This document shows, in pieces, positions 1 through 64,000 of a stretch of DNA of 64,000 nt (position 1 is the stretch's first letter; each line of letters opens with the position of its first letter). Under the pieces are notes generated by a model. That model was not told the origin of the DNA, ran no database searches, and saw only the letters and a list, made by a program, of their open reading frames with translations. This DNA comes from an uncultured Bacteroidota bacterium (GTDB taxonomy: Bacteria > Bacteroidota > Rhodothermia > Rhodothermales > DATKEJ01). Position numbers and translations under genes: made by a program. The stretch is taken from NCBI GenBank assembly GCA_963768715.1, contig CAVYJC010000002.1, forward strand, positions 272,529 to 336,528. Reading direction: 5' to 3'.

Positions 1-295
1 AGTGGGCGACCTTTTCATTCACAATTTCACGATGCCGACATCGGCGCGTCTCGGTACGCGGCAACCGGCGTTCGGGCCGCGTGAAGCGGACCACCGAAGC
101 GAAACAGTGGAAATCGTAGGTGGCCCGTTTTCTTCTTCGTCTTCCTACTCACGTTCATATCCTTCTCGGCGATCATTTCCGGTGGTGGGTTGACCGGCGA
201 TCGAGCCGCTGTTGAAAGGAACGCTTTCTGAGGTGGAGGAAATCGAGGATAGGCTTATGCTTTCCTGATATTCCTCTGATATGTAACCATAAACT

Positions 296-3205
296 TCATC
301 GTACGGGCCCCGCGCCGGACGACCCAATCTTGACGAGCGACTCCGTCTTGAAACCTGAAGGAGCGGTCACCCTGACGAAGTAAGTCCCGGAGGCCAATAC
401 CGAAAGGTCCAAGGTCTCCTCATGCCGGCCCGGAGTCTGGTCCGTTCGATCGATCCGCTTGACCTGCCGCCCCAACGAGTCGAAAAATTGGATTGTCACG
501 GGACCGGGCTCGGCGATTGCATATGCAATGGCCACGGTATCCCGAAACGGGTTCGGATATGTCGAAACGGACAATCTGTAGGAAGCGGGCGTCGTCAGCG
601 GCTCCGTTGATACGGTGATCAGATCTGGCTCCGCGGGCTCCAGCCTCTTGTTCGTATAGAGGTGAAACTCGCCCGCATTAAGTGACAACATTGTGTCCGT
701 GTTGGTCACGGTCAAACTGTCGCCAGAGAAATAGTCATACCAGACTCCCGTCGAAACGAAAGGTGGGGACCCTTGGGACGCAGTCACCGCGAAGTTGCCG
801 ATGATGGCGACATCCATCGATGGGTGCGACAGGGAGACCGTTTTGACGAGGTTGTTTACCGACATCGAGACGACCGTTTCTTCACTGCGGAAGACCTCAT
901 ATTCGCGCCGCAGCTTGAGAAGCGAAGCCCAGGTCTTGTAGAGTTTCACGCGAAGGGGGTCACTCAGATATTCCCAGTGGATCGGTTTTGCGCCCGTCCT
1001 GGTCGGCGTCCCCGCCGGGCATTCCCCGTAGTCGTTCGCCGAATTGCTCGGGCGAAGGCATTCTCTGCCGTCCACGCCGTGCCCATACCCGAGTTCGCCG
1101 AACTGCCAAATCATCCTTGGCCCGGGAATGGTCAGGAAGAACGCCCCGGCCATCTTCATTCGGTCCAATGCGACGGGGAGCTGCTGGACGCTGTAACCGC
1201 CTTCCGGAGTATCACAGATTGCGGCGCCGAGCGGGGCAGCTTCGCAGGCCCCGTACCGAAGATTCTTGAACATCGTCCACTGCTCGTCATGACTCTCCAT
1301 GTACGTGACAAGATTGGGCGTCGTCCAGCCTCTCCCGCCAGGGCCGTAGTAGGTTCCCGACAGGTTAGAGCCATCTTTGTAACCCATGGTCGCCTGGCTG
1401 TATGGACCGTTCATCTTGTTCCAAATCATCATTCCGGGAAAACCTCTGTCGATGCCGTAGTTCGCGAGTGCACGTTCTTCACGGTCGACAGCAAAATGCT
1501 CGAGAATGATGTACGCGGTTGAGTCGACATCCCAGATACGGTCTGCCATGCGGCTTAGGATGTTGATCCTGCTCAAGTCAAAATTACCCCAGGCCGCCAC
1601 ATCATTTCCCGTATTCGTCTGCGTGAATCCCTTGGACAAATCGAACCGGAATCCGTCGACGTTGAATTCCTGAAGCCAGTACGCGTTCGCTCGATCCAGC
1701 CAGTATTTCGTGGCATGGCTCTCGTGATTCACGTCGTTGAACACGTTGTATGGATGGCGGGCGACCCGGTTGAGCCAGGGATTATCCGATGACGGAAGTG
1801 CCCCGGGCGTGCCAATTGGGCTGTCGCTGTACATCCTGGAAAACGGCGCCTCGTAGGCCTGGTGATTGTATACGACATCCAGAATGACGGCGATTCCCCT
1901 TGCGTGGCATGCGTCGACGAATCGCTTCAGGTCGTCGGCGGGACCATAGTACTTGTCGGAGGCTAACGAAAAATTGGGCTCATAGCCCCAGTTGAGGTTT
2001 CCATTGAACTCCGAAATCGGCATCAGTTCGATGGCATTGATTCCGAGGTTTTGCAGGTAGTCGAGCGTATCGATCAGGGTCGCGTAGTCGTGCTTCGCGA
2101 CGAAATCTCTCACGAGCAATTCGTAGATGACGAGGTCCTTCTGCTCAGGACGAACGTACCCCGTTGTCTGCCACTCGTATGGCTCCGCGCCTGTTTGAAA
2201 TAAGGAAACGTCCTCCGACGTCTTTCCGGTGGGGTATTCCTTGAGGTTCGGATACGTGTCACCAATGCCGGAGTCGTTTTTCGGGTCCAGTATTTTCGCC
2301 GAGTACGGATCTCCGACGCGCAGCTGTCCATCGATCAGATACTGAAAGGCATACTCGTCGCCTGCCTGAAGACCATCGATGCGAAGCCAGAAATACACGC
2401 TGTCGGCATTGAGTGAATCGCGCTTCATCAGAAAGGCCTCAGACGGCGTCCAGTCGTTGAAATCACCGATCACATAAATGAACCGCTTCCCCGGAGCGAA
2501 CAGAGACAGCGTGACGGTTGTCACATCACCAGGATCGTAGTTGATGCCGTCCTCGATGTCCGGCGGTCGCGGGCTGTCCTCCACGTCCACGGGCATCGAA
2601 CCGATATGTCCGGTAGCGGTGCGCCCTTCCGAATCGACGGCGGTAAGCGCGAACAGGGGCTCCTTGGCGACGGGCTGGGGAAGTTCATACCTGAATATGC
2701 CGTTCGACGCATCGTAGAACGGCATCCCATCCAGACTGTCGCCGTTTACGCTGAACGTTATCGCAGTGACGTCAGCCGAGCCGAAGATGCCGGCCGATAC
2801 CTCAATCGCTTTGTCTGATCCGTCGTTTTTCCAGTCCATTTCGAACAAGAAAAGCGACTTCACGCGCAGTACCGAGTTGTTGTTATTTCCGGAATTCGTT
2901 TCCGGATTCGCCGGATCCGACAGCCAGACGCCGGATGATCCTGACGCGTTCAAGTGTTTGTGGAACTTGTACTCCATAACGTGGCCCGCCTGGAGCGAGA
3001 TATGATACAGGTACATGCCCAGGCTGTCGTCGTACGACATGACGGTCGGCGCGGACGGGCTGACGCTCCAGCTCACAACGTCATTCGGCGCGAGAATTCG
3101 AACGAACGAATCTTCGGATTGCGGAACATACTTGAGCGTGACCGGGACGGTCTGGGCCAGGAGCGGGGCGGCCGCCAGCGTCATCAGCACGACGATGAGT
3201 GCCAT
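296..3205 (-). CDS. GH13-family (alpha-amylase superfamily) glycoside hydrolase with N-terminal E-set/CBM48-like module and T9SS C-terminal sorting domain
   Basis: ORF 296..3343. GH13 conserved regions are readable: DVVYNH (I), GFRFDLSKG (II), IILEHF (III), YMESHDE (IV). Start set at the ATG at 3205, which begins the signal peptide MALIVVLMTLAAAPLLAQ. C-terminus YPNPFRD...GTYFVRV...LVKIG is a T9SS CTD. Confidence 0.85.
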   Translation of the reverse strand: MALIVVLMTLAAAPLLAQTVPVTLKYVPQSEDSFVRILAPNDVVSWSVSPSAPTVMSYDDSLGMYLYHISLQAGHVMEYKFHKHLNASGSSGVWLSDPANPETNSGNNNNSVLRVKSLFLFEMDWKNDGSDKAIEVSAGIFGSADVTAITFSVNGDSLDGMPFYDASNGIFRYELPQPVAKEPLFALTAVDSEGRTATGHIGSMPVDVEDSPRPPDIEDGINYDPGDVTTVTLSLFAPGKRFIYVIGDFNDWTPSEAFLMKRDSLNADSVYFWLRIDGLQAGDEYAFQYLIDGQLRVGDPYSAKILDPKNDSGIGDTYPNLKEYPTGKTSEDVSLFQTGAEPYEWQTTGYVRPEQKDLVIYELLVRDFVAKHDYATLIDTLDYLQNLGINAIELMPISEFNGNLNWGYEPNFSLASDKYYGPADDLKRFVDACHARGIAVILDVVYNHQAYEAPFSRMYSDSPIGTPGALPSSDNPWLNRVARHPYNVFNDVNHESHATKYWLDRANAYWLQEFNVDGFRFDLSKGFTQTNTGNDVAAWGNFDLSRINILSRMADRIWDVDSTAYIILEHFAVDREERALANYGIDRGFPGMMIWNKMNGPYSQATMGYKDGSNLSGTYYGPGGRGWTTPNLVTYMESHDEQWTMFKNLRYGACEAAPLGAAICDTPEGGYSVQQLPVALDRMKMAGAFFLTIPGPRMIWQFGELGYGHGVDGRECLRPSNSANDYGECPAGTPTRTGAKPIHWEYLSDPLRVKLYKTWASLLKLRREYEVFRSEETVVSMSVNNLVKTVSLSHPSMDVAIIGNFAVTASQGSPPFVSTGVWYDYFSGDSLTVTNTDTMLSLNAGEFHLYTNKRLEPAEPDLITVSTEPLTTPASYRLSVSTYPNPFRDTVAIAYAIAEPGPVTIQFFDSLGRQVKRIDRTDQTPGRHEETLDLSVLASGTYFVRVTAPSGFKTESLVKIGSSGAGPVR

Positions 3206-3278
3206 TGGCCTCCGTCGCGCTCTCGTCGGCACGGTTCGCGACAATCCGCACACTTCAGTGTAAACCATGTTAAATGGA

Positions 3279-3311
3279 ACGGGGGTGGCAGCCGCTCGGC
3301 CCCACCCCCGT
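3279..3311 (-). terminator. GC-rich hairpin between the duplicated-module gene and the GH13 gene (possible intrinsic terminator or attenuator)
   Basis: Perfect 10-bp stem ACGGGGGTGG / CCACCCCCGT with a 13-nt loop. On the minus strand it is followed by TTCCATTTAACA, only a weak T tract. Confidence 0.4.
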
Positions 3312-3332
3312 CCAGCTGGATTCAGCAACGTG

Positions 3333-5579
3333 CTACTTGACAAGCAGCATCTTCTTGGATATCACGCGGTCGGCGGTCTGTAACTGATAAATGTACACGC
3401 CACTCGCGAGGTTGTTGGCATCGAACGTCACTCGATAGGCTGACGGCAGCTGATCATCATCAACCAGCGTCTGGATCAACCGACCCGTCAGGTCGAAGAC
3501 TCTGAGGAGTACATGCTGTGGATCACTGATGCTGTACTCAAATGTCGTACTCGGATTGAACGGGTTCGGATAGTTGTTACTGAGCATGACCTTCTCCGGA
3601 ATCTCACCGGCGACCGGGTCAACAGCCAGGTTTTCCGGCTCATCGCCGCCACGGCGAACTACTGCCGCCGAATACTCGCCATCCGAGTAGCTGACCTGGA
3701 TGTACGGATCAAAAAGGGCATCCTGGTACCCACCGCTCGTGGTCTCCATCGCGCCGAAGATCAGATCGATCGTCGCTTCGCCGAACGTCTTGCCGGCCTG
3801 CCCGTCGTCGGGAAGGGTCAGCTGGTGGTTCGCCCCAAACAGACTCTCGTTGTCGTAGCCGTCGAGCCCGAACTTGAGCGGACCTTTCCGGGCATCCCCT
3901 GCCATGTACGATACGACGATCGTGAAGATCGAGTCACCCGCGACCGCGTCACCGTTCGTCCCATCGTCGTAAAGCTTCTGCGTCTCCGTTGAGCCAAGTA
4001 AATCCGGGCCCCAACTGTCCCAGCCGTGACTCGGACCGAGAAGACCGTTCGCGTAGACACCCGACCACGTCGCCACCGTTTCGTTGGTCTGGACGTCCGA
4101 CGGCACGAAGCCGCTATCTGCCAGGAAGTAGTAGGCCGGACGCGCATCGACTTGGAACGTAATCGTCATGTCGGATGCGAAGTAGTCCTCGATCCTGTTG
4201 TTGTTATACGTCGGGACCATCTCCTGAACGACGTCGAGATACCCGTTGTTGTCCGCGTCGGGCTCGTTACCGGTGATGATGAGCTGGCGGTTGTCCACGC
4301 TCTCATATCCGTTGGGCGCGTCTCCTCCGGTTGTCCCCGTCACGTACTTGTAGTACAACGTATCGGGCTCCATGACATTGACGCTGTCAACTAGAAACAG
4401 CTTGGTATACTTGCTGGGCGTAACGAAGTCGGGAAGCAACGTGTCGGCCGTGGTGTCCCAACCGTTCATCGATCCAGAAACCGTAACGAGTTGCGTCTCC
4501 GGATCGAAATTGCCTGTAGCAATCTCGACGCTCATGTCGACGGCAAACTCGATCTCGGCCTTCGCTACGTCGCTCTCACTGGGATCGTTGGTGCCCCCAG
4601 AACGAACGACGGAAGCATTCCCACCCCGATTGACTTTGATATACTCATCAAACAGAGCATCCTGGTACCCACCGCTCGTCGTCTCCATTGCGCCGAAGAT
4701 CAGATCGATCGTCGCTTCGCCGAACGTCTTGCCGGCCTGCCCGTCGTCGGGAAGGGTCAGCTGGTGGTTCGCCCCAAACAGACTCTCGTTGTCGTAGCCG
4801 TCGAGCCCGAACTTGAGCGGACCTTTCCGGGCATCCCCTGCCATGTACGACACGACGATCGTGAAGATCGAGTCACCCGCGACCGCGTCACCGTTCGTCC
4901 CATCGTCGTAAAGCTTCTGCGTCTCCGTTGAGCCAAGCAAATCCGGGCCCCAACTGTCCCAGCCGTGACTCGGACCGAGAAGACCGTTCGCGTAGACACC
5001 CGACCACGTCGACACCGTTTCGTTGGTCTGGACGTCCGACGGTACGAAGCCGCTATCTGCCAGGAAATAGTAGGCTGGACGCGCATCGACCTGGAACGTA
5101 ATCGTCATGTCGGATGCGAAGTAGTCCTCGATCCTGTTGTTGTTAAACGTCGGGACCATCGTCTGAACTACGTCGAGATAACCGTTGTTGTCCGCGTCGG
5201 GCTCGTTACCGGTGATGATGAGCGGGCGGTTGTCCACGCTCTCATATCCGTTGGGCGCGTCTCCTCCGGTTGTCCCCGTCACGTACTTGTAGTACAACGT
5301 ATCGGGCTCCATGACATTGACGCTGTCAATTAGAAACAGCTTGGTATACCTGGAGGGCGTAACGAAGTCAGGAAGCAGCGTGTCGGCCGTGGTGTCCCAA
5401 CCGTTCATCGATCCAGAAACCGTAACGAGTTGCGTCTCCGGATCGAAATTGCCTGTAGCAATCTCTACGGTCATGTCGACGGCAAACTCGATCTCTACCT
5501 TCACGACTTGTGCGGCCACGACAGAGTAGGTGGCGAGCATCATCGCCACGCCAAATAGAACTCGTCTCAAATTATTCAT
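3333..5579 (-). CDS. T9SS-secreted protein made of two near-identical ~313-aa modules (putative carbohydrate-binding beta-sandwich, GSMNGWD motif) plus CTD
   Basis: 748-aa ORF with signal peptide MNNLRRVLFGVAMMLATYSVVAAQ. The module EIEFAVDM.VEIATGNFDPETQLVTVSGSMNGWDTTADTL... occurs twice. C-terminus NNYPNPFNPSTTFEY...GVYIYQL...KKMLLVK. Confidence 0.8.
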   Translation of the reverse strand: MNNLRRVLFGVAMMLATYSVVAAQVVKVEIEFAVDMTVEIATGNFDPETQLVTVSGSMNGWDTTADTLLPDFVTPSRYTKLFLIDSVNVMEPDTLYYKYVTGTTGGDAPNGYESVDNRPLIITGNEPDADNNGYLDVVQTMVPTFNNNRIEDYFASDMTITFQVDARPAYYFLADSGFVPSDVQTNETVSTWSGVYANGLLGPSHGWDSWGPDLLGSTETQKLYDDGTNGDAVAGDSIFTIVVSYMAGDARKGPLKFGLDGYDNESLFGANHQLTLPDDGQAGKTFGEATIDLIFGAMETTSGGYQDALFDEYIKVNRGGNASVVRSGGTNDPSESDVAKAEIEFAVDMSVEIATGNFDPETQLVTVSGSMNGWDTTADTLLPDFVTPSKYTKLFLVDSVNVMEPDTLYYKYVTGTTGGDAPNGYESVDNRQLIITGNEPDADNNGYLDVVQEMVPTYNNNRIEDYFASDMTITFQVDARPAYYFLADSGFVPSDVQTNETVATWSGVYANGLLGPSHGWDSWGPDLLGSTETQKLYDDGTNGDAVAGDSIFTIVVSYMAGDARKGPLKFGLDGYDNESLFGANHQLTLPDDGQAGKTFGEATIDLIFGAMETTSGGYQDALFDPYIQVSYSDGEYSAAVVRRGGDEPENLAVDPVAGEIPEKVMLSNNYPNPFNPSTTFEYSISDPQHVLLRVFDLTGRLIQTLVDDDQLPSAYRVTFDANNLASGVYIYQLQTADRVISKKMLLVK
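3624..5501. repeat. Intragenic tandem duplication, 2 x 939 bp, roughly 97-98% identical by eye
   Basis: Out-of-frame ORF pairs recur at an exact +939 offset (3818..4147 vs 4757..5086; 4026..4394 vs 4965..5333). Long DNA stretches are identical, e.g. ccgaacgtcttgccggcctgcccgtcgtcgggaagggtcagctggtggttcgcc in both copies. Confidence 0.95.
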
Positions 5580-5833
5580 GGGTGTGAATGGTTGGTATCA
5601 ACGTGAATTCCGTGATCGGCTCAATCTTCTGCGTCTAAGAACTTAAGAGAAAATGCTACGGCAGAAATAACGAGGAGAAGAAGCAATTGTGAGAGCTCTT
5701 CGAGAAAGCCGTTTCACATTGGTTTAATGTCGTAACTCAACATGTTATTGCAAAGTGAAAACCCCGGATTGCAGCTTTGAAATCGGTTTCAGAACGCAAA
5801 ATTTGCCTAACTCTCATTAAACTGACGCCAAAT

Positions 5834-6892
5834 CTAGAACGCGACACCGAATGTGAACATCTGTGGGGCGTCGAGCCGTCCCGCTTGATACTGCTGATAA
5901 ACGTAGTCGAAGTTGACCACAGGCCCGGTCGCGCTGAGTTCATAGCGCAACCCCGCGCCCAGCGTCCATCCTCCATCATCAGTGACCTGCGCAAACGCCT
6001 GCCGAAATCCGCCTCGGAGAAATATCAGATCCTGGAATGCATATTCGAGTCCGACGTTGGCGCTCTCGGCGTTATCGTTCGGATGCAGCGCATCGACGTT
6101 GGTCGTGACACGATGGTGGGAATTCTGAACGACGTCGGCGGCCAGGCCGATCCTGAATGCCAGGGGAATTGCCCACGGATCAACCTCCAGATTGGCGGGC
6201 AGGCGCGGGTTATTCCCCTCGTTGTTGGGATCGATGTCGATAGCCTGCCGTAGATCCTTGCCGGCCATTGTCATGTCGGTTCCGAAATTCGTCATGGACG
6301 CGCCGATCCGAAGATTCTTGAAATCCGTTCGGTAGAACACACCGAGATCGACGGCCAATCCGTTTGCGGACTCATTCCAGATCTTCTGGCGAATGACCTT
6401 GAAGGTTCCACCGAAAGAAAAACGATCGGTCAGGGCTTTCGCGTAGGATAGTCCAACAGCGATATCCAGCGGCTTAAAGAGCTCGCCCGTTCCGTCGGGG
6501 CTGGCTATGGTTGTGACTTCCATTTCCCCATAATTCAGCGCACTGATGCTCACACCCACGTGGCCCATTTGGCCCATGGTGAGTACAAACGCAGCCTGCT
6601 GGACGTTCGAGTCGACGAACCACGATGCATACGAGAACTCGACTCCCGAGTGGTCCATCTGCGTAATCCCGGCCGGATTCCAGTACAATGCGCTCGGACC
6701 CTGCGCATTCGCGACGTACGCTCCGCCCATGGCGCCGGCCCTCGCCCCCATTCCAATGCCGAGGAATGGAGCCGCCGTGGTTCCAACCTTCTCCTGAGCA
6801 AGCAAGGGACGACTAAAGGTCGCCAATGCCAGTCCTACCAGGAGAACCGACAGAATGCGTCGGGCGCGGATTTCTGTGCGAGATGTCGACAT
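5834..6892 (-). CDS. PorV/PorQ-family outer-membrane beta-barrel (triad copy A)
   Basis: 352 aa with a signal peptide. N-terminal signature GTTAAPFLGIGMGARAGAMGGAYVANAQGPSALYWNPAG is typical of PorV/PorQ proteins. Terminal ...FTFGVAF has the aromatic OMP terminus. Start lies 7 nt after the stop of the upstream giant gene. Confidence 0.75.
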   Translation of the reverse strand: MSTSRTEIRARRILSVLLVGLALATFSRPLLAQEKVGTTAAPFLGIGMGARAGAMGGAYVANAQGPSALYWNPAGITQMDHSGVEFSYASWFVDSNVQQAAFVLTMGQMGHVGVSISALNYGEMEVTTIASPDGTGELFKPLDIAVGLSYAKALTDRFSFGGTFKVIRQKIWNESANGLAVDLGVFYRTDFKNLRIGASMTNFGTDMTMAGKDLRQAIDIDPNNEGNNPRLPANLEVDPWAIPLAFRIGLAADVVQNSHHRVTTNVDALHPNDNAESANVGLEYAFQDLIFLRGGFRQAFAQVTDDGGWTLGAGLRYELSATGPVVNFDYVYQQYQAGRLDAPQMFTFGVAF

Positions 6893-6899
6893 AGGCCCG

Positions 6900-9800
6900 T
6901 TACTTGATTATCGCCAACTTTCCCGTGGTCTCCCCTATTCCGGGCGCCTCGACGTGATAGAAATAGACGCCGAACGCAATATCGAGCTGCTCGCGCGATT
7001 TCAAATCCCAGGAGACGGTACCATCGGAGATGTCACTTTCATGAGCCAGCTCGCGAACCAGCTCTCCCCGTGCGTTATAGATCCGGATGCGAGCGCGCGC
7101 CGGTAAGTGAATGAAATCGACACGGCGCTCACCACGACCGCTCGTGATCGTCGGGGGGAGACGACCTTCCCATCCGGCGGCGGCCAGATACGGATTCGGA
7201 ACGACGCGAATTCGGTCGAGCTGCTCTTTCGCAGTGGCCCCGTCTGTCGCCGAGGCACGCGTCGAAAACGTGTAGCGATCCTTGTTCGAGAACGGTTTGT
7301 AGGTGGTCAACTGAAAAACATCTCCGTTGACGGGAAATGCACCGTCGCTGTTCAGGATTCGAATCGCCCAGGTCGGCTTTAACGCAGTTCCGCCGAGCGT
7401 CTCATAAATGAAGATGAACTCATTGCCGTCGAGCTTGCCGTTGGCAATCGCGGGATCGGGCTCGTAGAAGACGAAGTCGGCTGGCCGATTCTCAGTCACA
7501 TTCGTAACACTGAAATAGCAATCCGTTGCGACAGCCTGTGGACCCCGACTCCCGAGACTGAAACCGCCCATAGACGTCGCCTGTACGGCATCGGAAAACG
7601 TGATCCGGTAATCGAACGGTGACAGCGAACCGGTGTATCGCCACTGCGTGACGTTGGTGACGCCTGCGAACAGCGTCACTTTCCCGGCCGGATTGGTCCA
7701 ATTCGTCTCGTCCTGGTTCAGTCTGATGCCGTCCTCGCGCAACACCAGGCGCATGCCGTCGAAGATGAAGGATTCGGGTGTGTCGACCTGACCGTCGTTA
7801 ATAATCGGCTGTCCATCTGCCGTCACGCTGAAGGTGTTCGCCTTCAGAGGGGACCCTTCGAACTGCACTTCGTATTGGACGTCGTCGTCGAGCATCCTCG
7901 CATCGAGCGTCTCAACGAACACGTCGCCGGTCGCCGGTCCCGCGGTATGCACTGGCTCCTCGGTCACCCCGCCTTCCTCAAAACCCAGCGTAGCGGCATT
8001 GGGCGTCACCCGAACCACGTTCTTGTCGGTCTTGATCGATCCGTCCTCAGCAATGGTCACAGGGAAGTTGTTCTCCGCTGGATAGAATTCGGTGCTTCCA
8101 CGATCGTAGGCAGTCAGCGCGTAGTAGTATTCGCGCCCGTTGTCCACCTGATCATCGACCCAAGCATATCGGAGACCTGAATCGTTTCCCAGATTGAAGG
8201 GCACGCCGCCGACGCGCTGGTAGAGGTCGCTGTTGCCTACCCAGACACCTTCGAGCCCGTCATCGAGATCGAATTGAGCAATCGGGGCGAGCAGCCTAGG
8301 ATTCCCGGCAGCGTCGGTGATATCCAGGGGGTCCCTGAAGAACGGGTCCGTGCTCCTGTAGATCTTGTAGCCTTGGAAGTCCTTTCCGAGAATCGGGTCG
8401 ATAGAATCCTCGGCAATGGAGTTCCAGAAAAGCGTCACCTTCTTGTCGCCCGGAACTGCTGAAAGGGTCGGCTTGTCGGGTGGTTTGGCGAACTGGTAGT
8501 TCCGATTGTAAATCTCCTGAATGGTGACCACGTTGTTCGTGATGTTTGCCAACTGAGTAGCGAACGTCTCGCCACCACCGAAGACGAGCGCCATCGAGAA
8601 GCGAAGGGTTTCGCCGGGAGCCAGCCGGAAGTATCCCGAACCGAACAGGAAGTCACCGTCGACGCCGCCGCCCGCTTGCTGCGTTTCGAGCTCGGCATTC
8701 GTCGTAAAGAAACCCGGCGTCATGCGATCCCACATCAGGTCGTCACGGTTCATCACGAGCGCACCCGGCGGCGTGAAGTAGTAGAAGCTCGCCAGACCGA
8801 CCTGGTCGGTCTCATCGACGTCCAGCGCATCGAAGTTCGGCTCGCCCGGGGTCGGCTGACCGTCCCCTTCTCCGATGTCACCTGTGCCCGTACTCCCGTC
8901 GGCCCCGACGTCGTCCGTCAGGATATTCCAGTCGTTGTCGTTGTCGATCCCGTCGTTCCCCGCCTCATCGATCATGGGGTTGGCAAGTCCGAACCGGATC
9001 GAGTCGGCCAGCGTCGCTTGGCGCCCGCGTACGGCGGTCGCAAACGAGACATAGTCCTTGAATCTCAGTGACGGCAGCGTAACGATTTCGCCCTGGAAGT
9101 TTTGTTTCCGCCGGGTAAAATGGAGGGCGATATCCTCGTCGATCAGCCCGTCGAGGTCGTCGTCGATCAGGTTCTTCTCCGTTACCGTGATCGCCTCCAG
9201 TTGTCCCTGGATAGTGATTTGCTTCTCCTGAAGCGTAGCACCGGGGGTCACATGAAACGTCCGGCCCTGCGACTGGACCGTCATCGGTCCATCGCCGAGG
9301 TAAACGATCGTTCGTTCGAACGTCTCGGGGTCGGTCAGGATGAGCGGGTCACCGACGGCGAGTGTTCGCGGCTGAAAGTCCGATTGGATAAAAACGTTGT
9401 CGACGCCCTCGAGACCCGGCGTGACGAACGGGCGCCCATCGATGTCGAGTCCCGCCTCCTGACTGGGATCGCCGTCACCGTCATTGTCGATTCCGTCGAG
9501 AGCGTTGCCCGGGCTTTCCATAAAGGCGTATCCGGCAATGCCGACCGGCTGCCCTCTGTTGCCTGAGTTGTCGAAGTCGTATGAGTAGACGATTCGATTT
9601 GCCTGATCGAAAAACGCCATGTCGTCCTGTGAGTCACCATCGCCTCCGGCAAGCGTACCGACGACAAGCCCGACCGCAACCCGAGGATAGGTCGTTGTGC
9701 TCGTGTTCGTGACTTCGTACACCCAGAACATGGCGTCTTGAGCCAGGAACTGGCTCCACTGGAGTCCACGTGTCTTGATCGCGATCCCCTGTCCGTGTCT

Positions 9801-10532
9801 CGTCTCGTCGGTTGAGTCCGGGAGGAACCCGTACGCATGGAACAAACGATCATCCTGCTGATCGTCCGTCCAGAAATACGTCTCGAAGTCGGCGTTAATG
9901 ATGCCGCGCCCGAAAAAGCCGTTCCATTGCGGGTTGCCTCTGGCGTCGAGCCAATCGGGATGATCGGGCCACTTCTCGGGCCACGTGGCCGGGTCCGTAG
10001 AAATGGCCGGCTGATTGTTCGACCCGTCCTCTCTAGCAAAGCCGGGAAGCGCCTCGAAACCGAAAAACTTGTCAAAGCCCGGGAGCGGCGCCGTGGTGCC
10101 CGCCCTCGGACCGCGAACAGTAACGACCCGATGGACCAACGTATCCGGCTTCGAATCGCCATCCTGGTCAATGGGCACTTCGAACGCCACGACGGGAAGC
10201 ACGTCACCGATGTAGAAGTTTTCGGAACCGGCAGGCCATTCGCCGCGGACTTCACCGGTGCCGCCAAGTAGTCCCGTATTGAAGAACGTGATACGGATGC
10301 GGTTGCCGGCGGTGACGGACTTCTTTTCGTTCGTTCTGTTGCCGCGATAATGCGGATCAAGCAAGAAGTCTGGCAGTGACGATCTATCCTGAGCGAACGA
10401 AGACTGCTGAACGGCCAGGGTGCACAGCGTCAGCACCATCAACCGTGTGAGCCTCGAAGCCGTAAGCCTTAGTAGACGGAAGGTTGTCATTGAGTCGGAA
10501 ATTCGGCGGCCCTGGATTGTTCTCGTTGCCAT
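6900..10532 (-). CDS. Giant (~1200 aa) secreted protein with Asp-rich Ca-binding-like motifs and a T9SS-type C-terminal domain (triad copy A); function unknown
   Basis: 1210-aa ORF. Signal peptide ...LMVLTLCTLAVQQSSFAQ (alternative ATG at 10490). Motifs GIDNDGDGD, IDDDLDGLIDED, GIDNDNDWN, GEGDGQPTPGEPNFD. C-terminus VVPNPY...GRGERRVDFIHLPARARIRIYNARGELV...GVYFYHVEAPG...GKLAIIK. Paralogue at 48085..51352. Confidence 0.8.
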   Translation of the reverse strand: MATRTIQGRRISDSMTTFRLLRLTASRLTRLMVLTLCTLAVQQSSFAQDRSSLPDFLLDPHYRGNRTNEKKSVTAGNRIRITFFNTGLLGGTGEVRGEWPAGSENFYIGDVLPVVAFEVPIDQDGDSKPDTLVHRVVTVRGPRAGTTAPLPGFDKFFGFEALPGFAREDGSNNQPAISTDPATWPEKWPDHPDWLDARGNPQWNGFFGRGIINADFETYFWTDDQQDDRLFHAYGFLPDSTDETRHGQGIAIKTRGLQWSQFLAQDAMFWVYEVTNTSTTTYPRVAVGLVVGTLAGGDGDSQDDMAFFDQANRIVYSYDFDNSGNRGQPVGIAGYAFMESPGNALDGIDNDGDGDPSQEAGLDIDGRPFVTPGLEGVDNVFIQSDFQPRTLAVGDPLILTDPETFERTIVYLGDGPMTVQSQGRTFHVTPGATLQEKQITIQGQLEAITVTEKNLIDDDLDGLIDEDIALHFTRRKQNFQGEIVTLPSLRFKDYVSFATAVRGRQATLADSIRFGLANPMIDEAGNDGIDNDNDWNILTDDVGADGSTGTGDIGEGDGQPTPGEPNFDALDVDETDQVGLASFYYFTPPGALVMNRDDLMWDRMTPGFFTTNAELETQQAGGGVDGDFLFGSGYFRLAPGETLRFSMALVFGGGETFATQLANITNNVVTIQEIYNRNYQFAKPPDKPTLSAVPGDKKVTLFWNSIAEDSIDPILGKDFQGYKIYRSTDPFFRDPLDITDAAGNPRLLAPIAQFDLDDGLEGVWVGNSDLYQRVGGVPFNLGNDSGLRYAWVDDQVDNGREYYYALTAYDRGSTEFYPAENNFPVTIAEDGSIKTDKNVVRVTPNAATLGFEEGGVTEEPVHTAGPATGDVFVETLDARMLDDDVQYEVQFEGSPLKANTFSVTADGQPIINDGQVDTPESFIFDGMRLVLREDGIRLNQDETNWTNPAGKVTLFAGVTNVTQWRYTGSLSPFDYRITFSDAVQATSMGGFSLGSRGPQAVATDCYFSVTNVTENRPADFVFYEPDPAIANGKLDGNEFIFIYETLGGTALKPTWAIRILNSDGAFPVNGDVFQLTTYKPFSNKDRYTFSTRASATDGATAKEQLDRIRVVPNPYLAAAGWEGRLPPTITSGRGERRVDFIHLPARARIRIYNARGELVRELAHESDISDGTVSWDLKSREQLDIAFGVYFYHVEAPGIGETTGKLAIIK

Positions 10533-10543
10533 GAACTCAAATA

Positions 10544-13267
10544 CTAGAACCTGTAGGAGAGTCCCAGCACGACTCGCCGGGGCTCATTGTAAAAGTCCGG
10601 ACGCGTATACCAGCTGTTGAGATATCCGATGTCACCACGAAATGTGTTCGCATCGACATTGCGCTGGAGTGAATACGTCGCCCGACCGGTATCCGTGAAG
10701 ATGCCGACCTCATTCTTGCTGTCGAAGAGGTTGTCAACCTTGGCAAAGACCTGAACGGTCGTTGCCCCCAGTGGGATGTCCTTGTACACATTGACATCGA
10801 ACTGAACCCGACTCGGCTTGTACTCGCTGTTGAGGGGGATCTTCGTCGGGAGAATGGTGCCCGTCTGCAGCGTCGTCTGGGTCGGCGTGTACGGAGTGCC
10901 GGAGCCGTACGTCCCTACCAGGCCGAACCCCCAATTCGAGGTTGACCGATACGAAAGGCTCACATTCGCGGTATGACGCTGATCCCAATTCGTCGGGACG
11001 AGTTGCGTCTCCAATGTCTGTTTCGCGGAGGCTGCCTTGTAGACCTGATCGGGGTCTGACGCGTTCGCCTTCGCGACCTGGAAGGTGTAATCGGCGTTCA
11101 TAAAGAACCGCGAGCCAATCCGCTGGTCGATGCGAAGAACGACTCCTCGTACGAGTCCGAAATCGGAATTCACCAGCACCGCATACCGGGCCGATGTTCC
11201 TTCCACCGCTATGGGGGCTGCGGCCGTTCCGGTCAGGTTGCGGATGTCCCGAAAATAGGTGGTCAACTCGACGGCGGTAGAGGACGAAAGCTCCTGCTTC
11301 AGGCCAATCTCTCCGTTGATGGTTTTTTCCGGGTTGAGGTTGGCGTTCCCGATGAGCCCGATGATGCCCGAGCCGCCCTCGTTGAGTTGGAAGAAGGGGT
11401 TCTGATACAGCAGCTCGAAATTCGGCACCTGAAAGAACCAACCGTAAGAGAAGTGGATGACGCCGCCTGCCGAGATCGGGAATGCAATACCCAGTCTTGG
11501 ACTGATCTGGGACTTAGCATCGGCAGCCTTGAAACCGGTTCCAGGAGGAAGCTGACTACGAAGCTCTATGAAAACAATGTTCGGATCGGTCGGATTCTCG
11601 AAAACCCTACCCTTCGAGTCAAAGTAGTCGAACCGAAGGCCTCCGTTAATGATCAAACTGCCGACCTCGATCTTGTCCTGGACGTACGTGGAGAATTCAA
11701 CGGGTTCGTAGTCGTAAATCCCCTGGTCGTACAGGAAAGGCTCGATGTTAAACTGGTCGAGCACGACAACGATTTGATCGCGGTATTTCAGTTTGTGACG
11801 CCGGTACTCAACGCCCACCTTGACAAGATTGTATGCGTCCAGCTGAGTCGTAAAGTCGAGCTTACCGAGCCACGTGTCGGTTTCGCGCCGGAAACGCTTA
11901 TTGTCGGTACCGCCGATCGCAAAATTCGACGTGGTAAGCTGGTCGCGGAAGTCGATAAACTGCACGTCGCGGTATTCCGGACTCAGCGGGTCGTCGAAGA
12001 GGACGCTCTTGAACTTGCTGTTCGTATTTGTGATGGCCACCTCGTAGAACGCCCTGTCGGAGAGCGTGTGCGTCAATTTGAGATAGGCCGTGCGACCGTC
12101 CTTTCGGGTATGACGCTGGGCATCGGGGAGAAAGCGGAACCTGTGCCTGTCCTCACCCGTCGCCCCTTCCTTGCCGTCCTCTTGCGAAAAAATGGCGTTC
12201 CCTGCGATACGAATCGAATTGCTCAACTTGTAGGTGAGCTTGGCCTGGCCGCTGATTCGTTTGAACGGGTCGAGGGAGACGAATGATGAATCTCCTGACC
12301 CGGCCGGATTCACCAACTCCAGACGTCCGGCCTCTCCAAAAGCGACGTCGTCGAACAGGAATGCACGCCGCCCAAACGTCCAACCGTCGTTGTGGAAATA
12401 GCGTCCACTCGTAAAGAAGAATAACTTGTTCTTGATGATGGGGCCTGACAGATCACCTTCGAGGTTTCTGACCGCCGACGGCTTTATGTTGTCAATATGA
12501 TCGAAGACTTTGTCATGGGAGCTGGCGTAATCCCCGACAAATCCCTTCAAGTCCCCGTGCAAGCGGTTCGCGCCATCCCTGGTCACGACATTCACAATCC
12601 CCGAAAGTGCCTGCCCGTACTCGGCGTTGAAAGCCCCCGTAACGACTTGCACTTCCTGGACGGTATTGTTCTCGACGGTCGTCCCGAGACTTCCATCATA
12701 GACGTCGGTCACTGGGACGCCGTCTACCCAATAGCCGACCTCCCCGATGCGTCCGCCTCGAAAGTGGCCGTCTACGACGCCCGCCTGCAACTCAATAACG
12801 TCGTTAAAATTCTCGACAGGAATTGCTCGGATGCGGTCGCCGTTGACCACGGCGGTTGTCGCCGTCAAGTCCTTTTGAACGAGCACCTGCTCGGCAGTAA
12901 CCACGACAACCTCGCCCTGAATGAACTCTTCGCCCAACTGAAAGTCTTCCGTCGTAGTCAGATCGATGGACACGCGTACGCCAGGCTTACTGACAGTCTG
13001 ATAACCGAGATAGGAGGCTATGAGGGTGTACGTTCCGGGTCGAACCCCGATCACCACGTAATTACCGTCTACGTCCGTCGAGGTACCCTGCGTCGTCCCT
13101 TCGAAGTAGACGTTGACTCCGACGAGTGCTTCGCCGGTTCTGGCATCGGTGACTCTGCCTTTCACCTTACCGTGCTGAGCCCAAAGCATCGAAAATGAAC
13201 CTGACAGTCCGATGATCAGGAGTGCAATTGCAAACGAGATGGAAGGACGAAATGAAGTCGACTTCAT
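10544..13267 (-). CDS. TonB-dependent receptor with N-terminal carboxypeptidase-regulatory-like domain (triad copy A)
   Basis: ORF 10544..13351; start set at the ATG at 13267 (MKSTSFRPSISFAIALLIIGLSGSFSMLWAQ). GKVKGRVTDARTGEALVGVNVYFEGTTQGTSTDVDGNY is CarboxypepD_reg-like. Plug-like NDVIELQAGVVDGHFRGGRIGEVGYWVDGVP. Barrel ends ...VVLGLSYRF. Confidence 0.85.
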   Translation of the reverse strand: MKSTSFRPSISFAIALLIIGLSGSFSMLWAQHGKVKGRVTDARTGEALVGVNVYFEGTTQGTSTDVDGNYVVIGVRPGTYTLIASYLGYQTVSKPGVRVSIDLTTTEDFQLGEEFIQGEVVVVTAEQVLVQKDLTATTAVVNGDRIRAIPVENFNDVIELQAGVVDGHFRGGRIGEVGYWVDGVPVTDVYDGSLGTTVENNTVQEVQVVTGAFNAEYGQALSGIVNVVTRDGANRLHGDLKGFVGDYASSHDKVFDHIDNIKPSAVRNLEGDLSGPIIKNKLFFFTSGRYFHNDGWTFGRRAFLFDDVAFGEAGRLELVNPAGSGDSSFVSLDPFKRISGQAKLTYKLSNSIRIAGNAIFSQEDGKEGATGEDRHRFRFLPDAQRHTRKDGRTAYLKLTHTLSDRAFYEVAITNTNSKFKSVLFDDPLSPEYRDVQFIDFRDQLTTSNFAIGGTDNKRFRRETDTWLGKLDFTTQLDAYNLVKVGVEYRRHKLKYRDQIVVVLDQFNIEPFLYDQGIYDYEPVEFSTYVQDKIEVGSLIINGGLRFDYFDSKGRVFENPTDPNIVFIELRSQLPPGTGFKAADAKSQISPRLGIAFPISAGGVIHFSYGWFFQVPNFELLYQNPFFQLNEGGSGIIGLIGNANLNPEKTINGEIGLKQELSSSTAVELTTYFRDIRNLTGTAAAPIAVEGTSARYAVLVNSDFGLVRGVVLRIDQRIGSRFFMNADYTFQVAKANASDPDQVYKAASAKQTLETQLVPTNWDQRHTANVSLSYRSTSNWGFGLVGTYGSGTPYTPTQTTLQTGTILPTKIPLNSEYKPSRVQFDVNVYKDIPLGATTVQVFAKVDNLFDSKNEVGIFTDTGRATYSLQRNVDANTFRGDIGYLNSWYTRPDFYNEPRRVVLGLSYRF

Positions 13268-13418
13268 ATCCTTAATATTGCGAGCAATCAGGTCCCAGGG
13301 AGACCAGACGACACCTCGGTAAGGACTGGGCGATAGTGATTCGGGTGTCATCCGCCGTCTTGTCGAGCGTCGGAAATATACGATCTATCCGAAACCACGA
13401 AAGTGGAAGGGGTGTTAT

Positions 13419-15392
13419 TTGGCCCCAGTTCGCAAAAAATCATTGAAAAAACAAGGACAAAACACCGACGACGTGTGGAAACGGCGAGTCTTCATGATCA
13501 TCGCCGCTTCCATCCCTGTCGTCGCCTTTGCCCTCGTGGAGGGAGGATTGCGGCTCGCCGGCTATGGATCGGACGCCCCGCTTTTCGTGCCGATCGAAGG
13601 ACTTGACGGATACCTGCGATCGAACGACAGCGTCGCCGTGAGGTATTTCGTTTCTGAAGCGACGCTGCCCACGATCCCACTCGAGATCTTTCGCACTGAA
13701 AAGACGGACAGTACGATCCGCATCGTCGTCCAGGGAGGCTCCTCGGCGGCCGGCTTCCCATATTACTTCGGCACTAGTCTCGCCGATGAACTCGAACCTG
13801 TTATGGCCGACCTGCTTCCTGGAAAGGATGTCCAGGTTATCGGCACGGCGATGGCGGCCGTGAACACGTTTACGCTTCTGGACCTGTCGGACGACATTCT
13901 GGCTCTTCGGCCTGACCTGATCCTCATCTACGCGGGACATAATGAATACTACGGAGCGTTGGGTGTGGGCTCCTCGCAGTCGTTCGGCCGATCGGCCCGA
14001 CTGAAACGGTGGTACCTCCGGCTCAGACGACTTCGAACTGTTCAGGCCCTTAGAAACGGCATTGCCGGGCTTCTCTCGAAGACCTCGGGCCATGAGCGCG
14101 GTCGCCCACCCGGCGTGACGCTCATGGAGAGGATGGTGGGTGAGCAATCTATTCCATATGGGTCCGAGGCATACGAAGACGGAGTGGGACAATTCCGTTC
14201 GAATCTTCGGGCGCTGCTCGCTAAATACGCAGATCGGGGCATCCCCGTAGTCATCGGAACGCTTGCCAGCAACGTGCGCGACCAGGCGCCCTTTGTCGAC
14301 GGCGCCGAGCCAGGGCACGATACGAAGCGCCTTGACGAGGCCGTAGCCGAAGCCGAATCGGCCGCGGCGCGCGGCGACACGGCGTCGGCCGTCGAAAAGC
14401 TGTCAGAGGTTGTGTCGAGGGATTCCATCTACGCGTCAGCGCGGTACGCTCTGGGCCGGCTGCTCCTGCACGGGGGACAGGCCGAGCGTGGTCGCGAACT
14501 GCTGTATGGGGCGAAAGACCGTGATGAGTTGCGATTCAGGGCCGTCGAAGAGATGAATCGAATCATCGAGCAGTCTGTCGACAACGAGCATGTGTTTCTT
14601 GCAGACGTGCAGAGAGTCATGGCAGAGGCCACCGCAAACGGCTTACCGGACTCAACCGTGATGACGGAGCACCTTCACCCCAACGTCCGCGGTTACCGGC
14701 TCCTGACCCAGGCTTTCGTTCAGGCGATCACGCGAGCGGGACTGTTCGGGCTTTCCCCGGCGACAGAGATCCACTACCGAAACGTGACGAGGCTGGATTC
14801 TCTTGTCGGAGCGCTCCGCCTCGTCAGGCTCAAGGGCAGCTGGCCGTTCAAACCGCCCGGCTCGCGCACAACGGAGCTCACGGAGACGCAGACCGGCTCG
14901 GTCGAGGAAAAACTGGCGCTCGATGTGCTGAACGAAAAGAAAGACCGGACGGAGGCGCTGGCGGAACTCGGAAAATACTATCTCTCCGAGCATCGATTCA
15001 CTGACGCCCGCGATGCTTCCCTTGCCATAGCCGAGCGCTTTCCGTTCATGGGAAGGCCGCTTGTCGATGCTGGGGATGCCGCCCTGTCAATGGGCAGGCC
15101 GAAGGACGCCCTCAAATACTATCGCAAGAGTCTCGAAAGGGAGGAATCGGGAGCAGCACATCGAATGATTGGCGCTATAGTCCTGCAGCAGGGTAAACAC
15201 GAGGAGGCAATCCACCAGCTAAGACGCTCCCTGGAACTGGAGCCGGGAAATCCACAGTCATTATACAATCTTGCTGGAGCTCTCGCGTTGTCGGGCCGCC
15301 TGGAGGAAGCGCGCGCGGTTTGCGACACCCTGCTCGCCAAATATCCCGGCCACGAGCAGGGCCGGAAACTACTGGAGAGTTTGAGAAGATGA
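13419..15392 (+). CDS. SGNH/GDSL-like hydrolase domain protein with C-terminal TPR repeats
   Basis: 657-aa ORF with an N-terminal TM/signal segment. IRIVVQGGSSAAGFPY and LILIYAGHNEY blocks plus HLHPNVRGY are SGNH-like. The C-terminal ~200 aa are TPR-like (ALKYYRKSLE..., AIHQLRRSLELEPGNPQSLYNLAGAL...). The track start is a TTG; an in-frame ATG at 13494 is an alternative. Confidence 0.6.
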   Translation: MAPVRKKSLKKQGQNTDDVWKRRVFMIIAASIPVVAFALVEGGLRLAGYGSDAPLFVPIEGLDGYLRSNDSVAVRYFVSEATLPTIPLEIFRTEKTDSTIRIVVQGGSSAAGFPYYFGTSLADELEPVMADLLPGKDVQVIGTAMAAVNTFTLLDLSDDILALRPDLILIYAGHNEYYGALGVGSSQSFGRSARLKRWYLRLRRLRTVQALRNGIAGLLSKTSGHERGRPPGVTLMERMVGEQSIPYGSEAYEDGVGQFRSNLRALLAKYADRGIPVVIGTLASNVRDQAPFVDGAEPGHDTKRLDEAVAEAESAAARGDTASAVEKLSEVVSRDSIYASARYALGRLLLHGGQAERGRELLYGAKDRDELRFRAVEEMNRIIEQSVDNEHVFLADVQRVMAEATANGLPDSTVMTEHLHPNVRGYRLLTQAFVQAITRAGLFGLSPATEIHYRNVTRLDSLVGALRLVRLKGSWPFKPPGSRTTELTETQTGSVEEKLALDVLNEKKDRTEALAELGKYYLSEHRFTDARDASLAIAERFPFMGRPLVDAGDAALSMGRPKDALKYYRKSLEREESGAAHRMIGAIVLQQGKHEEAIHQLRRSLELEPGNPQSLYNLAGALALSGRLEEARAVCDTLLAKYPGHEQGRKLLESLRR

Positions 15393-15398
15393 TGCTCC

Positions 15399-16262
15399 CT
15401 ATCCCTTCACTGATCCCAGCGTCAAACCCGAAATCAGGTAGCGACTGAGCATCAGAAAGAGCGCGACGACAGGAATGGAGACGAGGAGTGACCCGGCGGC
15501 ATACATCCCCCACTCTGTGCTGAGTTTGCTCTGAAACATCTTTAGCCCGAGCGGAAGCGTAAACATCTGCGTATCCTGCAGCACCACGTTGGCCACGACG
15601 TATTCGTTCCAGGCCGTCATGAACGAAAACAGCGCCGTAATCACCAAGGCCGGCGCGGCGAGCGGGAAGATCACTTTGTAGAACGTTTGCCAAGGCCCGC
15701 ACCCATCGATCCGCGCCGCTTCCTCGAGCGCATTGGGAATCGTGTCGTAGTAACCCTTCATCTGCCAGATCGTGAACGGAAGGGCGGTCGCTGAATAAAT
15801 GACGATGATCCCGATGTACGAGTTGATGAGATGGAGTCGAATGAGAACCATGTACAATGGAAGCAGCAGCATGGTAGCGGGAAACATCTGTGTGACCAGC
15901 AGTCCACTCAGCATCGAACCTTTGCCTTTGAACCGGAATCTCGAAAGTGCATAGCCTGTCGTCGACGCCAGCGCCACCCCGGTGACCGTTACCACAAGCG
16001 CTACGATCGTAGAATTGAGCAGCCACCGGAGAAAGGGCGTCTTCGTGAGCAGCTCCGAATAGTTTGACAGCGTGGCATCATCAGGAATGATATCGAGAGA
16101 CGTAGAGAGCAAACGATCGCCTGGTCGCAGAGAGATTGTGACAATTCGCAGGACCGGATAGATCGCCACTGCGACGGCGACCGCCAGCACGAAGTACGTT
16201 GCGAGGGTCGACGTCAGCCGCTTCGGATCGATCTTGCTATGTCTCTTCTTGACTCCGCTCAT
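15399..16262 (-). CDS. Carbohydrate ABC transporter permease (CUT1, MalG-like)
   Basis: ORF 15399..16373; start set at the ATG at 16262 (MSGVKKRHSK...). Multiple TM segments and EAA loop LEEAARIDGCGPWQTFYKVIFPLAAPAL. Confidence 0.85.
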   Translation of the reverse strand: MSGVKKRHSKIDPKRLTSTLATYFVLAVAVAVAIYPVLRIVTISLRPGDRLLSTSLDIIPDDATLSNYSELLTKTPFLRWLLNSTIVALVVTVTGVALASTTGYALSRFRFKGKGSMLSGLLVTQMFPATMLLLPLYMVLIRLHLINSYIGIIVIYSATALPFTIWQMKGYYDTIPNALEEAARIDGCGPWQTFYKVIFPLAAPALVITALFSFMTAWNEYVVANVVLQDTQMFTLPLGLKMFQSKLSTEWGMYAAGSLLVSIPVVALFLMLSRYLISGLTLGSVKG

Positions 16263-16276
16263 GACAATCTTCTCAG

Positions 16277-17176
16277 CTAGTAGAGAGACTCGGTCGCTCG
16301 GGTTCGATTCAAGAACACCTGGGTGAAAGCGAACAGAATGCCAAAAATCACCATGGACAGCGCAGCGGCCCATCCAAAGCGGTACATGTTGAACGCGGCC
16401 TTGTAGACGTACGAGACGAGAATGTGCGTCTGATCAGCCGGTTCACCTGCGTTCGACACCAGCCAGACGATATTGACATTGTTGAACGTCCAGACAATCC
16501 CGAGCGTGATGGCGGGCACCATGACCGGCTTAAGCAAGGGCGCCGTGATACCCCAGAACTTCCTCCACTCGGAAGCACCGTCGACTTCCGCCGCCTCATA
16601 CAACTCGCCCGGTATGGACTGAAGCCCTCCAAGGGCGACAACCATCATGAAGGGGAAGCCCAGCCAGACGTTTGTCAGAATCACAGCCACGAAGGCTTCA
16701 AATGGTGAGCTGAGCCACTCGATCCCCGGCAGCCCGAGATACTTCGAGATCAGCAAATTGATCGCGCCATACTCATAATTGAACATGCCGCGCCACGTCA
16801 ATGCCGTGATGTACTGGGGAATGGCCCACGGTAGTATCAGCAGCACTCGCCAGACCGGTTTTCCGACGACGAATCGTTGATTGAGCATCACCGCTAGAAA
16901 CACCCCGATGCCGACGTGAAAAACGACGTTTACCACGGTCCAAACGATCGTCTTGATCAGTATGCGCCAAAAAAGCGGCTCTTGGAAGACGGCCACATAC
17001 TGCTGAAATCCGATAATCCGCCAATCTCTGAGGTGATAGATGTTGGCGTTCGAAAGGGACAGTACCACATTGTAGAAGAACGGATAGGCAACTACCGCCA
17101 AGACAATGACTGTTGCCGGACCGATCAGAAATGACAGGAACCAGCGCGACGAGCTATTGCCACCGGATCCGGTCAT
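16277..17176 (-). CDS. Carbohydrate ABC transporter permease (CUT1, MalF-like)
   Basis: 299 aa, polytopic, with EAA loop YEAAEVDGASEWRKFWGITAPLLKPVM. Confidence 0.85.
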   Translation of the reverse strand: MTGSGGNSSSRWFLSFLIGPATVIVLAVVAYPFFYNVVLSLSNANIYHLRDWRIIGFQQYVAVFQEPLFWRILIKTIVWTVVNVVFHVGIGVFLAVMLNQRFVVGKPVWRVLLILPWAIPQYITALTWRGMFNYEYGAINLLISKYLGLPGIEWLSSPFEAFVAVILTNVWLGFPFMMVVALGGLQSIPGELYEAAEVDGASEWRKFWGITAPLLKPVMVPAITLGIVWTFNNVNIVWLVSNAGEPADQTHILVSYVYKAAFNMYRFGWAAALSMVIFGILFAFTQVFLNRTRATESLY

Positions 17177-17225
17177 GTAGCACTTCCGCCCACCGAAATT
17201 GCAATTGTACCCAAGGAGCTCATGC

Positions 17226-18476
17226 CTACAGAAATGTGTCTTTGATCAACTTCTCGGCCTGTTCCTGCATCATCCGTGCTCCTTCCTCCGCTGTCACGGC
17301 GCCGTTCATTACGAGTTGATAGGGCCCGCGAGCGCCATCCCAAATTTGCCGGAGCGCCGGATCCAACGGCATTGGACGTCCTAAGGCGATTTGCCTCATC
17401 GATTCCTCAATCAACGGATTCGAAAAGATGGTCGAGTCGGCGAGCGCCTTTCGATTTACCGGAGTCGTCGCAAGGCGCTTTGCCATCGCGATCTGGACCT
17501 CGGGCCCCGTAAGATAGAGCATGACTTTCCTTACAGCGGCATACTTCTCAGGCGGGACGTTGACGTTCACCGAGTATCCCTTAGCCGAGACCATGGGTCG
17601 ACACCATTCACCTGTTTCCGAGATTTTTGGGATGGGGGACAAACCAATGTCTATCCCCGCATCTATGTAACCTCCCCAGGCCCACGGGCCGTTGATGATC
17701 ATGGCGGCACGACCGTCCTTGAAGAGTCCTTCGGCGATGTCATAGTCGGACTCTCGAGGAATCACTTTGTATTTGTCCCTCAAATCAAGAATGAACTGAA
17801 TGGCCTTGACTGTCGCTTCTGTGTTCAGAGTCGGCCTGCCATCTTCATCCATAACCCAGCCGCCGAAGCCTGTCAAGAACGGGATAAAGAAGAAGGGCTC
17901 CTGGTATCCCCAGGTCAGTGCATACCGGTCGGGTCTGCCGTCACCGTCGGTATCCACGGTCAAGTCCTTCGCCATCTTCAGAAAGTCATCGAACGTTTCC
18001 GGCGGTTCAGGAACCAGTGCCCGATTGTAGACAAGGGTCAAATGATTTCCGATCTGGTCCGCGAGCATCCATGTCGAATCCTTCCAGGTGACGAGCCCAT
18101 CCTCGGTATATTCGTCGAACACGTCGGGCGAAAAGACACGCTCAAGCGGCACGATAGTGTTCGTCTGCACAAACAGACCGACGTTGTCCGCGGGACCATA
18201 GATGATCTCGGGCCCTTGCCCCCCTACAGCGGCCGTCACGAAGAAATTCCGCATTTCCTCGTTCGACTTGAAGAGCGTCTCAATAAATATCTCGGATTGC
18301 TCGGCGTTGAACCGATCGACAAATTCATCGAGGATCATGCGTTCAGGGGTGGCTTTCGGGTGCCAGATACGCACGACGATCCTGCCGTCGCTTCGCCCGG
18401 ACGAACATCCTCCAAGAAACCCGAGCAAAAACAGCACCAGCGCAACGAGGCAAATCTCAAGCCTGAGCCGAATCAT
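17226..18476 (-). CDS. ABC transporter extracellular sugar-binding lipoprotein (CUT1 family)
   Basis: ORF 17226..19055. Start set at the ATG at 18476, giving MIRLRLEICLVALVLFLLGFLGGCSS (lipobox) and a 4-bp ATGA overlap with the GH97 stop. The body is typical of maltodextrin/oligosaccharide SBPs (RIWHPK..., GPWAWGGY). Confidence 0.85.
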   Translation of the reverse strand: MIRLRLEICLVALVLFLLGFLGGCSSGRSDGRIVVRIWHPKATPERMILDEFVDRFNAEQSEIFIETLFKSNEEMRNFFVTAAVGGQGPEIIYGPADNVGLFVQTNTIVPLERVFSPDVFDEYTEDGLVTWKDSTWMLADQIGNHLTLVYNRALVPEPPETFDDFLKMAKDLTVDTDGDGRPDRYALTWGYQEPFFFIPFLTGFGGWVMDEDGRPTLNTEATVKAIQFILDLRDKYKVIPRESDYDIAEGLFKDGRAAMIINGPWAWGGYIDAGIDIGLSPIPKISETGEWCRPMVSAKGYSVNVNVPPEKYAAVRKVMLYLTGPEVQIAMAKRLATTPVNRKALADSTIFSNPLIEESMRQIALGRPMPLDPALRQIWDGARGPYQLVMNGAVTAEEGARMMQEQAEKLIKDTFL

Positions 18477-20470
18477 CGGGCCTCCTGAGGGTGAAAACGT
18501 ACCGCCTGCCCGCCACCCGGCGCCATTCGAACCGTCAGCACGCTGTCGCGCGTCACGGTAGTGTGCTCGATTCTGGTGTCTGTCTGGTTTGTCCGGTAAT
18601 CGGCATCCGGCCCATCCGCATAGATTTCCGCCACGTATTGTCGCCCGTTGTCGAGGAAAGTGAGCGGAATCTCGAGCGTCCTGGCCTGCTCGTCGGTCAC
18701 GGCGCCTAGATACCAGTCGTCGCTGTGACGATCCCTGCGTGCGATCGCGACATAGTCTCCAATCTTCGCCGCCGGCACGACGGTGTCTTCCCAATCGGTG
18801 GGAACGTCCTGGATAAACTTGAAGGCGGGATTCCCCTCGTAATTTTCTGGCAGGTCGGCCACCATCTGGAGAGGACTGTAGATCACCACGTAGAAGGCGA
18901 GCTGACGGGCGATGGTGGACGGCACGACATTGTCGGGTCTGGTCTCGAAATCGTGATCGAAGATTCCGGGCGTCATGTCGAACGGCCCGGCCAGCACCCT
19001 GGTAAAGGGCAATATGGTGGCATGCTCGGGGGGATTCCCACCATTGGCGCCCCATGCGTTGTACTCCATCCCACGTGCGCCCTCACGCGTCATCATGTTC
19101 GGCCAGGTTCGGCGGATGCCGGTGTCCTTGATAGGCTCATGGACGTCCAGCATGATGTGCTTGCTCGCCGCGAGCTCAACGACGCGCCGGTAGTGGCGCA
19201 CCATGAACTGACCATGGTGCGGCTCGCCGCCGTCCACTCGATCGCCGACGTAGCCGGTCTTGACGACGTTGATGCCGAGGCGCTCATCCAAATCGAACGC
19301 GTCTTCCATCTGGCGCTCATAGTTGAGGACGCCGGCACTGGTTTCATGGTGACCGATGAGTCGGACGCCCTTTGACCGGGCATACGCGGTCACTTCCTCG
19401 ATGTCGAAGTCGGGATACGGCTGCGTAAAGCTGAAAACGTTGCCGTTGTTGAACCAGTCGCCGTCCCATCCGACGTTCCACCCTTCGACGAGCACACCGA
19501 GAAACCCATTCTTGGCCGCGAAATCCAAATACCTCTTGGCGCGTTCTGTTGTGGCGCCGTGATTCGGCCCCGATTCCCAGGTGTACAGGTTGATATGCAT
19601 TCCCCACCAGATCCCGGCGTACTTCCCGGGCGTAATCCACGACGTGTCTTCGATGCGATTCGGGTCGTTCAGGTTGAGGATCAGGTACGACGTAATCAAG
19701 TCTCCCGGGCTCCTTGCGATCTGAATCGTTCGCCATGGGGAAACATGGGGCGCGGTGACCTTCGCGCGCGTCCCGTCGGCCCAGGGTATCAAATTCGCCT
19801 TCAGGACGTTGCCACCGACGTTTTCCAGGGTCATACTCGGAAAATCGGTGAGGTTGGCTTCATGGAGACTCAGAAATAGGCCGTCGGCCGTCGACATGGT
19901 GAGTGGCGTGTGTACAGTATCCAACTCACTGACGGGCGACTCGGTGTAGAGATATTCGTAGCGATTGCTTCTATACGCTGGAATCCACCACGCCGTATGG
20001 TCACCCGCGAGCGCGAACTCGGTGCGCTCGTCCGCGATGTCGAAGGCGTGCATCGACGGCTGATCCGGGAATTCGTATCGGAACCCTACGCCATCATCGA
20101 ATACCTTGAACAGGACGACGAGCTCGCGCCCGGACGAGGCACTCTCCTTGAGACGGACTCGCAGCTTGTTGTGGTGATCTCGAATGAAGTGTCTCTCACC
20201 CCAAACCTGTTCCCACGTCGTGTCGGCGGACCCCATTTCGGCACTGCTGATCGCAAACGACTCTCCAAAATCGGGAGCCCCCTTCACAGCAAAACCGAGC
20301 CTCGATGGCAATACTACCGGGCGACCGAACGCATCCACGGAGTAGAGAGGTGTCCCGCCGCTCACCCATGCTCGTACGACGACGTTACCGGAAGGTGAGT
20401 TAACGATCAGCGTGTCTGGCGGCGTTGCGATCGACACGATGCTCAGCATCAGGAATGCCATCACAGCCAT
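18473..20470 (-). CDS. Glycoside hydrolase family 97 (SusB-like alpha-glucosidase)
   Basis: 665 aa. GH97-typical blocks: PWRTIQIA, GFLGVLVEGWNVGWDGDW, GHHETSAG, VKTGYVGD, DVHEPIKDTGIRRTWPNMMTREGARGMEYNAWG. Confidence 0.85.
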   Translation of the reverse strand: MAVMAFLMLSIVSIATPPDTLIVNSPSGNVVVRAWVSGGTPLYSVDAFGRPVVLPSRLGFAVKGAPDFGESFAISSAEMGSADTTWEQVWGERHFIRDHHNKLRVRLKESASSGRELVVLFKVFDDGVGFRYEFPDQPSMHAFDIADERTEFALAGDHTAWWIPAYRSNRYEYLYTESPVSELDTVHTPLTMSTADGLFLSLHEANLTDFPSMTLENVGGNVLKANLIPWADGTRAKVTAPHVSPWRTIQIARSPGDLITSYLILNLNDPNRIEDTSWITPGKYAGIWWGMHINLYTWESGPNHGATTERAKRYLDFAAKNGFLGVLVEGWNVGWDGDWFNNGNVFSFTQPYPDFDIEEVTAYARSKGVRLIGHHETSAGVLNYERQMEDAFDLDERLGINVVKTGYVGDRVDGGEPHHGQFMVRHYRRVVELAASKHIMLDVHEPIKDTGIRRTWPNMMTREGARGMEYNAWGANGGNPPEHATILPFTRVLAGPFDMTPGIFDHDFETRPDNVVPSTIARQLAFYVVIYSPLQMVADLPENYEGNPAFKFIQDVPTDWEDTVVPAAKIGDYVAIARRDRHSDDWYLGAVTDEQARTLEIPLTFLDNGRQYVAEIYADGPDADYRTNQTDTRIEHTTVTRDSVLTVRMAPGGGQAVRFHPQEAR

Positions 20471-20688
20471 TTGGGCTCTTCGTCTGGATGAATGGGTCGG
20501 ACAGGAGGATCCGCCTGCGGTCGTTTACAGACCACGCGCTGGAAGTCTGTACCGTGCAGACGACAGAATGTACGATTCTGCACGTCTCTATGTAAGTCCG
20601 CCCGCATAGGGCCGTCGGGGTAGACACTGTCGGCCCTCAAGCGTTGCCACAGGGCTCGAAACAGCGGACTTGCCCGATGAATAGCACA

Positions 20689-20717
20689 AGGGCGGGGATC
20701 GTTTGAATCCCCGCCCT
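20689..20717 (-). terminator. Hairpin immediately downstream of the SusD-like gene (possible intrinsic terminator)
   Basis: Perfect 11-bp stem AGGGCGGGGAT / ATCCCCGCCCT with a 7-nt loop, about 30 nt after the stop at 20747. The downstream T tract on the minus strand is weak (TTGTGCTATT). Confidence 0.45.
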
Positions 20718-20746
20718 CGAAAAGACCATGGCCGATTGTAAGCCGC

Positions 20747-22090
20747 CTAGATCGCCGGGTCGGCCGGCGTATTCGGGTTATTCTCCCGCTCCGTCTGGGG
20801 ATAGGGATAGAAGTTCCGGTTCCGCTCGAACGAGTCGTAGTTAGGGGGGCTCGCCTGAATGGGCCGATTGAATCGCCGGCTGTCCTCGAGCGAAAGGCCT
20901 GTCAAGAACAGTTCAATCCGTCGGTTCAGGTATATAGCGTTCAATATGGCGTCCTGTGTGTCGGGGCCGTCATAGGCGCCAAGACCTGCATTCACGCCCC
21001 AAGGATCGTCGGTTTTCTGCAGCACGACATTCAGTGAGGCAACGGCGCCCCCGAGGTTACCCGACCGTGCCGCCGCTTCCGCCTTGATCAGGTACATCTC
21101 ACCGGGGAGATAGACCGGAATGGACTTCGAGTCACCGTCATAGAAACCGAGCATGACCCCAACGGGGAGCCGCGAGGTTTCCCCAAGGTCGTCGCTCGGC
21201 CCGAGGTAGAACGCTTTGCGGCCGTCCGAATCGGACACGACATACTCGGTTGAATCAATCCCGAAATTGTCCACCGGCTTGTACGTCGCCGGCTCTTGCG
21301 TTGTCTCTACATACATCGGGTTTACGTTCCCACCGGTCGGCTCGTACCTCCATTCGGAAATCGTCGAGGCACCCGAAATGGCGGCGTCGGCCGCAGCGCT
21401 GGCTGCCGAACTATTGCCCAGGAAGCCGTTGTATCGCGCCAGATAGGCGTTCAGGACCGCAGCCAAGTCGAAGTTCGAGGACCCAAGCACAGCCGTCTGG
21501 AACGCGGCCGGTACGCCGGCACCGCCCAGGGCACTGAGTCCGGCCTCGAGGTGTTGGATAGCCAACTCCAGGGCTGTCGCTCTAGGAACGAATTCGCCCT
21601 CGCCGTTCGGGCTCACATCCATCGGGAACGACTCGAAGAACATGTAGAGGTTACCCAGCGTGATCGCTTTGAACAGATGACCAAACGCCAGGAAAGCGTT
21701 CCGCGTTGGCGCATTTCCAATCACGTTGGGGGAGTGATCAATGATGGCCTCAGCCATCCCCATTACGCGATAGCTGCTCGCCCAGATGGCGGTCGTGATC
21801 CCATTTTCGGCAGTCAGATTGGACCCACCCGCTTCGAGATCCAGCGGATTCGTGTAGCCCAGGACCACCCCAAACTCCCGGGTGCTGCAACCGGAAGCCC
21901 GGATGAAGACGTCCAGTGAGTTGACTTCATATTCGCGTTTCATGCCGATCGCCAGCGCCTGAAGGCCGTCAACCGTGTTGACCACCTGGTCTTCACTCGC
22001 TGCGTTCGGGTTTTCAAAGGTGTCGCAGGACGTTCCGAACATTGAGATCGAGAGCCCGAATGCGACTGCTAAGATGGTTTTGCGTCTCAT
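20747..22090 (-). CDS. RagB/SusD-family outer-membrane nutrient-binding lipoprotein
   Basis: 447 aa with lipoprotein signal MRRKTILAVAFGLSISMFGTSCD. Starts 18 nt after the SusC-like stop. Size and alpha-helical character are typical of SusD. Confidence 0.8.
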   Translation of the reverse strand: MRRKTILAVAFGLSISMFGTSCDTFENPNAASEDQVVNTVDGLQALAIGMKREYEVNSLDVFIRASGCSTREFGVVLGYTNPLDLEAGGSNLTAENGITTAIWASSYRVMGMAEAIIDHSPNVIGNAPTRNAFLAFGHLFKAITLGNLYMFFESFPMDVSPNGEGEFVPRATALELAIQHLEAGLSALGGAGVPAAFQTAVLGSSNFDLAAVLNAYLARYNGFLGNSSAASAAADAAISGASTISEWRYEPTGGNVNPMYVETTQEPATYKPVDNFGIDSTEYVVSDSDGRKAFYLGPSDDLGETSRLPVGVMLGFYDGDSKSIPVYLPGEMYLIKAEAAARSGNLGGAVASLNVVLQKTDDPWGVNAGLGAYDGPDTQDAILNAIYLNRRIELFLTGLSLEDSRRFNRPIQASPPNYDSFERNRNFYPYPQTERENNPNTPADPAI

Positions 22091-22108
22091 AATTATCAGG
22101 CCTTCAGA

Positions 22109-25100
22109 TTAAAAGTCGATAGTAAAACCGGCGATGACCGTTCGCGGAATAGGCACCGCGCCAAAGTCAAAGCCGGAGACTCCCGTGTCACGCCCCGAAA
22201 TAGACGTTTCCGGATCATATCCGCGGTAGTCGTCGATCGATACGAGGTTGCGTCCCGAAAGCCGGATTTCGACGGACCGTACCCATTTGGTCGAAGGTCG
22301 AATCGTGTACGATACCATGATCTCGCGGAGCTTGACGAACGAACCGTCTTCGACGTACTCCTCGTCGATGAGGCCGCTGCCGGCGGCGTTCGCCCAACCT
22401 TTGACCCGATCGCACATCTTTCCATTGGGGCCGCATTCAACTTGCGGCGGATTGTCGAGTAACTCGAGGCCGTAGTCGTAGCCGCCCCGGTAGTTGTGCC
22501 GATCGAAATTCCGCCTGTCCCAGTTGTAAACGTCGAATCCCTGGACGGCATCCCACTGCATACGGAATCCCCACTTGTGGTAGTTGAAGTCCGTAATGAA
22601 TGAGCCGATCCAGTTGGGATCCGCACTGCCCAGGATAACCGACATGGGAGATCCGGTCGGCTGGCCATCGGCGTCACGCATCGCACCGGGAACAACTCCT
22701 GCGCACTGCGCGCCCGACATGGTCCCTTCGAGGACGCAGGCGTCGTAGACGGCCTGGCTGCCACGCTCGGGTTGCGGGAGGCCACCCGGGGTCAGGAGGA
22801 GTGACCCGTCCTCACTGCGCGCGTACGGCGTCTCGTAGAACACACCCAGCGGTTGTCCCTCAATCGCCCATTGTCTCGAGAAGTTGCCGTTTGCGATCGG
22901 GAACTTCGGGCCGGCGATGTGGACGACCTCGTTGCTATTCGTACTGAACGTTCCGGTCACACTGAGCCTCACATCACGCTTCTGAAGAATCGTTCCGCGA
23001 ACGAGGATCTCAAGGCCCTTGTTGGTCAGCTCACCCACGTTTTCAATTCGGCTATTGGCGCTCGTAGACGGCGCCAACACGCGCTGGAGCAGCAGATCCT
23101 CGACTTTCTGATGATAGTACGTGACTTCAAACGCGAGCTTGTTCTTCAGCAAAGCGAAATCCGTTCCGAGTTCCAGCTCGGTCTGCGTCTCCGGCTTGAT
23201 GTTCTCGTCTCCGAGCTGCGTCGAGGGTACGAGTCCAGTCTGACCGAGGAAGGGCAGCGGATTGTAGTTCGTGAACCGCTCGAACGGCCCGATGCCCGTC
23301 AGGTTACCAGACTGGCCCCAGGATGCCCGAAGCTTCATCGACGGGATCAAGCTGCCGAGATTCTCCTTCCAGAAGCTCTCCTCAGACAACACCCACGATC
23401 CGCTGACTTTCGGATAGAACTGGGAGTTCTCGTTGGCCCCGAAGACGGACGATCCGTCAATCCTTCCCGATCCGGTCAAGAAAATCTTGTTCTGGTATCC
23501 AAACGTCTCCTGCAAATAACCGCCCCGCACACTCCGCTCCGAGATGAGGTCGGAGCTGGCCGTAATGGTACCGCCGTCGATGGTCTCGACGATCGGTCCC
23601 AGGTTCGACGCTTCGTTGATGATCTGCTCGTACTTCTCGTACTGATACGTGAACCCGGCGCCGGTCGTCGACACGAGGCTCGGCGTCAGGTTTCGGTTGT
23701 ACTGCGCATTGACGTCGGCGTTTAACATCTTGTTGGTCAAATCGCCGCGGCGAGTGTATCCGTCCGGATCCGCGACCGTTCCCACGGGCTTAAAGCCCCG
23801 GGCGATCTGTGTGTACTCATCATAGCCGAGAATGGCATCCACCGAGAAGCCCGCCCACGGGGTCAGTCCGAGATCCAGATTCGTCGTGGATCGGTTGACT
23901 TCCTGAGTGTACTTGTAGATATCAACCACTTCATAGGGGTTGCCAAAGGCCGTGATACCGACGGCGGGATAATTGCCGAGCTCATCCGGCGTCGCGTCAG
24001 CCGTGTGCGGGAGAAATTGCAACGCCGAAATCGATCCGTCGAAGAAGCCGGGCCCCCCTGTCGGAATGTCATTGCTGAAACTCCGCGCGAAGCTCGTCCC
24101 CACCTTGACCACCGCCCAATCGTTCAACACCTGATTCAGGTTGGCACGGACCGTCGACCGATTGAAATCGGCATTTCGCACGATCCCCTGGTTGTAATAA
24201 TTCGACGCGGACATGAAGTAATTGGTGGAACCGGTGCCCCCCGAAATCGAGAGGTAATCTTCGTTTCCAACCCCGGTATGGAAGATGTAGTCCTGGTAGT
24301 CGTAGCGATTGACGGCCACCTTTTCGAGGTTCGAATTGTCGGACGGGGTGACCCAGTCGTAAGGCGCGTTGTTGACCTTGACCGTCTTTCTGACATCATT
24401 CACGACCATGTTTGACGTGAACGTTACCTTTGGCGCCCCTGTCTGACCTCGCTTGGTGAAGATCTGAACGACACCGTTGCTGGCGCGCGAACCATAGATC
24501 GCCGCAGCGGCGGCTCCCTTGATAATTTCGATGTGATCTATGTCGCGCGGGTTCAGGTCGACGAGACGGTTCTGAACGCCCCCGCTACCGACCGTCACAA
24601 GTTCGTTGGAGCCGTTGTCAACGATGACACCGTCGACAATGTAGAGCGGTTCAGAGCCGGAGTTGATCGTGCTGATGCCACGCAAAGTGACCGAAATCGC
24701 ACCGGCCGGAGAGCCGGAAGTCTGTTTCACGAGCGCGCCGGTAATCTTACCTGACATCGCCTGGGTGATATCGATTGCGTCCGCATCGCGGATCGCCCCG
24801 GCATTAACCGTCGAGATCGCGTTGCCCAATTGCCGTTTCTCGGTGCTCCCCGACGTACCCGTAACGACGACCTCCTCGAAGCCAAGCAGGTCCTCCTCCA
24901 GCTCGACGTCGTACGTGCCGGACTTGGAAACCGTGACATCTTTACTGGTATAGCCGATCGAGGTGAATACGAGCGTGAACTGCGACTGGTCGGTCTCGAC
25001 GTGGAGGATGTACTCACCGTCTACCGTCGTTGCGGTACCCTGGGTCGTCCCGGCCACCCGAACGTTTACAAGCGGCAACGGATTGCCGCCTCGGTCCGTC

Positions 25101-25231
25101 ACGGTTCCGTCAACCTCGAACGCATTCTGTGCAAGGACCGGGGTCCACGACAGTAGGAAGAAACAAGCAAACGAAACCCTTGTTGGTCCGTGGAGAAGAC
25201 GCGCCAACGCGCGCAGTGTGGATAAAGCCAT
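22109..25231 (-). CDS. SusC/RagA-family TonB-linked outer-membrane transporter
   Basis: 1040 aa. CarboxypepD_reg-like N-terminus (VDGTVTDRGGNPLPLVNVRVAGTTQGTATTVDGEY). Plug region (IDHIEIIKGAAAAAIYGSRASNGVVQIFTKRG). Ends ...AGFTIDF and is followed by SusD. Confidence 0.9.
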   Translation of the reverse strand: MALSTLRALARLLHGPTRVSFACFFLLSWTPVLAQNAFEVDGTVTDRGGNPLPLVNVRVAGTTQGTATTVDGEYILHVETDQSQFTLVFTSIGYTSKDVTVSKSGTYDVELEEDLLGFEEVVVTGTSGSTEKRQLGNAISTVNAGAIRDADAIDITQAMSGKITGALVKQTSGSPAGAISVTLRGISTINSGSEPLYIVDGVIVDNGSNELVTVGSGGVQNRLVDLNPRDIDHIEIIKGAAAAAIYGSRASNGVVQIFTKRGQTGAPKVTFTSNMVVNDVRKTVKVNNAPYDWVTPSDNSNLEKVAVNRYDYQDYIFHTGVGNEDYLSISGGTGSTNYFMSASNYYNQGIVRNADFNRSTVRANLNQVLNDWAVVKVGTSFARSFSNDIPTGGPGFFDGSISALQFLPHTADATPDELGNYPAVGITAFGNPYEVVDIYKYTQEVNRSTTNLDLGLTPWAGFSVDAILGYDEYTQIARGFKPVGTVADPDGYTRRGDLTNKMLNADVNAQYNRNLTPSLVSTTGAGFTYQYEKYEQIINEASNLGPIVETIDGGTITASSDLISERSVRGGYLQETFGYQNKIFLTGSGRIDGSSVFGANENSQFYPKVSGSWVLSEESFWKENLGSLIPSMKLRASWGQSGNLTGIGPFERFTNYNPLPFLGQTGLVPSTQLGDENIKPETQTELELGTDFALLKNKLAFEVTYYHQKVEDLLLQRVLAPSTSANSRIENVGELTNKGLEILVRGTILQKRDVRLSVTGTFSTNSNEVVHIAGPKFPIANGNFSRQWAIEGQPLGVFYETPYARSEDGSLLLTPGGLPQPERGSQAVYDACVLEGTMSGAQCAGVVPGAMRDADGQPTGSPMSVILGSADPNWIGSFITDFNYHKWGFRMQWDAVQGFDVYNWDRRNFDRHNYRGGYDYGLELLDNPPQVECGPNGKMCDRVKGWANAAGSGLIDEEYVEDGSFVKLREIMVSYTIRPSTKWVRSVEIRLSGRNLVSIDDYRGYDPETSISGRDTGVSGFDFGAVPIPRTVIAGFTIDF

Positions 25232-25383
25232 GGCACAAACGTGTTTTGATGTGCTCTTGCAAGTCCTGAAACAAGAAACGAAGGCTGAAGTGATGCCGAC
25301 CCTGGTCCAGGTCCTCTGTGGTGAACAGCCGGATGCAATCTACTTTTGGCGGAGGATTACTACAAGGGATAGATAATTGTATT

Positions 25384-25418
25384 GGTGCTAGGTGCTGGGT
25401 GCTCGGTTCTGGGTGCGG
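25384..25418. repeat. Tandem heptamers (GGTGCTN x5) in the divergent SusC / FN3-gene intergenic region
   Basis: ggtgcta ggtgctg ggtgctc ggttctg ggtgcgg read directly from the sequence. Confidence 0.9.
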
Positions 25419-25587
25419 AGCCTGCCCGAACGAGTGAGTCGGAGGTTCCAAAACCATGCCTCAACGTGATCGATCTCGGAGAGGTACTCGGCGCTCGGTG
25501 CTCAGCTCGCATCGAGGCTGCAATCAGCATTGGGGGGTGCCGGGTTTCACGCGTTTTGAGTGCGTTGGACACACCTCAAGGTCAGTC

Positions 25588-25627
25588 GACCGGCAGACTG
25601 GCAGACTGGCCGACCGGCAGACCGGCG
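25588..25627. repeat. Tandem octamers (GACYGGCN x5) in the same intergenic region
   Basis: gaccggca gactggca gactggcc gaccggca gaccggcg read directly from the sequence. Confidence 0.9.
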
Positions 25628-25851
25628 CCCTCCACCGCGGCTACTAATTGCTGATTGCTGAAGAATTGCGATGAAGACCCGAAACGCAGCTTGCATATGC
25701 ACGTAATTCGGCGTTCCTTTTAGCATCAAACATACTCATGGGCGCGCCGTGAACGGGCGATCCGACCCCGATGTCGGTCCTGACGTTCGGAAGTGCAAGC
25801 AACCTGGAATCGCCCGTCACAACGAGTCCCACAACGTGACGGAGGTCATCC

Positions 25852-28389
25852 ATGAGCAGATTGTTTCGAATACTCAACCTGAGTACGACGGCCATTGTTG
25901 TGCTCGTTCTTTCCGGGGTGCTACAGTCTGCCGGCGCCCAGAATCTTGGCAAGCGCAGCGGTTACGGTACCAGCGGATACGTCTGCCCTTAAGGCGAAGC
26001 TCGAGCTGCGAAGCGCGATGCGACTCTCGAAGACGTCGTTGATTGTGCCGGACTCTTTGGCCAACACGGGGTTCGAGGACGATACGCTCCTGCTCGACCC
26101 GTGGGCGGTGATCGATTCCGGTAGCGGCTCGTGGTTCGTCCAGATGGACACGCTCTCGCCGGTAAATGGCAACCTGGTGCCCGAGCCGACTGAGGGGGAG
26201 CAGGCAGCCATGACGGATCAGGGCGATCCGGGAACTCACATCCTCTTCCAGGATGTGGCGCTTCTCAGTCCCCCTGCTACGATCGGATTGAAGTACGACA
26301 TGTACGTCCATAGTCATGCCGACTGGGTCGTCCCGTCAACCGGAACACTGAGCGCAAACGATACCGTGAACCAGCACGTAAGGGTCGACATCATGGACCC
26401 AAATGCGGAGGTGGACGACGTCGGTGCCGGTGTGTGGATGAACCTCTACCGTCCGGTGCCGATGGTCGATACAACCGAATCAGGTTACACGGAAATGTCG
26501 GCCGACCTGAGCGCATTTGCCGGACAGACGGTGCGGCTTCGGTTTGCGGAAGTCGACAACCAGGACGTTCTGAATTTCGGTGTCGATAACGTTCGATTGA
26601 TGCAGACGCCGATCCTTCCCGCGACGCCGACGCTGCTGACTCCGCTGAACGGGGCGACCGACATTCCGCTCGAAGGCGTGGAATTGAGGTGGTCGGCAGT
26701 GACGTATGCGAACAGGTACAATGTCCAGGTAGCCACCGATCCGGAGTTCAGCTCCATTATCTGGTCGACGAACGTCGGGGCACACCAAGTGGATTTCGTG
26801 CCTCCGGATCCTGGTGTAACCTACTACTGGCGTGCCCAGTCGGAGGGCGTGCACGGCAAGTCGAAGTTCAGCGCACCGTTCCATTTCACGACGGTGATGC
26901 CGATCCCGAACACGCCGACGCTGCTGACGCCGCTGAATGGCGCGACGGATGTCCCGAATACTGTAGAACTGCGGTGGACAGCAGAAGAGTGGGCCTTGCG
27001 TTACAACGTGCAGGTTGCAACGGATGCCGCCTTTACGGCACTCGTCATGTCGACCAACGTACCGGCTGATCAGGTCAGCTTCGTCGCGCCCGCACCGGGC
27101 GTGACCTACTACTGGCGGGCGCAGTCGGTCGGGCAGTTCGGTAATTCCACGTTCTCTGCGCCGTTCCACTTTACGACCGTGAACCCACGGCCTGATGTCG
27201 TGACCTTGGTCGCCCCGGCATTCGGGTCGATGGATCTCGAAAGCCCGGTTACGCTGGAATGGAACGCTGCGGCAAACGCCGACGAGTATCTTGTCCAAGT
27301 GTCTCAGGATTCGATGTTCGCCGATACGCTCTCGTCGCTCACGACGTCGAATCTGACGATGGATTTCGTTCCTCCGTTCGCCGGCGCGACGTACTACTGG
27401 CGGGTGAATGGCATGGGCCCAGGGGGATCGAGCCCAGGATTTTCGGACGTCTGGAAGTTCAGCGTAGCCGCCGAGGGATCGCTCGTGCCGATGGCGCTCT
27501 ATCCTGAAGATGGCGCGACCGGTGTCCCGGTCGAAGTTTCTCTGAAATGGGAAGCACCGACCACCGCTCCCGGCAATGACGAGGCTGTATCGAAGACGTT
27601 GGAGATTGCCTTCTATCACGTTCAGGTGGCGACGGACGAATCCTTTGAGGATATGGTCGTCGACCAGGACAGCGTGATGGCGGACAGCCTCCACGTGACC
27701 GGTCTGATGCACGAGACCGAATACTACTGGCGTGTCGCCGGCGTCGACGCTCAGGGGAACTTCACGTTCAACGAGCCGAGCAGCTTCACGACAGTCATTG
27801 CGGCGCCTGCAGCGGTCACGCTCACTCGCTCCTGCGAACGGTGCGACAGAGGTATCCGGTGCTCCGGAGTTCTCGTGGCAGGCCATCGCAGGAGCTACAG
27901 CGTATCAGCTGCAGGTTTCGAAGGAGAATGGCGTTCGCCAGTCCCGTCATCGACGAGGATGCGCTAACAGGCTACCACCTTCAAGTCAACAACGGCGCTG
28001 GACTACAACACAGGCTACTTCTGGCGGGTCCGTGCGATGAACGAAGGCGGATGGGGAGAATGGTCAGAAGTGCACAGCTTTATGACGCGCGACTGGAACG
28101 GCCATCGAAGACGACGTGATTCCGGCATCATACGCGCTGCATGACAACTATCCGAACCCGTTCAATCCAAGTCGACGACTATCGCGTCGACCTTCCGGAG
28201 GCGGCACCGTCAAGCTGACCGTCTACGACGTGGAGGGCCACGAAGTAATGGTCGTCGCTTCGGGTCCAGCGGCTGCCGGCCGTCACAGCTATACGGTCGA
28301 CGGCTCGAAGCTTTCGAGCGGCATGTATCTGTATCGGATTGAGTCAGCCAAATTCAAGAAGACGAAGACAGATGGTGCTTCTGAAGTAG
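25852..28389 (+). pseudogene. FN3-like-repeat T9SS protein, paralogue 1, interrupted by several frameshifts (pseudogene or indel-ridden assembly)
   Basis: GGAGG at 25841-25845, then ATG at 25852 encoding signal peptide MSRLFRILNLSTTAIVVLVLSGVLQSAGAQ in a different frame from the main ORF 25895..27967. The body has ~95-aa repeats (PTLLTPLNGATD...RYNVQVATD...TYYWRAQS...FHFTT). The 3' end runs through ORFs 27732..28040, 27841..28119 and 28116..28550. The CTD (NYPNPFNPS...MYLYRIESAKFKKTKT) needs further indels to read ...MVLLK* ending at 28389. Confidence 0.65.
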
Positions 28390-28417
28390 TCCGAAGTCCG
28401 GGGTCCGGAGTCCGGAG
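28390..28417. repeat. Tandem heptamers TCCGRRG x4 directly after the stop codon
   Basis: tccgaag tccgggg tccggag tccggag. The same motif follows the stops of paralogues 2 and 3. Confidence 0.9.
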
Positions 28418-28507
28418 TCATCTTGACGACGGCCCGACAGGCACCGAAGAGTGTGCCGCCAACTACGGACCTAATGGACGACGCGGTAGTGGTCGAGAGG
28501 CCAACCA

Positions 28508-28538
28508 GGGGACGGCTCGTCGAAAGGCGGGCCGTCCC
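28508..28538 (+). terminator. Conserved 3' hairpin of the FN3-like paralogues (terminator-like)
   Basis: GGGACGGCTCG tcgaaagg CGGGCCGTCCC, an 11-bp stem with one G-U pair, followed by TTTAG. The identical hairpin recurs at 32258 and 34098. Confidence 0.55.
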
Positions 28539-28540
28539 TT

Positions 28541-28643
28541 TAGTCATTAGACACTAGTCATTGGTCACTGGTTGGTCGTCAGTCATTAGTCATTGGTCAT
28601 TGGTCATTGGTCACTAGTCATTGGTCACTAGTCATTGGTCATA
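28541..28643. repeat. Heptamer-based low-complexity tract (GTCATTG / GTCACTA units)
   Basis: tagtcattagacactagtcattggtcactgg...gtcattggtcattggtcattggtcactagtcattggtcactagtcattggtcat. Confidence 0.9.
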
Positions 28644-28689
28644 GGGGGGCGCGAGCCCTGAAAGCGGTGGCGCCTCCGTCGGGCAATGA

Positions 28690-28872
28690 GCCTTGATCAA
28701 GACGACGCCGGTCTCCGACGCAGCGCGCGCGGTGGGCTTCCGGGACATACGCCATTTCTCGAAACTGTTCCGACTGACGTTTGGGGTCCTGCCGGCCAAG
28801 TACCGCGACCAACCGCGGCGCGCCGGTTACCAGCCAGGATCGTCGGTTGGCCGATTCTTCCCACCTGAATGA
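28690..28872 (+). pseudogene. Orphan C-terminal fragment of an AraC/XylS-family HTH regulator
   Basis: Stop-to-stop frame with no start codon translates ...LIKTTPVSDAARAVGFRDIRHFSKLFRLTFGVLPAKYRDQPRR...*. This is the second HTH of AraC-type regulators; no upstream ligand or first-HTH part is present. Confidence 0.6.
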
Positions 28873-29117
28873 CCGGTTTTTCGCACCTAAATCGAGGTAA
28901 CTAAGAGCAGCCCGTGGGGCACGCACCACCTCGTTCTAGCGAATGCGTAGATGATCTGGGGAGCTCCGCGCAGCAGAGCGCCGCGAACCAGGCGCATCCG
29001 AAACCTTCCATCTCTCAACAGATGTATCTCATCATGTATCAGAAAACAGTCTCTCCCAATCCACTTGACTTTCTTCACAACCTACACGTGTTCCTGCGCG
29101 TCCGACAACCTCTCCGC

Positions 29118-30160
29118 ATGATGTTCGTTGTCGCAGTAGCGACGGTTGCCATGCTGGTATCTGGTTGCGACAGTAGCGTCGCGCCGAGCGAGACACTGGA
29201 GGCGACCGGTAAGATCGAGACACTGGAGGCGACCGGTAAGATGGGGTCGGTGCCTGGCCCTCCCCAGCTGCTGGTAACGGGGCTGGAGGGCGCCTCCGGC
29301 AGCGCGATCGGCCCCGACGGTGCCCTGTTTGTCACCGAGGGTGCAGTAGGCAGGATCTCGCGCGTTGATCCAAAGACCGGCGACGTGACTACATTCGCCA
29401 GCGGGCTGCCGCCCTCGATCGTCGGGATCGGCGGTGTCATCGATGTCGCCTTTCTCGACGAAACAGCGTACGCGCTCGTTACGCTCGTAGGTCCTCAGTT
29501 TGGCAGCGAGCGACATCGTCGGCATCTATCGGATAGACGGACCCGACAGCCATACCGTCGTCGCCGACATTGGCGCGTTCTCCCTCGCCAATCCGCCGAC
29601 CACCCCGTTCTTCGTTGACATGGGTGTGCAGTACTCGATTCAGACGTATCGCGGCGGTTTCCTGGTCACGGATGGGCATCACAACCGCGTGCTGCACGTC
29701 ACACTCGACGGGGAGATCACCGAGTTCAAAACGTTCGATAATATTGTTCCGACAGGGCTCGCTCGTCTCTGGTAACACCGTATACATGGCCGAAGCGGGG
29801 CCTGTACCTCACCTCCCAGAGGACGGCATGGTGGTGTCGTTCGGTCAGAAGTCGGCGACGGTCACCAAAGTCGCTTCCGGTGCGCGGTTGCTTGTCGATG
29901 TTGAGTTCGGCCGCGGCCGGACCCTCTTCGCTCTTTCGCAGGGTGTCTGGGACGGCGTGGCGCCGGGTTCGCCGGCGGAGCCAAATACCGGCTCACTCGT
30001 AAGGGTAGGGGCAGACGGTACGCTCAGCGCGATCACCACCGAACTGGATCGACCCACCTCACTCGAGTTCATCGGGAACACGGCCTACATCGTTACGCTC
30101 GGCGGTGAAGTCTGGACCATCGACAACGTCGCTGCTCCGCCGTTCGGCGCCTTCCACTGA
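29118..30160 (+). pseudogene. NHL/ScyD-like beta-propeller lipoprotein gene interrupted by two frameshifts
   Basis: Lipoprotein signal MMFVVAVATVAMLVSGCDS at 29118. The reading continues through ORFs 28914..29618, 29500..29775 and 29570..30160 (GPDGALFVTEGAVGRISRVDPKTGDV..., GIYRIDGPDSHTVVADIG..., FLVTDGHHNRVLHVTLDGEI..., GNTAYIVTLGGEVWTIDN). Confidence 0.5.
29190..29243 (+). repeat. 27-bp tandem duplication (26/27 identical) inside the propeller gene
   Basis: gagacactggaggcgaccggtaagatc / gagacactggaggcgaccggtaagatg, encoding ETLEATGKI ETLEATGKM. Confidence 0.95.
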
Positions 30161-30572
30161 GTTGTTCCGAACAGCACATGGCGTCCTCCGCTCGGGCGTG
30201 GACGCACCTTCGACAGGCGGTCTGCCAAGTGGCGGGCCGCCTATGTCGGCAATTAGACTTCAGGGCATCCCGTGGGCTCGCTTGATCTTCGACTCCGTGG
30301 CATCGGTTTTCTCACTGCTATGCCATGGCGGCGCCACGTCACCACCTCTCTTGCGCTGATCAGCCTGCTGTTTGCCGTTCACTTGACGCGGGCCCAGACG
30401 GTCCGATTCGAGCACATCATCCTCCATCGGTGCGCTTACACTCATCGCCACACCTCCGGAGCACCAAAGAGCTCGTCGTACTCCGACAGTACTGGACGCG
30501 GTGTCTGGAGCCCTTAAACCTGGTAGCTCAACGGGGTCGGGACACGCAGGCTCTTGACAACGCAGGGCACCC

Positions 30573-30602
30573 TCGGACCTCGGACTTAGGACTTCGGACC
30601 TC
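30573..30602. repeat. Tandem heptamers TCGGACY x4
   Basis: tcggacc tcggact taggact tcggacc. Confidence 0.85.
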
Positions 30603-30793
30603 ATTAAAAGTCAATTAGGGTCGTTACAGGGCTCGCTGAAATATGCTAATATCGCGCCGTTTACTCACGGACGTTCTGTGCAACGGAAGATCCGAACTTC
30701 ATCGCTCGGACGAAAGACGCCTAACGAAAGGAACGCGCCCAACATGAATCTCCCGCCACGGGTGGTCCCACAAGAATGTGACGGAGAGTTTCC

Positions 30794-32135
30794 ATGAGCT
30801 TGAATCGAATCGACCAAAGCAGGTCTCTGCTTGGTCTTGACAATAGCTTTAGGTTTACCTATAGTATCAGCTACGACGATCGGTCGCGAATTCAAACGAG
30901 TCTGCGGCCATTTTCACAGCCCCGCTTCCCCCGACCTATTACTCTCCGGCGAACGGAGCCACAGGTGTTGTCATCGCCCGTGTTGAGTTGAAGTTCAACA
31001 ACGCTGTCCGGCGCGCTGCGCTACAACGTTCAGGTGGCAACGGACGCCGGTTTCACCCACGTCGTATATCACTTGAACGTGCCTCACACCCCGGTCGAGC
31101 TTTACCGCACCGACTGCGGGCGCCACCTATTATTGGCGCGTACAGACCGGTGGGATCCGACCGAGACCGGGACAATTCGGCGCTGCGTGGAAGTTCACCG
31201 ACTGCATTCCCCGGTGCTGGCCGCGCCGACGCTGTTGACGCCGCTTAAACAGCGCCTACGGCGTCCCGCTAAGTCCGTGACTGTTGCGGTTCACGACTTG
31301 TAACAGGGTGCAACCCGCTATAACGTCGAGGTATGCGACCGATCGAAGGCGTTCATCGACTATGGTGTTCAAGACAAACGTACGCGCACAGCCGCGGTAG
31401 ACGTTCACGGCTGACGAACGCCGGCTTGTTACTACTGGCGTGTTCAGGCGGTGGGAGCTTCATTCATCGTCTAAATACAGCGCAATATGGAGTTTACTCG
31501 AATGCGGAGCAGAGATCTTCCTTCGTTGAGCGCACCTGTGCTGCTGACGCCGCTTGAATGGATCAGATGAATCAGCCGGTCTCGGTTGAACTGCGCTGCG
31601 CAGCGAGATCGAAGGAGCCGTTCGCGGTACAACATTCAGGTGGCTTCCGATTATGCGTTCCGCAACATCCTGTGGAAGTAACCAACGTGCCGCGCTGCCA
31701 GGCCAGGTTCAACGGCAAGGCCGGCACGCACTACTACTGGAGAGCGCAGTCGGAGAGCATGACGGAATCCTCGCTCTTCTCGGCTGCCATTCGGGTTTAC
31801 GATGATCTCGACGTCGAAGCCTCGAGCTTGAGCTGCGCGTGAGCTCGTTCGATGCCGCAGAGACGATTCCGACATCGTACACGCTGCATGAAAACTACCC
31901 GAACCCGTTCAATCCGAGCACGACTATCATGGTCGACGTCCCGGAAGCGACGCACATCAAACTGGCGGTCTATGATCTGCTCGGACAGGAGGTCATTCAA
32001 ATCGCTGCAGGCGATGTCGAAGCGGGCACCCACAGCTACACGATCGACGCCTCCGGCCTCTCGAGTGGTCTGTACCTGTACCGGATCGAGTCGGCAGCCT
32101 TCACGCAGACAAGGCGAATGATGCTTCTGAAATAG
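30794..32135 (+). pseudogene. FN3-like-repeat T9SS protein, paralogue 2, heavily degraded (multiple frameshifts and in-frame stops); only the CTD is intact
   Basis: The conserved leader gtgacggag precedes the ATG at 30794. Recognisable repeat fragments are scattered over all three frames (LRYNVQVATDAGFTHVV, APTLLTPL, HYYWRAQSE). An intact CTD ORF lies at 31839..32135 (ENYPNPFNPSTTIMVDVPEATHIKLAVYDLLGQEV...GLYLYRIESAAFTQTRRMMLLK). Confidence 0.7.
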
Positions 32136-32163
32136 TCCGAGGTCCGGGGTCCGGGGTCCGGAG
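32136..32163. repeat. Tandem heptamers TCCGRGG x4 after the stop codon
   Basis: tccgagg tccgggg tccgggg tccggag. Confidence 0.9.
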
Positions 32164-32257
32164 TCCATCTTGAATGACGGGTCGACGGGCGACCGAAGGG
32201 CGTGCCGCTGATCCTTCGGACCTCAGGATGACCGGGTCGTAATCGAAAAGGCCACAA

Positions 32258-32287
32258 GGGACGGCTCGTCGAAAGGCGGGCCGTCCC
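32258..32287 (+). terminator. Conserved 3' hairpin (copy 2)
   Basis: gggacggctcgtcgaaaggcgggccgtccc, identical to 28508 and 34098; followed by TATTTAG and GTCATTG-type heptamers (32292..32342). Confidence 0.55.
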
Positions 32288-32643
32288 TATTTAGTCATTG
32301 GACACTGGTCATTGGTTCACTGGTGAGTCGTGTCATTAGTCGATTTCCAGCTGGAAGAGCGGCAACCTTCGTCATGATTCGACTGGACTCATGACGACAT
32401 CTGGGATCGGACATCGGACCTCAAATACGTGAAGTCTGCTCGAAGATTGCATTATCTGCCGCGTGGACATATTGATATTCGCTATTTGCATCGTTAAGGT
32501 ATTGTTACCCACCAGTTACTCATGGGCGCTCTTGACTCGATCGCGTCGAGCTCATCGTCCAAAGCCGAAGGGCGAGTAACTAACGACAAGTTCGGCGCGA
32601 ATCTTCCGTCCGGGGCGTCCCATCAAAATGACGGAGGATTACC

Positions 32644-33975
32644 GTGAGACAGTTTATACGAACGGCCCAAGTCACCTTGAGCCTGGCATTCGCATTCATT
32701 TTCCTCATACCCCAACTGTCCCTCGCAGGGACTGCTGCAACGAACAACCCGGCTCCGCGGACGGCCGCATCCATGGCGTTTCTGGATCCACCCGCTACAC
32801 CGACATTGTTGACCCCGTTGAATGGGGCACATGAGGTTCCGGCGACGGTTCCGCTCAGATGGACCCAGGTTGACGGCGCGAGCCGATACAACGTACAGGT
32901 AGCAACCGATCACGCGTTCAGCTCGATCATTTGGTCCATGAACGTACCGAGGAGTCCTGTTTCGTTTACGGCGCCTGATCCGAACGGTACTTATTACTGG
33001 CGCGTGCAATCGACCGGGCCGGGCGGTATGTCGAAGTATTCCGCACCGTTCAGTTTCTCGAACGCAGCTGCGGACGAATGCACGCTCGCTTCACCTACGC
33101 TCCTGACTCCACTCAACGGCGCCCACGACGTCTCGAGTTCTGTCGCCTTGAGATGGTCGCCGGTAGATGGTGCAGACCGTTATAACGTCGAGGTGGCAAC
33201 CGACCAGCACATGAACAATATCGTGTTCGCGACCAACGTGCCAACGAGTCCGGTAACGTTCAACGTTCCGGACGGAGCGACGACCTTCTACTGGCATGTA
33301 CAGTCGGCCAATTCCGACGAAATGTGCGCGTACAGCCCGGTTTGGTGGTTCACCACTGGAGCCGAGGCTGATCGTGGAATCGTAGCACCTGTACTACTCA
33401 CACCACTGAACGGTGCTTCCGGCGTTGCAAGTCCGGTACCGCTGCGGTTTGCGCTGGTCGATGGCGCGACGCGCTATAACGTCCAAGTTGCAACAGACTA
33501 TGCGTTCAGTTCGATCATCTGGTCGACGAACGTGCCCAGGTCGCCAGTTGGCTTCACCGCACCCACTCCGGGTACGACGTACTACTGGCGTGCGCAGGCG
33601 GTGAATATGGATGAAATGTCGAGATACAGCAAGCCGTTCAGCTTTACGAGCGCCGGGTCAGCTGAAGCGGCGCGCGCAACGGATGAAGCCGCTGTCGGCA
33701 ACGACGTTGCGACCTCGATCGCCCTGCACAACAACTATCCAAACCCGTTTAATCCAAGCACAACGATATCGTTCGATGTTCCGCAAGAGACAAACATCAA
33801 GCTTGCGGTTTACGATCTGCTTGGCAACAAGGTCATGGATGTTGCATCCGGCACCGTGGAAGCAGGTACGCACAGCTACACGATCGACGCATCGGAGCTC
33901 CCCAGCGGAATGTATCTGTATAGGATCGAAGCTCCGGGCTTCGTGCAGACGAAGCGGATGACGCTTCTTAAGTAG
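32644..33975 (+). CDS. FN3-like-repeat T9SS-secreted protein, paralogue 3 (intact)
   Basis: 443-aa ORF. GGAGG at 32633-32637 lies 6 nt before a GTG start. Signal peptide MRQFIRTAQVTLSLAFAFIFLIPQLSLAG. Three ~97-aa repeats (PTLLTPLNGA.-V...LRW..VDGA.RYNV.VATD..F..I...TNVP.SPV.F..P...T.YYW..QS). CTD NNYPNPFNPSTTISFD...GMYLYRIEAPGFVQTKRMTLLK. Confidence 0.85.
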   Translation: MRQFIRTAQVTLSLAFAFIFLIPQLSLAGTAATNNPAPRTAASMAFLDPPATPTLLTPLNGAHEVPATVPLRWTQVDGASRYNVQVATDHAFSSIIWSMNVPRSPVSFTAPDPNGTYYWRVQSTGPGGMSKYSAPFSFSNAAADECTLASPTLLTPLNGAHDVSSSVALRWSPVDGADRYNVEVATDQHMNNIVFATNVPTSPVTFNVPDGATTFYWHVQSANSDEMCAYSPVWWFTTGAEADRGIVAPVLLTPLNGASGVASPVPLRFALVDGATRYNVQVATDYAFSSIIWSTNVPRSPVGFTAPTPGTTYYWRAQAVNMDEMSRYSKPFSFTSAGSAEAARATDEAAVGNDVATSIALHNNYPNPFNPSTTISFDVPQETNIKLAVYDLLGNKVMDVASGTVEAGTHSYTIDASELPSGMYLYRIEAPGFVQTKRMTLLK

Positions 33976-34010
33976 GTCCAACGTCCGGGGTCCGGGGTCC
34001 GAAGTCCGTC
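33976..34010. repeat. Tandem heptamers GTCCNNN x5 after the stop codon
   Basis: gtccaac gtccggg gtccggg gtccgaa gtccgtc. Confidence 0.9.
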
Positions 34011-34097
34011 TTGAATGACGGGACGACAGGCGACAGAGGGAATGCCGCCGATCCTTCGGACCTCAGGCCGACCGGCACTTGGCCAAAAGCCGAACAA

Positions 34098-34127
34098 GGG
34101 ACGGCTCGTCGAAAGGCGGGCCGTCCC
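34098..34127 (+). terminator. Conserved 3' hairpin (copy 3)
   Basis: gggacggctcgtcgaaaggcgggccgtccc followed by CATTTAG. Confidence 0.55.
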
Positions 34128-34131
34128 CATT

Positions 34132-34400
34132 TAGTCATTGGACACTGGACATTGGTCACTAGTGAGGTGTGGCAATCTACGCTGGATCCCTCTATCATGC
34201 TTCGGGACTCATGCACTGGGAGACCTCGGACATCGGACCCTACTAGTCATTGGACACTGGTCACTGGTCACTAGTGCGGTGTGGCGATCTACGCTGGATC
34301 CCCTCTATCATGCTTCGGGACTCACGCACTGGGAGACCTCGGACATCGGACCCTACTAGTCATTGGACACTGGTCACTGGGTGTCATTAGTCATTAGCGG
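34132..34400. repeat. Tandem repeat of a 112/113-bp unit (2.4 copies), itself starting with GTCATTG/GTCACTG heptamers and ending with GGACATC heptamers
   Basis: Units start at 34132, 34244 and 34357 (tagtcattggacactgg...ggtgtggc[a/g]atctacgctggatccc...gggagacctcggacatcggaccctac). Copies differ at a handful of positions. Confidence 0.9.
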
Positions 34401-34405
34401 TTATG

Positions 34406-34674
34406 TGCACAATGAAAGTGACCGGTCTTGTGCGCAAATGTGACGCCATAACCCTTGCCCGACCGTTATTAATCCCAGGCATGAATGCCCGGACTTAGTA
34501 TGGCGCCCCGTAAACGGGGCTTCGCCGCGGGCCCGCCGGAGAAGGCCGGTTTACCGGCCGCTGCTCCAAGGCCGGTCGTCTACGGCCGGCTGAGGAAATA
34601 ACCAGATGGTCTATTTTCTGAGTTACGTGACTTGGCCCATGCCCATGAGTTCGAGCGGTCACTTTCATTGTGCA
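34406..34674. mobile_element. 269-bp non-coding element bounded by perfect 19-bp inverted repeats (MITE-like, or a long-stem structured RNA)
   Basis: TGCACAATGAAAGTGACCG at 34406..34424 and its exact reverse complement CGGTCACTTTCATTGTGCA at 34656..34674. The interior is GC-rich with several local hairpins (ccccgtaaacgggg, ccggtttaccgg). GTCATTR-type heptamer tracts lie on both flanks, as if the element split one tract. Confidence 0.5.
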
Positions 34675-34772
34675 GACAGCTATTGGGCATTGGGTACTAG
34701 TCGTTAGTCACTCTACGGCTGAGGCACAGGGAGCGGAAGTGCCTTTGGCAAACGCCCAGACTGCCTCAAGAC

Positions 34773-34807
34773 GGACATCGGACATCGGACCTCGGACATC
34801 GGACCCT
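34773..34807. repeat. Tandem heptamers GGACMTC x5
   Basis: ggacatc ggacatc ggacctc ggacatc ggaccct. Confidence 0.9.
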
Positions 34808-34867
34808 GCTTGTCACCAGACGTTCGACCTTGCCCTTGGAGGTTCCGCGGGCGATCTTTTCCATGAC

Positions 34868-35878
34868 ATGTGGAACCGTTATCTCATCGCGTTGGTGATC
34901 GTGGCCGTTGTAGGGGTCGCCATCATTTATTTGCTCGCCGGTCGCGAACCGATCGTGGTCGATGACGCCGCACTCTTGAGTGGAAGTCAAAAGGCCTTCC
35001 TCACTGAATATCACAGTTATCTCCAAAAGGATCACGGCATCGACTACAGAGTGGTCACTACGACGAGCAGCGATCCGATCCTGGAACATGCGGTGGACCT
35101 CTACGACGAACTCAAAGTCGGCTCGAAGAGCGCCTGGGGTCGCGGCCTTCTTCTGGTGATCAATCCGAAACAGGACATGGTACGTCTCGAGGTCGGATAT
35201 ACCCTGGAGGCTACGTACCCCGATGCCTTCGTGGGCTACATTGAACGAGATCAGATGGTGCCGTTCTTCGCGGACGGCCGTGTCGCGGACGGCATCCTGG
35301 CGACAACTGAATTGATCGTCAACCGCGCGCAACGGGCCGACAGCGTCGGTGCAGATGAGACCTGGATGATGGGCTCGGGCGGCGGCGGCGCCGAGATGGA
35401 GGCCCGACTCGGGCGAGACGAGGCTTCGCCTCTCGATACAACCGCTGAGCGGGCGGTTTCGCCGGCCGCATCGCCCAATGAAGCCCTTGCCGCCTATTTG
35501 AGCGCCATGGGCTCCCGCAACACAAATCCGCATCTTACCATCTACTCTCCCGCCACGCAGGCCATGATGAAAGACCGAACCGTTTCGCCGGCGCAAATGG
35601 ACAATGTGGTTCGAACCGCCCGCGAGTGCACCTCCGACACACTGCGCTACGACGCTTCATCGACGCTGGCGGTCATTCGCTATCCGCCGGCCCAGCGCAA
35701 ATGCTCTCCCTGGTTCTTCGTCAAGGTGGATGGCCACTGGACCCTTGACCTGGCCTCCATGAGCCGGGCCATCCGGTTCGGGCGAACGAACGCGTGGCAT
35801 CGATCGGAGAAGGGATTTGGACACTACGCGTTCGCGTTTGACGACTGGACGTTCGACGAGAACGGGTTTCCCTTCTAG
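34868..35878 (+). CDS. TPM-domain (YgcG/TLP18.3-like) membrane-anchored protein with an uncharacterised C-terminal domain
   Basis: ORF 34670..35878. Start moved to the ATG at 34868 (MWNRYLIALVIVAVVGVAIIYLL = TM anchor) because the upstream part runs through the repeat tracts. TPM-like core GLLLVINPKQDMVRLEVGYTLEATYPDAFVGYIERDQMVPFFADGRVADGI. Confidence 0.65.
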   Translation: MWNRYLIALVIVAVVGVAIIYLLAGREPIVVDDAALLSGSQKAFLTEYHSYLQKDHGIDYRVVTTTSSDPILEHAVDLYDELKVGSKSAWGRGLLLVINPKQDMVRLEVGYTLEATYPDAFVGYIERDQMVPFFADGRVADGILATTELIVNRAQRADSVGADETWMMGSGGGGAEMEARLGRDEASPLDTTAERAVSPAASPNEALAAYLSAMGSRNTNPHLTIYSPATQAMMKDRTVSPAQMDNVVRTARECTSDTLRYDASSTLAVIRYPPAQRKCSPWFFVKVDGHWTLDLASMSRAIRFGRTNAWHRSEKGFGHYAFAFDDWTFDENGFPF

Positions 35879-35961
35879 ATCCGGCAGGTCATGTCAAAGT
35901 GTCGTCGCCTCGCGACCACACACTATGACAGGTTCTGCGTCATCCCAATGACTAGTGTCTG

Positions 35962-37932
35962 ATGACTGACGTCCGTGACCCTCTTCTCAGAATTTCGTGG
36001 TATTGTCTGACTGCAAGCCAGTCAACCATCGATGGGAAGCAAGACCATGAAATATTTGTCACGTTTGTCCATTCCGGCGTCATCACTTTGGCTAGAGTGT
36101 ATCTGCTCGCTGGGTTGTTGCCGGTCACGAGCGCCTTCGGGCAGAACGGGCATGTGTACTGGACGGAGTCGCAGGGTGGAAAGATTACCCGGGCCGAACT
36201 CGACGGGTCGAATGCCCTCGATATTGTTAAGGCTACGTTTGTGCTTGCCCAAGGCATGGCCATCGACGCGGAGGCGGGCAAAGTGTACTGGACCGACAAC
36301 GGTACCCAGAAGGTTCAACGCGCAAACCTGGACGGAACGGACATCGAAGACCTGTTCGTGGGAGAACACGCGCAGCTGGGCATGGCGATCGATCTAATCC
36401 ATGGGCATATGTACTGGGAAAACGGCGCGGAGATTTGGAGGGCCAATCTCGACGGAACCGACGCCGATTCCGTCCTTGCTCTCGAAGGTCCGTTCTATTC
36501 CGGAATCTTCGATATTGCACTGGACGTCGACGGCGAGAAAATGTACTGGGCGGTTGGAAAGAAGGTCCAGCGTTCCAACCTGGATGGGACCGGTGTTGAA
36601 GACGTCATCGTTTCAGACGGAACATCTATTCCACGGCATGTTGCCCTCGATGTCGCCGCGGGTAAGCTCTACTGGACTAATAACCAGTCGCAAATCAAAC
36701 GCGCCAATCTCGATGGATCAGACCCTGAAGACTTCTTCTCTGACTCGTACGGCAAGAACGGTCTCGGCGTGGATCCACGGGCGGGTAAACTCTACTGGAC
36801 CAGCACCGATTCTAAGATCAGGCGCTCGAATCTGGATGGAACCGACGTCGAGGAGGTTGGAACGACAACCCGTTACCCGTTCGCGTTTACGCTTGATCCA
36901 CTGAACAATCGAATGTACTGGACGACCTCACGTGCCATTCAGCGCGCACATCTTGACGGCTCTGACGTCCAAGATCTGATCACCACTCCTGTTGCTGAGC
37001 CACAGCAGCTTTCTGTTGACAAGGTGAACGGCAAGTTGTACTGGATCGATGGTTACGGCCGCATGATCCAGCGAGCCAACCTCGACGGTACTGACATCGA
37101 GGATGTCATCGTCTTGCCATCAAATCCCAGATCCATGACGATAGATGATGGGAAGATCTACTGGGTGTACGGAAGCCACATGTACCGAGCCAATCTCGAC
37201 GGCACCGAAACAGAGGACCTCGTTTCCGGCCTGGGGTTCGTTACTGGCCTGGTGCTCGATCTGCGGAACGCAAAGCTGTACTGGATCATCAGCGGCAAAA
37301 TTCAGCGCGCCAACCTCGACGGCACTGTGGTCGAGGATGTGTTGACGGATTTGTCAGGTCCGAGTGGCCTGGCGATTGACCTGGAGAACGACCTCATCTA
37401 CTGGGGTAGGACTGGAGGTATCCAGCGCGCCGGCCTAAATGGAGGCGCTGTCGAAGACGTTGTCGGCGACCTGAGTCTTCCCTATGCGCTTGCAGTAGAT
37501 ACAGATGGAGGCAAGTTGTATTGGACAGATATTAATAGAAACAAGGTTCAGCGTGCCAATCTTGACGGATCAGAGATCGAAGATCTCGCGACGGAGTTGC
37601 AGAGTCCGTGGGGGATCGCCCTCGATCAGGCAATGAGTACGGCGGTGCAGGATGATATTTCGATCCCCCAGGAGGTTACTCTCGAGCCAAACTATCCCAA
37701 TCCTTTCAATCCTGCGACGACTTTAGCGTACGATCTGCCCGACGCAGCGAACGTCAAGCTCGTCGTCCTCGATGCGCTGGGCCGGGTCGTCGAGTCATTA
37801 GTCAATGGTCATCAGTCATTGGGCCAACACGCGGTTCGGTGGGACGCAACAGGAGTACCGAGTGGCGTCTATTTCTACCGGCTGGAGGCAGACGGCTTCG
37901 TCAAGACGCGGTCGATGCTATTGGTGGAATGA
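35962..37932 (+). CDS. T9SS-secreted protein with 12 YWTD (LDL-receptor class B-like) blades, i.e. two 6-bladed beta-propellers
   Basis: Twelve ~43-aa units of the form G.KLYWTD....IQRANLDGTD.EDL., then CTD EPNYPNPFNPATTLAYDLPDAANVKLVVLDALGRVV...GVYFYRLEADGFVKTRSMLLVE. The start is uncertain: the best signal peptide needs MKYLSRLSIPA (ATG at 36047, other frame) joined to ITLARVYLLAGLLPVTSAFGQ, implying another 1-nt indel near 36075-36085. Confidence 0.75.
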   Translation: MTDVRDPLLRISWYCLTASQSTIDGKQDHEIFVTFVHSGVITLARVYLLAGLLPVTSAFGQNGHVYWTESQGGKITRAELDGSNALDIVKATFVLAQGMAIDAEAGKVYWTDNGTQKVQRANLDGTDIEDLFVGEHAQLGMAIDLIHGHMYWENGAEIWRANLDGTDADSVLALEGPFYSGIFDIALDVDGEKMYWAVGKKVQRSNLDGTGVEDVIVSDGTSIPRHVALDVAAGKLYWTNNQSQIKRANLDGSDPEDFFSDSYGKNGLGVDPRAGKLYWTSTDSKIRRSNLDGTDVEEVGTTTRYPFAFTLDPLNNRMYWTTSRAIQRAHLDGSDVQDLITTPVAEPQQLSVDKVNGKLYWIDGYGRMIQRANLDGTDIEDVIVLPSNPRSMTIDDGKIYWVYGSHMYRANLDGTETEDLVSGLGFVTGLVLDLRNAKLYWIISGKIQRANLDGTVVEDVLTDLSGPSGLAIDLENDLIYWGRTGGIQRAGLNGGAVEDVVGDLSLPYALAVDTDGGKLYWTDINRNKVQRANLDGSEIEDLATELQSPWGIALDQAMSTAVQDDISIPQEVTLEPNYPNPFNPATTLAYDLPDAANVKLVVLDALGRVVESLVNGHQSLGQHAVRWDATGVPSGVYFYRLEADGFVKTRSMLLVE

Positions 37933-37933
37933 G

Positions 37934-38038
37934 GTCCGTCGTCCTGGTCCGGGGTGCGGGGTCGTCGGAAGGCCGGGCGTTGATCGATGATCGATGGTCG
38001 GTGATCGGCGCCCGGTGACCAGTGTCCGGTGACTACTG
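37934..38038. repeat. Convergent intergenic spacer composed entirely of ~15 phased degenerate heptamers
   Basis: ...tccgggg tgcgggg tcgtcgg aaggccg ggcgttg atcgatg atcgatg gtcggtg atcggcg cccggtg accagtg tccggtg actactg. One phase is kept from the stop at 37932 to the stop at 38039. Confidence 0.8.
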
Positions 38039-39655
38039 CTACCTCACCACCGTCATAGATCTCGTATACACCCCTCGGTCCGTTTTGAGGCGGAGCCAGT
38101 AATTGCCCGGCGCAACGAGCATGCCGGCGTCGTCAGTTCCGTCCCAATACGTCGATTGCGCGCCTGCCGAATGGAGGCCGTCGACGAGCCGCCGGACTGT
38201 TTGCCCCAGCGCATTCGAGATGGTTAGCTCGACGTCACCGGGCGTTTCCAACTCGTACAGAACCGAGACGGGCCCGCGTGACGGATTCGGGTATCGCTCA
38301 AGGAGCATGCTGGACTCCGGGAGTTCGGAACCTTCGACTGCAGTTGGAAAGAGCACATCACCCGTCAACGCATCTACTATAAACTGTTGCGAGACGAAAG
38401 TCGTGTTGTCGTTGTACGAAACAACCCAGGCCGGCTGCGGATCTACGACCGACCCGGACTTACCGGCTTCCCAACTTTGGATCGTCTTGCCATGCTGTCC
38501 TTTCGAGACCGGAACCTGAACATTGTACAGGCCCGCCTGGATGAACACGTCCATGTTTTGCATCCGAAACTCGGAGCCTCCGGCGCCTTCGGCCGCTTCG
38601 AGGGCCACCGAAGAATCGACCCAGCCGTCGGGGAGGTTGATCGCTGGGTCCAGGTCCCCCCCTTCACCACCGAGAGACACATTGTCGAGCAACACGACGT
38701 AGCCGAAATTAAGGGCAACCCCGAGGGTATCCTCGGAAGCGGCGGAGTAGAATATGTACAGCCACGTGCCGGCCTGTCCGTCCGGAGTCAACTCGCCGCC
38801 CTGAATTCCCGACAGTGCAGCATCCGCATGAACCGACCGGGCCAATGCAACAACGTCGTCATAGGTCGCACGGGCGGTGGCACTGGCGGAGTGAATTTCC
38901 ACGTCGACGCCGGTGACCTCCTGGCCACCCGAAATCGTGATTTCATCGGGTACGAGATCACCGTTGGCGTCGTAGAATCCAATCCCTTCCCCCGCCACGC
39001 CCGCGTTCGGCTCGCCGTTATGGTCGACGTCTCTGAACGCGGTGGGCAGAAAGGTACCATCGGGTGCGTAGTCAATCTGGTAAGAACCGTCTTCGCCGGT
39101 TACGACCGCCGCTCCCGTAAATTGCGGTCCGTCGTCACCTTCCTGGTCGTCGGCGGTGAGGAAGTCGGGTGGGAAGAGCGCAACAACAGCGTTCTGCGGC
39201 GTCGATTCGGGAAAGGACACCTTGCCCGAAACAGAACCCGTCGGCAGCGTACCGGTGGAGAACGTCCACGCATACGGTCGATCCAGCTGGTCGCCGGACT
39301 CCGCTTTTGCGCCGAGAAGAACGACCGTGTACTGCGTGTCGTCGTTCAAGAGAACATTGACCGTCAACTGGGTGCGGGAGCCGTTCAAAGAGTAACCCAG
39401 AGGCTGTCCGGTCGCGGGAGATATCTGGGCTCCAATGAAGAAGCCCTCTTCTCCTCCGAACAAAGCCGTAGTATCGATGGCTTGCGAGAAGTTGAGGACA
39501 AGCGGCTGGCTCGTGGCGACGTTTTCGCTTCCGTTGGCAGGTAACATGGATTCGAGCGTGAGCTGCGCACTTGCCGACGAGACGAAAACAACGGGAAAGA
39601 GGATCGCGAGCACGATGGCGGCGACCCTTGCCCTGAGGTATTGCGGGGAATACAT
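38039..39655 (-). CDS. T9SS-secreted surface protein with N-terminal Ig-like (SbsA/Big_5-like) domain
   Basis: 538 aa. Signal peptide ...AILFPVVFVSSASAQ. LPANGSENVATSQPLVLNFSQAID...YTVVLLGAKAESGDQLDRPYAWTFSTG resembles Ig-like domains. CTD ERYPNPSRGPVSVLYELETPGDVELTISNALGQTV...GNYWLRLKTDRGVYTRSMTVVR. An AT-rich putative promoter region lies at 39690-39830. Confidence 0.75.
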   Translation of the reverse strand: MYSPQYLRARVAAIVLAILFPVVFVSSASAQLTLESMLPANGSENVATSQPLVLNFSQAIDTTALFGGEEGFFIGAQISPATGQPLGYSLNGSRTQLTVNVLLNDDTQYTVVLLGAKAESGDQLDRPYAWTFSTGTLPTGSVSGKVSFPESTPQNAVVALFPPDFLTADDQEGDDGPQFTGAAVVTGEDGSYQIDYAPDGTFLPTAFRDVDHNGEPNAGVAGEGIGFYDANGDLVPDEITISGGQEVTGVDVEIHSASATARATYDDVVALARSVHADAALSGIQGGELTPDGQAGTWLYIFYSAASEDTLGVALNFGYVVLLDNVSLGGEGGDLDPAINLPDGWVDSSVALEAAEGAGGSEFRMQNMDVFIQAGLYNVQVPVSKGQHGKTIQSWEAGKSGSVVDPQPAWVVSYNDNTTFVSQQFIVDALTGDVLFPTAVEGSELPESSMLLERYPNPSRGPVSVLYELETPGDVELTISNALGQTVRRLVDGLHSAGAQSTYWDGTDDAGMLVAPGNYWLRLKTDRGVYTRSMTVVR

Positions 39656-39907
39656 GGTGGTGCAGGTTCGGGGGAACGTGGGCTCAAGAATATAATGATT
39701 TCAACCACGTTGGCAGCCCAAAATGTCGCCGTTGACCACGACACGCGGATAATGTCGGTTTATCGATCAGCAATATGACTAATATGATTGATATAAAAAT
39801 ATCGTATAAATCACATTTTACGTGTTTCTGAGCGATAGTGTCGGAGCTTATCGAGCTTGGGGCCTCCGGCGCCGGCATGGGACTGCCGCATGGATCCGTG
39901 GGAGTGC

Positions 39908-41048
39908 CTAAGTGCCAGATTCCGGATTCGCGGATTCGGTGCTGTTTGCAACGAGGAGCCCGGCAGCTGTTGCGGCACACGCAATCTCCAAGCTCTTCAA
40001 TCCGTCGGCCAGCGTCACCCGTATCGGTTCGGATCGGGCCCCGTCGCCTCGTAGGAAATCGCTCATCAGTTTGCGAAGCGCATCCAGATAGGCTTCCTCT
40101 TTCGTCCCTGGAGTCTCGAATGACGCTTCGACCATTCGGCGCACCTGACCCTGGCCCTCCCCGTTCGCCAGGGGGACAGTTCGACTTCCCTGCAGCGGAC
40201 GGTCTCTTTCGATCGATAAACCGGGAAGCTGCTCAAGGGTGTTCTCGTTGTCCTGACCCAGCAATGCGATGACTCTCCCCTTCATTGGTATCCAGCCTTC
40301 CACATCGATCTGGGCGCCGTCGAACACGAATCGGAGAGAAGTCCGCTCGAACGGTTCGAGCCTGTTGAACGCGTGGTATTGCGCGGCGACGAGTCCGTCT
40401 TCATAACGTGCTTCGAGCGACATCCGATCGACGCGTCCGTCAGACGCGACGCCACGATCTCCCGTCCACGCGAGCTACCGGTGAGGAGGTGCATCCGTTC
40501 ACGACGTCGATGAAATGGACGGCATGTTCGATGAGAATCCCGCCCGAAATGTCAGGGTTCCAGAACCAGTGATCGGCGGTCAGGGATTCATCCTGTGCGT
40601 AGTTCTCGACTACGACGCGCTGCAGCGCGCCAAACGTCTTCTCTCGGCACCAGCCGTGCACGCACTCGATAATCGGATTATAGCGAAGCATGAAATCCAC
40701 CGTCGCGGTCGCCGACGAGTCCCTATCGGCGGTGAGCACCTGTTGCGCGTCCGCGACTGAAACGGCGATCGGCTTCTCTACGAGAACGTGCACACCGCGC
40801 CTGAGGGCTTCTGCGGCAATCTCCGGATGGGTGGCGGGCGGGGTCACGACCGACACAACGTCGACCTCGCCGGAGTCGAGCAGGCGCCGCCAATCGGCGA
40901 ACTGGGCGATTCCTTCCTGGCGAGCGTCCGGGTTCACGTCCGCGATGGCTGTTAGCCTTACGCCCTCAACACCCGACCAGGCTTTTGCCAGGAATCGCCC
41001 GAATCCGCCGAAACCAATGATGCCGATGCGATGGGTCACGTCACGCAT
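39908..41048 (-). CDS. Gfo/Idh/MocA-family NAD(P)-dependent oxidoreductase, interrupted by frameshift(s) near 40425-40470
   Basis: N-terminal ORF 40440..41048 (IGIIGFGGFGRFLAKAW Rossmann, VHVLVEKPIA). The C-terminal domain continues in ORF 39908..40423 (SLEARYEDGLVAAQYHAFN...). Confidence 0.7.
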
Positions 41049-41072
41049 GAATTTTCATTTTTTGGTCGGAAT

Positions 41073-41166
41073 CGACCGACGGACATGCCTGACGGCACCT
41101 GCATGGGTCTACCGTTCGACCGACGGACATGCCTGGCGGCACACGGACATGCCTGGCGGCATGTCC
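41073..41166. repeat. Direct repeats of CGACCGACGGACATGCCTGRCGGCAC (2.7 copies); the last copy forms a perfect 9-bp hairpin
   Basis: Copies at 41073..41098, 41117..41142 and 41143..41161. Hairpin GGACATGCC tggc GGCATGTCC at 41145..41166. Located in the divergent oxidoreductase / LacI intergenic region. Confidence 0.85.
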
Positions 41167-41223
41167 CTACGTCGGCATGCCGGACAACGCCGACGGCATC
41201 GGACCGGACATCGACTGGCGGCA

Positions 41224-41286
41224 CACCGAACACCAAACACCAAACATCGAACACCGAACGTCGAACACCGAACGTCGAACACCGAA
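41224..41286. repeat. Tandem heptamers CAYCRAA x9
   Basis: caccgaa caccaaa caccaaa catcgaa caccgaa cgtcgaa caccgaa cgtcgaa caccgaa. Confidence 0.9.
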
Positions 41287-41294
41287 CCATTCTG

Positions 41295-41308
41295 TCGAAT
41301 CGATTCGA
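41295..41308. promoter_or_regulatory. Perfect 14-bp palindrome TCGAATCGATTCGA (candidate LacI-family operator)
   Basis: Read directly from the sequence; CG-centred dyad about 120 nt upstream of the LacI-family gene. Confidence 0.4.
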
Positions 41309-41357
41309 TACAATATCGAAATTGCTGGCTTTCCGATCTCATTTAGTTAGTCATGTG

Positions 41358-41403
41358 TTGACATGTCGAAAGCGCTTTCGTAGGTTATCGAAGCGTTTCG
41401 ATA
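41358..41403 (+). promoter_or_regulatory. Putative promoter (TTGACA at 41358-41363) overlapped by two CG-centred palindromes (candidate LacI-family operators)
   Basis: CGAAAGCGCTTTCG (41367..41380, perfect 14 bp) and TATCGAAGCGTTTCGATA (41386..41403, 18 bp with one mismatched pair). They resemble the generic LacI/CcpA operator architecture (TGnAAnCGnTTnCA-like). The -10 candidate TAGGTT 17 nt after TTGACA is weak. Confidence 0.45.
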
Positions 41404-41428
41404 ATTTTCGCTCTTCTTCCTTCGCGCT

Positions 41429-42457
41429 TTGAAACGATCGACAATCAAGGACGTCGCCGCAGAAGCTGGCGTCGCCATATCAACGGTTTCTCTTGCAATG
41501 AGCGGCAAGGGATATGTTCGTGACGAAACGAAGAGACGGATCAAGCAGGCGGCCGAGCGTCTGCATTATGCCCCCGCAAGGGCCGCCCAGCGATTGGCCT
41601 CGACCCACACGGGTAACGTCGGCTTCGTGCTACGCGAGGATCACTTCACTCGGAGCGAGCCATTCTACACCCGGGTCTTTCTAGGCACTGAATTTGAAGC
41701 GGATCAACATGGGCATTACGTCTTGCTCACGACCGTTCCCAGTCCGTTTGCCCCGGACAGACATCTCCCTCGTTTTCTTCGCGAACGAAACGTGGACGGC
41801 CTGATGATTGCCGGAAAGGTGGATGACGACTTCCTGGCAACATTGGAAGAGTTGTCTCTACCCGTTGTGTTGATCGATTTCGAACACGACGACATCCCAT
41901 CGGTTTTGATTGACAATCAGGGTGGTGCGGCGGCAGCCGTAGAGCACCTCTTGAGCAGGTCGCACCGTCGGATCGCTTTTCTCGGCGCCGACATGACACA
42001 TCCAAGTATTCACGGCCGGCTGGACGGATACCGGCTTGCCATGGCCGCGGCCGACCTGCCGGCTGATGACCGGTTCGTCGTAACGTCGACGAATGGCGAG
42101 CCTAATGCTGAAACAGGCCGGATCCTTGCGGGCCGCCTGTTCGCTATGGATCCCATGCCGTCGGCCGTCTTCTGTGCAAACGACGAACTGGCATTGACAG
42201 TCATTCGATACGCTGCCGAAAAGGGGATTCGTATTCCGGAGGACCTGGCGGTCGTCGGATTTGACGACGTGGAGAGCGCGAAACTCGTATCGCCCGCGCT
42301 CACCACCGTGAGGGTATTCAAGGAGCAGTTGGGTGAATTGGCGGCCCGGTACCTGGCCGAACTGATTTCGAGCAGACCGGAGAGCCGCAATCGGTACGAG
42401 CGAAGCAGTCACACGATCCGAGTTCCAACAGAGCTCGTGATCCGAAATTCAACTTAG
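41429..42457 (+). CDS. LacI-family transcriptional regulator
   Basis: 342 aa. N-terminal HTH MKRSTIKDVAAEAGVAISTVSLAMSGKGYVRDETKRRIKQAAERLHYAPARAAQRLA followed by a periplasmic-binding-protein-like sugar-binding fold. The start codon is TTG. Confidence 0.85.
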   Translation: MKRSTIKDVAAEAGVAISTVSLAMSGKGYVRDETKRRIKQAAERLHYAPARAAQRLASTHTGNVGFVLREDHFTRSEPFYTRVFLGTEFEADQHGHYVLLTTVPSPFAPDRHLPRFLRERNVDGLMIAGKVDDDFLATLEELSLPVVLIDFEHDDIPSVLIDNQGGAAAAVEHLLSRSHRRIAFLGADMTHPSIHGRLDGYRLAMAAADLPADDRFVVTSTNGEPNAETGRILAGRLFAMDPMPSAVFCANDELALTVIRYAAEKGIRIPEDLAVVGFDDVESAKLVSPALTTVRVFKEQLGELAARYLAELISSRPESRNRYERSSHTIRVPTELVIRNST

Positions 42458-42595
42458 AGATCAGGCACACGATGCTTGACTGGGAGAAGTCTACAAACAG
42501 TGTATAGTAAACAGCGGTCAACCGCTGAATATTCAATCAAGAAACGGCCTCAATTCATGATGGCCCGTGCAAGCAGACCTATAAAGGAGGTCGTC

Positions 42596-45334
42596 ATGCG
42601 AAATGTATTACATAAACTCTGGTATCTCGGCATTATGGCGTTTGTCGCCGTCGTGGCTATGGCGCCTCCGGCGCTCGCGCAATACGACGCAAGCGCTCTG
42701 ACCGCCGACAACCCAATGAACCTGTTGTCCAACGGGGGCTTCGAGGTCATGAAGCCGGCGTACTGGGATGCCGATGGTGACGGCGCCAGTTGGACGGACG
42801 CCATGTCGCGTACGCCCGAATGGAGCCTGGAGCTTTCGGGAGCAGGAGAAGCGTCGTGGACGATGGGAGAAGCGGTACGCAACTGGACACCGGCCTTCCC
42901 GGCTGACGGCGAGAAGAACCCTGAGATCGAAATCGGCGGGTGGGTCTACACCGACGGTGTGAACACCTCCCCCGGCGCCGATGATGAAAAATTCCAGCTC
43001 GTCTTCGAGTTCTTCGAGGATGCCACCCAGACGACGAACGTGTTGGGTGAGCCGATCGTGCTGGATCTTCCGCAGGATGCGGCATCGAGCGATGGCTGGG
43101 TTGAGGTCTCGAACGAAGCACTCGGCGCGATCACATTTCCCGGACCGCAGGCCGCGAAGAGCGCGCGCGTGACCTTCCGCAAAGGAGCGAATGCCACAGG
43201 TACGGCATATCTCGACGACCTGTATATCCGGACGGCCGAGGGATCCGACGGATGGTCGGGTGACTTCTTCAATGCGAACATGGACGCGGGAGACAACAAC
43301 TACTACTGGTGGAACAACTTCTCCGGCGGCGTGGCCGACTGGCCTGACACGCAGGATCACATTAATACGGTGAGCAACGGCGACGCGTACGAAGGTGATT
43401 ACAGCTTGCGGCTCGAAGCCAACACCGACAACCAGAACGAAACCGTCGGCATCCTTGAGCGCGTACCCGTCGACGGCCCGATCGTTGTCAGTTTTCGCGT
43501 GAAGTACGAGGGTAATGCCGAACCGGATTCCATTGGAGTCGGGCAGAATAACCTGGGCATTACAGTACTTTGGTACAGCAACATGGAGTCAGGTGCGGCC
43601 GGCTACAATCAGATTGGCGAGGTCAACGTGACGTTGAACAATACGGTGAACGATGACCCCGTCAACGAACAGGTTGTCCCCAAACTGGGACCTTCCGAGG
43701 ACGGGTGGACGCAGTATGCCTTCGTTCTATACCCCTTGGATGGGACCGTCGGGACCGAAATCCGACCCAGATACTGGAACGGGTTTACCGGAGTCTCCTA
43801 CTGGGATGACTTCTTCGTAGCGCCTCTGTCGGAAATAACATCCAGTCTTGCCGATGAGAATGAATTATCCAACGGCGGCTTCGAGGTCATGAAGCCGGCG
43901 TACTGGGAAGCTACCGGAAGCGGTGCGATGTGGTCAGACGCAATGTCACGAACCCCCGAGCGCAGCTTGGAGCTCACTGGCGGAGGTGGACTGACGGGCA
44001 CTGGTGAGGCGTCGTGGACGATGGGAGAAGCGGTACGCAACTGGACACCGGCCTTCCCGGCTGACGGCGAGAAGAACCCTGAGATCGAAATCGGCGGGTG
44101 GGTCTACACCGACGGTGTGAACACCTCCCCCGGCGCCGATGATGAAAAATTCCAGCTCGTCTTCGAGTTCTTCGAGGATGCCACCCAGACGACGAACGTG
44201 TTGGGTGAGCCGATCGTGCTGGATCTTCCACAGGATGCGGCATCGAGCGATGGCTGGGTTGAGGTCTCGAACGAAGCACTCGGCGCGATCACATTTCCAG
44301 GACCGCAGGCCGCGAAGAGCGCCCGCGTGACGTTCCGCAAAGGCGCGAATGCCACTGGTACAGCGTACCTCGACGACCTGTATATCCGCACCGCCGAGGG
44401 ATCCGACGGGTGGTCGGGTGACTTCTTCAATGCGAACATGGACGCGGGAGACAACAACTACTACTGGTGGAACAACTTCTCCGGCGGCGTGGCCGACTGG
44501 CCTGACACGCAGGATCACATTAATACGGTGAGCAGCGGCGACGCGTACGAAGGTGATTACAGCTTGCGGCTCGAAGCCAACACCGACAACCAGAACGAAA
44601 CCGTCGGCATCCTTGAGCGCGTACCCGCCATGTCGGGCGTTCCGCTGCTCGTCAGCTACTTCCTCAAGCACGAAGGGAATGCCATGGAAGACTCCATTGG
44701 CGTCGGACAGAACAACTTGGGAATGGTGTTCCTGTCGTACAGCAGCATGGAGTCAGGTGCGGCCGGCTACAATCAGATTGGCGAGGTCAACGTGACGTTG
44801 AACAGCACGGTGAACGATGACCCCGTTAACGAACAGTTTGTCCCTAAACTGGGTACCTCCGCGGCGGGGAAATCAGCCGGAGCCGACTGGACGCAGTACG
44901 GATTCGTCTACTATCCGCTTGATGGAGCCGCCGGAATCGAGGTTCGTCCCAGGTACCACCAGGCGTTCAGCGGGGTCAGCTATTGGGATAATATTTCTGT
45001 AATTCCGCTGGGTGGACTCCACGTGAACACGGCCGTCGAGGATGACCCCGTGGACGGTTCACTTCCGGAGACCTTCCGTCTCAATCAAAACTATCCAAAC
45101 CCGTTCAACCCGGCGACCACGATCTCCTTCGACCTTAAGCAGTCGCAGATCGTCTCGCTCGGCGTGTACAACGTGCTCGGACAGAAAGTGGCGAGCCTCC
45201 TCGACCGTCAGTTGATGACGGCCGGTACCCAGGCAGTAGAGTTCAATGCAGCCAGCTTGCCGAGCGGTCTGTACCTCTACGTGCTGGAGGTGAACGACCA
45301 AGCCGTCTCCAAGAAGATGGTATTGCTGAAGTAG
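42596..45334 (+). CDS. T9SS-secreted protein with an internally duplicated ~386-aa unit containing CBM4/9-like (NGGFE) jelly-roll modules
   Basis: ORF 42476..45334. Start set at the ATG at 42596, preceded by AAGGAGG (42584..42590). Signal peptide MRNVLHKLWYLGIMAFVAVVAMAPPALAQ. SNGGFEVMKPAYW... occurs twice. CTD QNYPNPFNPATTISFDLKQSQIVSLGVYNVLGQKV...GLYLYVLEVNDQAVSKKMVLLK. Confidence 0.85.
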   Translation: MRNVLHKLWYLGIMAFVAVVAMAPPALAQYDASALTADNPMNLLSNGGFEVMKPAYWDADGDGASWTDAMSRTPEWSLELSGAGEASWTMGEAVRNWTPAFPADGEKNPEIEIGGWVYTDGVNTSPGADDEKFQLVFEFFEDATQTTNVLGEPIVLDLPQDAASSDGWVEVSNEALGAITFPGPQAAKSARVTFRKGANATGTAYLDDLYIRTAEGSDGWSGDFFNANMDAGDNNYYWWNNFSGGVADWPDTQDHINTVSNGDAYEGDYSLRLEANTDNQNETVGILERVPVDGPIVVSFRVKYEGNAEPDSIGVGQNNLGITVLWYSNMESGAAGYNQIGEVNVTLNNTVNDDPVNEQVVPKLGPSEDGWTQYAFVLYPLDGTVGTEIRPRYWNGFTGVSYWDDFFVAPLSEITSSLADENELSNGGFEVMKPAYWEATGSGAMWSDAMSRTPERSLELTGGGGLTGTGEASWTMGEAVRNWTPAFPADGEKNPEIEIGGWVYTDGVNTSPGADDEKFQLVFEFFEDATQTTNVLGEPIVLDLPQDAASSDGWVEVSNEALGAITFPGPQAAKSARVTFRKGANATGTAYLDDLYIRTAEGSDGWSGDFFNANMDAGDNNYYWWNNFSGGVADWPDTQDHINTVSSGDAYEGDYSLRLEANTDNQNETVGILERVPAMSGVPLLVSYFLKHEGNAMEDSIGVGQNNLGMVFLSYSSMESGAAGYNQIGEVNVTLNSTVNDDPVNEQFVPKLGTSAAGKSAGADWTQYGFVYYPLDGAAGIEVRPRYHQAFSGVSYWDNISVIPLGGLHVNTAVEDDPVDGSLPETFRLNQNYPNPFNPATTISFDLKQSQIVSLGVYNVLGQKVASLLDRQLMTAGTQAVEFNAASLPSGLYLYVLEVNDQAVSKKMVLLK
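42719..45016. repeat. Intragenic tandem duplication (1140 + 1158 bp) with a 619-bp near-identical core (42851..43469 vs 44009..44627)
   Basis: Out-of-frame ORFs recur at a +1158 offset (42946..43299 vs 44104..44457). By manual alignment the core differs at 14 positions, 13 of them synonymous. The flanks of the unit are much more divergent. Confidence 0.95.
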
Positions 45335-45422
45335 CCTGATCATCATGGGGCGAGGTCGCTTCAGCCGTCTCGGCTGGGGCGACCTTCCTCCGTGGTGGCA
45401 TACCAAACTGAAGGATTCGGTT

Positions 45423-48079
45423 GTGAGGTTTTTCGTCCGTTCTCTGGCCGGTCTGGTCGCGTGCATGGCCCTGGGCGCCGGCATTGCGTCAGGTCAAACG
45501 GGCAAGATTGCCGGTCGCGTCATTGAAGAGGCAACCGGAGATCCCCTCCCCGGCGTAAACGTGATAATCCCGGGCACGCTGCAAGGCAGTACGACCGACG
45601 TCGACGGCTACTATTTCATCCTCAACGTAAAACCGGGTACGTATCCGGTCCGCGCTTCTTTCATCGGCTATTCGGCCGTGACGATCGACGGCGTTAGAGT
45701 GATGATCGACAAGACGGCGACGGCGGATTTCCGTTTGAGTGAGGAAACAGTCGAAGGGCAGGAGGTTGTCGTCGTCGCCCAGCGGCCGTTTGGTAGAAAA
45801 GGACCGAACTTCCACCGCGACATCCGTGTCTGCCGAGCGCTTGCAGGCTCTTCCAGTCCTCACGTTCAACGACGTGATCAATCTGCAGGCCGGCGTTGTG
45901 GAAGGACACTTCCGAGGCGGCCGAACGGGCGAAGTCTCGTATCTGGTCGACGGCGTCCCCATCAACGACGTCTATGATCAGACCTACTCCTACCAGGTGG
46001 AAAACAACGCGATACAGGAGATACAGGTCATTACGGGCACGTTCAATGCGGAATACGGGCAGGCCCAGTCCGGGATCGTGAACATCGTCACGAAGGATGG
46101 GGGCCGACTCGTATCGCGGCACGTTCAGTGCGTACGGCGGCGACTACGCCAGCACAAATACCGATCTTTTCACGCAGATCGACGATGTATCGCCGAAAGG
46201 GACTTATGAGCTCCAGGGATCAGTGGGAGGTCCGGTACTAAACGATCGTCTGACGTTCTTCGCCTCCGGCAGATACTGGCACGACGACGGCTATTTGTAC
46301 GGCCGGCGCGTCGTCAAGCCGGTTACGGCCGGACCCGGCGAGGGCCAGGTGGTGACGGTCGATGGCAGGCAGGTGTTCGTCCCGGCATTGGGAGACAGCT
46401 CGTACGCCTCGATGAACTGGAGAGATCAGTGGACAGGGAGCCTCAAGTTTTCCGCGCGACCACACGCCGGCACGCGCCTGACGGTGTCGTTCCTGACTCA
46501 GGAGGACAAAGGGCAGGACTACGACCACTACTTCCGTTACAACCCAGACGGCATTCCGACGACGTACGGTACTTCCCGATCGATCACAACGACGTTGAGC
46601 CACTTCCTCAGTGGACGCAGTTTCGTCGAGATCAAGGGGGCGTACTTCACCAATGAGGTCGACACGCATCTGTACGAAGATCCGCTCGACCCGCGCTGGC
46701 CGGCAGACGATGCCATTCGAACACTCGGTGGAAACTTCGCGTTCGTCCGCGGCGGTGCGCGCATGGAGCACTTCGCGCGAACGACCAAGACTCGCGTTGT
46801 GAGCATGAACTTCACGAGCCAGGTCACGCGACAGCATCAGATCAAGACAGGCTTTGAACTCAAAGGTCACAGCCTGGACGTCGACCAGTTCGACGTCCTA
46901 AATAACTCCTCGACGAATTTCCAGCCCGCCATCCCCGAGGCGGGAACACCCGCCCACGTACGGGTCTCGGCGGATCCGATCGAACTGGGCGCCTTCGCGC
47001 AGGCCAAGATGGAGTTCGACTTCATGATCATGAACCTCGGCGTTCGGCTCGACTACTTCGACGCGAAGGGAGACGTACTCCAGGACTTCGGTCGACCGCA
47101 GACGTCCGAACGCGTGCCTTCCAGCGCGAAATGGCAGCTCTCTCCGCGCTTCGGCCTCGCCTACCCGCTGTCGGAGCAGGGCGTCGTCCACATCTCGTAC
47201 GGGCATTTCTTCCAGATGCCTCCGTTCGAGTATCTCTACACCAACTCGGATTACATTTACGACCCTGAAGAGGGCGTGGGCCGGGCGTTCGGCTTCGCCG
47301 ATCTTGAACCGCAGGAAACCGTCGCTTACGAAATCGGACTGCAGCAGGCTTTCACCGAGACGTTTGGCGCCGACTTCACGGCCTACTTCAAAGACATTCG
47401 AAATCTTCTCGGAACGCGTCTTGAGGTCATTGAGCCGGGCTTCAACGAGCCGTTCCCACTCGAGAAGTACGGCCGATACGTGAATCGTGATTATGGGCAG
47501 GTTCGAGGATTCACGGTCTCGTTCGAGAAACGAATGTCCCAAGGGTTTGCTCTCGACATAGATTACACCTTCCAGATCGCCGAAGGGAATGCCAGCGATC
47601 CTCGATCGGTGTTGCTTGACGAAGAACAAGGGATCGAATCGGAAAAGCAGCTCGTCCCGCTCGATTGGGATCGTCGTCATCAACTGATTACGAGCTTCAC
47701 GGTCGGAGAGCCCGGCAACTGGCTGGCCACAATAAACGGACGGCTCGGCTCAGGCCTGCCCTACACGCCCTCCCTGGCAGACGAACGGATCGGACTGGAG
47801 AATTCCGCCAGAAGAAAGGGAGACGTATCCTTCGATTTGTTCGCAACGAAGGAAGTCAAACTGGGAGGCCTGCCGATTTCGGTCTTTACGCGCGTCTTCA
47901 ACCTCCTCGATACGCGGAATGAGATCGACATCTACTCCGATACCGGACGCGCCTTCCCGAATCTGAGATTTCAGCCCGGCGAACCGCAGGGATTGAACAC
48001 CAAAGACGAATACCTGAGAAGGCCCGATTTCTACTCGGCGCCTCGACAGGTCACAATCGGCCTTTCGCTTACGATATAA
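45423..48079 (+). CDS. TonB-dependent receptor with carboxypeptidase-regulatory-like domain (triad copy B), interrupted by two homopolymer frameshifts
   Basis: The reading runs through ORFs 45345..45977, 45739..46209 and 46097..48079. Likely GTG start at 45423 (VRFFVRSLAGLVACMALGAGIASGQ) with AAGGA 8 nt upstream. Frame changes at T-run 45789-45791 and G-run 46099-46103. Collinear with 10544..13267 (e.g. NDVINLQAGVVEGHFRGGRTGEVSYLVDGVPINDVYD). Ends ...VTIGLSLTI. Confidence 0.8.
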
Positions 48080-48084
48080 GTTCG

Positions 48085-51000
48085 ATGAGGAGCATCCTTC
48101 TGTCATTCTTACTTGCGCTTGCAACGACCGGGATCGCCGCTGCCCAGCGGATCCCGGATCCGAAGCAGGGCAACCCACGCCTCACGCAGTGGGGCGTGCT
48201 GGACGGCAACCGGGTCAGGACGCTCTTCGCCAACCACGGAGAAATCGCCCGGTGGCCCGATCAACCGTCCGGCGAATGGCCGAAAGGAAGTGGACACTCC
48301 TACGTCGACGGCGTTGCGTTCATCGTTTCCGTTAAGACGAAAGACGGCCTTGGAAACACAATAAAGCCACAAGCTACTAATTATAGAGAGTTTATAGATC
48401 GCGATCCGACGACCTCCGAGGTATGGGGCTGGGCGCCTGTGCCCGGATATTCCAATCCCCGCCAGGAGTCACCGGCACGCAGTGACGATCCGAGTACCTG
48501 GCCGAGCGAATGGCCGGATCGACCCATCGACTGGGCGGGCCAGTGGAACGGCTTCTTCGGCCGGGGCGTGGAGAACGCGGACGTCGAAACCTACTTCGTG
48601 TTCGACGACAGCCCCGACAGGGAGTGGACCGGCCCGAACCACAAGTTCTTTCCCTGCGCAGGAGATACGTCGCGGGGCGGGATTGGGATCGAAGTCGCCG
48701 CGCGCGGCTTTCAATGGAGCCACCCGCTCGCACAGGATGTGATCTTCTGGCTTTACGAAATCACGAACGAATGCGACGTCGACTACGACAACGTCTTCTT
48801 CTCGCAGTACATCGACTGGGGCGTCGGCGGAACCGACGACTCGGGTGACGACGAAGGCGCGTACAACACGAAGCTCGACCTCGCATTCGCCTGGGACTTC
48901 GACGGTGACGGGACGCCTGCCCGCTGGAGCCCGGTCGGGACGGCCGGATATGCCTTCCTCGAATCGCCCGGCAATTCAACGGATGGTGTAGACAACGACC
49001 AGGACGGCATAACCGATGAACGCCGCGACAGCGGGCCCGGACAGCTCATCGAGGGGAAGGATGCTATCCTTGCCTACGCACAGGCCAACTACAACCTGGA
49101 CGACTTCAACACCTTCTTCCTCGGAATCGAACAGCGACCGGCGTATCTCGCCGGACGATGGTGGACCGGCGACGAGGAAATGGACTGGGTGGGATACTCG
49201 GACGTGAACGGAAACGGCGTCTGGGACGTTGACGAGCCAGCTCAATGACGATGTGGGGGAAGACGGCCTCTCCCCGACTTCTCCCAATTATCCTGGTCGG
49301 GACGTCGGCGAGGGCGACGGTCAGCCGACGTCGGGTGAGCCCAATTTCGACAAACTCGACAAAGACGAGTCCGATCAAATCGGCCTGACCGGGTTTGCTG
49401 TCTTCAATGTCCACGATTACGAATTGCTCGACGACGCCCAGAACTATGACATCTTCTCGCGGGCGCTTCCGCCCTTCGAGGACATCTTGCTGGAAGGCGG
49501 CCGCAACCTGGGCATGTTCTTTTCGTCGGGGCCGTTTCCGTTGAAGGCGGGGCAGACCGAACGTTTCTCGATGGCTCTTTTGTTTGCCAACAAGGACTTC
49601 ACGGATCCGACCAACATCGCCAACTCGGCGCTGGCTCGAAAGAAGGAGACGGTACAGCAGATCTACAACGCGGACTATCGTTTCGCCCGGCCTCCGAACA
49701 AGCCCACGCTGACGGTCATCCCCGGCGACAACCAGGTGACCCTCACCTGGGACGACGTCGCAGAAAGATCGTTCGACCCCTTCCTCAGAGAGTTCGATTT
49801 CGAAGGGTACATGATCTTCCGATCGACCGAGCCGAATTTCGAGGAAAACCTCAGCATTACAGACGCTTTCGGAAATCTGATCTTCCAGAAGCCCATTGCA
49901 CAGTATGACCTGGTAAACGGACTCCGCGGCCCGCATCCGGTAGGCGTAAACGGGGTCCAATTCAATCTCGGAACCGACAGTGGGCTGAAACACACGTTCA
50001 TCGACCGCGACGTCCGGAACGGACAGACCTACTACTATGCCGTCGTGGCCTATGACCGCGGCTTGGTCGCGCGCAACGCAGACAGTACCGTTGTGACTAC
50101 GCCAGACGGCATGGTCCGCGGGCTGGCCCCGAGTCTCACGACGGCGATTATCAAGAATGATGTGGCGGGCAATGTCGTGGCCGACATCAACACGGGCTTT
50201 GCCGTTCCGAGGGCGCCGGCCGCCGGGTATGTCGGTCCCCAACTCGAGAACATGGTACAGTCGGTGCGCGGAACGGGAAACGTGGACGTAGAGATCGTCG
50301 CGCCGGGACTCGTGACCCAGTCGGCCGACTACGAGCTGGATTTTGAGAATCCCTCGCTCTGGCAGAACGAGGGAGACGTCACCTACGCACTGGTGAACAA
50401 GACCACCGGAACGACGGTCGACTCGGGTCCGATCACAAACGGAAACGCGGAGATCGCTCCGTTCGAGGGCTTTGTGGTGAATATCGAGTCCGCAACATCC
50501 GTGACCGTATCCGATGCCACTACGCGACTAACGGATGACGCCACCACGTTTCGAGCGGTCGTCAAACCTGCCTCCAAGATTCCTCTCGTGCAGTCACGAT
50601 TCGTTGCGATTCCGGATGACTTCGTGCTGCATTTCACCGACACGATCTCAGACACGTCTCTGGTTCTTGGATTCGGCATGCGAGCCATCCCGACACCGTT
50701 TTATATAGAGAATGCGGCGGGTGTACGCCAGCCGTTTATCGTGACGGAGGACGATGCGGACCTCCGCAACGGCCAGTACGACCACGGGGAGATGATCATC
50801 CTCGTCGCGGGTATCGAACCCGGTCTGCCCCCGGTACGGGACGCAGGCGCCTGGCGGGCGTCATGGGCGATCCAGCTCGTGCCGCCTGATCCTGTGCTCG
50901 AACCGGATTTACCTTTGATTCCGCCCGTGCCTGGATCCCGGCTCGAATTCGAAACGACCAAACCCTTTCAGACGGGCGATCGCGTCACATTCACGACGCA

Positions 51001-51352
51001 TCCGCCGTTCCTCGATGAGGCACAGGAAGCCAAGGACCTGGAGAATATCTTCGTCGTTCCCAATCCGTACGTAGCTACCAGCGAGTTCGAGCCGCCCAAC
51101 ACCTACAGAGCCGGTCGCGGGGAGCGCCGCATCTATTTCATGCATCTGCCGCGCCAGTGCACGATCCGGATCTACACGATTTCGGGTCAGCTCGTCCAGA
51201 CGCTGCAACACGAGTCGAGCATCGACGACGGACAATTGTCGTGGGATCTCGTGCAGCGCGACGGCATGACGATCTCATACGGGATCTATCTGTACCACGT
51301 CGACGCGCCGGGCGTGGGTGAATTTGTGGGACGATTCGGGGTGATTAAATGA
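48085..51352 (+). CDS. Giant secreted protein with Asp-rich motifs and T9SS-type CTD (triad copy B), one frameshift near 49232-49245
   Basis: ORFs 48085..49248 and 49229..51352. Signal peptide MRSILLSFLLALATTGIAAAQ. Collinear with 6900..10532 (GVDNDQDGITDE, GEGDGQPTSGEPNFDKLDKDESDQIGL, YRFARPPNKPTLTVIPGDNQVTLTW). CTD VVPNPY...GRGERRIYFMHLPRQCTIRIYTISGQLV...GIYLYHVDAPG...GRFGVIK. Confidence 0.8.
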
Positions 51353-51761
51353 GACGGTGGACTGAACATATCGCCCTCAGTTACAAATCCGACGTCACGG
51401 CGCTGGCCCCGTTGTGCCCTCCTGGAGCCGCAATAACCGCCCTGGGCCTGACCCCGATGGGCCCCGACGGAGCCGGGACAACCACCCCGGGCTTCAGCCT
51501 GGGGGGGCAGGTTGCGAATTCTAGTACCTCCGTCTTGGGGCTGCAGCCTCAAATATCTTTTGCGGCGCCGTTACCCCGTGATGAGGACCACCCCCGGCTG
51601 CGCACTCCTTCGTCGCGCTTAGACCGCCCCCTCCAGAGGGGGACAGCGGGGTACCAAACGGATGGCCGCCCTGCCCTTCGCGGGGATCGAGAGCTATCAA
51701 ATCGGCCTACCTCTCGGCCGCGGACACCCGCCTGTTTCAAACGGATGACCGCCTTGGCTCA
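51353..51761. other. 409-bp non-coding, hairpin-rich spacer between the giant gene and the PorV-like gene of triad B (the equivalent gap in triad A is 7 nt)
   Basis: GC-rich hairpins CCCCGGGC ttca GCCTGGGG (51485..51504) and CCCCCT ccag AGGGGG (51627..51642). Direct repeat CAAACGGATGRCCGCC at ~51655 and ~51735. No convincing ORF. Confidence 0.7.
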
Positions 51762-52766
51762 TTGATCCTGCTTCTGGCGACCTTGTTCTCCACCGTCGCC
51801 TCCGCCCAGGGCGTCTCAAAAGTCGGCACGACTTCGGCCGATTTCCTACAGATTGACGTCGGACCCCGGGCCGTTGCCATGGGCGGCGCCTTTGTGGCTG
51901 CGGCGAACGATGCGTCATCGCTCTATTGGAATCCGGCCGGCCTCGCCAACATGAAGGACAGTGAGCTCATCGCAGCGCACTCGGAGTGGCTCGGCGATCT
52001 CAACTTCGACTATCTCGGTGTCGCACTGAACATGGGCGTCGCCGGCGTCGCGGGCGTTTCTGTGACCATGCTGTCCATGCCCGACATGCTTGTGCGTACT
52101 GTCGATCGACAGGAGGGCACCGGGGAGACCTACGACGCGGCCGATATGGCACTCGGATTGTCTTACGGGAAAGCGGTGACCGATCGTTTCTCGATAGGCT
52201 TGACCGCGAAATACATCCGACAGCGAATCTGGCACTCCGCTGCAACGGGGATGGCGCTGGACATCGGGACTCAGTTTCGAACCGAATTCGCGGGTGGCCT
52301 GGTTATCGGAGCGACGATTTCCAACTTCGGCACCGACATGAAGCTCAATGGTCGAGATCTGCGTACGTTCGTCGATCCGGATCCGAGCCAGCTCGGCAAC
52401 AACAACCGTATTCCCGTCAATTACGAACTCGACACACACAAACTGCCGCTCAATTTCCAGTTCGGCGTTAGCACAAACCCGATCAATTCGCGAATGCACC
52501 GGGTCACGCTGAATGCCGACGCGATCCACCCCAATTCGAACAATGAAAGCCTGAATCTGGGCGCAGAGTACTGCTTCCAGGAACGAATTTTCTTTAGAGG
52601 GGGGTATCGGGGCCTCTTTCTGGATGGAACCGAGGGGGGCATTTCCGGAGGATTGGCTGTACACCAGGCACTCTTCGAGGGCGGCCTTGCCAAACTAGAC
52701 TACGCGTTCCGCAGCGGAGGACGTCTCGGAGACGTCCACGTGGTCGGGTTTGGCCTTACGTTCTAA
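51762..52766 (+). CDS. PorV/PorQ-family outer-membrane beta-barrel (triad copy B)
   Basis: 334 aa. GVSKVGTTSADFLQIDVGPRAVAMGGAFVAAANDASSLYWNPAGL. Ends ...VVGFGLTF. The track start is a TTG; an ATG at 51745 (MTALAH*) sits in another frame, so the N-terminus may carry another indel. Confidence 0.75.
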   Translation: MILLLATLFSTVASAQGVSKVGTTSADFLQIDVGPRAVAMGGAFVAAANDASSLYWNPAGLANMKDSELIAAHSEWLGDLNFDYLGVALNMGVAGVAGVSVTMLSMPDMLVRTVDRQEGTGETYDAADMALGLSYGKAVTDRFSIGLTAKYIRQRIWHSAATGMALDIGTQFRTEFAGGLVIGATISNFGTDMKLNGRDLRTFVDPDPSQLGNNNRIPVNYELDTHKLPLNFQFGVSTNPINSRMHRVTLNADAIHPNSNNESLNLGAEYCFQERIFFRGGYRGLFLDGTEGGISGGLAVHQALFEGGLAKLDYAFRSGGRLGDVHVVGFGLTF

Positions 52767-52769
52767 ACC

Positions 52770-54069
52770 GTGGCAAACTGGACCCTCATTCTGCTCCTGG
52801 TGGCGTTCACCGGTTGCGCACGATCCGAACGCCGGGAGAGCACGGGGACGAGCAATGAGGTCGAACTGACCTACTGGTCCTCGCAGAATCCGAGTGAGAG
52901 GAAGTTGGCCCAGGTCCTGGTCGAGGAGTGGAACGCCGAGCATCCGCACATCCAGGTGCGTATGCAGCCACTGCCGGCGGGTCGATCGAGCGAGGAAGTT
53001 CTTCTGGCCGCCATCGCTGCCGGAACGACGCCGGACATCTGTTCGAACGTCTGGCCAGGCATCGTCGAGGATCTCGTCCGCGCCAATGCGGTCGTGCCGC
53101 TCGACCGATTCGCCGACTTCGACTCGCTTGCCGCCGCACGGTATCCGGAAGGGACCTTGAAGCGCTTCGAGGCGATCGACGGCGTCAGCTATCAGATTCC
53201 GTGGAAGACCAATCCGATCATGATGCTCTATAACCGCAAGCTCTTCCGGGAAGCGGGCATCGACCACACCTCCAAAAACCTACAGCGAGTACCTGGCGGC
53301 CGCCGAGCGCATCAGCAAGGACCTGAACGGCGACGGTCAGTTCGACCGATGGATAGGCTATCGCGACATCCGACCCGTCTGGCACGAACGACGCTTCGAT
53401 TATTTTGCCTTCTACGTGGGCGCCTCCGGCGGCAGGACCTTCTTCGACAACGGCGAGCTTGCTGTCGACACGGTGGCCTCCGACAAGGTATTCCACTTCT
53501 TCAGAGACCTTTACAAAGGAGGCTACTTTCCTCTGACGACCTTCCAGGGGAGTCCCGTCTTGAGCGGAAAGATCGCGACCGAGTTTACGGGTCCGTGGCA
53601 ATTGCGCTGGCTCAAGGACAATGCTCCGCCGGATTTCGAATATGGATTTGCGCCGCTGCCGCATCCCGACGACGTGCCCGAAAACCTCTTCACCTTCGGG
53701 GATTTCAAGAGCATCACGATTTTCAGCACGACGGAGCACCCGAACGAATCCTGGGCGTTTGCGAAATACCTCGTCAGCCGAGAGGCCGATTTACGGCTAC
53801 TCGAAATTGGAGGTCAGATTCCGGTCCGCAAGGCGCTACTGACCGACTCGCTCTTTGCTGATTTCTTTGAGCGAGAGCCGGGAATGAAGCCGTTTGCGCT
53901 GGCCGCACCCTACAGCCGGGGCGTCGACAGCATCTCTTCGCTTCAGGAACTGCTCGATGCCGTGGCACAGCAGTTCGAGGCGGGGTCCGTCTACGGGATC
54001 TATCCCTCAGAGGAAGCCACCCGGAAGATGATCGCCCGCATGAAGCTGATCAGGGAGTGGGAGTCATGA
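52770..54069 (+). CDS. ABC transporter extracellular sugar-binding lipoprotein (CUT1), one frameshift at A-run 53274-53278
   Basis: ORFs 52770..53861 (real only up to ~53270) and 53416..54069. GTG start and lipobox LLLVAFTGCARS. Deleting one A from ccaaaaacc restores ...GIDHTSKTYSEYLAAAERISKDLNGDGQFD..., collinear with the locus-A SBP (...PETFDDFLKMAKDLTVDTDGDGRPD...). Confidence 0.8.
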
Positions 54070-54962
54070 ATCTCGCCCTGACAAACCCATTTCGACGCAA
54101 ACATTCCAAGTCGCGCACCGGCATCCTGTTCGCGGCACCCTACCTGGTCCACCTCCTCCTCTTCTTCGGCTATCCGTTCATCTTCGCGTTCGTACTCATC
54201 TTCCATCGCTGGGACATCGTGACCGACATGGAGTTTGCCGGTCTGAAGAACGTAGTAAGGCTGCTGGGCGACGACGTCTTCTTTCAGGCACTTTTCAACA
54301 CGGGTTTCTTCCTCACCATCCACATCCCGCTTCAAATCGCCGCCGCCCTGTTTTTCGCGTCGCTGCTCAATACAAAGCTCAAAGGGCGCGGACTCTTCCG
54401 AACCATATACTTCCTCCCCGTCGTGGTATCGGGCGTCGTCGTCACGATCCTCTTCCAACAGCTTTTCGCCTTCGACACGGGCTTTGTCAACGCCGTGCTT
54501 TCTTCGCTCGGCGGAAAGCGGGTTCCCTGGCTGGTCTCGCCGCAGTGGGCGATGCCGTCCATTGCGCTGATGGCCACGTGGAAGAACGTCGGACTCTACG
54601 TCATCCTCTTCCTGGCCGGATTGCAGGACATCCCTGAATCACTGTACGAAGTGGCTCAAATTGACGGCGCCAATGCCTGGCAGCAGTGGCGGAACATCAC
54701 GTTGCCCATGCTCAATCCGATGATGGTGACGGTCGTCGTGCTTTCGACCATCGGGGGATTCTCCCTGTTCATCGAGCCGTACGTGCTCACGGGCGGCGGA
54801 CCGTTGAACTCCACGATTTCCGGGCTCCTCTACATCTACAATCAGGCCTTCTATTTCAACCACATGGGCTACGCCGCCACGCTGGGGATATTCTTCGCGA
54901 TCGTGATCATGGTCGTCGTGCTCCTGCAGCGAAAGTTCGTCGAGACGGAGGCGTACGAATAG
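54066..54962 (+). CDS. Carbohydrate ABC transporter permease (MalF-like)
   Basis: ORF 54057..54962. The ATG at 54066 overlaps the SBP stop (ATGA). EAA loop YEVAQIDGANAWQQWRNITLPMLNPMM. Confidence 0.85.
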   Translation: MNLALTNPFRRKHSKSRTGILFAAPYLVHLLLFFGYPFIFAFVLIFHRWDIVTDMEFAGLKNVVRLLGDDVFFQALFNTGFFLTIHIPLQIAAALFFASLLNTKLKGRGLFRTIYFLPVVVSGVVVTILFQQLFAFDTGFVNAVLSSLGGKRVPWLVSPQWAMPSIALMATWKNVGLYVILFLAGLQDIPESLYEVAQIDGANAWQQWRNITLPMLNPMMVTVVVLSTIGGFSLFIEPYVLTGGGPLNSTISGLLYIYNQAFYFNHMGYAATLGIFFAIVIMVVVLLQRKFVETEAYE

Positions 54963-54963
54963 C

Positions 54964-55794
54964 ATGTCTAGAAATCGGATGTCCCTTCCCCGCCTGCTCG
55001 CATACCTCGCCCTCGTGCTCGGCGCCGTGGTCTTCGCCTATCCGTTTATCTGGATGGCCCTCGCCACGCTGAAGCCTGAGGTCGAGCTCAGCAATTTGAA
55101 TGTCTTTCCGAGGCAGTGGTCCCTCGAAAGCTACGCTGTCGTCTTTCGGAATATCCCCATCGAACGTGCGTTCCTGAACAGCGCCGTCCTTGCCCTCTTC
55201 GTCACGACCTCGGCGCTCGTCTTCGGATCGATGGCCAGCTACTCGCTCTCCAAGCTGAAATGGAAGGGGCGAGACGCAGTCTTCACGCTGATACTGTTCA
55301 CGATGATGGTCCCGTTCCTCGTGCTCTTGATCCCCCTGTACACGCTGGTCGTCCGTTTCGGCTGGACCGACTCACTGGCCGGACTGGCCATCCCGTTCAT
55401 GATGAACGCGACGGTCGTGCTCATCCTTCGCCAGAGCTTCCTCAGCATACCCCAGGATCTTCTCGACGCGGCAAGAATCGACGGTTCGGGGGAGCTGAGA
55501 ATCCTGTTCACGATCGTTTGGCCGCTCTCCGTTCCGGCCCTCGTCACGGCGGGAATCATCGTGTTTCTCGGAAACTGGAACGAGGTGCTCTGGCCGCTCA
55601 TGGTGGTACGAGAGGAGCACTGGATGACCATGCCGCAAATGGTGACCCTGTTTTCCGTCGGCGGAGGAGCCGAGGGCAAGCTGGGGCCGCGACTCGCTGC
55701 CGCCCTGCTGCTGGCGCTGCCGGTGATCGTCGCCTACATGCTCTTCCAGAAACGGTTTATATCGAGCCTCGCATCAACGGGATTGAAGGGATGA
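54964..55794 (+). CDS. Carbohydrate ABC transporter permease (MalG-like)
   Basis: 276 aa with EAA loop LDAARIDGSGELRILFTIVWPLSVPAL. Confidence 0.85.
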   Translation: MSRNRMSLPRLLAYLALVLGAVVFAYPFIWMALATLKPEVELSNLNVFPRQWSLESYAVVFRNIPIERAFLNSAVLALFVTTSALVFGSMASYSLSKLKWKGRDAVFTLILFTMMVPFLVLLIPLYTLVVRFGWTDSLAGLAIPFMMNATVVLILRQSFLSIPQDLLDAARIDGSGELRILFTIVWPLSVPALVTAGIIVFLGNWNEVLWPLMVVREEHWMTMPQMVTLFSVGGGAEGKLGPRLAAALLLALPVIVAYMLFQKRFISSLASTGLKG

Positions 55795-55827
55795 AGATGG
55801 CAGATGGAAGATGGAAGATGGAAGACT
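55793..55827. repeat. Tandem heptamers GMAGATG x5 starting within the permease stop codon
   Basis: gaagatg gcagatg gaagatg gaagatg gaagact. Confidence 0.9.
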
Positions 55828-56515
55828 TGTCCCGAGCGAGCGAGCAGACATCGCTGATATGCTCTCCCTGTGGATCGAGCGACGAGGGATGGCAGATGGC
55901 GAGGTAGCCACCCGGGCTTTAGCCCGGCGAGGCAGGCAGCGAATCCGAGGGAGTTCCTCGTGGGGCTGAAGACCAAGAAATATGTTTGGCCGCCGATGGG
56001 AGCCGTCTCGGGAGCCCGTGAAGGAAACAGTGAGACGCAAACAACTTACGGTCCCCCCTGAGGGGGCAGGCTGGATCCCGAACACAGTTCGGAGGAAGCC
56101 GGGGGGTGGATCCGCTGCAAAATCTCACGACTATCCGACATCCACCCCTCCCCGCTCCGCGGGCTCCCCAAGGGAACCGGACACGTCTACTATTCCCTCC
56201 GAGCCGGGCTTCAGCCCAGCGAGGCGGGCGGCCCCACAGAGTCTGGCCCAACATCCGCACTTCGCACGGCCGTAAACAGCCGTGCTACAAGGAGATCCCG
56301 CCCTGCTGCCGCAGGGCTGCGTGGTAGCGCGATTCTCAAGCCCGCCCTCCTTATTCGTCCACATCTGAGCCCGCTTCAGCGGGCGTGTCACTGCTCTAGC
56401 ACGGGGATTTATTCCCGTGCGGGCTGATCGAGGCGCTGTCTCGCCGACGAAGTCCGCCGCAAAACGGGTATTTCGGACTTTTGGGACAGCCCCTGGCTGC
56501 CCAATTCGACGCAGA
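55828..56515. other. ~690-bp non-coding spacer packed with short GC-rich hairpins (REP-like)
   Basis: CCGGGC ttta GCCCGG (55912..55927), CCCCC tga GGGGG (56054..56066), CCGGGC ttca GCCCAG (56204..56219), GCCCTGC tgcc GCAGGGC (56300..56317), GCCCGC ttca GCGGGC (56369..56384), GCACGGG...CCCGTGC (56399..56420). ORFs here are Pro/Arg/Gly-rich and overlap each other. Confidence 0.7.
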
Positions 56516-57930
56516 ATGCTGCTCACGCTTGCAGTGGTCTCCCTACTCCTGACCTCCTGCAATAACGGATATAAATCGCCGTCGTTGCCCCAAGCGCTGA
56601 TCACACTCCCCAACTTCGCACACCTGGATCACCTGGGCGAAACCGTCCAATCCGATGAGCCGGTGCGCATCATCCACATCTACGCCGATGCTCCCGATTA
56701 CGACTGGGTCGGAGACGACGACGAGGGCATCGCATGCGTCGACGACGCGGCGCGCGCAGCCGTTGTGTACCTGCGGGACACCCAGCTGAACGGGAATCCG
56801 GAACACCGGGAGACGGCCGAAGCCCTGCTGCGGTTTATCCTCGGCATGCAGGCGGAATCGGGCCTGTTCTATAATTTCGTGCTGGACGACCATCTGACCA
56901 TCAACCGTACCCATCGCACGAGCCGCGCCGACTCCCTTGACTGGTGGACCGCCCGCGCCGTCTGGGCGCTCGGAGTCGGAGCCCGTGTCCTGAAGACGTC
57001 CGATCCGTCAGCTCAGCGAAGCCGCCCGCTCGGCCATCGAGCAAACCTATCCCCATTTGGAGGAACGGCTGGCTAATTACGGCAAGACCCGTCAACGCAA
57101 CGGTCGTGAATGTACCGACCTGGCTCGTCCACGAAACGGCCGCCGATGCGACCAGTGAACTCCTTCTCGGACTCCATGCCCTCAACCAGGCGTATCCGGA
57201 TTCCGCTCTGTCCGACATGATCGAAAAGTTCGCGGACGGCATCGCCCGGATGCAGTGGGGCAGCATGACACACTTCCCCTGGTCGGCCCACGCGTCGTGG
57301 ATCGACGACTGGCACGGCTGGGGCAATTCGCAAACGCAGGCCCTGTCCGAACTTGGCAAGCTCGAAACAGCTGTCGCCGAAGCAGAGCAATTCTATCCCC
57401 GCCTGCTCATCGAGGGGTGGATGCACTCCTTCAATCTGGACGACTCGACGAGCGTCAGGAACTACGAACAGATCGCTTACGCCGTAAGGTGCGTGGCCGT
57501 CGGCCTCGTTCGCCTTTACGAAGCGACCGGGGACGAGCGATATGCCGTGATGGCGGGACTCGCAGCCAGTTGGTTCTCGGGCAACAACGTGGCGGAATTC
57601 GCCATGTACGACCCGATGACCGGCCGTGGCTATGACGGCATCGACAGTGCTTCCCATGTCAACCTTAATGCCGGCGCCGAATCGACGATCGAGGCCCTCT
57701 ACACCATGGTAGAGATCGATCATATTCCAAAAGCAAGGCTCTGGGCAAATGCCGTAGGAGCGCCGCCTGAGTCTATCGAATACGACGGAAAGAATTACCG
57801 CTACCGCGTTTTTACGACGCATTCTGGCCAATCAGAAAAGACGATGGCATTGGTCATGAACCTGGCGGACGAGAAGCTCGAGTTGCTTTTCGGTCACGAA
57901 CTGGAAGTATTTTTGACTGGGCGAGACTGA
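56516..57930 (+). CDS. Lipoprotein of unknown function (helical, glycosidase-accessory-like), interrupted by two frameshifts (~57000 and C-run 57088-57090)
   Basis: ATG at 56516 with lipobox MLLTLAVVSLLLTSCNNG. The reading passes from ORF 56417..57076 through a short middle frame (RQLSEAARSAIEQTYPHLEERLANYGKT) into ORF 56944..57930. Sits directly upstream of the GH130 genes (stop 57930, next start 57932). Confidence 0.6.
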
Positions 57931-57931
57931 A

Positions 57932-58930
57932 ATGGATCTTTTTCAGAGGCATGACGAACCGGTATTGTGGCCACGAGACGACGTTGCATGGGCATCAGGG
58001 GCGGTATTTAATCCCGGCGCCTGGTACGAGGACGAAGTCGTCCACATGGCCTTCCGCGCCGTACCGAACGGCTACAACACCATCATGGTCGTCGAAGAAG
58101 GAGACGAGCAGCCGCGGCGAGGTTTCGTCGACTACATCTCGAGCATCGGATATGCGAGCAGTCGCGACGGAGTCCATTTCGACTGGAAACCGCGTCCACT
58201 GATCGGCCCCGATTCACCCGCCGACATATACGGTGCAGAGGATCCGCGGATCTCCAAAATCGGAGACGTCTTCCTCATCACGTACACCGCCCTGAGCCAA
58301 CCGGCATTCGGCGGCGACCGCGACGGAGTGCGCATCGGGCTGGCCAGTACCAAGGACTTCGAAACGGTGACACGTCACGGGGTGATCGGACCCGACAGGA
58401 GAGATAAAGACGCGGTCATATTTCCGTCTAAATTCGACGGCCGTATCGCGATGCTCCACCGAATCTTTCCCGATATCCAGGTAGCCTGGTTTGCAGGCAT
58501 CGACGAGCTGTGTCATCCCCCGAACGACTTCTGGCCGAAATACATCGAGCGCCTCGCCGATGCCATCGTGATGAGTCCCGAACAGGACTGGGAGGAAAAG
58601 AAGATCGGGATGGGTCCGACGCCGATCGAGACGCCCGAGGGATGGCTGCTGATCTACCACGGGGTTGATCGCGAACACGTCTATCGTGTGGGCCTGGCGC
58701 TGCTCGACCTCGAGGATCCCACACGAATCATTGCGCGAACGAAGTCCCCAGTGTTTGAACCCGAAACCGACTACGAACTCATCGGCGACGTCAATAACGT
58801 CGTCTTTCCTGAGGGCGCGGTCGTGATCGACGACGTGCTGCACATGTACTACGGGGCGGCAGACAGAGTGATCGGCCTCGCAAAGGCGAATATGTCGGAT
58901 GTACTCGCAGAAGTACTGGGGAAACGATGA
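57932..58930 (+). CDS. Glycoside hydrolase family 130 (beta-mannoside phosphorylase/hydrolase family) protein
   Basis: 332 aa. GH130-like blocks FNPGAWYEDEVVHMAFRAV, GAEDPRISKIGDVFLITYTA, DKDAVIFPSKFDGRIAMLHR, GWLLIYHGVD...YRVGLALLDLEDP, LHMYYGAADRVIGLA. Confidence 0.75.
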   Translation: MDLFQRHDEPVLWPRDDVAWASGAVFNPGAWYEDEVVHMAFRAVPNGYNTIMVVEEGDEQPRRGFVDYISSIGYASSRDGVHFDWKPRPLIGPDSPADIYGAEDPRISKIGDVFLITYTALSQPAFGGDRDGVRIGLASTKDFETVTRHGVIGPDRRDKDAVIFPSKFDGRIAMLHRIFPDIQVAWFAGIDELCHPPNDFWPKYIERLADAIVMSPEQDWEEKKIGMGPTPIETPEGWLLIYHGVDREHVYRVGLALLDLEDPTRIIARTKSPVFEPETDYELIGDVNNVVFPEGAVVIDDVLHMYYGAADRVIGLAKANMSDVLAEVLGKR

Positions 58931-60021
58931 GTCTACGGTCCATAACCGACGGTCCGGCTGTCAAGGTCGAGCGTCTCAACGATGGAAACCCCGTTCTCGA
59001 GGCGATGCCCGAGAATGATTGGGAAAGCCGGGTCGTTCTCAACCCTGCAGCAGTACTCCTACCTGCCGACCCAAGGTTGGACGGTCTCATGGACGCCTGG
59101 TCACTCGACGGCGACCAGAAGCAGATACTGGACTGGGCCGACGGGGCCTGTGTCATGATATATCGTGCTCAAGGCCCGATTCCCGAAGACTCAGACGTCG
59201 CCCCATCGAGTCTGGGATTGGCCGTTCTCACGCCCGATCTGGAACTGGTGAAGAGGTGGCCGACCCCGATCGTGTCCCCGGATGAGAACTTTCACAACCT
59301 CGGCGTCGAGGATCCGCGCATCACGTGGGCCGACGGGGCCTGGCACATGTACTACGCAGGTTATTCGGGTGATCCTCGCGCCGGAGTACCGAATCGGCGC
59401 ATCCAGATCTGCCATGCAGAGACTGCCGATTTTATCAACTGGTCGCTCAGCGGTCCGATCACAGGACGGCTGAACAGCGTTCCCAACAAGAACGCGGCTC
59501 TCCTTCCCTCTCCCGTGCGGGACCGGTGGATCCTGCTCCATCGGCCCATGGAAGGCCCGGATGCAATGGCCATTCATCTGGCCGCGAGTGAGTCACCGGC
59601 CGGCCCGTGGGAACCGGCGGGCGTTCTATTCAAATCGTACGTATATCAGGAGTTCGAGCGTTCATGGGTCGGAGCCGGCGGACCACCGATCCATCTGGAT
59701 GGGAATCGTTTCCTCATGATTTACCATCAGGGACATTTCGATAAGAATGGCCGGCGCGAATACGATCTGGCCGCCGCGCTGCTGGATCTCGATGAGGACG
59801 ATCCCGTTATGAGCCGAATCGAGCCCTTGATGCGGCCGACCGGCGATCTTGAGCGGTCGGGTGATCCCGAAGTAGGCGTCGACAACGTGCTTTTCACGTG
59901 CGCCAACTACGTATTCGGAGATGACCTGATCATTCCCTACGCCGGCGCCGACAGCCGGATCTTCGGTGCGTCGGTCCCTGTCGACGATCTACTTTCGGAA
60001 CTCGATCGTCACGCGGGCTGA
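58927..60021 (+). CDS. Second GH130-family protein
   Basis: 364 aa with a 4-bp overlap with the previous gene. LNPAAVLL, GVEDPRITWADGAWHMYYAGYS, NKNAALLPSPVRDRWILLHRP, FLMIYHQG...YDLAAALLDLDEDDP, LIIPYAGADSRIFGA. Confidence 0.7.
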   Translation: MSLRSITDGPAVKVERLNDGNPVLEAMPENDWESRVVLNPAAVLLPADPRLDGLMDAWSLDGDQKQILDWADGACVMIYRAQGPIPEDSDVAPSSLGLAVLTPDLELVKRWPTPIVSPDENFHNLGVEDPRITWADGAWHMYYAGYSGDPRAGVPNRRIQICHAETADFINWSLSGPITGRLNSVPNKNAALLPSPVRDRWILLHRPMEGPDAMAIHLAASESPAGPWEPAGVLFKSYVYQEFERSWVGAGGPPIHLDGNRFLMIYHQGHFDKNGRREYDLAAALLDLDEDDPVMSRIEPLMRPTGDLERSGDPEVGVDNVLFTCANYVFGDDLIIPYAGADSRIFGASVPVDDLLSELDRHAG

Positions 60022-62490
60022 CCCGCTGCCAAGTGACGTACGAACTGTAGTCCGCTGGATACCGTCCCCGAGATCACTGCTCGACTTGTCTCGAATGACA
60101 ACGCCGGCCCCCGACGCTTTGACACGCCGGATTTGGGTGGGACTGATGACCTGAACGGTCGCCGTACCGTCCGAAGCTCCACGCAGATCGATATCGAGTC
60201 TCCGCCGCTTGGCATCGTAGGAGACGCCTTCGACGATGGCGTCCACTCGCTCGAGATAGGGCATATCCGGCCGTCCCCGAACCAGGTTGATGTCGGATGC
60301 TGGTCCCACGATCACGGCCGAGTACTGACGTTCGCCATCCGCCGATATTTCCTTGAAATACGGCCCGCTTCCGCTCCATTGTACGTGAGCCGAACGTCCC
60401 GCAACCGTTACGTCGTACGACGCATCCTCGAATCCGTGCGGAAGGTTCGCGTCGAAACGGATGTTCCATTCGTTCTCCCTCACGCCGCCAAGCTTGTAGA
60501 GAACCGACAAATACCATCCCCCCGCCCAGAGAAACGTGGTTTTGTCGAGTTCGCCGTACGCCGGCGAGTCCTTGTCGGTGCGGCGGTACTCGTACAATGC
60601 CGGCTGTCCACCCGGACTGTTCGCAATCCCATCCAGCGTATAGAACTTGCGGATGGCGGCAAGCGCACTGTCGGGTTCGTTGGATGCGAGGAGCGCCATG
60701 GCATACCAGGCATTGCCATGAGGCCACACGCCTCCGTTGATGTAACGACCGGGGAGTCCGGCCTCCAGCCCGATGAATCGGTAGCGCTCGATCAGTTCGT
60801 TGAAATCAGTCGGGACGACGGTCCGCAAACCGATTTCCGGATCCAAGAGCTTCGTTCGGGCCGTTTCCAACATGACCTGTTTTTTCTCGTCATCGATTTG
60901 ATCGAACACGGCCGCGAGCAGCGAGCCCATGTACAGGTGGTGATCGACCTCGCCGTTGTCGAGCTCGCTCAGCAGGAAGCCGGCCTTGTCGTCCCATAGC
61001 CGCGTCACCATATTCTCCTGCAGCTGGTCTGCAAGCGCCATGTACTCAGACAGGCGTGGCTCCTGCCTGTGGAGAACGGCCGTCAGGAAGCCGAACGTGC
61101 GGATCGCGCGAATGGTCAAGATGGTCAGGTAGGCCTTGGGTCCGTACACGTCGCCGATGTCCCACCAGTCCGGCTCCGAACCCTGCATGATCCCGTCCTT
61201 GTAGTTCTCGAGCATCAACTCGAGGCTCTTGGAGACCATTGGGTAGAGGCGGGCGACGAGCGCCGTATCGGCACTGTGCCGGAGGTAGGACCCCGTCAGC
61301 AGGATGAACCACAGGTGGTTCCAGTTGTCGCTTCCGGCCATCTCGCTGACGTACTTCCCGTCCCGCCAGTAGCGGGCGTGGGTGAGCACGTGGTCGCCTG
61401 TGTCGAAATGAAGGATATAGCGCAGATCATCCCGGACGGTCTTGGGATCAAACTGAACCACGCCCCGATCGGTCAGCAGCAGGTCGTGCGTGAAGAAGAA
61501 GTTGTATTGGGCGGGGCACGGCATCGGCACGATATGCCCTTCGAGCGGGTGCCGGTTGGCCTGCTGGATGGCCTTCGACCAGCGAGCCGTTTCGACCAAC
61601 GCGGAGTCATCGACAGAGAACGTCGAGGCGTCGACGAAGTCGGCCACGCGCTGTTCGAACGCGTTGACATCGTCGCGCCAGCTGCGTGCGAGCGCGCTGG
61701 ACGATATCTGTAACTTGCTGTCTCCGACTCGAGCCGATGATCTGGATGACCTGGAGTGTATCTCCCGGATCCAATTGTTTCGAATACACAAACTCGGCAG
61801 ACGGATCCTTGACCAGCCCCGCCATGTCCCCGGTCGCTTCCGGCATCACTCCGAAGTTTGCGACGAACACCGTCGCGGAATCGGTGTCCGCCGCATCGAA
61901 ATCCGCCCGGTAGGCTGAACCATCGTCTGAATAGCGCACGCTTGCGGAGTCGCGCCACGTGTAAGCATGTGACGTCCGCAGCGTCGTTTCGAGACCGGTC
62001 GACAACATCACGTCGAGCGGATGATCGGAAACGTTGGTCACATCGACTTGGAGGATCATCACGGGAAGCGTCTCACCGAAGCGGTAGCTGACCTTCACCT
62101 CGTGCGTGGGAGCCACTCCGGTATATTCTACATTCGCCGGCGTCCATTCGTACGGGAGCGAGGCCCGACTCAGGTCTTCATGTCTTCCGTCGACGGTCAG
62201 GTAGAGATACAACGGCATGGACTGATCGCGCTCCCAGTAGTCGGTGCTGAGATCGATGCTGTTGGCAACAGGATAGTAGAAGCTGATCCGGGACGGCGCC
62301 GGACGGCTGTGGTGGAACTCGAGACCGACGAAAGGTCCGCCCACCTGGAGCTGGCCCTGGAGGCCGTCGTAGGTCTTCGTGAGATCCGCGAGCGGCGAGG
62401 AAGGATTTTGGGCGTGGACGGCGTCGACGGTACAGGACAGAACAGACAGCAGACAGCAGACAGCAGACAGTAGGAATCGAGAGCAGACAT
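59989..62490 (-). CDS. (alpha/alpha)6-barrel glycosidase-like protein (amylo-alpha-1,6-glucosidase/GDE_C-like catalytic domain), with a frameshift at ~61725-61735 and its ATG out of frame across a heptamer repeat
   Basis: ORFs 59989..61791 (INGGVWPHGNAWYAMALL, FLWAGGWYLSVLYKLGG) and 61607..62344 (beta-sandwich N-domain). The upstream frame reads ...LLSAVCCLLSVLSCTVDAVHAQNPSS (signal-peptide-like) but has no start. The ATG at 62490 is in another frame (MSALDSYCLLSAVCCLFCPVP...). Confidence 0.65.
62443..62470. repeat. Four perfect tandem heptamers CAGACAG (CTGTCTG on the coding strand) inside the signal-peptide coding region of the gene above
   Basis: cagacag x4 read directly from the sequence, flanked by degenerate copies (acaggacagaa). 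Confidence 0.95.
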
Positions 62491-62729
62491 CAGACGTCAG
62501 AGGGCAGATGTTGAGTTGGGAGGGATGACTGTGAACGGAGGCACTCCGTTGAAGTTGAAGGGGGTTGGTTCCGGTGGGAATTTACGTCGGAGAGAGTCAG
62601 GATCGGCGTATTCATTTTGCGGGGTATCTTGCAGTCGGACAAGTCAGTCGCCCGGACGTCGACAGGGATGCATCCCGCAGCGGGCATCTTCGATCGCCGG
62701 CCAACAGGTGGAAACCCTCCCGGTCGTCG

Positions 62730-63983
62730 CTATCGATCTAAGATGAGGGTGACGGGCGTCGTGACCTGACGATTTCCGTCGAAGACCCGCAGCAGATAGA
62801 GGCCTGATCCGATTGCGGAACGCGGGAGCTCCAAGCGCACGGCACCACTGACATCCATCCACTCGGACTGGCTCATCACGGACCGCCCGCCGACGTCGAA
62901 GAGTTCGACGTGTTTCCAGCCGGGAGCCGGCCAATGATATTCGAGGACGAGGCGACCGGCGGCGGGATTGGGAAACACGCTTAGCGAACCGGCCGTCTCC
63001 GGCAAAGCGGGCTCGCGGCGCGTGACGGTGCTTGGCTGGTACCTGGCAACGTAGACATCCTCTGGATCCTCCGGACCTTGAGCCCATCCGACGATCACAT
63101 AATTCCCATCGCTATCGAGCTGAATCGCCTCGCCTGCACTGTTCGGCACGTCCGAAACGACTTCCCACAGGATCTCGCCGCCGGCATTCGCTTTAACAAG
63201 ATAGAGGCGCTCGTTGGAACCCCCGGCTGCCGTCTCGCCCGCAAGAACGTATCCACCGTCACCGTCAATCGTCACGGCGCTGCCCTCGTCCCGACCTGGT
63301 CCGCCGGCATACAATTCCCAGAGCAGCTCGCCCGTCTCGGAAATCTTGGCCGCGTAGAGATCACCGCCGCCCGCCTGGGTGTGTCCGACGCCGGTCACGA
63401 CATAGTTTCCTTCCGGATCCTCGACGATGTCGTCAAGATGCTCGATGTACCCGCCGCCAAAGGTGAGGGACCACTCGCGTGCTCCCTGGTCGTCGACCTT
63501 GAGAAGATGTCCACTCCGGTCTCCAAGCGGCGTCGACTCAAATCCTGCGAGAACGAGTCCTCCGTTGATAGGCGCGACTGCCAGTGTGCCGATCCAGAAG
63601 GCCAGCTCATCCTCGTATGTCGCGCTGCGCACGCTGTCGCCGGCTGCCGATAGATACAGGAGCCCCGGAATGGATGTCGGAGGAGATCCTGCAGCGGCGC
63701 CGCTGTTCGTTCCGAAAACGATCTCCCCCGAGGAAGGGAGGACGATCCCGGGCGTGAGGTAGTAGACGCCGGGAATGGACTTGATCCATAGCAGTGCACC
63801 GGCCGAGTCGATCCTTGCAATCTGTCCCTCCTCTTCGCCCGAGACGATGTAACCAAAGAGCAGGTAGTCGCCATCACCTACGGGGACGATGTCGTGGGCG
63901 CTCGATTTGGGATCTCCGACGTAGCTTCGTCCAAGCTCTTCTCCCGCTCGATCCAGTTCGAGAAGCAGGATCCGGGACTCCAT
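62730..63983 (-). CDS. T9SS-secreted beta-propeller-repeat protein (SBBP-like repeats); the N-terminus possibly lies beyond the window
   Basis: Repeats of the type DGDYLLFGYI, EGNYVVTGVG, DGGYVLAGET, DGNYVIVGWA. CTD LSVFPNPAAGRLVLEYHW...GLYLLRVFDGNRQVTTPVTLILDR. No signal peptide follows the listed M, and the frame stays open to the window edge. Confidence 0.7.
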   Translation of the reverse strand: MESRILLLELDRAGEELGRSYVGDPKSSAHDIVPVGDGDYLLFGYIVSGEEEGQIARIDSAGALLWIKSIPGVYYLTPGIVLPSSGEIVFGTNSGAAAGSPPTSIPGLLYLSAAGDSVRSATYEDELAFWIGTLAVAPINGGLVLAGFESTPLGDRSGHLLKVDDQGAREWSLTFGGGYIEHLDDIVEDPEGNYVVTGVGHTQAGGGDLYAAKISETGELLWELYAGGPGRDEGSAVTIDGDGGYVLAGETAAGGSNERLYLVKANAGGEILWEVVSDVPNSAGEAIQLDSDGNYVIVGWAQGPEDPEDVYVARYQPSTVTRREPALPETAGSLSVFPNPAAGRLVLEYHWPAPGWKHVELFDVGGRSVMSQSEWMDVSGAVRLELPRSAIGSGLYLLRVFDGNRQVTTPVTLILDR

Positions 63984-64000
63984 CGTGCCCCAATCTGTGG

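What the first reader, a model, noticed from the sequence alone, without database searches (positions are those of the whole stretch)
25384..62470. Intergenic regions are littered with tandem heptamer tracts, each tract built from its own 7-nt word
Seen in sequence: at least 14 tracts of 4-15 tandem 7-nt units, each with 1-2 variable positions.
- GGTGCTN (25384)
- TCCGRRG directly after stop codons (28390, 32136, 33976)
- GTCATTG/GTCACTA (28541, 32292, 34132, 34683)
- TCGGACY (30573)
- GGACMTC (34773)
- a whole 105-nt spacer (37934)
- CAYCRAA (41224)
- GMAGATG (55793)
- CAGACAG (62443)
- one 8-mer tract, GACYGGCN (25588)
They sit at gene ends, in divergent promoter regions and in convergent spacers.

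Established knowledge: the best-known precedent is the STRR heptamer family of heterocystous cyanobacteria. I know of no description in T9SS/SusCD-bearing lineages.

Inference: the strict 7-nt period with word-specific tracts argues for a replication-slippage or templated process with a preferred unit length. The tracts could modulate transcription termination or promoter spacing, or provide hypermutable spacers.
Basis: partly seen in the sequence, partly recalled or inferred. Interest (0 to 1): 0.65.

Follow-up and report, generated by a model that had tools for sequence, protein, structure and literature searches.

The report
Tandem heptamer repeats between Rhodothermales genes
The spaces between genes in this salt-marsh Rhodothermales genome really are packed with tandem 7-base repeats, a known but unexplained kind of bacterial repeat (as in cyanobacteria), and here they use a few shared words that lie in a fixed orientation and often form hairpin arms just after genes.

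Summary
Ten strong period-7 tracts occur against 0 in shuffles, and no other period from 2 to 20 is enriched. All lie in the about 11% of the window that is non-coding, and independent assemblies contain them.

The kind is known: heptanucleotide long simple-sequence repeats (cyanobacterial STRR; Mrázek 2007; MacGregor 2015, who described them in Bacteroidetes). The organism is a Rhodothermales MAG.

"Each tract has its own word" is only partly right.
- Two families dominate: GTCCGNN/NNCGGAC, and GTCAYTR/YARTGAC, which matches the STRR2 word.
- Three of the "after-stop" tracts are paralogous copies of one gene 3' end.
- The same words sit at the same places in relatives with 61-64% protein identity.
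- Both families occur in many phyla and in viral contigs.

New here:
- Inverted tract pairs have a fixed polarity, with the GTC-reading array 5' in 27 of 28 loci.
- The variable positions of the two arms co-vary, and the pairs fold into long hairpins.
- In one window gene the after-stop tract is the 5' arm of a 3'-UTR hairpin. RNA contigs from two metatranscriptomes end just past it.

Best reading: slippage-grown arrays that extend intergenic hairpins. Any function at mRNA 3' ends is inferred. Interest is moderate.

The parts
25384..25416 (+). GGTGCTN x4.7, in the divergent region between the SusC-like gene (start 25231, minus strand) and the fn3/T9SS gene. A strain breakpoint lies 18 nt upstream, at 25365.
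25588..25626 (+). GACYGGCN x4.9, the only 8-nt tract. A minor ATTGCTG x2 follows at 25647-25661.
28388..28419 (+). GTCCGRR x4.6, starting in the stop codon TAG (28387-28389) of fn3/T9SS paralog 1. That gene carries a 1-nt frameshift just before the stop.
   Evidence: (D14)
28541..28642 (+). GTCAYTR x about 14, directly after the conserved 30-nt hairpin 28509-28538.
   Evidence: (D1, D2)
30571..30602 (-). CTCGGAC x4.6, which reads GTCCGAG on the minus strand. It is the complement family of 28388.
   Evidence: I2
32135..32166 (+). GTCCGRG x4.6, starting at the stop codon of the degraded paralog 2 (about 30794-32135).
   Evidence: (D14)
32292..32420 (+). Composite unit: GTCAYTG x about 4.5 (32292-32324), then a core of about 70 nt with an inverted repeat, then TCGGACM x about 3 (32398-32420).
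33976..34006 (+). GTCCRRN x4, directly after the stop of gene 32644-33975. It forms the 5' arm of a 3'-UTR hairpin spanning 33975-34085. It is covered by RNA contigs that end at 34092/34093.
34098..34127 (+). 30-nt hairpin GGGACGGCTCGTCGAAAGGCGGGCCGTCCC. It is 100% identical at 28509-28538 and 32258-32287. It separates the GTCCGRG part from the GTCAYTR part of each 3' flank.
34132..34397 (+). 113-nt unit x2.2. Each unit is GTCAYTR x4, a 60-nt core and TCGGACM x2-3. GTCATTA x2 follows.
   Evidence: D8, D19
34406..34675 (.). MITE-like element of 270 nt with 20-nt terminal inverted repeats, lying inside the GTCAYTR tract. Word depth in metagenome contigs is 10-20 times that of the flanks. This is context, not a tract.
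   Evidence: (I8)
34683..34806 (+). Composite unit: degenerate GTCRYTR x4 (34683-34711), a hairpin core, then CGGACMT x5 (34772-34806). It ends 62 nt upstream of the TPM-domain gene start (34868).
35945..35967 (-). CCAATGACTAGTGTCTGATGACT, which is GTCAYTR x3 on the minus strand. It lies at the start of gene 35962-37932 and is conserved in L121.
   Evidence: (I4)
37793..37822 (+). GTCAYTR-like tract, 27 of 30 identical to 28581-28610. It lies in frame inside the T9SS C-terminal domain CDS and is kept in L121.
   Evidence: (D2)
37934..37969 (+). GTCCGNN x5, including one 6-nt unit, directly after the stop of 35962-37932. This is the first half of the 105-nt convergent spacer.
37981..38038 (-). 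CGRTGAY x8, which reads GTCAYYG on the minus strand. It follows the stop of the minus-strand gene 38039-39655. This is the second half of the convergent spacer.
   Evidence: (I6, I7)
41145..41166 (.). REP-like palindrome GGACATGCC-N4-GGCATGTCC, with partial copies at 41075-41144. It shares the word CGGACAT with the 34772 tract. Three perfect copies occur in relative L122, each beside a heptamer tract.
41223..41287 (+). CRAACNN x9.3, abutting the palindromic operator-like site TGTCGAATCGATTCGATA upstream of the LacI-family gene (41429). A tract is conserved at this place in L122 and L125.
55793..55825 (+). GMAGATG x4.7, overlapping the stop codon (55792-55794) of the ABC permease gene. The X2 strain diverges exactly at 55825.
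62443..62501 (+). CAGACNN x about 8, which reads GTCTGNN on the minus strand. It lies between two minus-strand genes.

Best explanation
The tracts are heptanucleotide long simple-sequence repeats of the STRR/LSSR kind, in a Rhodothermales genome.

Origin (inferred). They arise and turn over by strand slippage in non-coding DNA, with an optimum unit length of 7. They are often seeded from a neighbouring palindrome arm or operator half-site: CGGACAT from GGACATGCC...GGCATGTCC, and TCGAAC from TGTCGAATCG.

Arrangement (shown). They are not private words. Two families dominate, GTCCGNN/NNCGGAC and GTCAYTR/YARTGAC. They follow one rule: the GTC-reading array lies 5' and its complement 3'. A transcript arriving from either side therefore meets the GTC-reading array right after the stop codon. 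Where both arrays are present they pair into a long hairpin around an inner stem-loop. The arrays thus act as extendable arms of intergenic hairpins.

Effect (inferred from one gene and from placement). These hairpins define or protect mRNA 3' ends and insulate neighbouring genes. Array length and the two variable positions drift by slippage and are kept complementary between the arms.
For: Shown:
- Period-7 specificity and intergenic location.
- Elsewhere too, period 7 dominates the extra tandem tracts near seeded tracts: 138 of 177 in genome loci, 51 of 125 in metagenome loci, and 7 of 8 in Rhodothermales relatives.
- The same families recur at non-paralogous sites in the window.
- Relatives with 61-64% TPM-protein identity carry them at the same places. 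A GTCC-type tract follows the TPM stop in L121, L122, L123, L125 and L126, and a CGAACNN tract abuts the LacI operator in the window, L122 and L125.
- Turnover between strains at 91% identity. Three of five units changed AT/CT to GA inside otherwise identical flanks. The three largest indels in 6.3 kb (22, 8 and 6 nt) all lie in tracts.
- Polarity. The GTC-reading array is 5' in 16 of 17 metagenome loci (p = 2.7e-4), in 7 of 7 genome loci for family B, and in 4 of 4 viral-contig loci.
- The variable dinucleotides match between arms at 0.82. When arms are re-paired between loci the value is 0.54, and 0 of 5000 permutations reached 0.82.
- Paired tracts fold with z-scores from -4 to -14.
- In the window, the tract after the stop of 32644-33975 is the 5' arm of a hairpin (z = -4.8). 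The three paralogous flanks share that structure.
- RNA contigs from two metatranscriptomes cover the stop and the tract. They end at 34092 and 34093, in the single-stranded linker just 3' of that hairpin.
- After-stop orientation favours GTCAYTR 31:14 (p = 0.016).
Against: - Several window tracts have no visible partner (GGTGCTN, GMAGATG, CAGACNN, the 8-mer).
- The unit 34683-34810 does not fold better than shuffles (z = 0.12).
- The window's own A-family pairs (32135/32398 and 33983/34220) do not match at the variable positions.
- The three-paralog alignment shows no compensatory changes.
- The hairpins are not followed by U-runs as a rule, so they are not classical intrinsic terminators.
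- The RNA evidence is two contigs, one of them probably a single fragment, from Logan assemblies. It concerns one gene only.
- For family A the after-stop orientation bias is not significant with a looser window (13:6).
- Loci in the polarity test may be related to each other, so the effective sample is smaller than 28.
- Slippage itself was not observed. No clean ±7-nt allele series was seen.
Confidence: 0.55

Rival explanations
1. Neutral or selfish by-product. The tracts are only slippage-prone junk that accumulates wherever selection is weak. Hairpins, placement after stops and conservation are side effects of where non-coding DNA exists. The tracts have no role in expression.
For: - Many different words, and period 7 whatever the word.
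- The densest tracts lie in a strain-variable stretch with frameshifted paralogs, a MITE and a 113-nt duplication.
- The window lost the after-TPM tract without obvious consequence.
- No function has been established in the papers I could read since the 1990 Calothrix report they cite (PMC4692102, PMC4679880).
Against: - The strict polarity of inverted pairs (27 of 28 loci) and the arm-to-arm co-variation need either selection for pairing or a dedicated copying mechanism.
- A tract is kept at the same place next to the LacI operator in three lineages with 61-64% TPM-protein identity.
- There is an orientation bias after stop codons.
Confidence: 0.25
2. Parts of mobile intergenic elements. The tracts are carried or targeted by small non-autonomous elements (MITE, REP-like palindromes moved by a transposase), which would explain shared words at many loci and across phyla.
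For: - Composite units [GTCAYTR]n-core-[TCGGACM]n recur at 32292, 34132, 34245 and 34683.
- A 270-nt element with terminal inverted repeats sits inside a GTCAYTR tract. A second copy elsewhere also abuts such a tract (joint 28618/34468).
- Tract words have 10-fold excess depth in metagenome contigs.
- REP-like palindromes lie beside tracts in the window and in L122.
- Both word families occur in viral contigs, 65 and 79 stretches.
Against: - No transposase or RAYT-like domain appeared among the 30 window proteins scanned with Pfam.
- No target-site duplications were seen.
- Tracts at orthologous places in distant relatives argue for vertical persistence.
- Single-word tracts such as GMAGATG have no element-like flanks.
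Confidence: 0.1
3. Arrays of binding sites for a protein. Candidates are a regulator, a nucleoid protein, or a single-strand RNA/DNA binder reading a GTC-phased heptad. Examples would be decoy half-sites for the LacI-family repressor, or an S1/Csp-type binder as MacGregor proposed for TAACTGA.
For: - Five fixed plus two variable positions per unit (CGGAC+NN, CGAAC+NN, CAGAC+NN).
- The CGAACNN tract shares TCGAA with the adjacent operator and is conserved in place.
- The fixed polarity could reflect a strand-specific reader.
Against: - There are too many unrelated words for one protein.
- No candidate gene co-occurs in the window.
- Nothing was tested biochemically.
- Three units span 21 nt, which is two helical turns, but this is numerology without data.
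Confidence: 0.07
4. Phase-variation (contingency) loci. Changes in unit number switch expression of adjacent surface or T9SS genes.
For: - 7-bp promoter repeats do this for hmw1A in Haemophilus (PMC8262952, seen in the list).
- Several flanking genes here encode T9SS-secreted surface proteins.
- Tracts are the indel hot spots.
Against: - Most tracts lie after stop codons, not in a CDS or between promoter elements.
- Seven is not a multiple of 3, yet the one in-CDS tract is fixed at 30 nt and conserved.
- The organism is a free-living sediment bacterium. Mrázek's survey, as I recall its abstract (the paper was not held), links 5-11 nt repeats to non-pathogens.
Confidence: 0.02
5. Assembly or sequencing artefact.
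For: Contigs often break at the tracts.
Against: The same tracts appear in independent assemblies and in runs from different studies.
Confidence: 0.01

Closest known systems
STRR (short tandemly repeated repetitive) heptamers of heterocystous cyanobacteria. Three tandem heptanucleotides were reported in Calothrix PCC 7601, as cited in PMC4692102. The words CCCCART, TTKGTCA and CAACAGT are from my memory of Mazel et al. 1990.
   Same: Tandem 7-nt units, several words per genome, intergenic, sometimes as inverted pairs. GTCATTG is a rotation of TTGGTCA. The scan for GTCAYTR x3 hit mostly Nostoc, Calothrix, Scytonema and Microcoleus.
   Different: The lineage is Rhodothermota, with 58% G+C. The commonest word here (GTCCGRG) is G+C-rich and is not one of the three STRR words as I recall them. 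The polarity rule and arm co-variation were not mentioned in the papers I could read.
Long simple-sequence repeats of 5-11 nt (Mrázek, Guo and Shah 2007, PNAS 104:8472), as summarised in PMC4679880 and PMC4692102
   Same: Heptanucleotides are the most abundant class. They are mostly intergenic and occur in free-living bacteria with large genomes. Slippage with a polymerase-related 7-nt preference was proposed.
   Different: That survey treats tracts as independent SSRs. Here, words recur, are conserved in place across relatives, and are organised in polar inverted pairs.
TAACTGA and other heptamer arrays in Beggiatoaceae, cyanobacteria and five Bacteroidetes (MacGregor 2015, PMC4679880)
   Same: Heptamer arrays in FCB-group bacteria (Gramella, Aequorivita, Elizabethkingia, Flexibacter, Paludibacter), mixed words within one spacer, indels in 7-nt steps between close strains, and contigs ending in arrays.
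   Different: TAACTGA lies mainly 1-43 nt upstream of start codons in forward orientation, and a translational role was proposed. Here the main families begin at stop codons or lie far upstream of promoters.
GGGAATC repeats of Xanthomonas and GGGGAYT repeats of Nostoc (Rehm et al. 2015, PMC4692102)
   Same: About 180 intergenic heptamer tracts per genome with two variable positions, length and sequence variation between close species at the same intergenic places, and some inverted pairs in convergent spacers.
   Different: Those tracts are G-quadruplex formers. The window tracts have at most two G3+ runs, so they do not meet a four-run G4 motif (sequence).
REP/BIME palindromic elements of enterobacteria (from my own knowledge: 3'-UTR hairpins that protect upstream mRNA from 3' exonucleases, moved by RAYT transposases)
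   Same: It works like this: mosaic intergenic modules just after stop codons, hairpin-forming, many copies, with an RNA end just 3' of the hairpin.
   Different: REPs are single imperfect palindromes of about 35 nt, not tandem heptamers. No RAYT was seen. Membership was not established.

Membership tests
Heptanucleotide LSSR / STRR-type repeats | Head-to-tail copies of a 7-nt unit, four or more copies, longer than chance allows | tested here: met
   TRF. Ten tracts against 0 in 20 shuffles.
Heptanucleotide LSSR / STRR-type repeats | Period 7 favoured over neighbouring unit lengths | tested here: met
   Window: 10 tracts at period 7, 1 at period 8, 0 at periods 2-6 and 9-13. Relatives: 7 of 8.
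Heptanucleotide LSSR / STRR-type repeats | Predominantly intergenic | tested here: met
   All 10 strong tracts lie in the 10.6% non-coding fraction. There is one in-CDS exception.
Heptanucleotide LSSR / STRR-type repeats | Several different words within one genome | tested here: met
   At least 7 word types in the window.
Heptanucleotide LSSR / STRR-type repeats | Length polymorphism in whole units between strains | tested here: inconclusive
   The largest indels (22, 8 and 6 nt) lie in tracts, and units are replaced in blocks. No clean ±7 series was seen. Logan contigs break in the tracts.
REP/BIME-type palindromic elements | Imperfect palindrome forming a hairpin, placed in 3' UTRs or between genes | tested here: met
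   Hairpins with z from -4 to -14. Tracts start at stop codons.
REP/BIME-type palindromic elements | Associated RAYT (Y1/HUH) transposase and conserved 5' tetranucleotide | not tested
   No such domain appeared among the 30 window proteins scanned. The rest of the genome is not available.
Intrinsic (Rho-independent) terminators | G+C-rich stem-loop followed directly by a U-run | tested here: not met
   The terminator scan found no more sites than in shuffles (14 against 13.0). Flanks of 27 tract hairpins have no T bias, and only 3 have T-runs.
Phase-variation contingency SSRs | Tract inside a CDS or between -35 and -10, so that unit changes switch expression | tested here: not met
   Tracts begin at stop codons or lie at least 60 nt upstream of starts. 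The LacI-side tract lies upstream of the operator and the TTGACA box.
G-quadruplex heptamer repeats (GGGAATC type) | Four or more runs of G3+ separated by short loops | tested here: not met
   The GTCCGRG tracts have at most two GGGG runs (sequence).
MITE (for the element 34406-34675 only) | Terminal inverted repeats, small size, many copies, target-site duplication | tested here: inconclusive
   Terminal repeats match at 20 of 20 and 19 of 20 nt to one 20-nt query and are 95% complementary over 22 nt. Depth is 10-20 fold higher. No duplication is visible at the ends.

The most novel reading that the evidence does not exclude
Heptamer arrays are the extendable arms of a cross-phylum class of polar intergenic hairpins. 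The form is (GTC-type heptad)n, an inner stem-loop, then (complementary heptad)n. The GTC-reading array is always 5', and the two variable positions are copied between the arms. Such hairpins occur in contigs from many environments and in viral contigs, and the two word families range from Rhodothermales through cyanobacteria and planctomycetes. This would imply a dedicated mechanism, either hairpin-templated array growth or a factor that reads phased GTC heptads on single strands. It would give the 35-year-old STRR puzzle a concrete, testable function at transcript 3' ends.
Probability: 0.25. Interest if true: 0.75.

Novelty: new member of a known kind. Interest (0 to 1): 0.45.

Why it matters
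Tandem heptamers are the commonest long simple repeats in many free-living bacteria. They have been used for cyanobacterial fingerprinting for decades, yet nobody knows why the unit is 7 or what the tracts do.

This window adds three things:
- The phenomenon extends to Rhodothermota.
- The same word families recur across phyla.
- Paired tracts obey a strict polarity with co-varying arms, and they sit where transcripts end.

These regularities turn a descriptive oddity into experiments: 3'-end mapping, array deletions and binding assays in Nostoc or a cultured Rhodothermales strain.

There are also practical points. The tracts break short-read assemblies. They mark strain breakpoints at 25365 and 55825. 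They inflate ORF calls, because spurious ORFs run through them.

Tried and rejected
- The TPM-protein scan of GTDB species genomes found no relative. The exact-protein look-up of a window protein also found nothing. The lineage was named through a protein search instead.
- Rfam found no family for the window, for the densest 6.7 kb at E up to 1, or for nine related loci.
- Classical terminators are rejected: the scan equals the shuffles and there is no U-run rule.
- After-stop orientation for family A looked strong at one setting (11:2, derived from the list) but is not significant with a 60-nt window (13:6). I report it as weak. Only the family B bias (31:14) and the pair polarity hold.
- The three-paralog structure alignment shows no compensatory pairs, so covariation is not shown inside the window.
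- The composite unit 34683-34810 has no fold signal (z = 0.12).
- I first read the L121 convergent-spacer tract as 7 units against 4 in the window. Phasing the units by eye on the alignment gives 8 in each, so this is not a copy-number difference.
- RNA contigs are almost absent over 35-46 kb.
- Mrázek 2007 and Rasmussen and Svenning 1998 are not held. I cite them through PMC4679880 and PMC4692102. A search for 'TTGGTCA' plus 'STRR' returned only unrelated papers. A search for heptamers in Rhodothermales, Salinibacter or Rhodothermus found nothing.
- The idea that heptamers provide stop codons in all three frames is rejected. It holds for TGATCGA and GTCACTA but not for GTCCGGG, CGGACAT, CGAACAC or CAGACAG (by eye).

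Full report

A self-match scan required at least 85% identity to the base 7 nt away over 21 nt. It finds 10 tracts at period 7, one at period 8 and one at period 20. It finds none at periods 2-6, 9-13 or 15-19. Twenty dinucleotide-preserving shuffles gave none at any period apart from one stray tract at period 13.

All ten lie in the 10.6% of the window that I curated as non-coding.

The tracts are not assembly artefacts. An independent NCBI MAG contig (L121, 91% identical) has the same tracts. Contigs from other sequencing runs span several of them.

**Organism and setting.** The window holds SusC/SusD-like, TonB-dependent, ABC sugar-transport, LacI-family and many T9SS-sorted genes.

The closest protein relatives are labelled Rhodothermales bacterium, at 97% and 64% identity. 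That order belongs to the phylum Rhodothermota in the FCB group. The runs that hold the sequence are salt-marsh, saline-soil and sediment metagenomes.

**Anatomy.** The words are not private to each tract.

- Family A is GTCCGNN and its complement NNCGGAC. It occurs at 28388, 30571, 32135, 32398, 33976, 34220, 34333, 34772 and 37934.
- Family B is GTCAYTR and its complement YARTGAC. It occurs at 28541, 32292, 34132, 34245, 34358, 34683, 35945, 37793 and 37981-38038.
- In the convergent spacer, the window reads CGGTGAC/CAGTGTC where strain L121 reads CAATGAT/CGGTGAT. So the 'TGATCGA' tract belongs to family B.
- CGAACNN (41223) and CAGACNN (62443) differ from CGGACNN only by G/A transitions.
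- GGTGCTN, GMAGATG and the 8-mer stand alone.

Three after-stop tracts, three GTCATTG tracts and a 30-nt hairpin that is 100% identical in all three copies belong to one duplicated 3' flank. That flank follows three paralogous fn3/T9SS genes. This lowers the number of independent tracts.

The tracts also form composite units of the type [GTCAYTR]n, a 60-nt core, then [TCGGACM]n. One such unit is a 113-nt tandem duplication.

**Relatives.**

- A GTCC-type tract starts right after the TPM-gene stop in L121, L122, L123, L125 and L126. The window has lost it through a 22-nt gap.
- In L122 this tract pairs with an inverted CCGGACN tract 110 nt downstream (-114 kcal/mol, z = -7). A REP-like palindrome, GGACATGCC-N5-GGCATGTCC, lies in the loop. 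The same palindrome lies beside the LacI-side tract in the window and in L122.
- A CGAACNN tract abuts the conserved operator-like palindrome upstream of the LacI-family gene in the window, L122 and L125. The core is fixed and the last two positions are free.
- Between the window and L121, three of five units upstream of the TPM gene changed together inside identical flanks. The three largest indels in 6.3 kb all lie in tracts.

**Beyond the lineage.**

About three quarters were cyanobacteria, which fits the STRR2-type word.
- The rest included Mucilaginibacter, Lewinellaceae, Bacteroidia, Porphyromonadaceae, Pirellulales, Victivallales, Acidobacteriota, Polyangiaceae, Chloroflexota and Gemmatimonadaceae.
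- CGGACNN x4 also reached 120 metagenome contigs, with G+C from 0.34 to 0.75.
- Both words occur in viral contigs, in 65 and 79 stretches.
- Around these seeds, further tandem tracts are mostly period 7 with many other words.

There is thus a word-independent preference for 7, plus a few recurrent words.

**Polarity and pairing.**

- Where a family A tract and its complement lie within 300 nt, the GTCCG-reading tract is 5' in 20 of 21 pairs, or 16 of 17 loci (p = 2.7e-4).
- Family B pairs are GTCA-first in 7 of 7 genome loci.
- An independent viral-contig sample gives 4 of 4 loci.
- This arrangement reads the same on both strands, so it cannot be a search bias.
- The variable dinucleotides of the two arms match at 0.82. 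Re-pairing arms between loci gives 0.54, and 0 of 5000 permutations reached the observed value.
- The pairs fold into 30-40 bp stems around an inner stem-loop.
- The rule explains the window's layout. GTC-reading tracts follow stop codons on either strand. GAC-reading tracts precede the TPM and LacI genes.
- Caveat: the loci may be related, so the effective sample is smaller than it looks.

**RNA.**

- The tract after the stop of 32644-33975 is the 5' arm of a hairpin (z = -4.8).
- A 357-nt contig in metatranscriptome X4 covers 33735-34092.
- An adapter-flanked fragment in X15 covers 33956-34093.
- Both end in the single-stranded linker between this hairpin and the conserved 30-nt hairpin.
- Another X4 contig starts at 32559, 85 nt upstream of the start codon.

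So the tract is transcribed, and a discrete RNA end lies just past its hairpin. This is thin evidence: one gene, assembled contigs, strand unknown.

**Mechanism.**

*Shown:* period-7 specificity, recurrence of words, conservation of place, turnover within tracts, polarity, arm co-variation, folding, and one RNA end.

*Inferred:*
- The tracts grow by slippage.
- They are seeded from neighbouring palindromes or operator half-sites.
- They serve as extendable hairpin arms that define or protect mRNA 3' ends.

From established knowledge, loops of five or more nucleotides escape mismatch repair, so long-unit slippage products persist. Why the optimum is 7 remains open. Mrázek's polymerase-contact idea has not been tested.

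*Rivals:* a pure by-product, mobile-element cargo, protein-binding arrays, and phase variation. They are weighed in their own sections of this report.

**Comparison and novelty.** This is the known class of heptanucleotide long SSRs. The precedents are STRR, Mrázek 2007, MacGregor 2015 (PMC4679880) and Rehm 2015 (PMC4692102).

It is a new lineage (Rhodothermota). I found no paper on heptamers in Rhodothermales.

The papers I could read do not mention the polarity rule, the arm co-variation or the cross-phylum sharing of two word families. These points would need whole-genome confirmation before being claimed as new.

**Verdict.** Interest is moderate (0.45), with a more novel reading at about 25% probability.

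Noticed in passing
window 34406-34675: A 270-nt MITE-like element with 20-nt terminal inverted repeats (TGCACAATGAAAGTGACCGG) lies inside a GTCAYTR tract. Its word depth in metagenome contigs is 10-20 times that of the flanks. A second copy elsewhere also abuts a GTCAYTR tract (joint 28618/34468).
   Followed up: partly
window 25854-28389 and 30794-32135: Two of the three paralogous fn3-repeat/T9SS-sorted genes look broken. Paralog 1 is split between frames and has a 1-nt insertion just before its stop. Paralog 2 has many frameshifts. Only 32644-33975 is intact, and it is the copy with RNA contigs.
   Followed up: partly
window 39908-41048: The GFO/IDH/MocA oxidoreductase gene is split into two ORFs (171 and 202 aa). 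Relatives L121, L122, L124 and L125 have one gene of 366-376 aa. This is either a frameshift or an assembly error.
   Followed up: no
window 25365 and 55825: Other strains in runs X1 (minor form), X2 and X5 diverge completely at 25365, which is 18 nt before the GGTGCTN tract. The X2 strain also diverges exactly at the end of the GMAGATG tract. Relatives have DUF2089-LemA upstream of the TPM gene, whereas the window has the repeat-rich stretch. The region from 25.4 to 34.8 kb therefore looks like a strain-variable island bounded by tracts.
   Followed up: partly
window 37793-37822: A GTCAYTR-type tract, 27 of 30 identical to 28581-28610, sits in frame inside the T9SS C-terminal sorting domain and encodes SLVNGHQSLG. 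It is conserved in L121 with one T to C change.
   Followed up: partly
window 28509-28538, 32258-32287, 34098-34127: A 30-nt hairpin is 100% identical in three paralogous 3' flanks whose surroundings are only 65-87% identical. This suggests either conversion or a dispersed element.
   Followed up: partly
window 41075-41166; L122 7-28, 3946-3968, 8164-8185: A lineage-specific REP-like palindrome, GGACATGCC-N4-5-GGCATGTCC, always lies next to heptamer tracts. In the window it forms a perfect 20-nt tandem duplication at 41123-41161.
   Followed up: partly
window 41288-41428: Two palindromic operator-like sites (TGTCGAATCGATTCGATA and TCGAAGCGTTTCGATAA) and a TTGACA box upstream of the LacI-family gene are conserved in L122 and L125.
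   Followed up: no
window 29189-29242: A perfect 27-nt tandem duplication (9 codons x2) lies near the start of an ORF with no Pfam match (28914-29618). That ORF and 29570-30160 may be one frameshifted gene.
   Followed up: no
L241 778-912; L125 3410-3450: The loop of one family A hairpin holds a further array, GTCAGAR. A relative has an 8-nt array, CAAGTCTG/CAAGTCTA, like the window's single 8-mer. GTC-containing words seem common in these arrays.
   Followed up: no

What the first reader, a model, noticed from the sequence alone, without database searches (positions are those of the whole stretch)
45423..52766. Second, inverted paralogous triad (copy B) wired to a different enzyme set: the triad behaves as a substrate-agnostic chassis
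Seen in sequence: 45423..48079, 48085..51352 and 51762..52766 are collinear paralogues of the copy-A genes. Long conserved blocks include:
- NDVIELQAGVVDGHFRGGRIGEVGYWVDGVPVTDVYD versus NDVINLQAGVVEGHFRGGRTGEVSYLVDGVPINDVYD.
- GEGDGQPTPGEPNFDALDVDETDQVGL versus GEGDGQPTSGEPNFDKLDKDESDQIGL.
- NYQFAKPPDKPTLSAVPGDKKVTLFWN versus DYRFARPPNKPTLTVIPGDNQVTLTWD.
Overall the copies are clearly diverged, so this is an old duplication, not an assembly repeat.

Copy A sits with GH13 and near GH97/SusCD (alpha-glucan). Copy B sits behind a LacI regulator and a CBM4/9-like T9SS protein, and in front of a CUT1 ABC importer, an unknown lipoprotein and two GH130 genes; the GH130 family acts on beta-mannosides. 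In both loci a T9SS protein with an internally duplicated binding-like module lies next to the triad.

Inference: the triad is a reusable uptake module recruited to different polysaccharide loci, as SusC/D pairs are in PULs.
Basis: partly seen in the sequence, partly recalled or inferred. Interest (0 to 1): 0.75.

Follow-up and report, generated by a model that had tools for sequence, protein, structure and literature searches.

The report
SusD-less outer-membrane sugar-uptake gene cassette
The window holds two old paralogous copies of an uncharacterised three-gene outer-membrane cassette (a TonB-dependent transporter, a 1,100-residue secreted protein and a PorV-like barrel) that is conserved across many phyla related to Bacteroidota, always sits in sugar-utilisation loci, and probably stands in for the SusC/SusD pair.

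Summary
Copy B (45345..52766, + strand) is collinear with copy A (13351..5834, − strand) at 37-44% protein identity. Both encode a TonB-dependent receptor (TBDR), a ~1,100-1,200-aa protein with no Pfam family ("mid protein"), and a PorV/PorQ-family barrel.

One caveat: copy B reads through only if three +1 frameshifts are repaired, two in B1 and one in B2. Two more lie in downstream genes of the operon.

The triad is a fixed cassette. In 90 related loci the TBDR precedes the mid gene in 72 of 72 cases with room, and the PorV-like gene follows in 78 of 78. Gene trees of all three genes give the same A and B clades (bootstrap 99-100), so they duplicated and were inherited together.

"Substrate-agnostic" is wrong. 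The whole B operon recurs from Rhodothermales to Fidelibacterota: LacI, T9SS protein, triad, ABC importer, lipoprotein, GH130. The A lineage always sits with GH13/CBM20 starch genes. Another lineage sits with GH94.

The mid protein is all-β, is not a lipoprotein, and ends in a T9SS C-terminal domain (CTD).

Best mechanism (inferred): it is exported by the T9SS and held on its cognate PorV-like barrel, as PorZ is on PorQ. There it serves the TBDR as a glycan-capture partner.

I found no literature on this cassette.

The parts
41429..42457 (+). LacI-family regulator at the head of locus B
   Evidence: Pfam LacI, Peripla_BP_1 and Peripla_BP_3. It holds the same position in orthologous loci L001, L088, L089 and L090.
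42476..45334 (+). 952-aa T9SS cargo protein made of two tandem ~390-aa modules; putative surface glycan-binding protein
   Evidence: Por_Secre_tail 39.6 bits and TIGR04183 40 bits. Internal repeat 42837-43136 versus 43995-44294 is 98% identical. Orthologues show a faint CBM_4_9 hit.
45345..48079 (+). B1: TonB-dependent receptor with an N-terminal carboxypeptidase-regulatory-like domain, a TonB box (EVVVVA), a plug and a barrel; broken by two +1 frameshifts (about 45789-45791 and 46099-46103)
   Evidence: The repaired protein hits CarbopepD_reg_2, Plug and TonB_dep_Rec_b-barrel. Frames were mapped. It is not SusC/RagA: the orthologue scores 83 bits against a cutoff of 368.
48085..51352 (+). B2: 1,088-aa 'mid' protein with a Sec signal peptide and no lipobox. 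Domains: N-terminal beta-supersandwich-like domain, Asp-rich loops, FN3, two variable beta domains and a T9SS-CTD-like C-terminus. One +1 frameshift near 49239.
   Evidence: No Pfam family. Orthologues are 50-81% identical, all intact and all named hypothetical. AlphaFold model of an 81%-identical orthologue has pLDDT 87. Its C-terminal domain matches the flanking cargo CTD profile at hhalign probability 96.7%. Weak hits to the C-termini of PorU and PorZ.
51353..51761 (+). 409-nt intergenic insert between B2 and B3 that carries a short repeated motif; orthologues have 1-37 nt here
51762..52766 (+). B3: PorV/PorQ-family outer-membrane beta-barrel; a paralogue, not the PorV or PorQ orthologue
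   Evidence: NF033709 scores 202.7 bits (cutoff 90). PorV equivalog scores 79.6 (cutoff 250) and PorQ equivalog 89.6 (cutoff 220). Pfam PorV and UPF0164 also hit.
52770..54069 (+). CUT1 ABC solute-binding lipoprotein; frameshifted in an A5 run near 53265
   Evidence: SBP_bac_1 and SBP_bac_8 hit two separate ORFs. Frame map, the frameshift site, the lipobox.
54057..55794 (+). Two ABC permease genes (54057..54962 and 54964..55794)
   Evidence: BPD_transp_1 hits in both. Each aligns in a single frame with its orthologue.
56417..57930 (+). About 470-aa lipoprotein of unknown family, conserved in B-type loci; one frameshift (about 57010-57112)
   Evidence: No Pfam or NCBIfam hit. Lipobox LLTSC. Frame map.
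57932..60021 (+). Two GH130 genes (57932..58930 and 58927..60021) without signal peptides; cytoplasmic beta-mannoside phosphorylase-like enzymes
   Evidence: Glyco_hydro_130 at 197.9 and 86.4 bits. The nearest NCBIfam model is beta-1,2-mannobiose phosphorylase, below its cutoff. N-termini.
10544..13351 (-). A1: paralogous TonB-dependent receptor (935 aa, intact)
   Evidence: CarbopepD_reg_2, Plug and OMP_b-brl_4. TIGR04056 scores 60 bits against a cutoff of 368.
6900..10532 (-). A2: paralogous mid protein (1,210 aa, intact)
   Evidence: No Pfam family above threshold. Homologues are all hypothetical. AlphaFold model of the N-terminal 633 aa has pLDDT 90.
5834..6892 (-). A3: paralogous PorV/PorQ-family barrel (352 aa)
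   Evidence: NF033709 scores 230.7 bits.
296..5579 (-). Downstream T9SS cargo genes of locus A: a 748-aa two-module protein (3333..5579) and a GH13 alpha-amylase with a T9SS CTD (296..3343)
   Evidence: Pfam. Orthologous loci keep the same order, and the equivalent protein carries CBM20/X25.

Best explanation
**What locus B is.** Locus B is this genome's copy of an ancient, widely conserved beta-mannoside utilisation operon.

**What the triad is.** The triad is a SusD-less outer-membrane glycan capture and import module.

**Proposed mechanism.**
1. The mid protein B2 has a Sec signal peptide, no lipobox and a T9SS-type C-terminal domain. [quoted passage not shown]
2. B2 stays on the cell surface, held by its retained C-terminal domain on the dedicated PorV/PorQ-family barrel B3. 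PorZ is held on PorQ and PorU on PorV in the same way.
3. Next to the TonB-dependent transporter B1, B2 and the neighbouring T9SS binding protein (952 aa) capture the glycan and feed oligosaccharides into B1.
4. A periplasmic lipoprotein and the CUT1 ABC importer pass the oligosaccharides to two cytoplasmic GH130 phosphorylases.
5. LacI regulates the operon.

Copy A is the alpha-glucan (starch) version of the same machine.

**Shown here.**
- The paralogy of the two copies.
- The invariant gene order.
- Co-inheritance of the three genes.
- Lineage-specific enzyme contexts.
- The domain make-up of the proteins.

**Inferred.**
- T9SS export of B2.
- Tethering of B2 to B3.
- A physical B1-B2-B3 complex.
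- The glycan-binding role of B2.
- The identity of the substrate.
For: **Paralogy and frames.**

**Domains.**
- TBDR with CarbopepD_reg, Plug and barrel.
- PorV_fam at 203-231 bits.
- The mid protein's C-terminal domain is homologous to the flanking type-A CTDs: hhalign probability 96.7%, E 3.6e-10.
- It gives weak hits to the C-termini of PorZ and PorU.
- Only 6 of 101 mid proteins carry a lipobox-like motif.
- The AlphaFold model is all-beta and has no catalytic (alpha/alpha)6 domain.

**Conserved cassette.**
- TBDR is upstream in 72 of 72 loci with room, and the PorV-like gene is downstream in 78 of 78.
- At least 590 hits in the species-representative genomes, across Rhodothermales, Balneolaceae, Ignavibacteria, Calditrichota, WOR-3, Marinimicrobia, Fidelibacterota, Stahlbacteria and KSB1.
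- 1,696 clusters at 50% identity match the family profile at E<=1e-30.

**Co-inheritance.**
- Distance-matrix correlations between the three genes are 0.87-0.91.
- The A and B clades recur in all three gene trees with bootstrap 99-100.

**Context.**
- Whole-operon synteny of B with GH130 and the ABC importer.
- A-type loci carry GH13-T9SS and CBM20-T9SS proteins.
- Other lineages sit with GH94, a GH144-like protein and GH66.
- T9SS-CTD cargo genes flank the triad: at +2 in 49 loci and at -2 in 15.
- The FN3 and C-terminal domains are the best conserved parts between A and B: 0.53 and 0.50, against 0.22-0.40 elsewhere. This fits a conserved docking role.

**Precedent.** PorZ and PorU keep their CTDs and are anchored on the PorQ and PorV barrels (PMC10947112, PMC5562754).
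Against: - There is no direct evidence for any protein-protein contact, for surface exposure or for glycan binding.
- The mid protein's C-terminus fails the curated T9SS thresholds: TIGR04183 15.9 bits against 23, CHU_C 16.5 against 27.
- Structural matches of the N-terminal domain are weak: TM about 0.2, E 1e-3 to 1e-2.
- In this window copy B carries frameshifts in 4 of its 11 genes, so it may not be expressed as drawn.
- Three loci have an extra gene between the mid gene and the PorV-like gene.
- One locus, L091, has the four-gene core with no CAZyme gene nearby.
- The substrate of locus B is unresolved. GH130 points to beta-mannosides, and the nearest model is a beta-1,2-mannobiose phosphorylase, but the score is below cutoff.
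Confidence: 0.6

Rival explanations
1. The PorV-like barrel and the mid protein form a locus-specific T9SS attachment or shuttle module. They resemble a private PorV/PorU or PorQ/PorZ pair. Their job would be to collect and hold the CTD-bearing enzymes and binding proteins encoded next door (GH13-T9SS, CBM20-T9SS, the 952-aa protein) around the TBDR. This would build a utilisome-like assembly. The mid protein itself would not be the glycan binder.
For: - T9SS-CTD cargo genes flank the triad in most loci, at +2 in 49 loci and -2 in 15.
- PorV is known to bind type-A CTD cargo (PMC5562754).
- The mid protein's only sequence and structure hits in T9SS terms are to PorU and PorZ.
- The minimal unit in L091 is the triad plus one CTD protein.
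Against: - The mid protein shows no PorU-like peptidase domain and no PorZ-like beta-propellers in the model.
- Its N-terminal domain is strongly conserved within each substrate lineage (0.71) but much less between lineages (0.40). That pattern fits a substrate-related role.
- Nothing here tests cargo binding.
Confidence: 0.2
2. Copy B is a decaying, non-functional locus in this organism. The five frameshifts are real mutations, so only copy A and the SusC/D system work here.
For: - Five frameshifts fall in about 12 kb of one operon: two in B1, one each in B2, the binding protein and the lipoprotein.
- No frameshift was seen in the large ORFs of the first 27.9 kb.
- The deposited assembly calls B2 as a 707-aa fragment (P0185).
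- Two unusual intergenic inserts of 409 and 622 nt with a repeated motif interrupt the operon.
- Clearly degraded gene remnants lie at 30.9-32.2 kb.
Against: - Three of the five shifts sit in short homopolymers (TTT, G5, A5). The three in B1 and B2 are single-base insertions. This is the signature of sequencing error in a MAG.
- After repair there are no in-frame stops, and identity to intact orthologues stays at 50-81%.
- Frameshifted genes also occur outside the locus, at 27.9-30.2 kb.
Confidence: 0.3
3. The triad is not a glycan system. It is a general nutrient or lipid uptake unit, with a TBDR plus a FadL-like hydrophobic-substrate channel, that merely lies next to CAZyme genes.
For: - The PorV family is related to FadL/Toluene_X, with weak Pfam hits.
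- L091 has no CAZyme neighbours.
Against: - Association with CAZyme and CBM genes is systematic and follows lineage across phyla.
- Spacing within the operon is tight, from -13 to +18 nt apart from the two large gaps, and the operon is under a LacI-type sugar regulator.
- The Toluene_X score is below its threshold: 21-22 bits against 29.7.
Confidence: 0.05

Closest known systems
SusC/SusD pairs of Bacteroidota polysaccharide utilisation loci (PULs)
   Same: - A TonB-dependent outer-membrane transporter with an N-terminal carboxypeptidase-regulatory-like domain is encoded immediately upstream of its obligatory surface partner.
- The pair is embedded in loci with CAZymes, surface glycan-binding proteins and a regulator.
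- It has diversified into many substrate-specific paralogous lineages.
   Different: - The transporter is not in the SusC/RagA family: 60-83 bits against a cutoff of 368. The window's own SusC scores 588.
- The partner is not a SusD lipoprotein. It is a ~1,100-aa all-beta protein with a T9SS-type C-terminal domain, and a third obligatory gene encodes a PorV/PorQ-family barrel.
- Inner-membrane uptake in locus B is by an ABC importer.
T9SS attachment complex PorU-PorV / PorZ-PorQ of Porphyromonas gingivalis
   Same: - A large surface protein with a non-canonical, retained C-terminal domain is paired with a PorV/PorQ-family outer-membrane barrel.
- The mid protein's only database hits are to the C-termini of PorU and PorZ.
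   Different: - The barrels score below the PorV and PorQ equivalog thresholds.
- The mid protein has no PorU sortase domain and no PorZ propellers.
- The pair is encoded with a TBDR in catabolic loci, in several copies per genome. It is not a single-copy secretion component.
Type B CTD proteins with their cognate PorP/SprF-like barrels (for example SprB-SprF, PG1035-PorP)
   Same: The genetic logic is the same: a T9SS-secreted surface protein is encoded next to its own dedicated outer-membrane barrel, which anchors it.
   Different: - The barrel family differs (PorV/PorQ, not PorP/SprF).
- The C-terminal domain type differs (type-A-like, not type B).
- A TonB-dependent transporter is part of the unit.
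The Rhodothermus marinus xylan locus (Rmar_1070 TBDR, Rmar_1071 hypothetical protein with a Por C-terminal domain, Rmar_1072 hypothetical, Rmar_1073 hypothetical with a CTD) and the Ignavibacterium album beta-1,2-glucan cluster
   Same: - The published gene tables show the same pattern in a xylan PUL: TBDR, then a CTD-bearing hypothetical protein, then a hypothetical protein, then a CTD protein (PMC6987092).
[quoted passage not shown]
   Different: I could not fetch these sequences, so membership in the triad family is a lead from the papers and was not tested here. Both papers leave the genes as hypothetical.

Membership tests
SusC/RagA TonB-linked outer membrane protein (TIGR04056) | Full-length score above the curated cutoff of 368.25 bits | tested here: not met
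   A1 scores 60.2 bits, on the N-terminal domain only. The intact B1 orthologue from L088 scores 82.9 bits. The positive control, the window's SusC at 22109..25231, scores 588.3 bits.
SusC/SusD PUL (CAZy PULDB definition) | An adjacent SusD/RagB-family lipoprotein gene | tested here: not met
   The gene after the TBDR has no Pfam family and no SusD_RagB hit. Only 6 of 101 family members have a lipobox-like motif.
TonB-dependent receptor (generic) | Plug domain, 22-strand barrel domain and a TonB box | tested here: met
   Plug scores 37.8 bits and TonB_dep_Rec_b-barrel 91.4 bits for the repaired B1. The TonB-box-like motifs EVVVVA (B1) and EVVVVTA (A1) can be read.
PorV/PorQ family (NF033709) | Score above the cutoff of 90 bits over the full length | tested here: met
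   A3 scores 230.7 bits and B3 202.7 bits over profile positions 1-326 of 326. The L088 orthologue scores 197.8 bits.
T9SS PorV (NF033710) or PorQ (NF033711) equivalogs | Score above the equivalog cutoff (250 for PorV, 220 for PorQ) | tested here: not met
   PorV model: 93.1 (A3) and 79.6 (B3). PorQ model: 114 (A3) and 89.6 (B3). They are paralogues within the family.
T9SS type A C-terminal sorting domain (TIGR04183 / PF18962) | A C-terminal ~75-aa beta-sandwich that scores above the curated threshold | tested here: inconclusive
   - B2 scores 15.9 bits on TIGR04183 against a cutoff of 23, and A2 scores 16.5 on CHU_C against 27.
- The profile-profile comparison with the flanking cargo CTDs gives probability 96.7%, E 3.6e-10.
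- BLASTP of the 748-aa protein's C-terminal domain against B2 gives 3e-5.
- The AlphaFold model ends in a beta-sandwich.
T9SS cargo (functional) | Secretion that depends on the T9SS translocon | not testable with these tools
   This needs secretion assays in a T9SS mutant.
Glycoside hydrolase family 130 | Pfam PF04041 above the gathering score of 26 | tested here: met
   197.9 and 86.4 bits for 57932..58930 and 58927..60021. The subfamily and substrate are not resolved: the best NCBIfam equivalog scores 264 against 450.
CUT1 ABC sugar importer | An SBP_bac_1 binding protein, two BPD_transp_1 permeases and a MalK-type ATPase | tested here: inconclusive
   The binding protein and two permeases are present. 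No MalK homologue is in the window. Orthologous loci encode one nearby.

The most novel reading that the evidence does not exclude
Many FCB-group phyla (Rhodothermota, Balneolota, Ignavibacteriota, Calditrichota, Marinimicrobia, Fidelibacterota, WOR-3 and others) would share one main outer-membrane glycan-import machine, and it would be a previously unrecognised three-component complex. In it a non-SusC TonB-dependent transporter works with a T9SS-exported partner protein that is non-covalently docked on a private PorV-family barrel. The complex would be the functional counterpart, and perhaps the evolutionary forerunner or sister, of SusC/SusD. It would also link type IX secretion mechanistically to TonB-dependent nutrient uptake.
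Probability: 0.4. Interest if true: 0.85.

Novelty: new variant of a known kind. Interest (0 to 1): 0.7.

Why it matters
PUL prediction and most thinking about glycan foraging in Bacteroidota and their relatives rest on the SusC/SusD pair. Genomes without SusD are read as lacking such systems.

A strictly conserved, very large family of TBDR, CTD-protein and PorV-like cassettes inside CAZyme loci would change that picture:
- The family has at least 1,700 clusters at 50% identity and hits in at least 590 species representatives.
- It would give a second genomic marker for polysaccharide loci in abundant environmental phyla, including Marinimicrobia, Ignavibacteria and Rhodothermia.
- It would assign a role to thousands of 'hypothetical' 1,100-aa proteins.
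- It would show that PorV-family barrels serve as general docking platforms beyond secretion itself.

The idea can be tested directly in cultivated carriers such as Roseithermus, Rhodothermus, Ignavibacterium and Melioribacter.

Tried and rejected
1. **Assembly repeat.** Rejected: identity between the copies is only 37-46% and each copy has its own orthologues.
2. **Rfam scan of the whole window.** No hit, so the ORF-poor stretch 28-32.6 kb is not rRNA or another known RNA. It holds frameshifted and degraded genes instead.
3. **Viral contigs scan for the mid protein.** No relatives.
4. **Metagenome scan with B2.** Only 6 loci came back, so I used look-ups by exact protein instead.
5. **Look-up of the source contig through P0185.** Not on record.
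6. **Sequence search of the PDB with the family profile.** Only the PorU C-terminus, at E 0.047.
7. **Foldseek with the full-length and N-terminal models.** Only weak partial matches, TM about 0.2, to the N-terminal beta-supersandwich of GH94/GH116/GH149, to FN3 and to PorZ. There is no catalytic domain, so I dropped the idea that the mid protein is a known glycosidase, phosphorylase or PorU-like sortase.
8. **Promoter and terminator scan of locus B.** Counts were no higher than in shuffled sequence, so it is not informative.
9. **MalK ATPase in the window.** None found.
10. **Seven literature searches** for PorV together with TonB-dependent receptors, PULs, Ignavibacteria or Rhodothermus. No description of the triad.
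11. **A bias to keep in mind.** The 80 genome loci kept by the scan are those closest to A2. They over-represent starch-type loci and say little about the full range of substrates.

Full report
**1. The observation**

Copy A lies on the − strand:
- A1: 10544..13351, 935 aa.
- A2: 6900..10532, 1,210 aa.
- A3: 5834..6892, 352 aa.

Copy B lies on the + strand at 45345..52766. tblastn of the A proteins on the B region gives collinear matches for all three genes. After alignment the identities are 0.40, 0.37 and 0.44. This is an old duplication, not an assembly repeat.

- B1 needs two single-base deletions to read through: the TTT at 45789-45791 and the G5 at 46099-46103.
- B2 needs one, near 49239.
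- Mapping intact orthologous proteins on the window shows two more frameshifts in the same operon: the ABC binding protein (A5 run near 53265) and the 470-aa lipoprotein.
- The deposited assembly carries the B2 break, because the public protein P0185 is the 707-aa fragment.
- Frameshifted and degraded genes also occur at 27.9-32.2 kb.
- None appears in the large ORFs of the first 27.9 kb.
- I cannot tell sequencing error from recent decay. Three of the five sites sit in short homopolymers, and no in-frame stops appear after repair. Both points lean towards error.

**2. What the genes are**

- **A1 and B1** are TonB-dependent receptors. They have an N-terminal carboxypeptidase-regulatory-like domain, a TonB-box-like EVVVV(T)A motif, a plug and a barrel. 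They are not SusC/RagA: they score 60-83 bits against a cutoff of 368, while the window's own SusC (22109..25231) scores 588.
- **A3 and B3** are clear PorV/PorQ-family barrels (231 and 203 bits, cutoff 90). They fall below the PorV and PorQ equivalog thresholds, so they are paralogues.
- **A2 and B2** have no Pfam family, and every public homologue is 'hypothetical'.
  - They carry a Sec signal peptide. A lipobox is rare in the family, in 6 of 101 members.
  - Their last ~100 residues are homologous to the type-A T9SS sorting domains of the neighbouring cargo proteins: hhalign probability 96.7%, E 3.6e-10; BLASTP 3e-5.
  - These residues stay below the curated HMM thresholds. Their closest database matches are the C-termini of PorU and PorZ.
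  - An AlphaFold model of an 81%-identical B2 orthologue is confident (pLDDT 87, pTM 0.79) and almost entirely beta.
  - Its domains are an N-terminal domain remotely like the beta-supersandwich of GH94/GH116/GH149 enzymes, Asp-rich loops, an FN3 domain, two further beta domains and the C-terminal sandwich.
  - No catalytic domain was recognised, and no PDB entry matches it overall.

**3. Surroundings in the window**

Locus B reads, in order:
- LacI.
- A 952-aa T9SS cargo protein with two tandem modules.
- B1, B2 and B3.
- A lipoprotein solute-binding protein and two permeases.
- A 470-aa lipoprotein.
- Two GH130 genes without signal peptides.

Most gaps are −13 to +18 nt. The two exceptions are inserts of 409 and 622 nt.

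Locus A reads A1, A2, A3, a 748-aa two-module T9SS protein, then GH13 with a T9SS CTD.

**4. Comparative evidence**

*Distribution.*
- A scan of one genome per species found at least 590 relatives of the mid protein. They come from Rhodothermales, Balneolaceae, Ignavibacteria, Melioribacteraceae, Calditrichota, WOR-3, Marinimicrobia, Fidelibacterota and Stahlbacteria. KSB1 and Latescibacterota appear in the protein searches.
- A profile search of 1.84 billion cluster representatives found 1,696 at E<=1e-30.

*Gene order.* In the 90 loci fetched by that point:
- The TBDR gene precedes the mid gene in 72 of 72 loci with room.
- The PorV-like gene follows in 78 of 78.
- Two loci were first missed because of ORF-calling problems.
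- Three loci have one extra gene in between.
- A fourth such case, L092, came from a later look-up.

*T9SS neighbours.* T9SS-CTD cargo genes flank the triad in most loci.

*Co-inheritance.*
- The distance matrices of the three genes correlate at 0.87-0.91.
- The A clade is the window's copy A plus six Rhodothermales or Balneolales loci. It is recovered with bootstrap 100/100/100 in the TBDR, mid and PorV-like trees.
- The B clade is copy B plus L001, L088 and L089. It is recovered with 100/100/99.
- Adding the FCB-group and Fidelibacterota loci gives 96/100/33.
- So the three genes duplicated and were inherited as a unit.

**5. Substrate association**

- **B lineage.** The entire B operon is syntenic in Roseithermus sacchariphilus RA, a second Rhodothermales-related genome, Cyclonatronaceae, Fidelibacterota and an FCB-group MAG. 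A more distant relative adds a GH5-like gene.
- **A lineage.** All A2-like lineages sampled, from Rhodothermales to Ignavibacteria, Calditrichota, WOR-3 and Marinimicrobia, sit with GH13-T9SS enzymes, CBM20/X25 T9SS proteins or amylo-1,6-glucosidase.
- **Other lineages.** These sit with GH94, with a GH144-like 'glycoamylase' plus CBM30, or with GH66.
- **Published gene tables.** A Rhodothermus marinus xylan locus and an Ignavibacterium album beta-1,2-glucan cluster show what looks like the same arrangement, left as hypothetical (PMC6987092, PMC8861115). I did not verify those sequences.

The module is therefore reusable in architecture but lineage-specific in substrate. It is not agnostic.

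Within the mid protein:
- The FN3 and C-terminal domains are the best conserved parts between A and B (0.53 and 0.50).
- The N-terminal domain is conserved within lineages (0.71) but much less between them (0.40).
- The two middle beta domains evolve fast (0.22-0.25).

**6. Mechanism**

Established knowledge:
- PorZ and PorU keep their CTDs and are anchored on the PorQ and PorV barrels.
- Type-B CTD proteins are anchored on adjacent PorP-like barrels (PMC10947112, PMC5562754).

By analogy I propose the following:
1. The mid protein is exported by the T9SS and docked through its retained C-terminal domain on its private PorV-family barrel.
2. It sits beside the TBDR and acts as the glycan-capture partner that SusD and the surface glycan-binding proteins provide in Bacteroidota.
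3. Oligosaccharides pass through the TBDR and the periplasm (lipoprotein) and are taken up by the ABC importer.
4. Cytoplasmic GH130 enzymes then phosphorolyse them.

Every step from export to complex formation is inferred.

The main rival is that the barrel and mid protein are a private attachment module for the locus's other CTD cargo. A separate open point is whether copy B is functional in this organism.

**7. Novelty**

Seven full-text searches found no description of this cassette. Where it appears in published loci its genes are called hypothetical. I rate it a new variant of a known kind: a TonB-dependent, PUL-like glycan uptake system. Interest is 0.7. The conservation, family size and T9SS link would surprise specialists and can be tested directly, but the mechanism is still inference.

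Noticed in passing
window 51353..51761 and 55795..56416: Two unusually long intergenic inserts (409 and 622 nt) interrupt the otherwise tightly packed locus B operon. Orthologues have 1-37 nt at the first site and 6-81 nt at the second. The inserts share an ~83-nt stretch at 71% identity. The motif CCGGGCTTYAGCC occurs three times in the window, only here (51487, 55912, 56204), against 0.19 expected by chance. This may be a small repeat or mobile element, or a regulatory RNA. There is no Rfam hit.
   Followed up: partly
window 45789, 46099, 49239, ~53265, ~57010-57112; also 27900-32200: Frameshifts are patchy. Five fall in locus B and several more in 27.9-30.2 kb (an FN3/T9SS protein at 25895..28550 and a beta-propeller-like gene at 28914..30160). 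Degraded remnants of an FN3/T9SS gene lie at 30.9-32.2 kb. No frameshift was seen in the large ORFs of 1-27.9 kb. Either assembly quality is locally poor or these are real pseudogenes.
   Followed up: partly
window 42837-43136 vs 43995-44294; 3692-3991 vs 4631-4930: Both two-module T9SS proteins next to the triads contain internal tandem repeats with 300-nt segments that are 97-98% identical, while the flanking repeat parts are only 74-80% identical. This suggests gene conversion between modules, or assembly collapse.
   Followed up: partly
window 15399..25231 (− strand): A hybrid locus: a canonical SusC (588 bits on TIGR04056) and a SusD, followed by GH97 and then a CUT1 ABC binding protein and two permeases. 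A SusC/D pair feeding an ABC importer is unusual compared with classical Bacteroidota PULs. It also shows that this genome runs both outer-membrane systems side by side.
   Followed up: partly
window 13419..15392 (+); loci L003, L004, L017, L019, L026, L047, L059, L061 and others: A ~650-aa GDSL-like acylhydrolase with C-terminal TPR repeats lies next to copy A and recurs next to A-type triads in about 25 loci across phyla. A SurA-like PPIase recurs in 24 loci. In L086 and L087 a PPIase-like gene sits between the mid gene and the PorV-like gene. These may be assembly or chaperone factors for the module.
   Followed up: partly
L013 13499-16348; L092 13895-14956; L091: Variants of the cassette. 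L013 (WOR-3) has two tandem mid-protein paralogues before the PorV-like gene. L092 has a 353-aa gene with a weak NucS_C hit inserted there. L091 has the core of TBDR, mid protein, PorV-like barrel and one T9SS protein among housekeeping genes with no CAZymes.
   Followed up: no
window 25895..28550, 32644..33975 and remnants 30.9-32.1 kb: A small family of T9SS cargo proteins built from repeated FN3-like modules (recurring motifs 'TLLTPLNGA' and 'YYWRAQS') occurs between the two triad loci. One copy is intact, one is frameshifted and one is degraded.
   Followed up: no
window 56417..57930 and orthologues (L088 17356-18768): The conserved ~470-aa lipoprotein between the ABC permeases and the GH130 genes has no Pfam or NCBIfam family. 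From its position it could be an unrecognised periplasmic glycosidase or binding protein of the beta-mannoside pathway.
   Followed up: partly

Follow-up and report, generated by a model that had tools for sequence, protein, structure and literature searches.

Results

An out-of-frame start codon beside a heptanucleotide tract

In the window, which denotes the whole 64,000-nt stretch of DNA analysed, a glycosidase gene on the minus strand carries a perfect array of CTGTCTG heptamers within its signal-peptide coding region. This tract is a genuine simple sequence repeat, unstable on an evolutionary scale, and the state in which the only ATG lies out of frame with the enzyme is somewhat better explained as a consensus error in an error-ridden assembly than as biology. 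We infer that the 5' defect itself is erroneous and that no regulated switching depends on the tract. The coordinates of the features discussed are collected in Table 1.

Table 1. Features of the glycosidase gene and of the heptanucleotide tract at its 5' end (window coordinates).
Feature	Position	Strand	Basis
Perfect heptanucleotide array (CTGTCTG)x4	62443..62470	-	Sequence, Tandem Repeats Finder, frame rebuild
Five degenerate units of the heptamer family, TCTGCCC TCTGACG TCTGATG TCTGCTC TCGATTC	62474..62508	-	Sequence and L083 comparison
Two trailing degenerate units, TTCTGTC CTGTACC	62429..62442	-	Sequence, Tandem Repeats Finder
Only ATG; out of frame with the enzyme N-terminal part; opens a 97-aa ORF (62197-62490)	62488..62490	-	ORF and frame analysis
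Enzyme-frame ACG, at the position of the L083 ATG in the optimal alignment	62495..62497	-	Alignment
GTC CAC GCC / CAA (V-H-A/Q), likely signal-peptidase I site	62408..62419	-	Sequence; cleavage site inferred
Glycosidase N-terminal part, class 1, signal peptide plus about 260 aa	61683..62497	-	Frame analysis
Glycosidase C-terminal part, GDE_C / MGH1-like domain, class 0	59989..61681	-	Frame and profile analysis
Extra G, second frame break, CGCACGCA[G]CTGGCG	61682	-	Alignments to L083 and L001/L002

Read on the minus strand, the ATG at 62490-62488 is followed by TCTGCTCTCGATTCCTA, the perfect (CTGTCTG)x4 tract (62470-62443), TTCTGTC CTGTACC, GTCGACGCC, GTCCACGCC and CAAAAT. The tract comprises four perfect units (28 nt), or approximately eight when the degenerate units are counted, and those at 62508-62474 span the start region, so that the tract continues upstream across the ATG. 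Tandem Repeats Finder delimits a period-7 array at 62443-62495/62501, with 7.7-8.6 copies and a match of 74-75%. A perfect 28-nt tract of period 7 is not expected in 64 kb and is therefore no chance event. In the enzyme frame the four units encode LSAVCCLLS, which forms part of the h-region of the signal peptide, while all three frames of CTGTCTG are devoid of stops and specify hydrophobic or small residues (L/S/A/V/C; L-S-A-V-C-C-L). Because of these two properties, CTGTCTG can expand harmlessly in a signal-peptide h-region.

The gene is distributed over three frame segments in the window, namely the ATG at 62490 (class 0), the N-terminal part (class 1) and the C-terminal part, whose 600 aa share class 0 with the ATG. 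The enzyme frame (...LLSAVCCLLSVLSCTVDAVHAQNPSS...) is open from 62581 through the position of the ATG of the close relative L083 and, from the upstream stop down to an internal GTG at 62344, contains no ATG, GTG or TTG. When the gene was rebuilt with one to eight units, the ATG at 62490 came into frame with 2, 5 or 8 units and remained out of frame with 1, 3, 4, 6 or 7; in the same rebuild, one base added after ATGTCTGCTCT yields MSALRFLLSAVCC.... A preliminary description of this locus had claimed a four-unit tract behind an out-of-frame ATG, an enzyme frame lacking an upstream start, and restoration of the frame by two or five units. The sequence and the rebuild agree with all of this, and eight units have the same effect. 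Three points were absent from that description: the break at 61682, the frame shared by the ATG and the C-terminal part, and the alignment of the L083 start with an in-frame ACG.

The glycosidase gene and its genomic context

The gene product is an (alpha/alpha)6 glycosidase of ~830 aa of the GDE_C / MGH1-like type. The catalytic domain matched the profiles PF06202 (1.6e-08) and PF22422 (7.2e-07), both passing their cut-offs, and 920 homologues of ~830 aa were retrieved; full-length ones number in the hundreds in Rhodothermales and in other FCB-group MAGs. Both the profiles and the full-length orthologues place the product among the GDE_C / MGH1-like (alpha/alpha)6 glycoside hydrolases, and PDB matches were remote only, to GH94-type phosphorylases. 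The glycosidase is the final gene of a polysaccharide-utilisation-type cluster that also includes a LacI regulator, a T9SS protein, a TonB-dependent receptor, a ~1150-aa protein, a PorV-like protein, an ABC sugar importer, a 470-aa protein and two GH130 genes. A search of Rfam returned no match, and a promoter/terminator scan detected neither element.

The source annotation presents the glycosidase as two genes of 245 aa and 552 aa, the latter (P0002) being the C-terminal part. Neither L083 nor the 85% orthologues L001/L002 have the extra G at 61682, the site of which is neither a repeat nor a homopolymer. Because this extra G breaks the frame again, a change in unit number alone cannot give the full-length enzyme.

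Comparison with the closest relative

Cluster look-up identified NCBI contig JBAUND010001002.1 (L083), which encodes an intact 830-aa glycosidase (P0121) starting MPAVCCQFLFLLLFIAGSFDPVHA/QNPSS. L083 is 98.0% identical to the window over 58227-64000 (5.8 kb) and, beyond the repeat region, the extra G at 61682 is the sole indel between them. The regions flanking the tract are nearly identical, with 0 mismatches in 62510-64000 and 1 in 62000-62400, whereas the 80-nt start region (62425-62505) presents 14 mismatches together with 15 extra nt in the window. The L083 start region reads A TCTGCTG TCTGATG CCTGCTG TCTGCTG, then TCAATTCCT CTTCCTGCTGCTTTTCATCGCCGGTAGCTTTGACCCC GTCCAC, with TCAATTC opposite the TCGATTC of the window; it thus contains heptamers of the same family around the start codon but no perfect tract at this position. 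Identity resumes at the V-H-A/Q coding sequence, which is the same in both.

The optimal alignment, obtained under several scoring schemes, is colinear as far as ATTCCT and sets the L083 ATG on the in-frame ACG of the window, with a CTG of L083 opposite the window ATG. The additional 15 nt of the window, a multiple of 3 but not of 7, are then in frame. Changing the ACG at 62497-62495 to ATG would yield MSDVCSRFLLSAVCCLLSVLSCTVDAVHAQNP.... Judged against this nearest intact allele in the optimal alignment, the repeat leaves the frame unbroken, and the window lacks a start codon. An alternative but less parsimonious alignment pairs TCTGATG with TCTGATG, shifted by one unit, and gives the window an additional unit before the ATG and one unit less after it; the earlier statement that one more unit restores the frame therefore holds under this shifted alignment. 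Because the changes needed within 80 nt are unusually dense under either alignment, the start region is a true mutational hot spot. The window ATG may be orthologous to the start of the 85% orthologue (MSAL... and MTALRS..., respectively), but the nucleotide alignment to L001 is unreliable there and that to L083 is colinear and gap-free in this segment.

Scans of JGI metagenomes with the flanking sequences gave no match, a protein search with the N-terminal part returned the source's own gene call only, and the nearest relative in the GTDB genome scan was 69% identical, with none closer; the useful relatives came from cluster look-ups. The upstream gene was found on two contigs only, and all collections searched hold just two alleles of the start region, those of the window and of L083. 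The comparison of orthologous loci suggested in the preliminary description thus provides one allele, L083, and this differs by substitutions and 15 nt rather than by a simple gain or loss of whole units.

Heptanucleotide arrays in the window

The tract belongs to a larger population of similar repeats. The window contains 12 arrays of period 7, compared with 0-4 for each other period from 4 to 12, and their density, 1.88 per 10 kb, is ~7-fold that of 1.36 Mb of other, related loci (0.26 per 10 kb). All but one of the 12 are intergenic or lie upstream of starts; the exception is the array studied here, which begins upstream of the start codon and extends into the signal peptide. Over-representation and a predominantly intergenic location are both features of a genome-wide class of heptanucleotide simple sequence repeats. 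The array at 28541-28642 differs from that of the related contig L085 by exactly one unit, and the array at 55793 has the same unit count as in L084. Among bacterial simple sequence repeats of 5-11 nt, those with heptanucleotide units are the commonest class and are often found immediately before start codons, according to a report that cites Mrazek 2007 (PMC4679880). The TAACTGA repeats of Beggiatoaceae, Cyanobacteria and Bacteroidetes (PMC4679880) likewise form dominant period-7 arrays that are mostly intergenic and often precede starts. They consist of one conserved heptamer, in contrast to the window, where the units are diverse (GTCATTG, GTCCGGG, CGGACAT, ACACCGA, GAAGATG, CTGTCTG) and one array enters a coding region.

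Indel load of the assembly

The preliminary description had cautioned that the assembly contains many indels, and dozens of single-base indels were indeed found between 25.9 and 62 kb of the window relative to 98-99%-identical relatives with intact ORFs. The full set of relatives compared comprised L084 and L085, from the same MAG as L083 (NCBI; 98-99% identical), L086 (JGI; 98%), L087 (ENA; 94%) and L088/L089 (Logan; 85-91%), and split genes were traced by Pfam and NCBIfam scans, a codon-usage frame plot and paralogue alignments. The TonB-dependent receptor is split over three frames, with breaks of +1 sign near 45790 and 46098, and +1 breaks also affect the gene of the ~1150-aa protein (near 49235) and that of a solute-binding protein (near 53260). 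The 470-aa gene, intact in relatives, carries window-specific +1 indels at 57010 and 57107. Breaks outside 45-62.5 kb involve three further genes that are intact in relatives, namely a ScyE-family gene split over three frames (+1 indels at 29508 and 29766), a Gfo/Idh/MocA oxidoreductase gene (+1 indel at 40445) and the 843-aa T9SS gene, whose C-terminal region contains a string of indels of mixed signs (27825-28367). At 27825-28368, L085 (NCBI MAG) and L088 (Logan, another species), which originate from separate projects, agree against the window. Also outside this region, a 0.8-kb stretch (30603-31413) presents 28 insertions and 3 deletions relative to L085, scattered every ~30 nt, which look like unpolished long-read noise. 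Decay of a single polysaccharide-utilisation locus, considered because the breaks were first seen in 45-62.5 kb, was rejected as the main cause since breaks also occur elsewhere.

Insertions outnumber deletions overall (43 vs 17), and every coding frame break is +1 except the 5' one and the mixed-sign cluster at 27825-28367. The segment 55790-56500 contains 10 deletions and 3 insertions, several of them at G/C runs, and the stretches 19.8-25.9 kb, 53.8-55.8 kb and 62.5-64 kb are indel-free. No nonsense codons were noticed at the breaks, and the ~17 kb aligned to near-identical references contain no multi-base coding deletions. Because the indels are small and insertion-biased, are accompanied by no larger coding deletion and are not confined to one operon, the pattern does not resemble that of naturally decaying genes. 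It resembles consensus error in parts of a long-read metagenome contig where coverage is poor or strains are mixed. Window-specific indels thus break ORFs of which near-identical, independent assemblies have intact copies. The motif CAGCT, which makes up 0.85% of the window, is created by two insertions that were verified and by a third that is inferred; a methylation-motif cause of the insertions was not retained, as the motif was picked post hoc and the sample is too small.

The contig (346 kb and present in both NCBI and ENA, compared with 3-13 kb for the contigs of relatives) is probably a Nanopore-only metagenome assembly. Indels remain in Nanopore-only MAGs that received one round of Medaka (PMC12313526, PMC9262707), and the present contig resembles these MAGs in being long and in carrying clusters of single-base indels that split ORFs intact in close relatives. 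It differs from them in that many of the indels lie outside homopolymers.

Discussion

Origin of the out-of-frame state

The data are consistent with an ordinary repeat overlaid by consensus error. The heptamer tract would have arisen and expanded by replication slippage over the start codon and the h-region, which would tolerate it since no frame of CTGTCTG has a stop and all encode L/S/A/V/C. In the organism the gene would be intact, starting either at an ATG at 62497 that was called as ACG or at 62490, in which case a base downstream of that ATG has dropped out of the assembled sequence, and the candidate errors are a missing base, a miscounted unit or a T>C at 62496. A consensus error is supported by the second break in the same gene, ~800 nt downstream at a non-repeat site and absent in L083, by the unrelated genes that are broken in the window though intact in relatives, and by the L083 ATG that falls on an in-frame ACG, with 15 extra nt that are frame-neutral. 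Nevertheless, the neighbourhood is clean, with 0 differences to L083 in 62510-64000 and, in 56.5-62.4 kb, one isolated indel besides those at 57010 and 57107, and the local prior of a random error in the 71-nt stretch is for this reason just a few per cent. Verified coding errors are, moreover, mostly +1, whereas the 5' defect would have to stem from a missing base, from two extra ones or from a T>C. Neither a perfect four-unit tract nor 14 mismatches to L083 in 80 nt can be noise; real, repeat-driven change has taken place at the start region and could have made a real frameshift. Of the collapsed repeat proposed in the preliminary description, the assembly indels were borne out but the collapse itself was not; a miscall of 1 nt or of T>C (the ACG) would serve equally well.

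If the sequence is correct, the window may instead hold a natural null allele, in which tract slippage and substitutions, or the loss of an ATG at 62497, inactivated a gene, and perhaps a locus, that is decaying with no regulation involved. Divergence is far higher in the start region (14 mismatches and 15 nt) than in the flanks, where mismatches number 0-1 per 200 nt, a second frameshift lies within the same gene, the polysaccharide-utilisation locus to which it belongs contains several further broken genes, and the one-unit difference at an intergenic array shows that tracts slip in nature. However, the breaks reach beyond one functional unit, to the ScyE-family and Gfo/Idh/MocA genes, they are small indels with a strong insertion bias, with no nonsense noticed and no larger coding deletion in ~17 kb, and 28 single-base insertions in 30.6-31.4 kb cannot be natural, which makes a null allele unlikely. 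A contingency locus, in which slipped-strand mispairing toggles translation of the glycosidase (ON with 2, 5 or 8 units, OFF with 4) as in opa and neuO, is favoured by a unit length that is not a multiple of 3, by the position of the tract after the ATG and ahead of the mature enzyme, and by a tract that is stop-free and signal-peptide-compatible in all frames. In the rebuild the ON and OFF states track unit number exactly, the region is hypervariable between two close strains, the alternative alignment makes the two ATGs orthologous and leaves the window one unit fewer after the ATG, and another array shows a one-unit polymorphism. Against this, only 4 units are present, the ON state is still truncated at 61682, L083 is without a perfect tract at this position, two alleles only occur in all collections searched, the array at 55793 has an equal unit count in both strains, and an error-ridden assembly is the simpler explanation; such a locus is, overall, very improbable. 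Thus, the frame arithmetic of the ON/OFF switch put forward in the preliminary description is right, but the break at 61682, the four units and an L083 allele that shows no clean unit change leave the switch itself unsupported, and there is little likelihood that the tract is a working switch for glycosidase secretion or translation in this mannoside-type polysaccharide-utilisation locus of an uncultured environmental Rhodothermales bacterium. It is very improbable that a correct sequence is read from a non-ATG start in the enzyme frame, such as the CTG at 62500-62498, the ACG at 62497-62495 or the ATC at 62509-62507, in which case the repeat would simply encode signal-peptide residues and the ATG at 62490 would be irrelevant. 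In accordance with such a start, the enzyme frame is open from 62581, and the length by which the window exceeds L083, 15 nt, is divisible by 3, but starts of this kind are rare, no ribosome-binding signal or promoter was detected, and the break at 61682 persists, so at least one assembly error is needed anyway.

With consensus error as the preferred reading, the chief value of the locus is cautionary: frameshifts in this contig, even beside genuine repeats, are unreadable as biology without reads. A modest biological residue is a heptanucleotide-rich lineage in which one array has spread into the coding region of a signal peptide and diverges rapidly from strain to strain. Were the switch true, repeat-mediated phase variation would extend from host-associated pathogens to nutrient-acquisition genes of free-living Rhodothermales, and heptamer arrays beside start codons would constitute a wider switch repertoire in a free-living, non-pathogenic bacterium.

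Comparison with known repeat-mediated switches

As in opa- and neuO-type loci, a perfect non-triplet repeat separates the start codon from the functional part of the ORF, and here it is located upstream of VHA/Q. No unit number gives the full-length ORF, however, since 2, 5 or 8 units reach the N-terminal ~264 aa only; a full-length ON state would exist if the extra G at 61682 is an assembly error, as is likely. In Neisseria opa, according to the account in one preprint, CTCTT pentamers in the signal-peptide coding region number 6-12 or more, and switching was measured within cultures and linked to a surface antigen (bioRxiv 10.1101/2020.09.16.300947). The present tract resembles opa in its non-triplet unit, in its position inside a hydrophobic leader between the start and the mature protein, and in that unit number sets the frame. 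It differs in having 4 units, in belonging to a periplasmic or secreted glycosidase and in the presence of a second, unrelated frame break.

The neuO gene of E. coli K1 contains the heptanucleotide AAGACTC, with 3-53 repeats across K1 genomes and 20 as the commonest number; mixtures of ON and OFF states were measured, and the residues encoded by the repeat belong to the enzyme itself and not to a signal peptide (PMC13001214). Both neuO and the glycosidase gene carry a heptanucleotide in the 5' coding region, with full-length translation for one residue class of copy number modulo 3. In contrast to neuO, the glycosidase tract has 4 units and lies in the signal peptide. In the Gardnerella sialidase gene nanH3, a poly-C tract adjoins the signal-peptide coding region and its length heterogeneity was established by clone sequencing; the same work cautions that errors of sequencing and assembly in tracts of this kind look like frameshifts (bioRxiv 10.1101/2020.09.16.300947). 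The glycosidase described here is, like NanH3, a secreted glycosidase whose annotation loses the signal peptide at a slippage-prone tract, although that tract is a heptamer and not a homopolymer.

Consensus quality along the window

Comparison with relatives 98-99% identical to the window revealed a sharp change in consensus quality near 25.9 kb. The left part (1-25900) displays no indels and every ORF is intact, while the right part (25900-62000) carries clusters of single-base indels and at least nine genes are split. Within one such cluster, the 0.8 kb extending from 30603 to 31413, 28 insertions, 3 deletions and 59 mismatches separate the window from L085, a contig from a related metagenome-assembled genome, in whose counterpart the T9SS-tail ORF is intact. 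From this alignment, the stretch looks like raw long-read noise remaining in the consensus.

Three single-base insertions (two verified, one inferred), located at 57010, 61682 and about 49235, create or lie within the motif CAGCT, which covers only 0.85% of the window. These insertions may reflect a motif-linked, e.g. methylation-linked, basecalling error, a post hoc reading of a very small sample.

Positions of indel clusters, period-7 arrays and paralogous segments in the window
Feature	Position
Indel cluster	25972-28464
Indel cluster	29508/29766
Indel cluster	30603-31413
Indel cluster	40445
Indel cluster	near 45790
Indel cluster	near 46098
Indel cluster	near 49235
Indel cluster	near 53260
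Indel cluster	55795-56392
Indel cluster	57010/57107
Indel cluster	61682
Period-7 array	25382
Period-7 array	28388
Period-7 array	28579
Period-7 array	30571
Period-7 array	32134
Period-7 array	33981
Period-7 array	34248
Period-7 array	34770
Period-7 array	37978
Period-7 array	41221
Period-7 array	55793
Paralogous segment, ~450 nt	28200-28650
Paralogous segment, ~450 nt	31865-32345
Paralogous segment, ~450 nt	33720-34380

Heptamer arrays and associated repeats

Period-7 tandem arrays, built from several different units, are ~7-fold enriched in the window and are nearly all intergenic. Some are located 60-100 nt upstream of start codons, such as 34770-34805 before a TPM-domain gene, and others occupy divergent promoter regions (e.g. 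41221-41287). The intergenic array at 28541-28642 (GTCATTG/GTCACTA family; L085 3439) differs by exactly one 7-nt unit from the 99%-identical L085, a TAGTGAC unit being missing from the window at 28602. Judged from the aligned sequences, this difference would be either direct evidence of unit-number change in the lineage or a unit miscount by the assembler.

T9SS-tail genes display three paralogous segments of ~450 nt at their 3' ends, each extending from the C-terminal end of its gene into the spacer beyond, with heptamer arrays inside. They match L085 3454-3930 at 75-99%, and a 113-nt direct repeat (2.2 copies) extends from 34132 to 34380. A GC-rich intergenic region of 0.7 kb (55790-56500) adjoins the GAAGATG heptamer array on its downstream side; it contains inverted C6/G6 runs resembling a hairpin (in L084, a second contig of the related genome, CCCCCCTTGAGGGGGG), has no Rfam match and displays 13 indels relative to L084.

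Paralogous outer-membrane triads

Two paralogous triads, at 5837-13384 (minus strand) and 45330-52763 (plus strand), each comprise a TonB-dependent receptor, a protein of ~1150-1230 residues and a PorV-like protein, with 34-46% amino-acid identity between the two. The ~1150-1230-residue protein has no Pfam match, and its C-terminus is weakly PorU-like. By its predicted products, the triad is a conserved, uncharacterised outer-membrane module.
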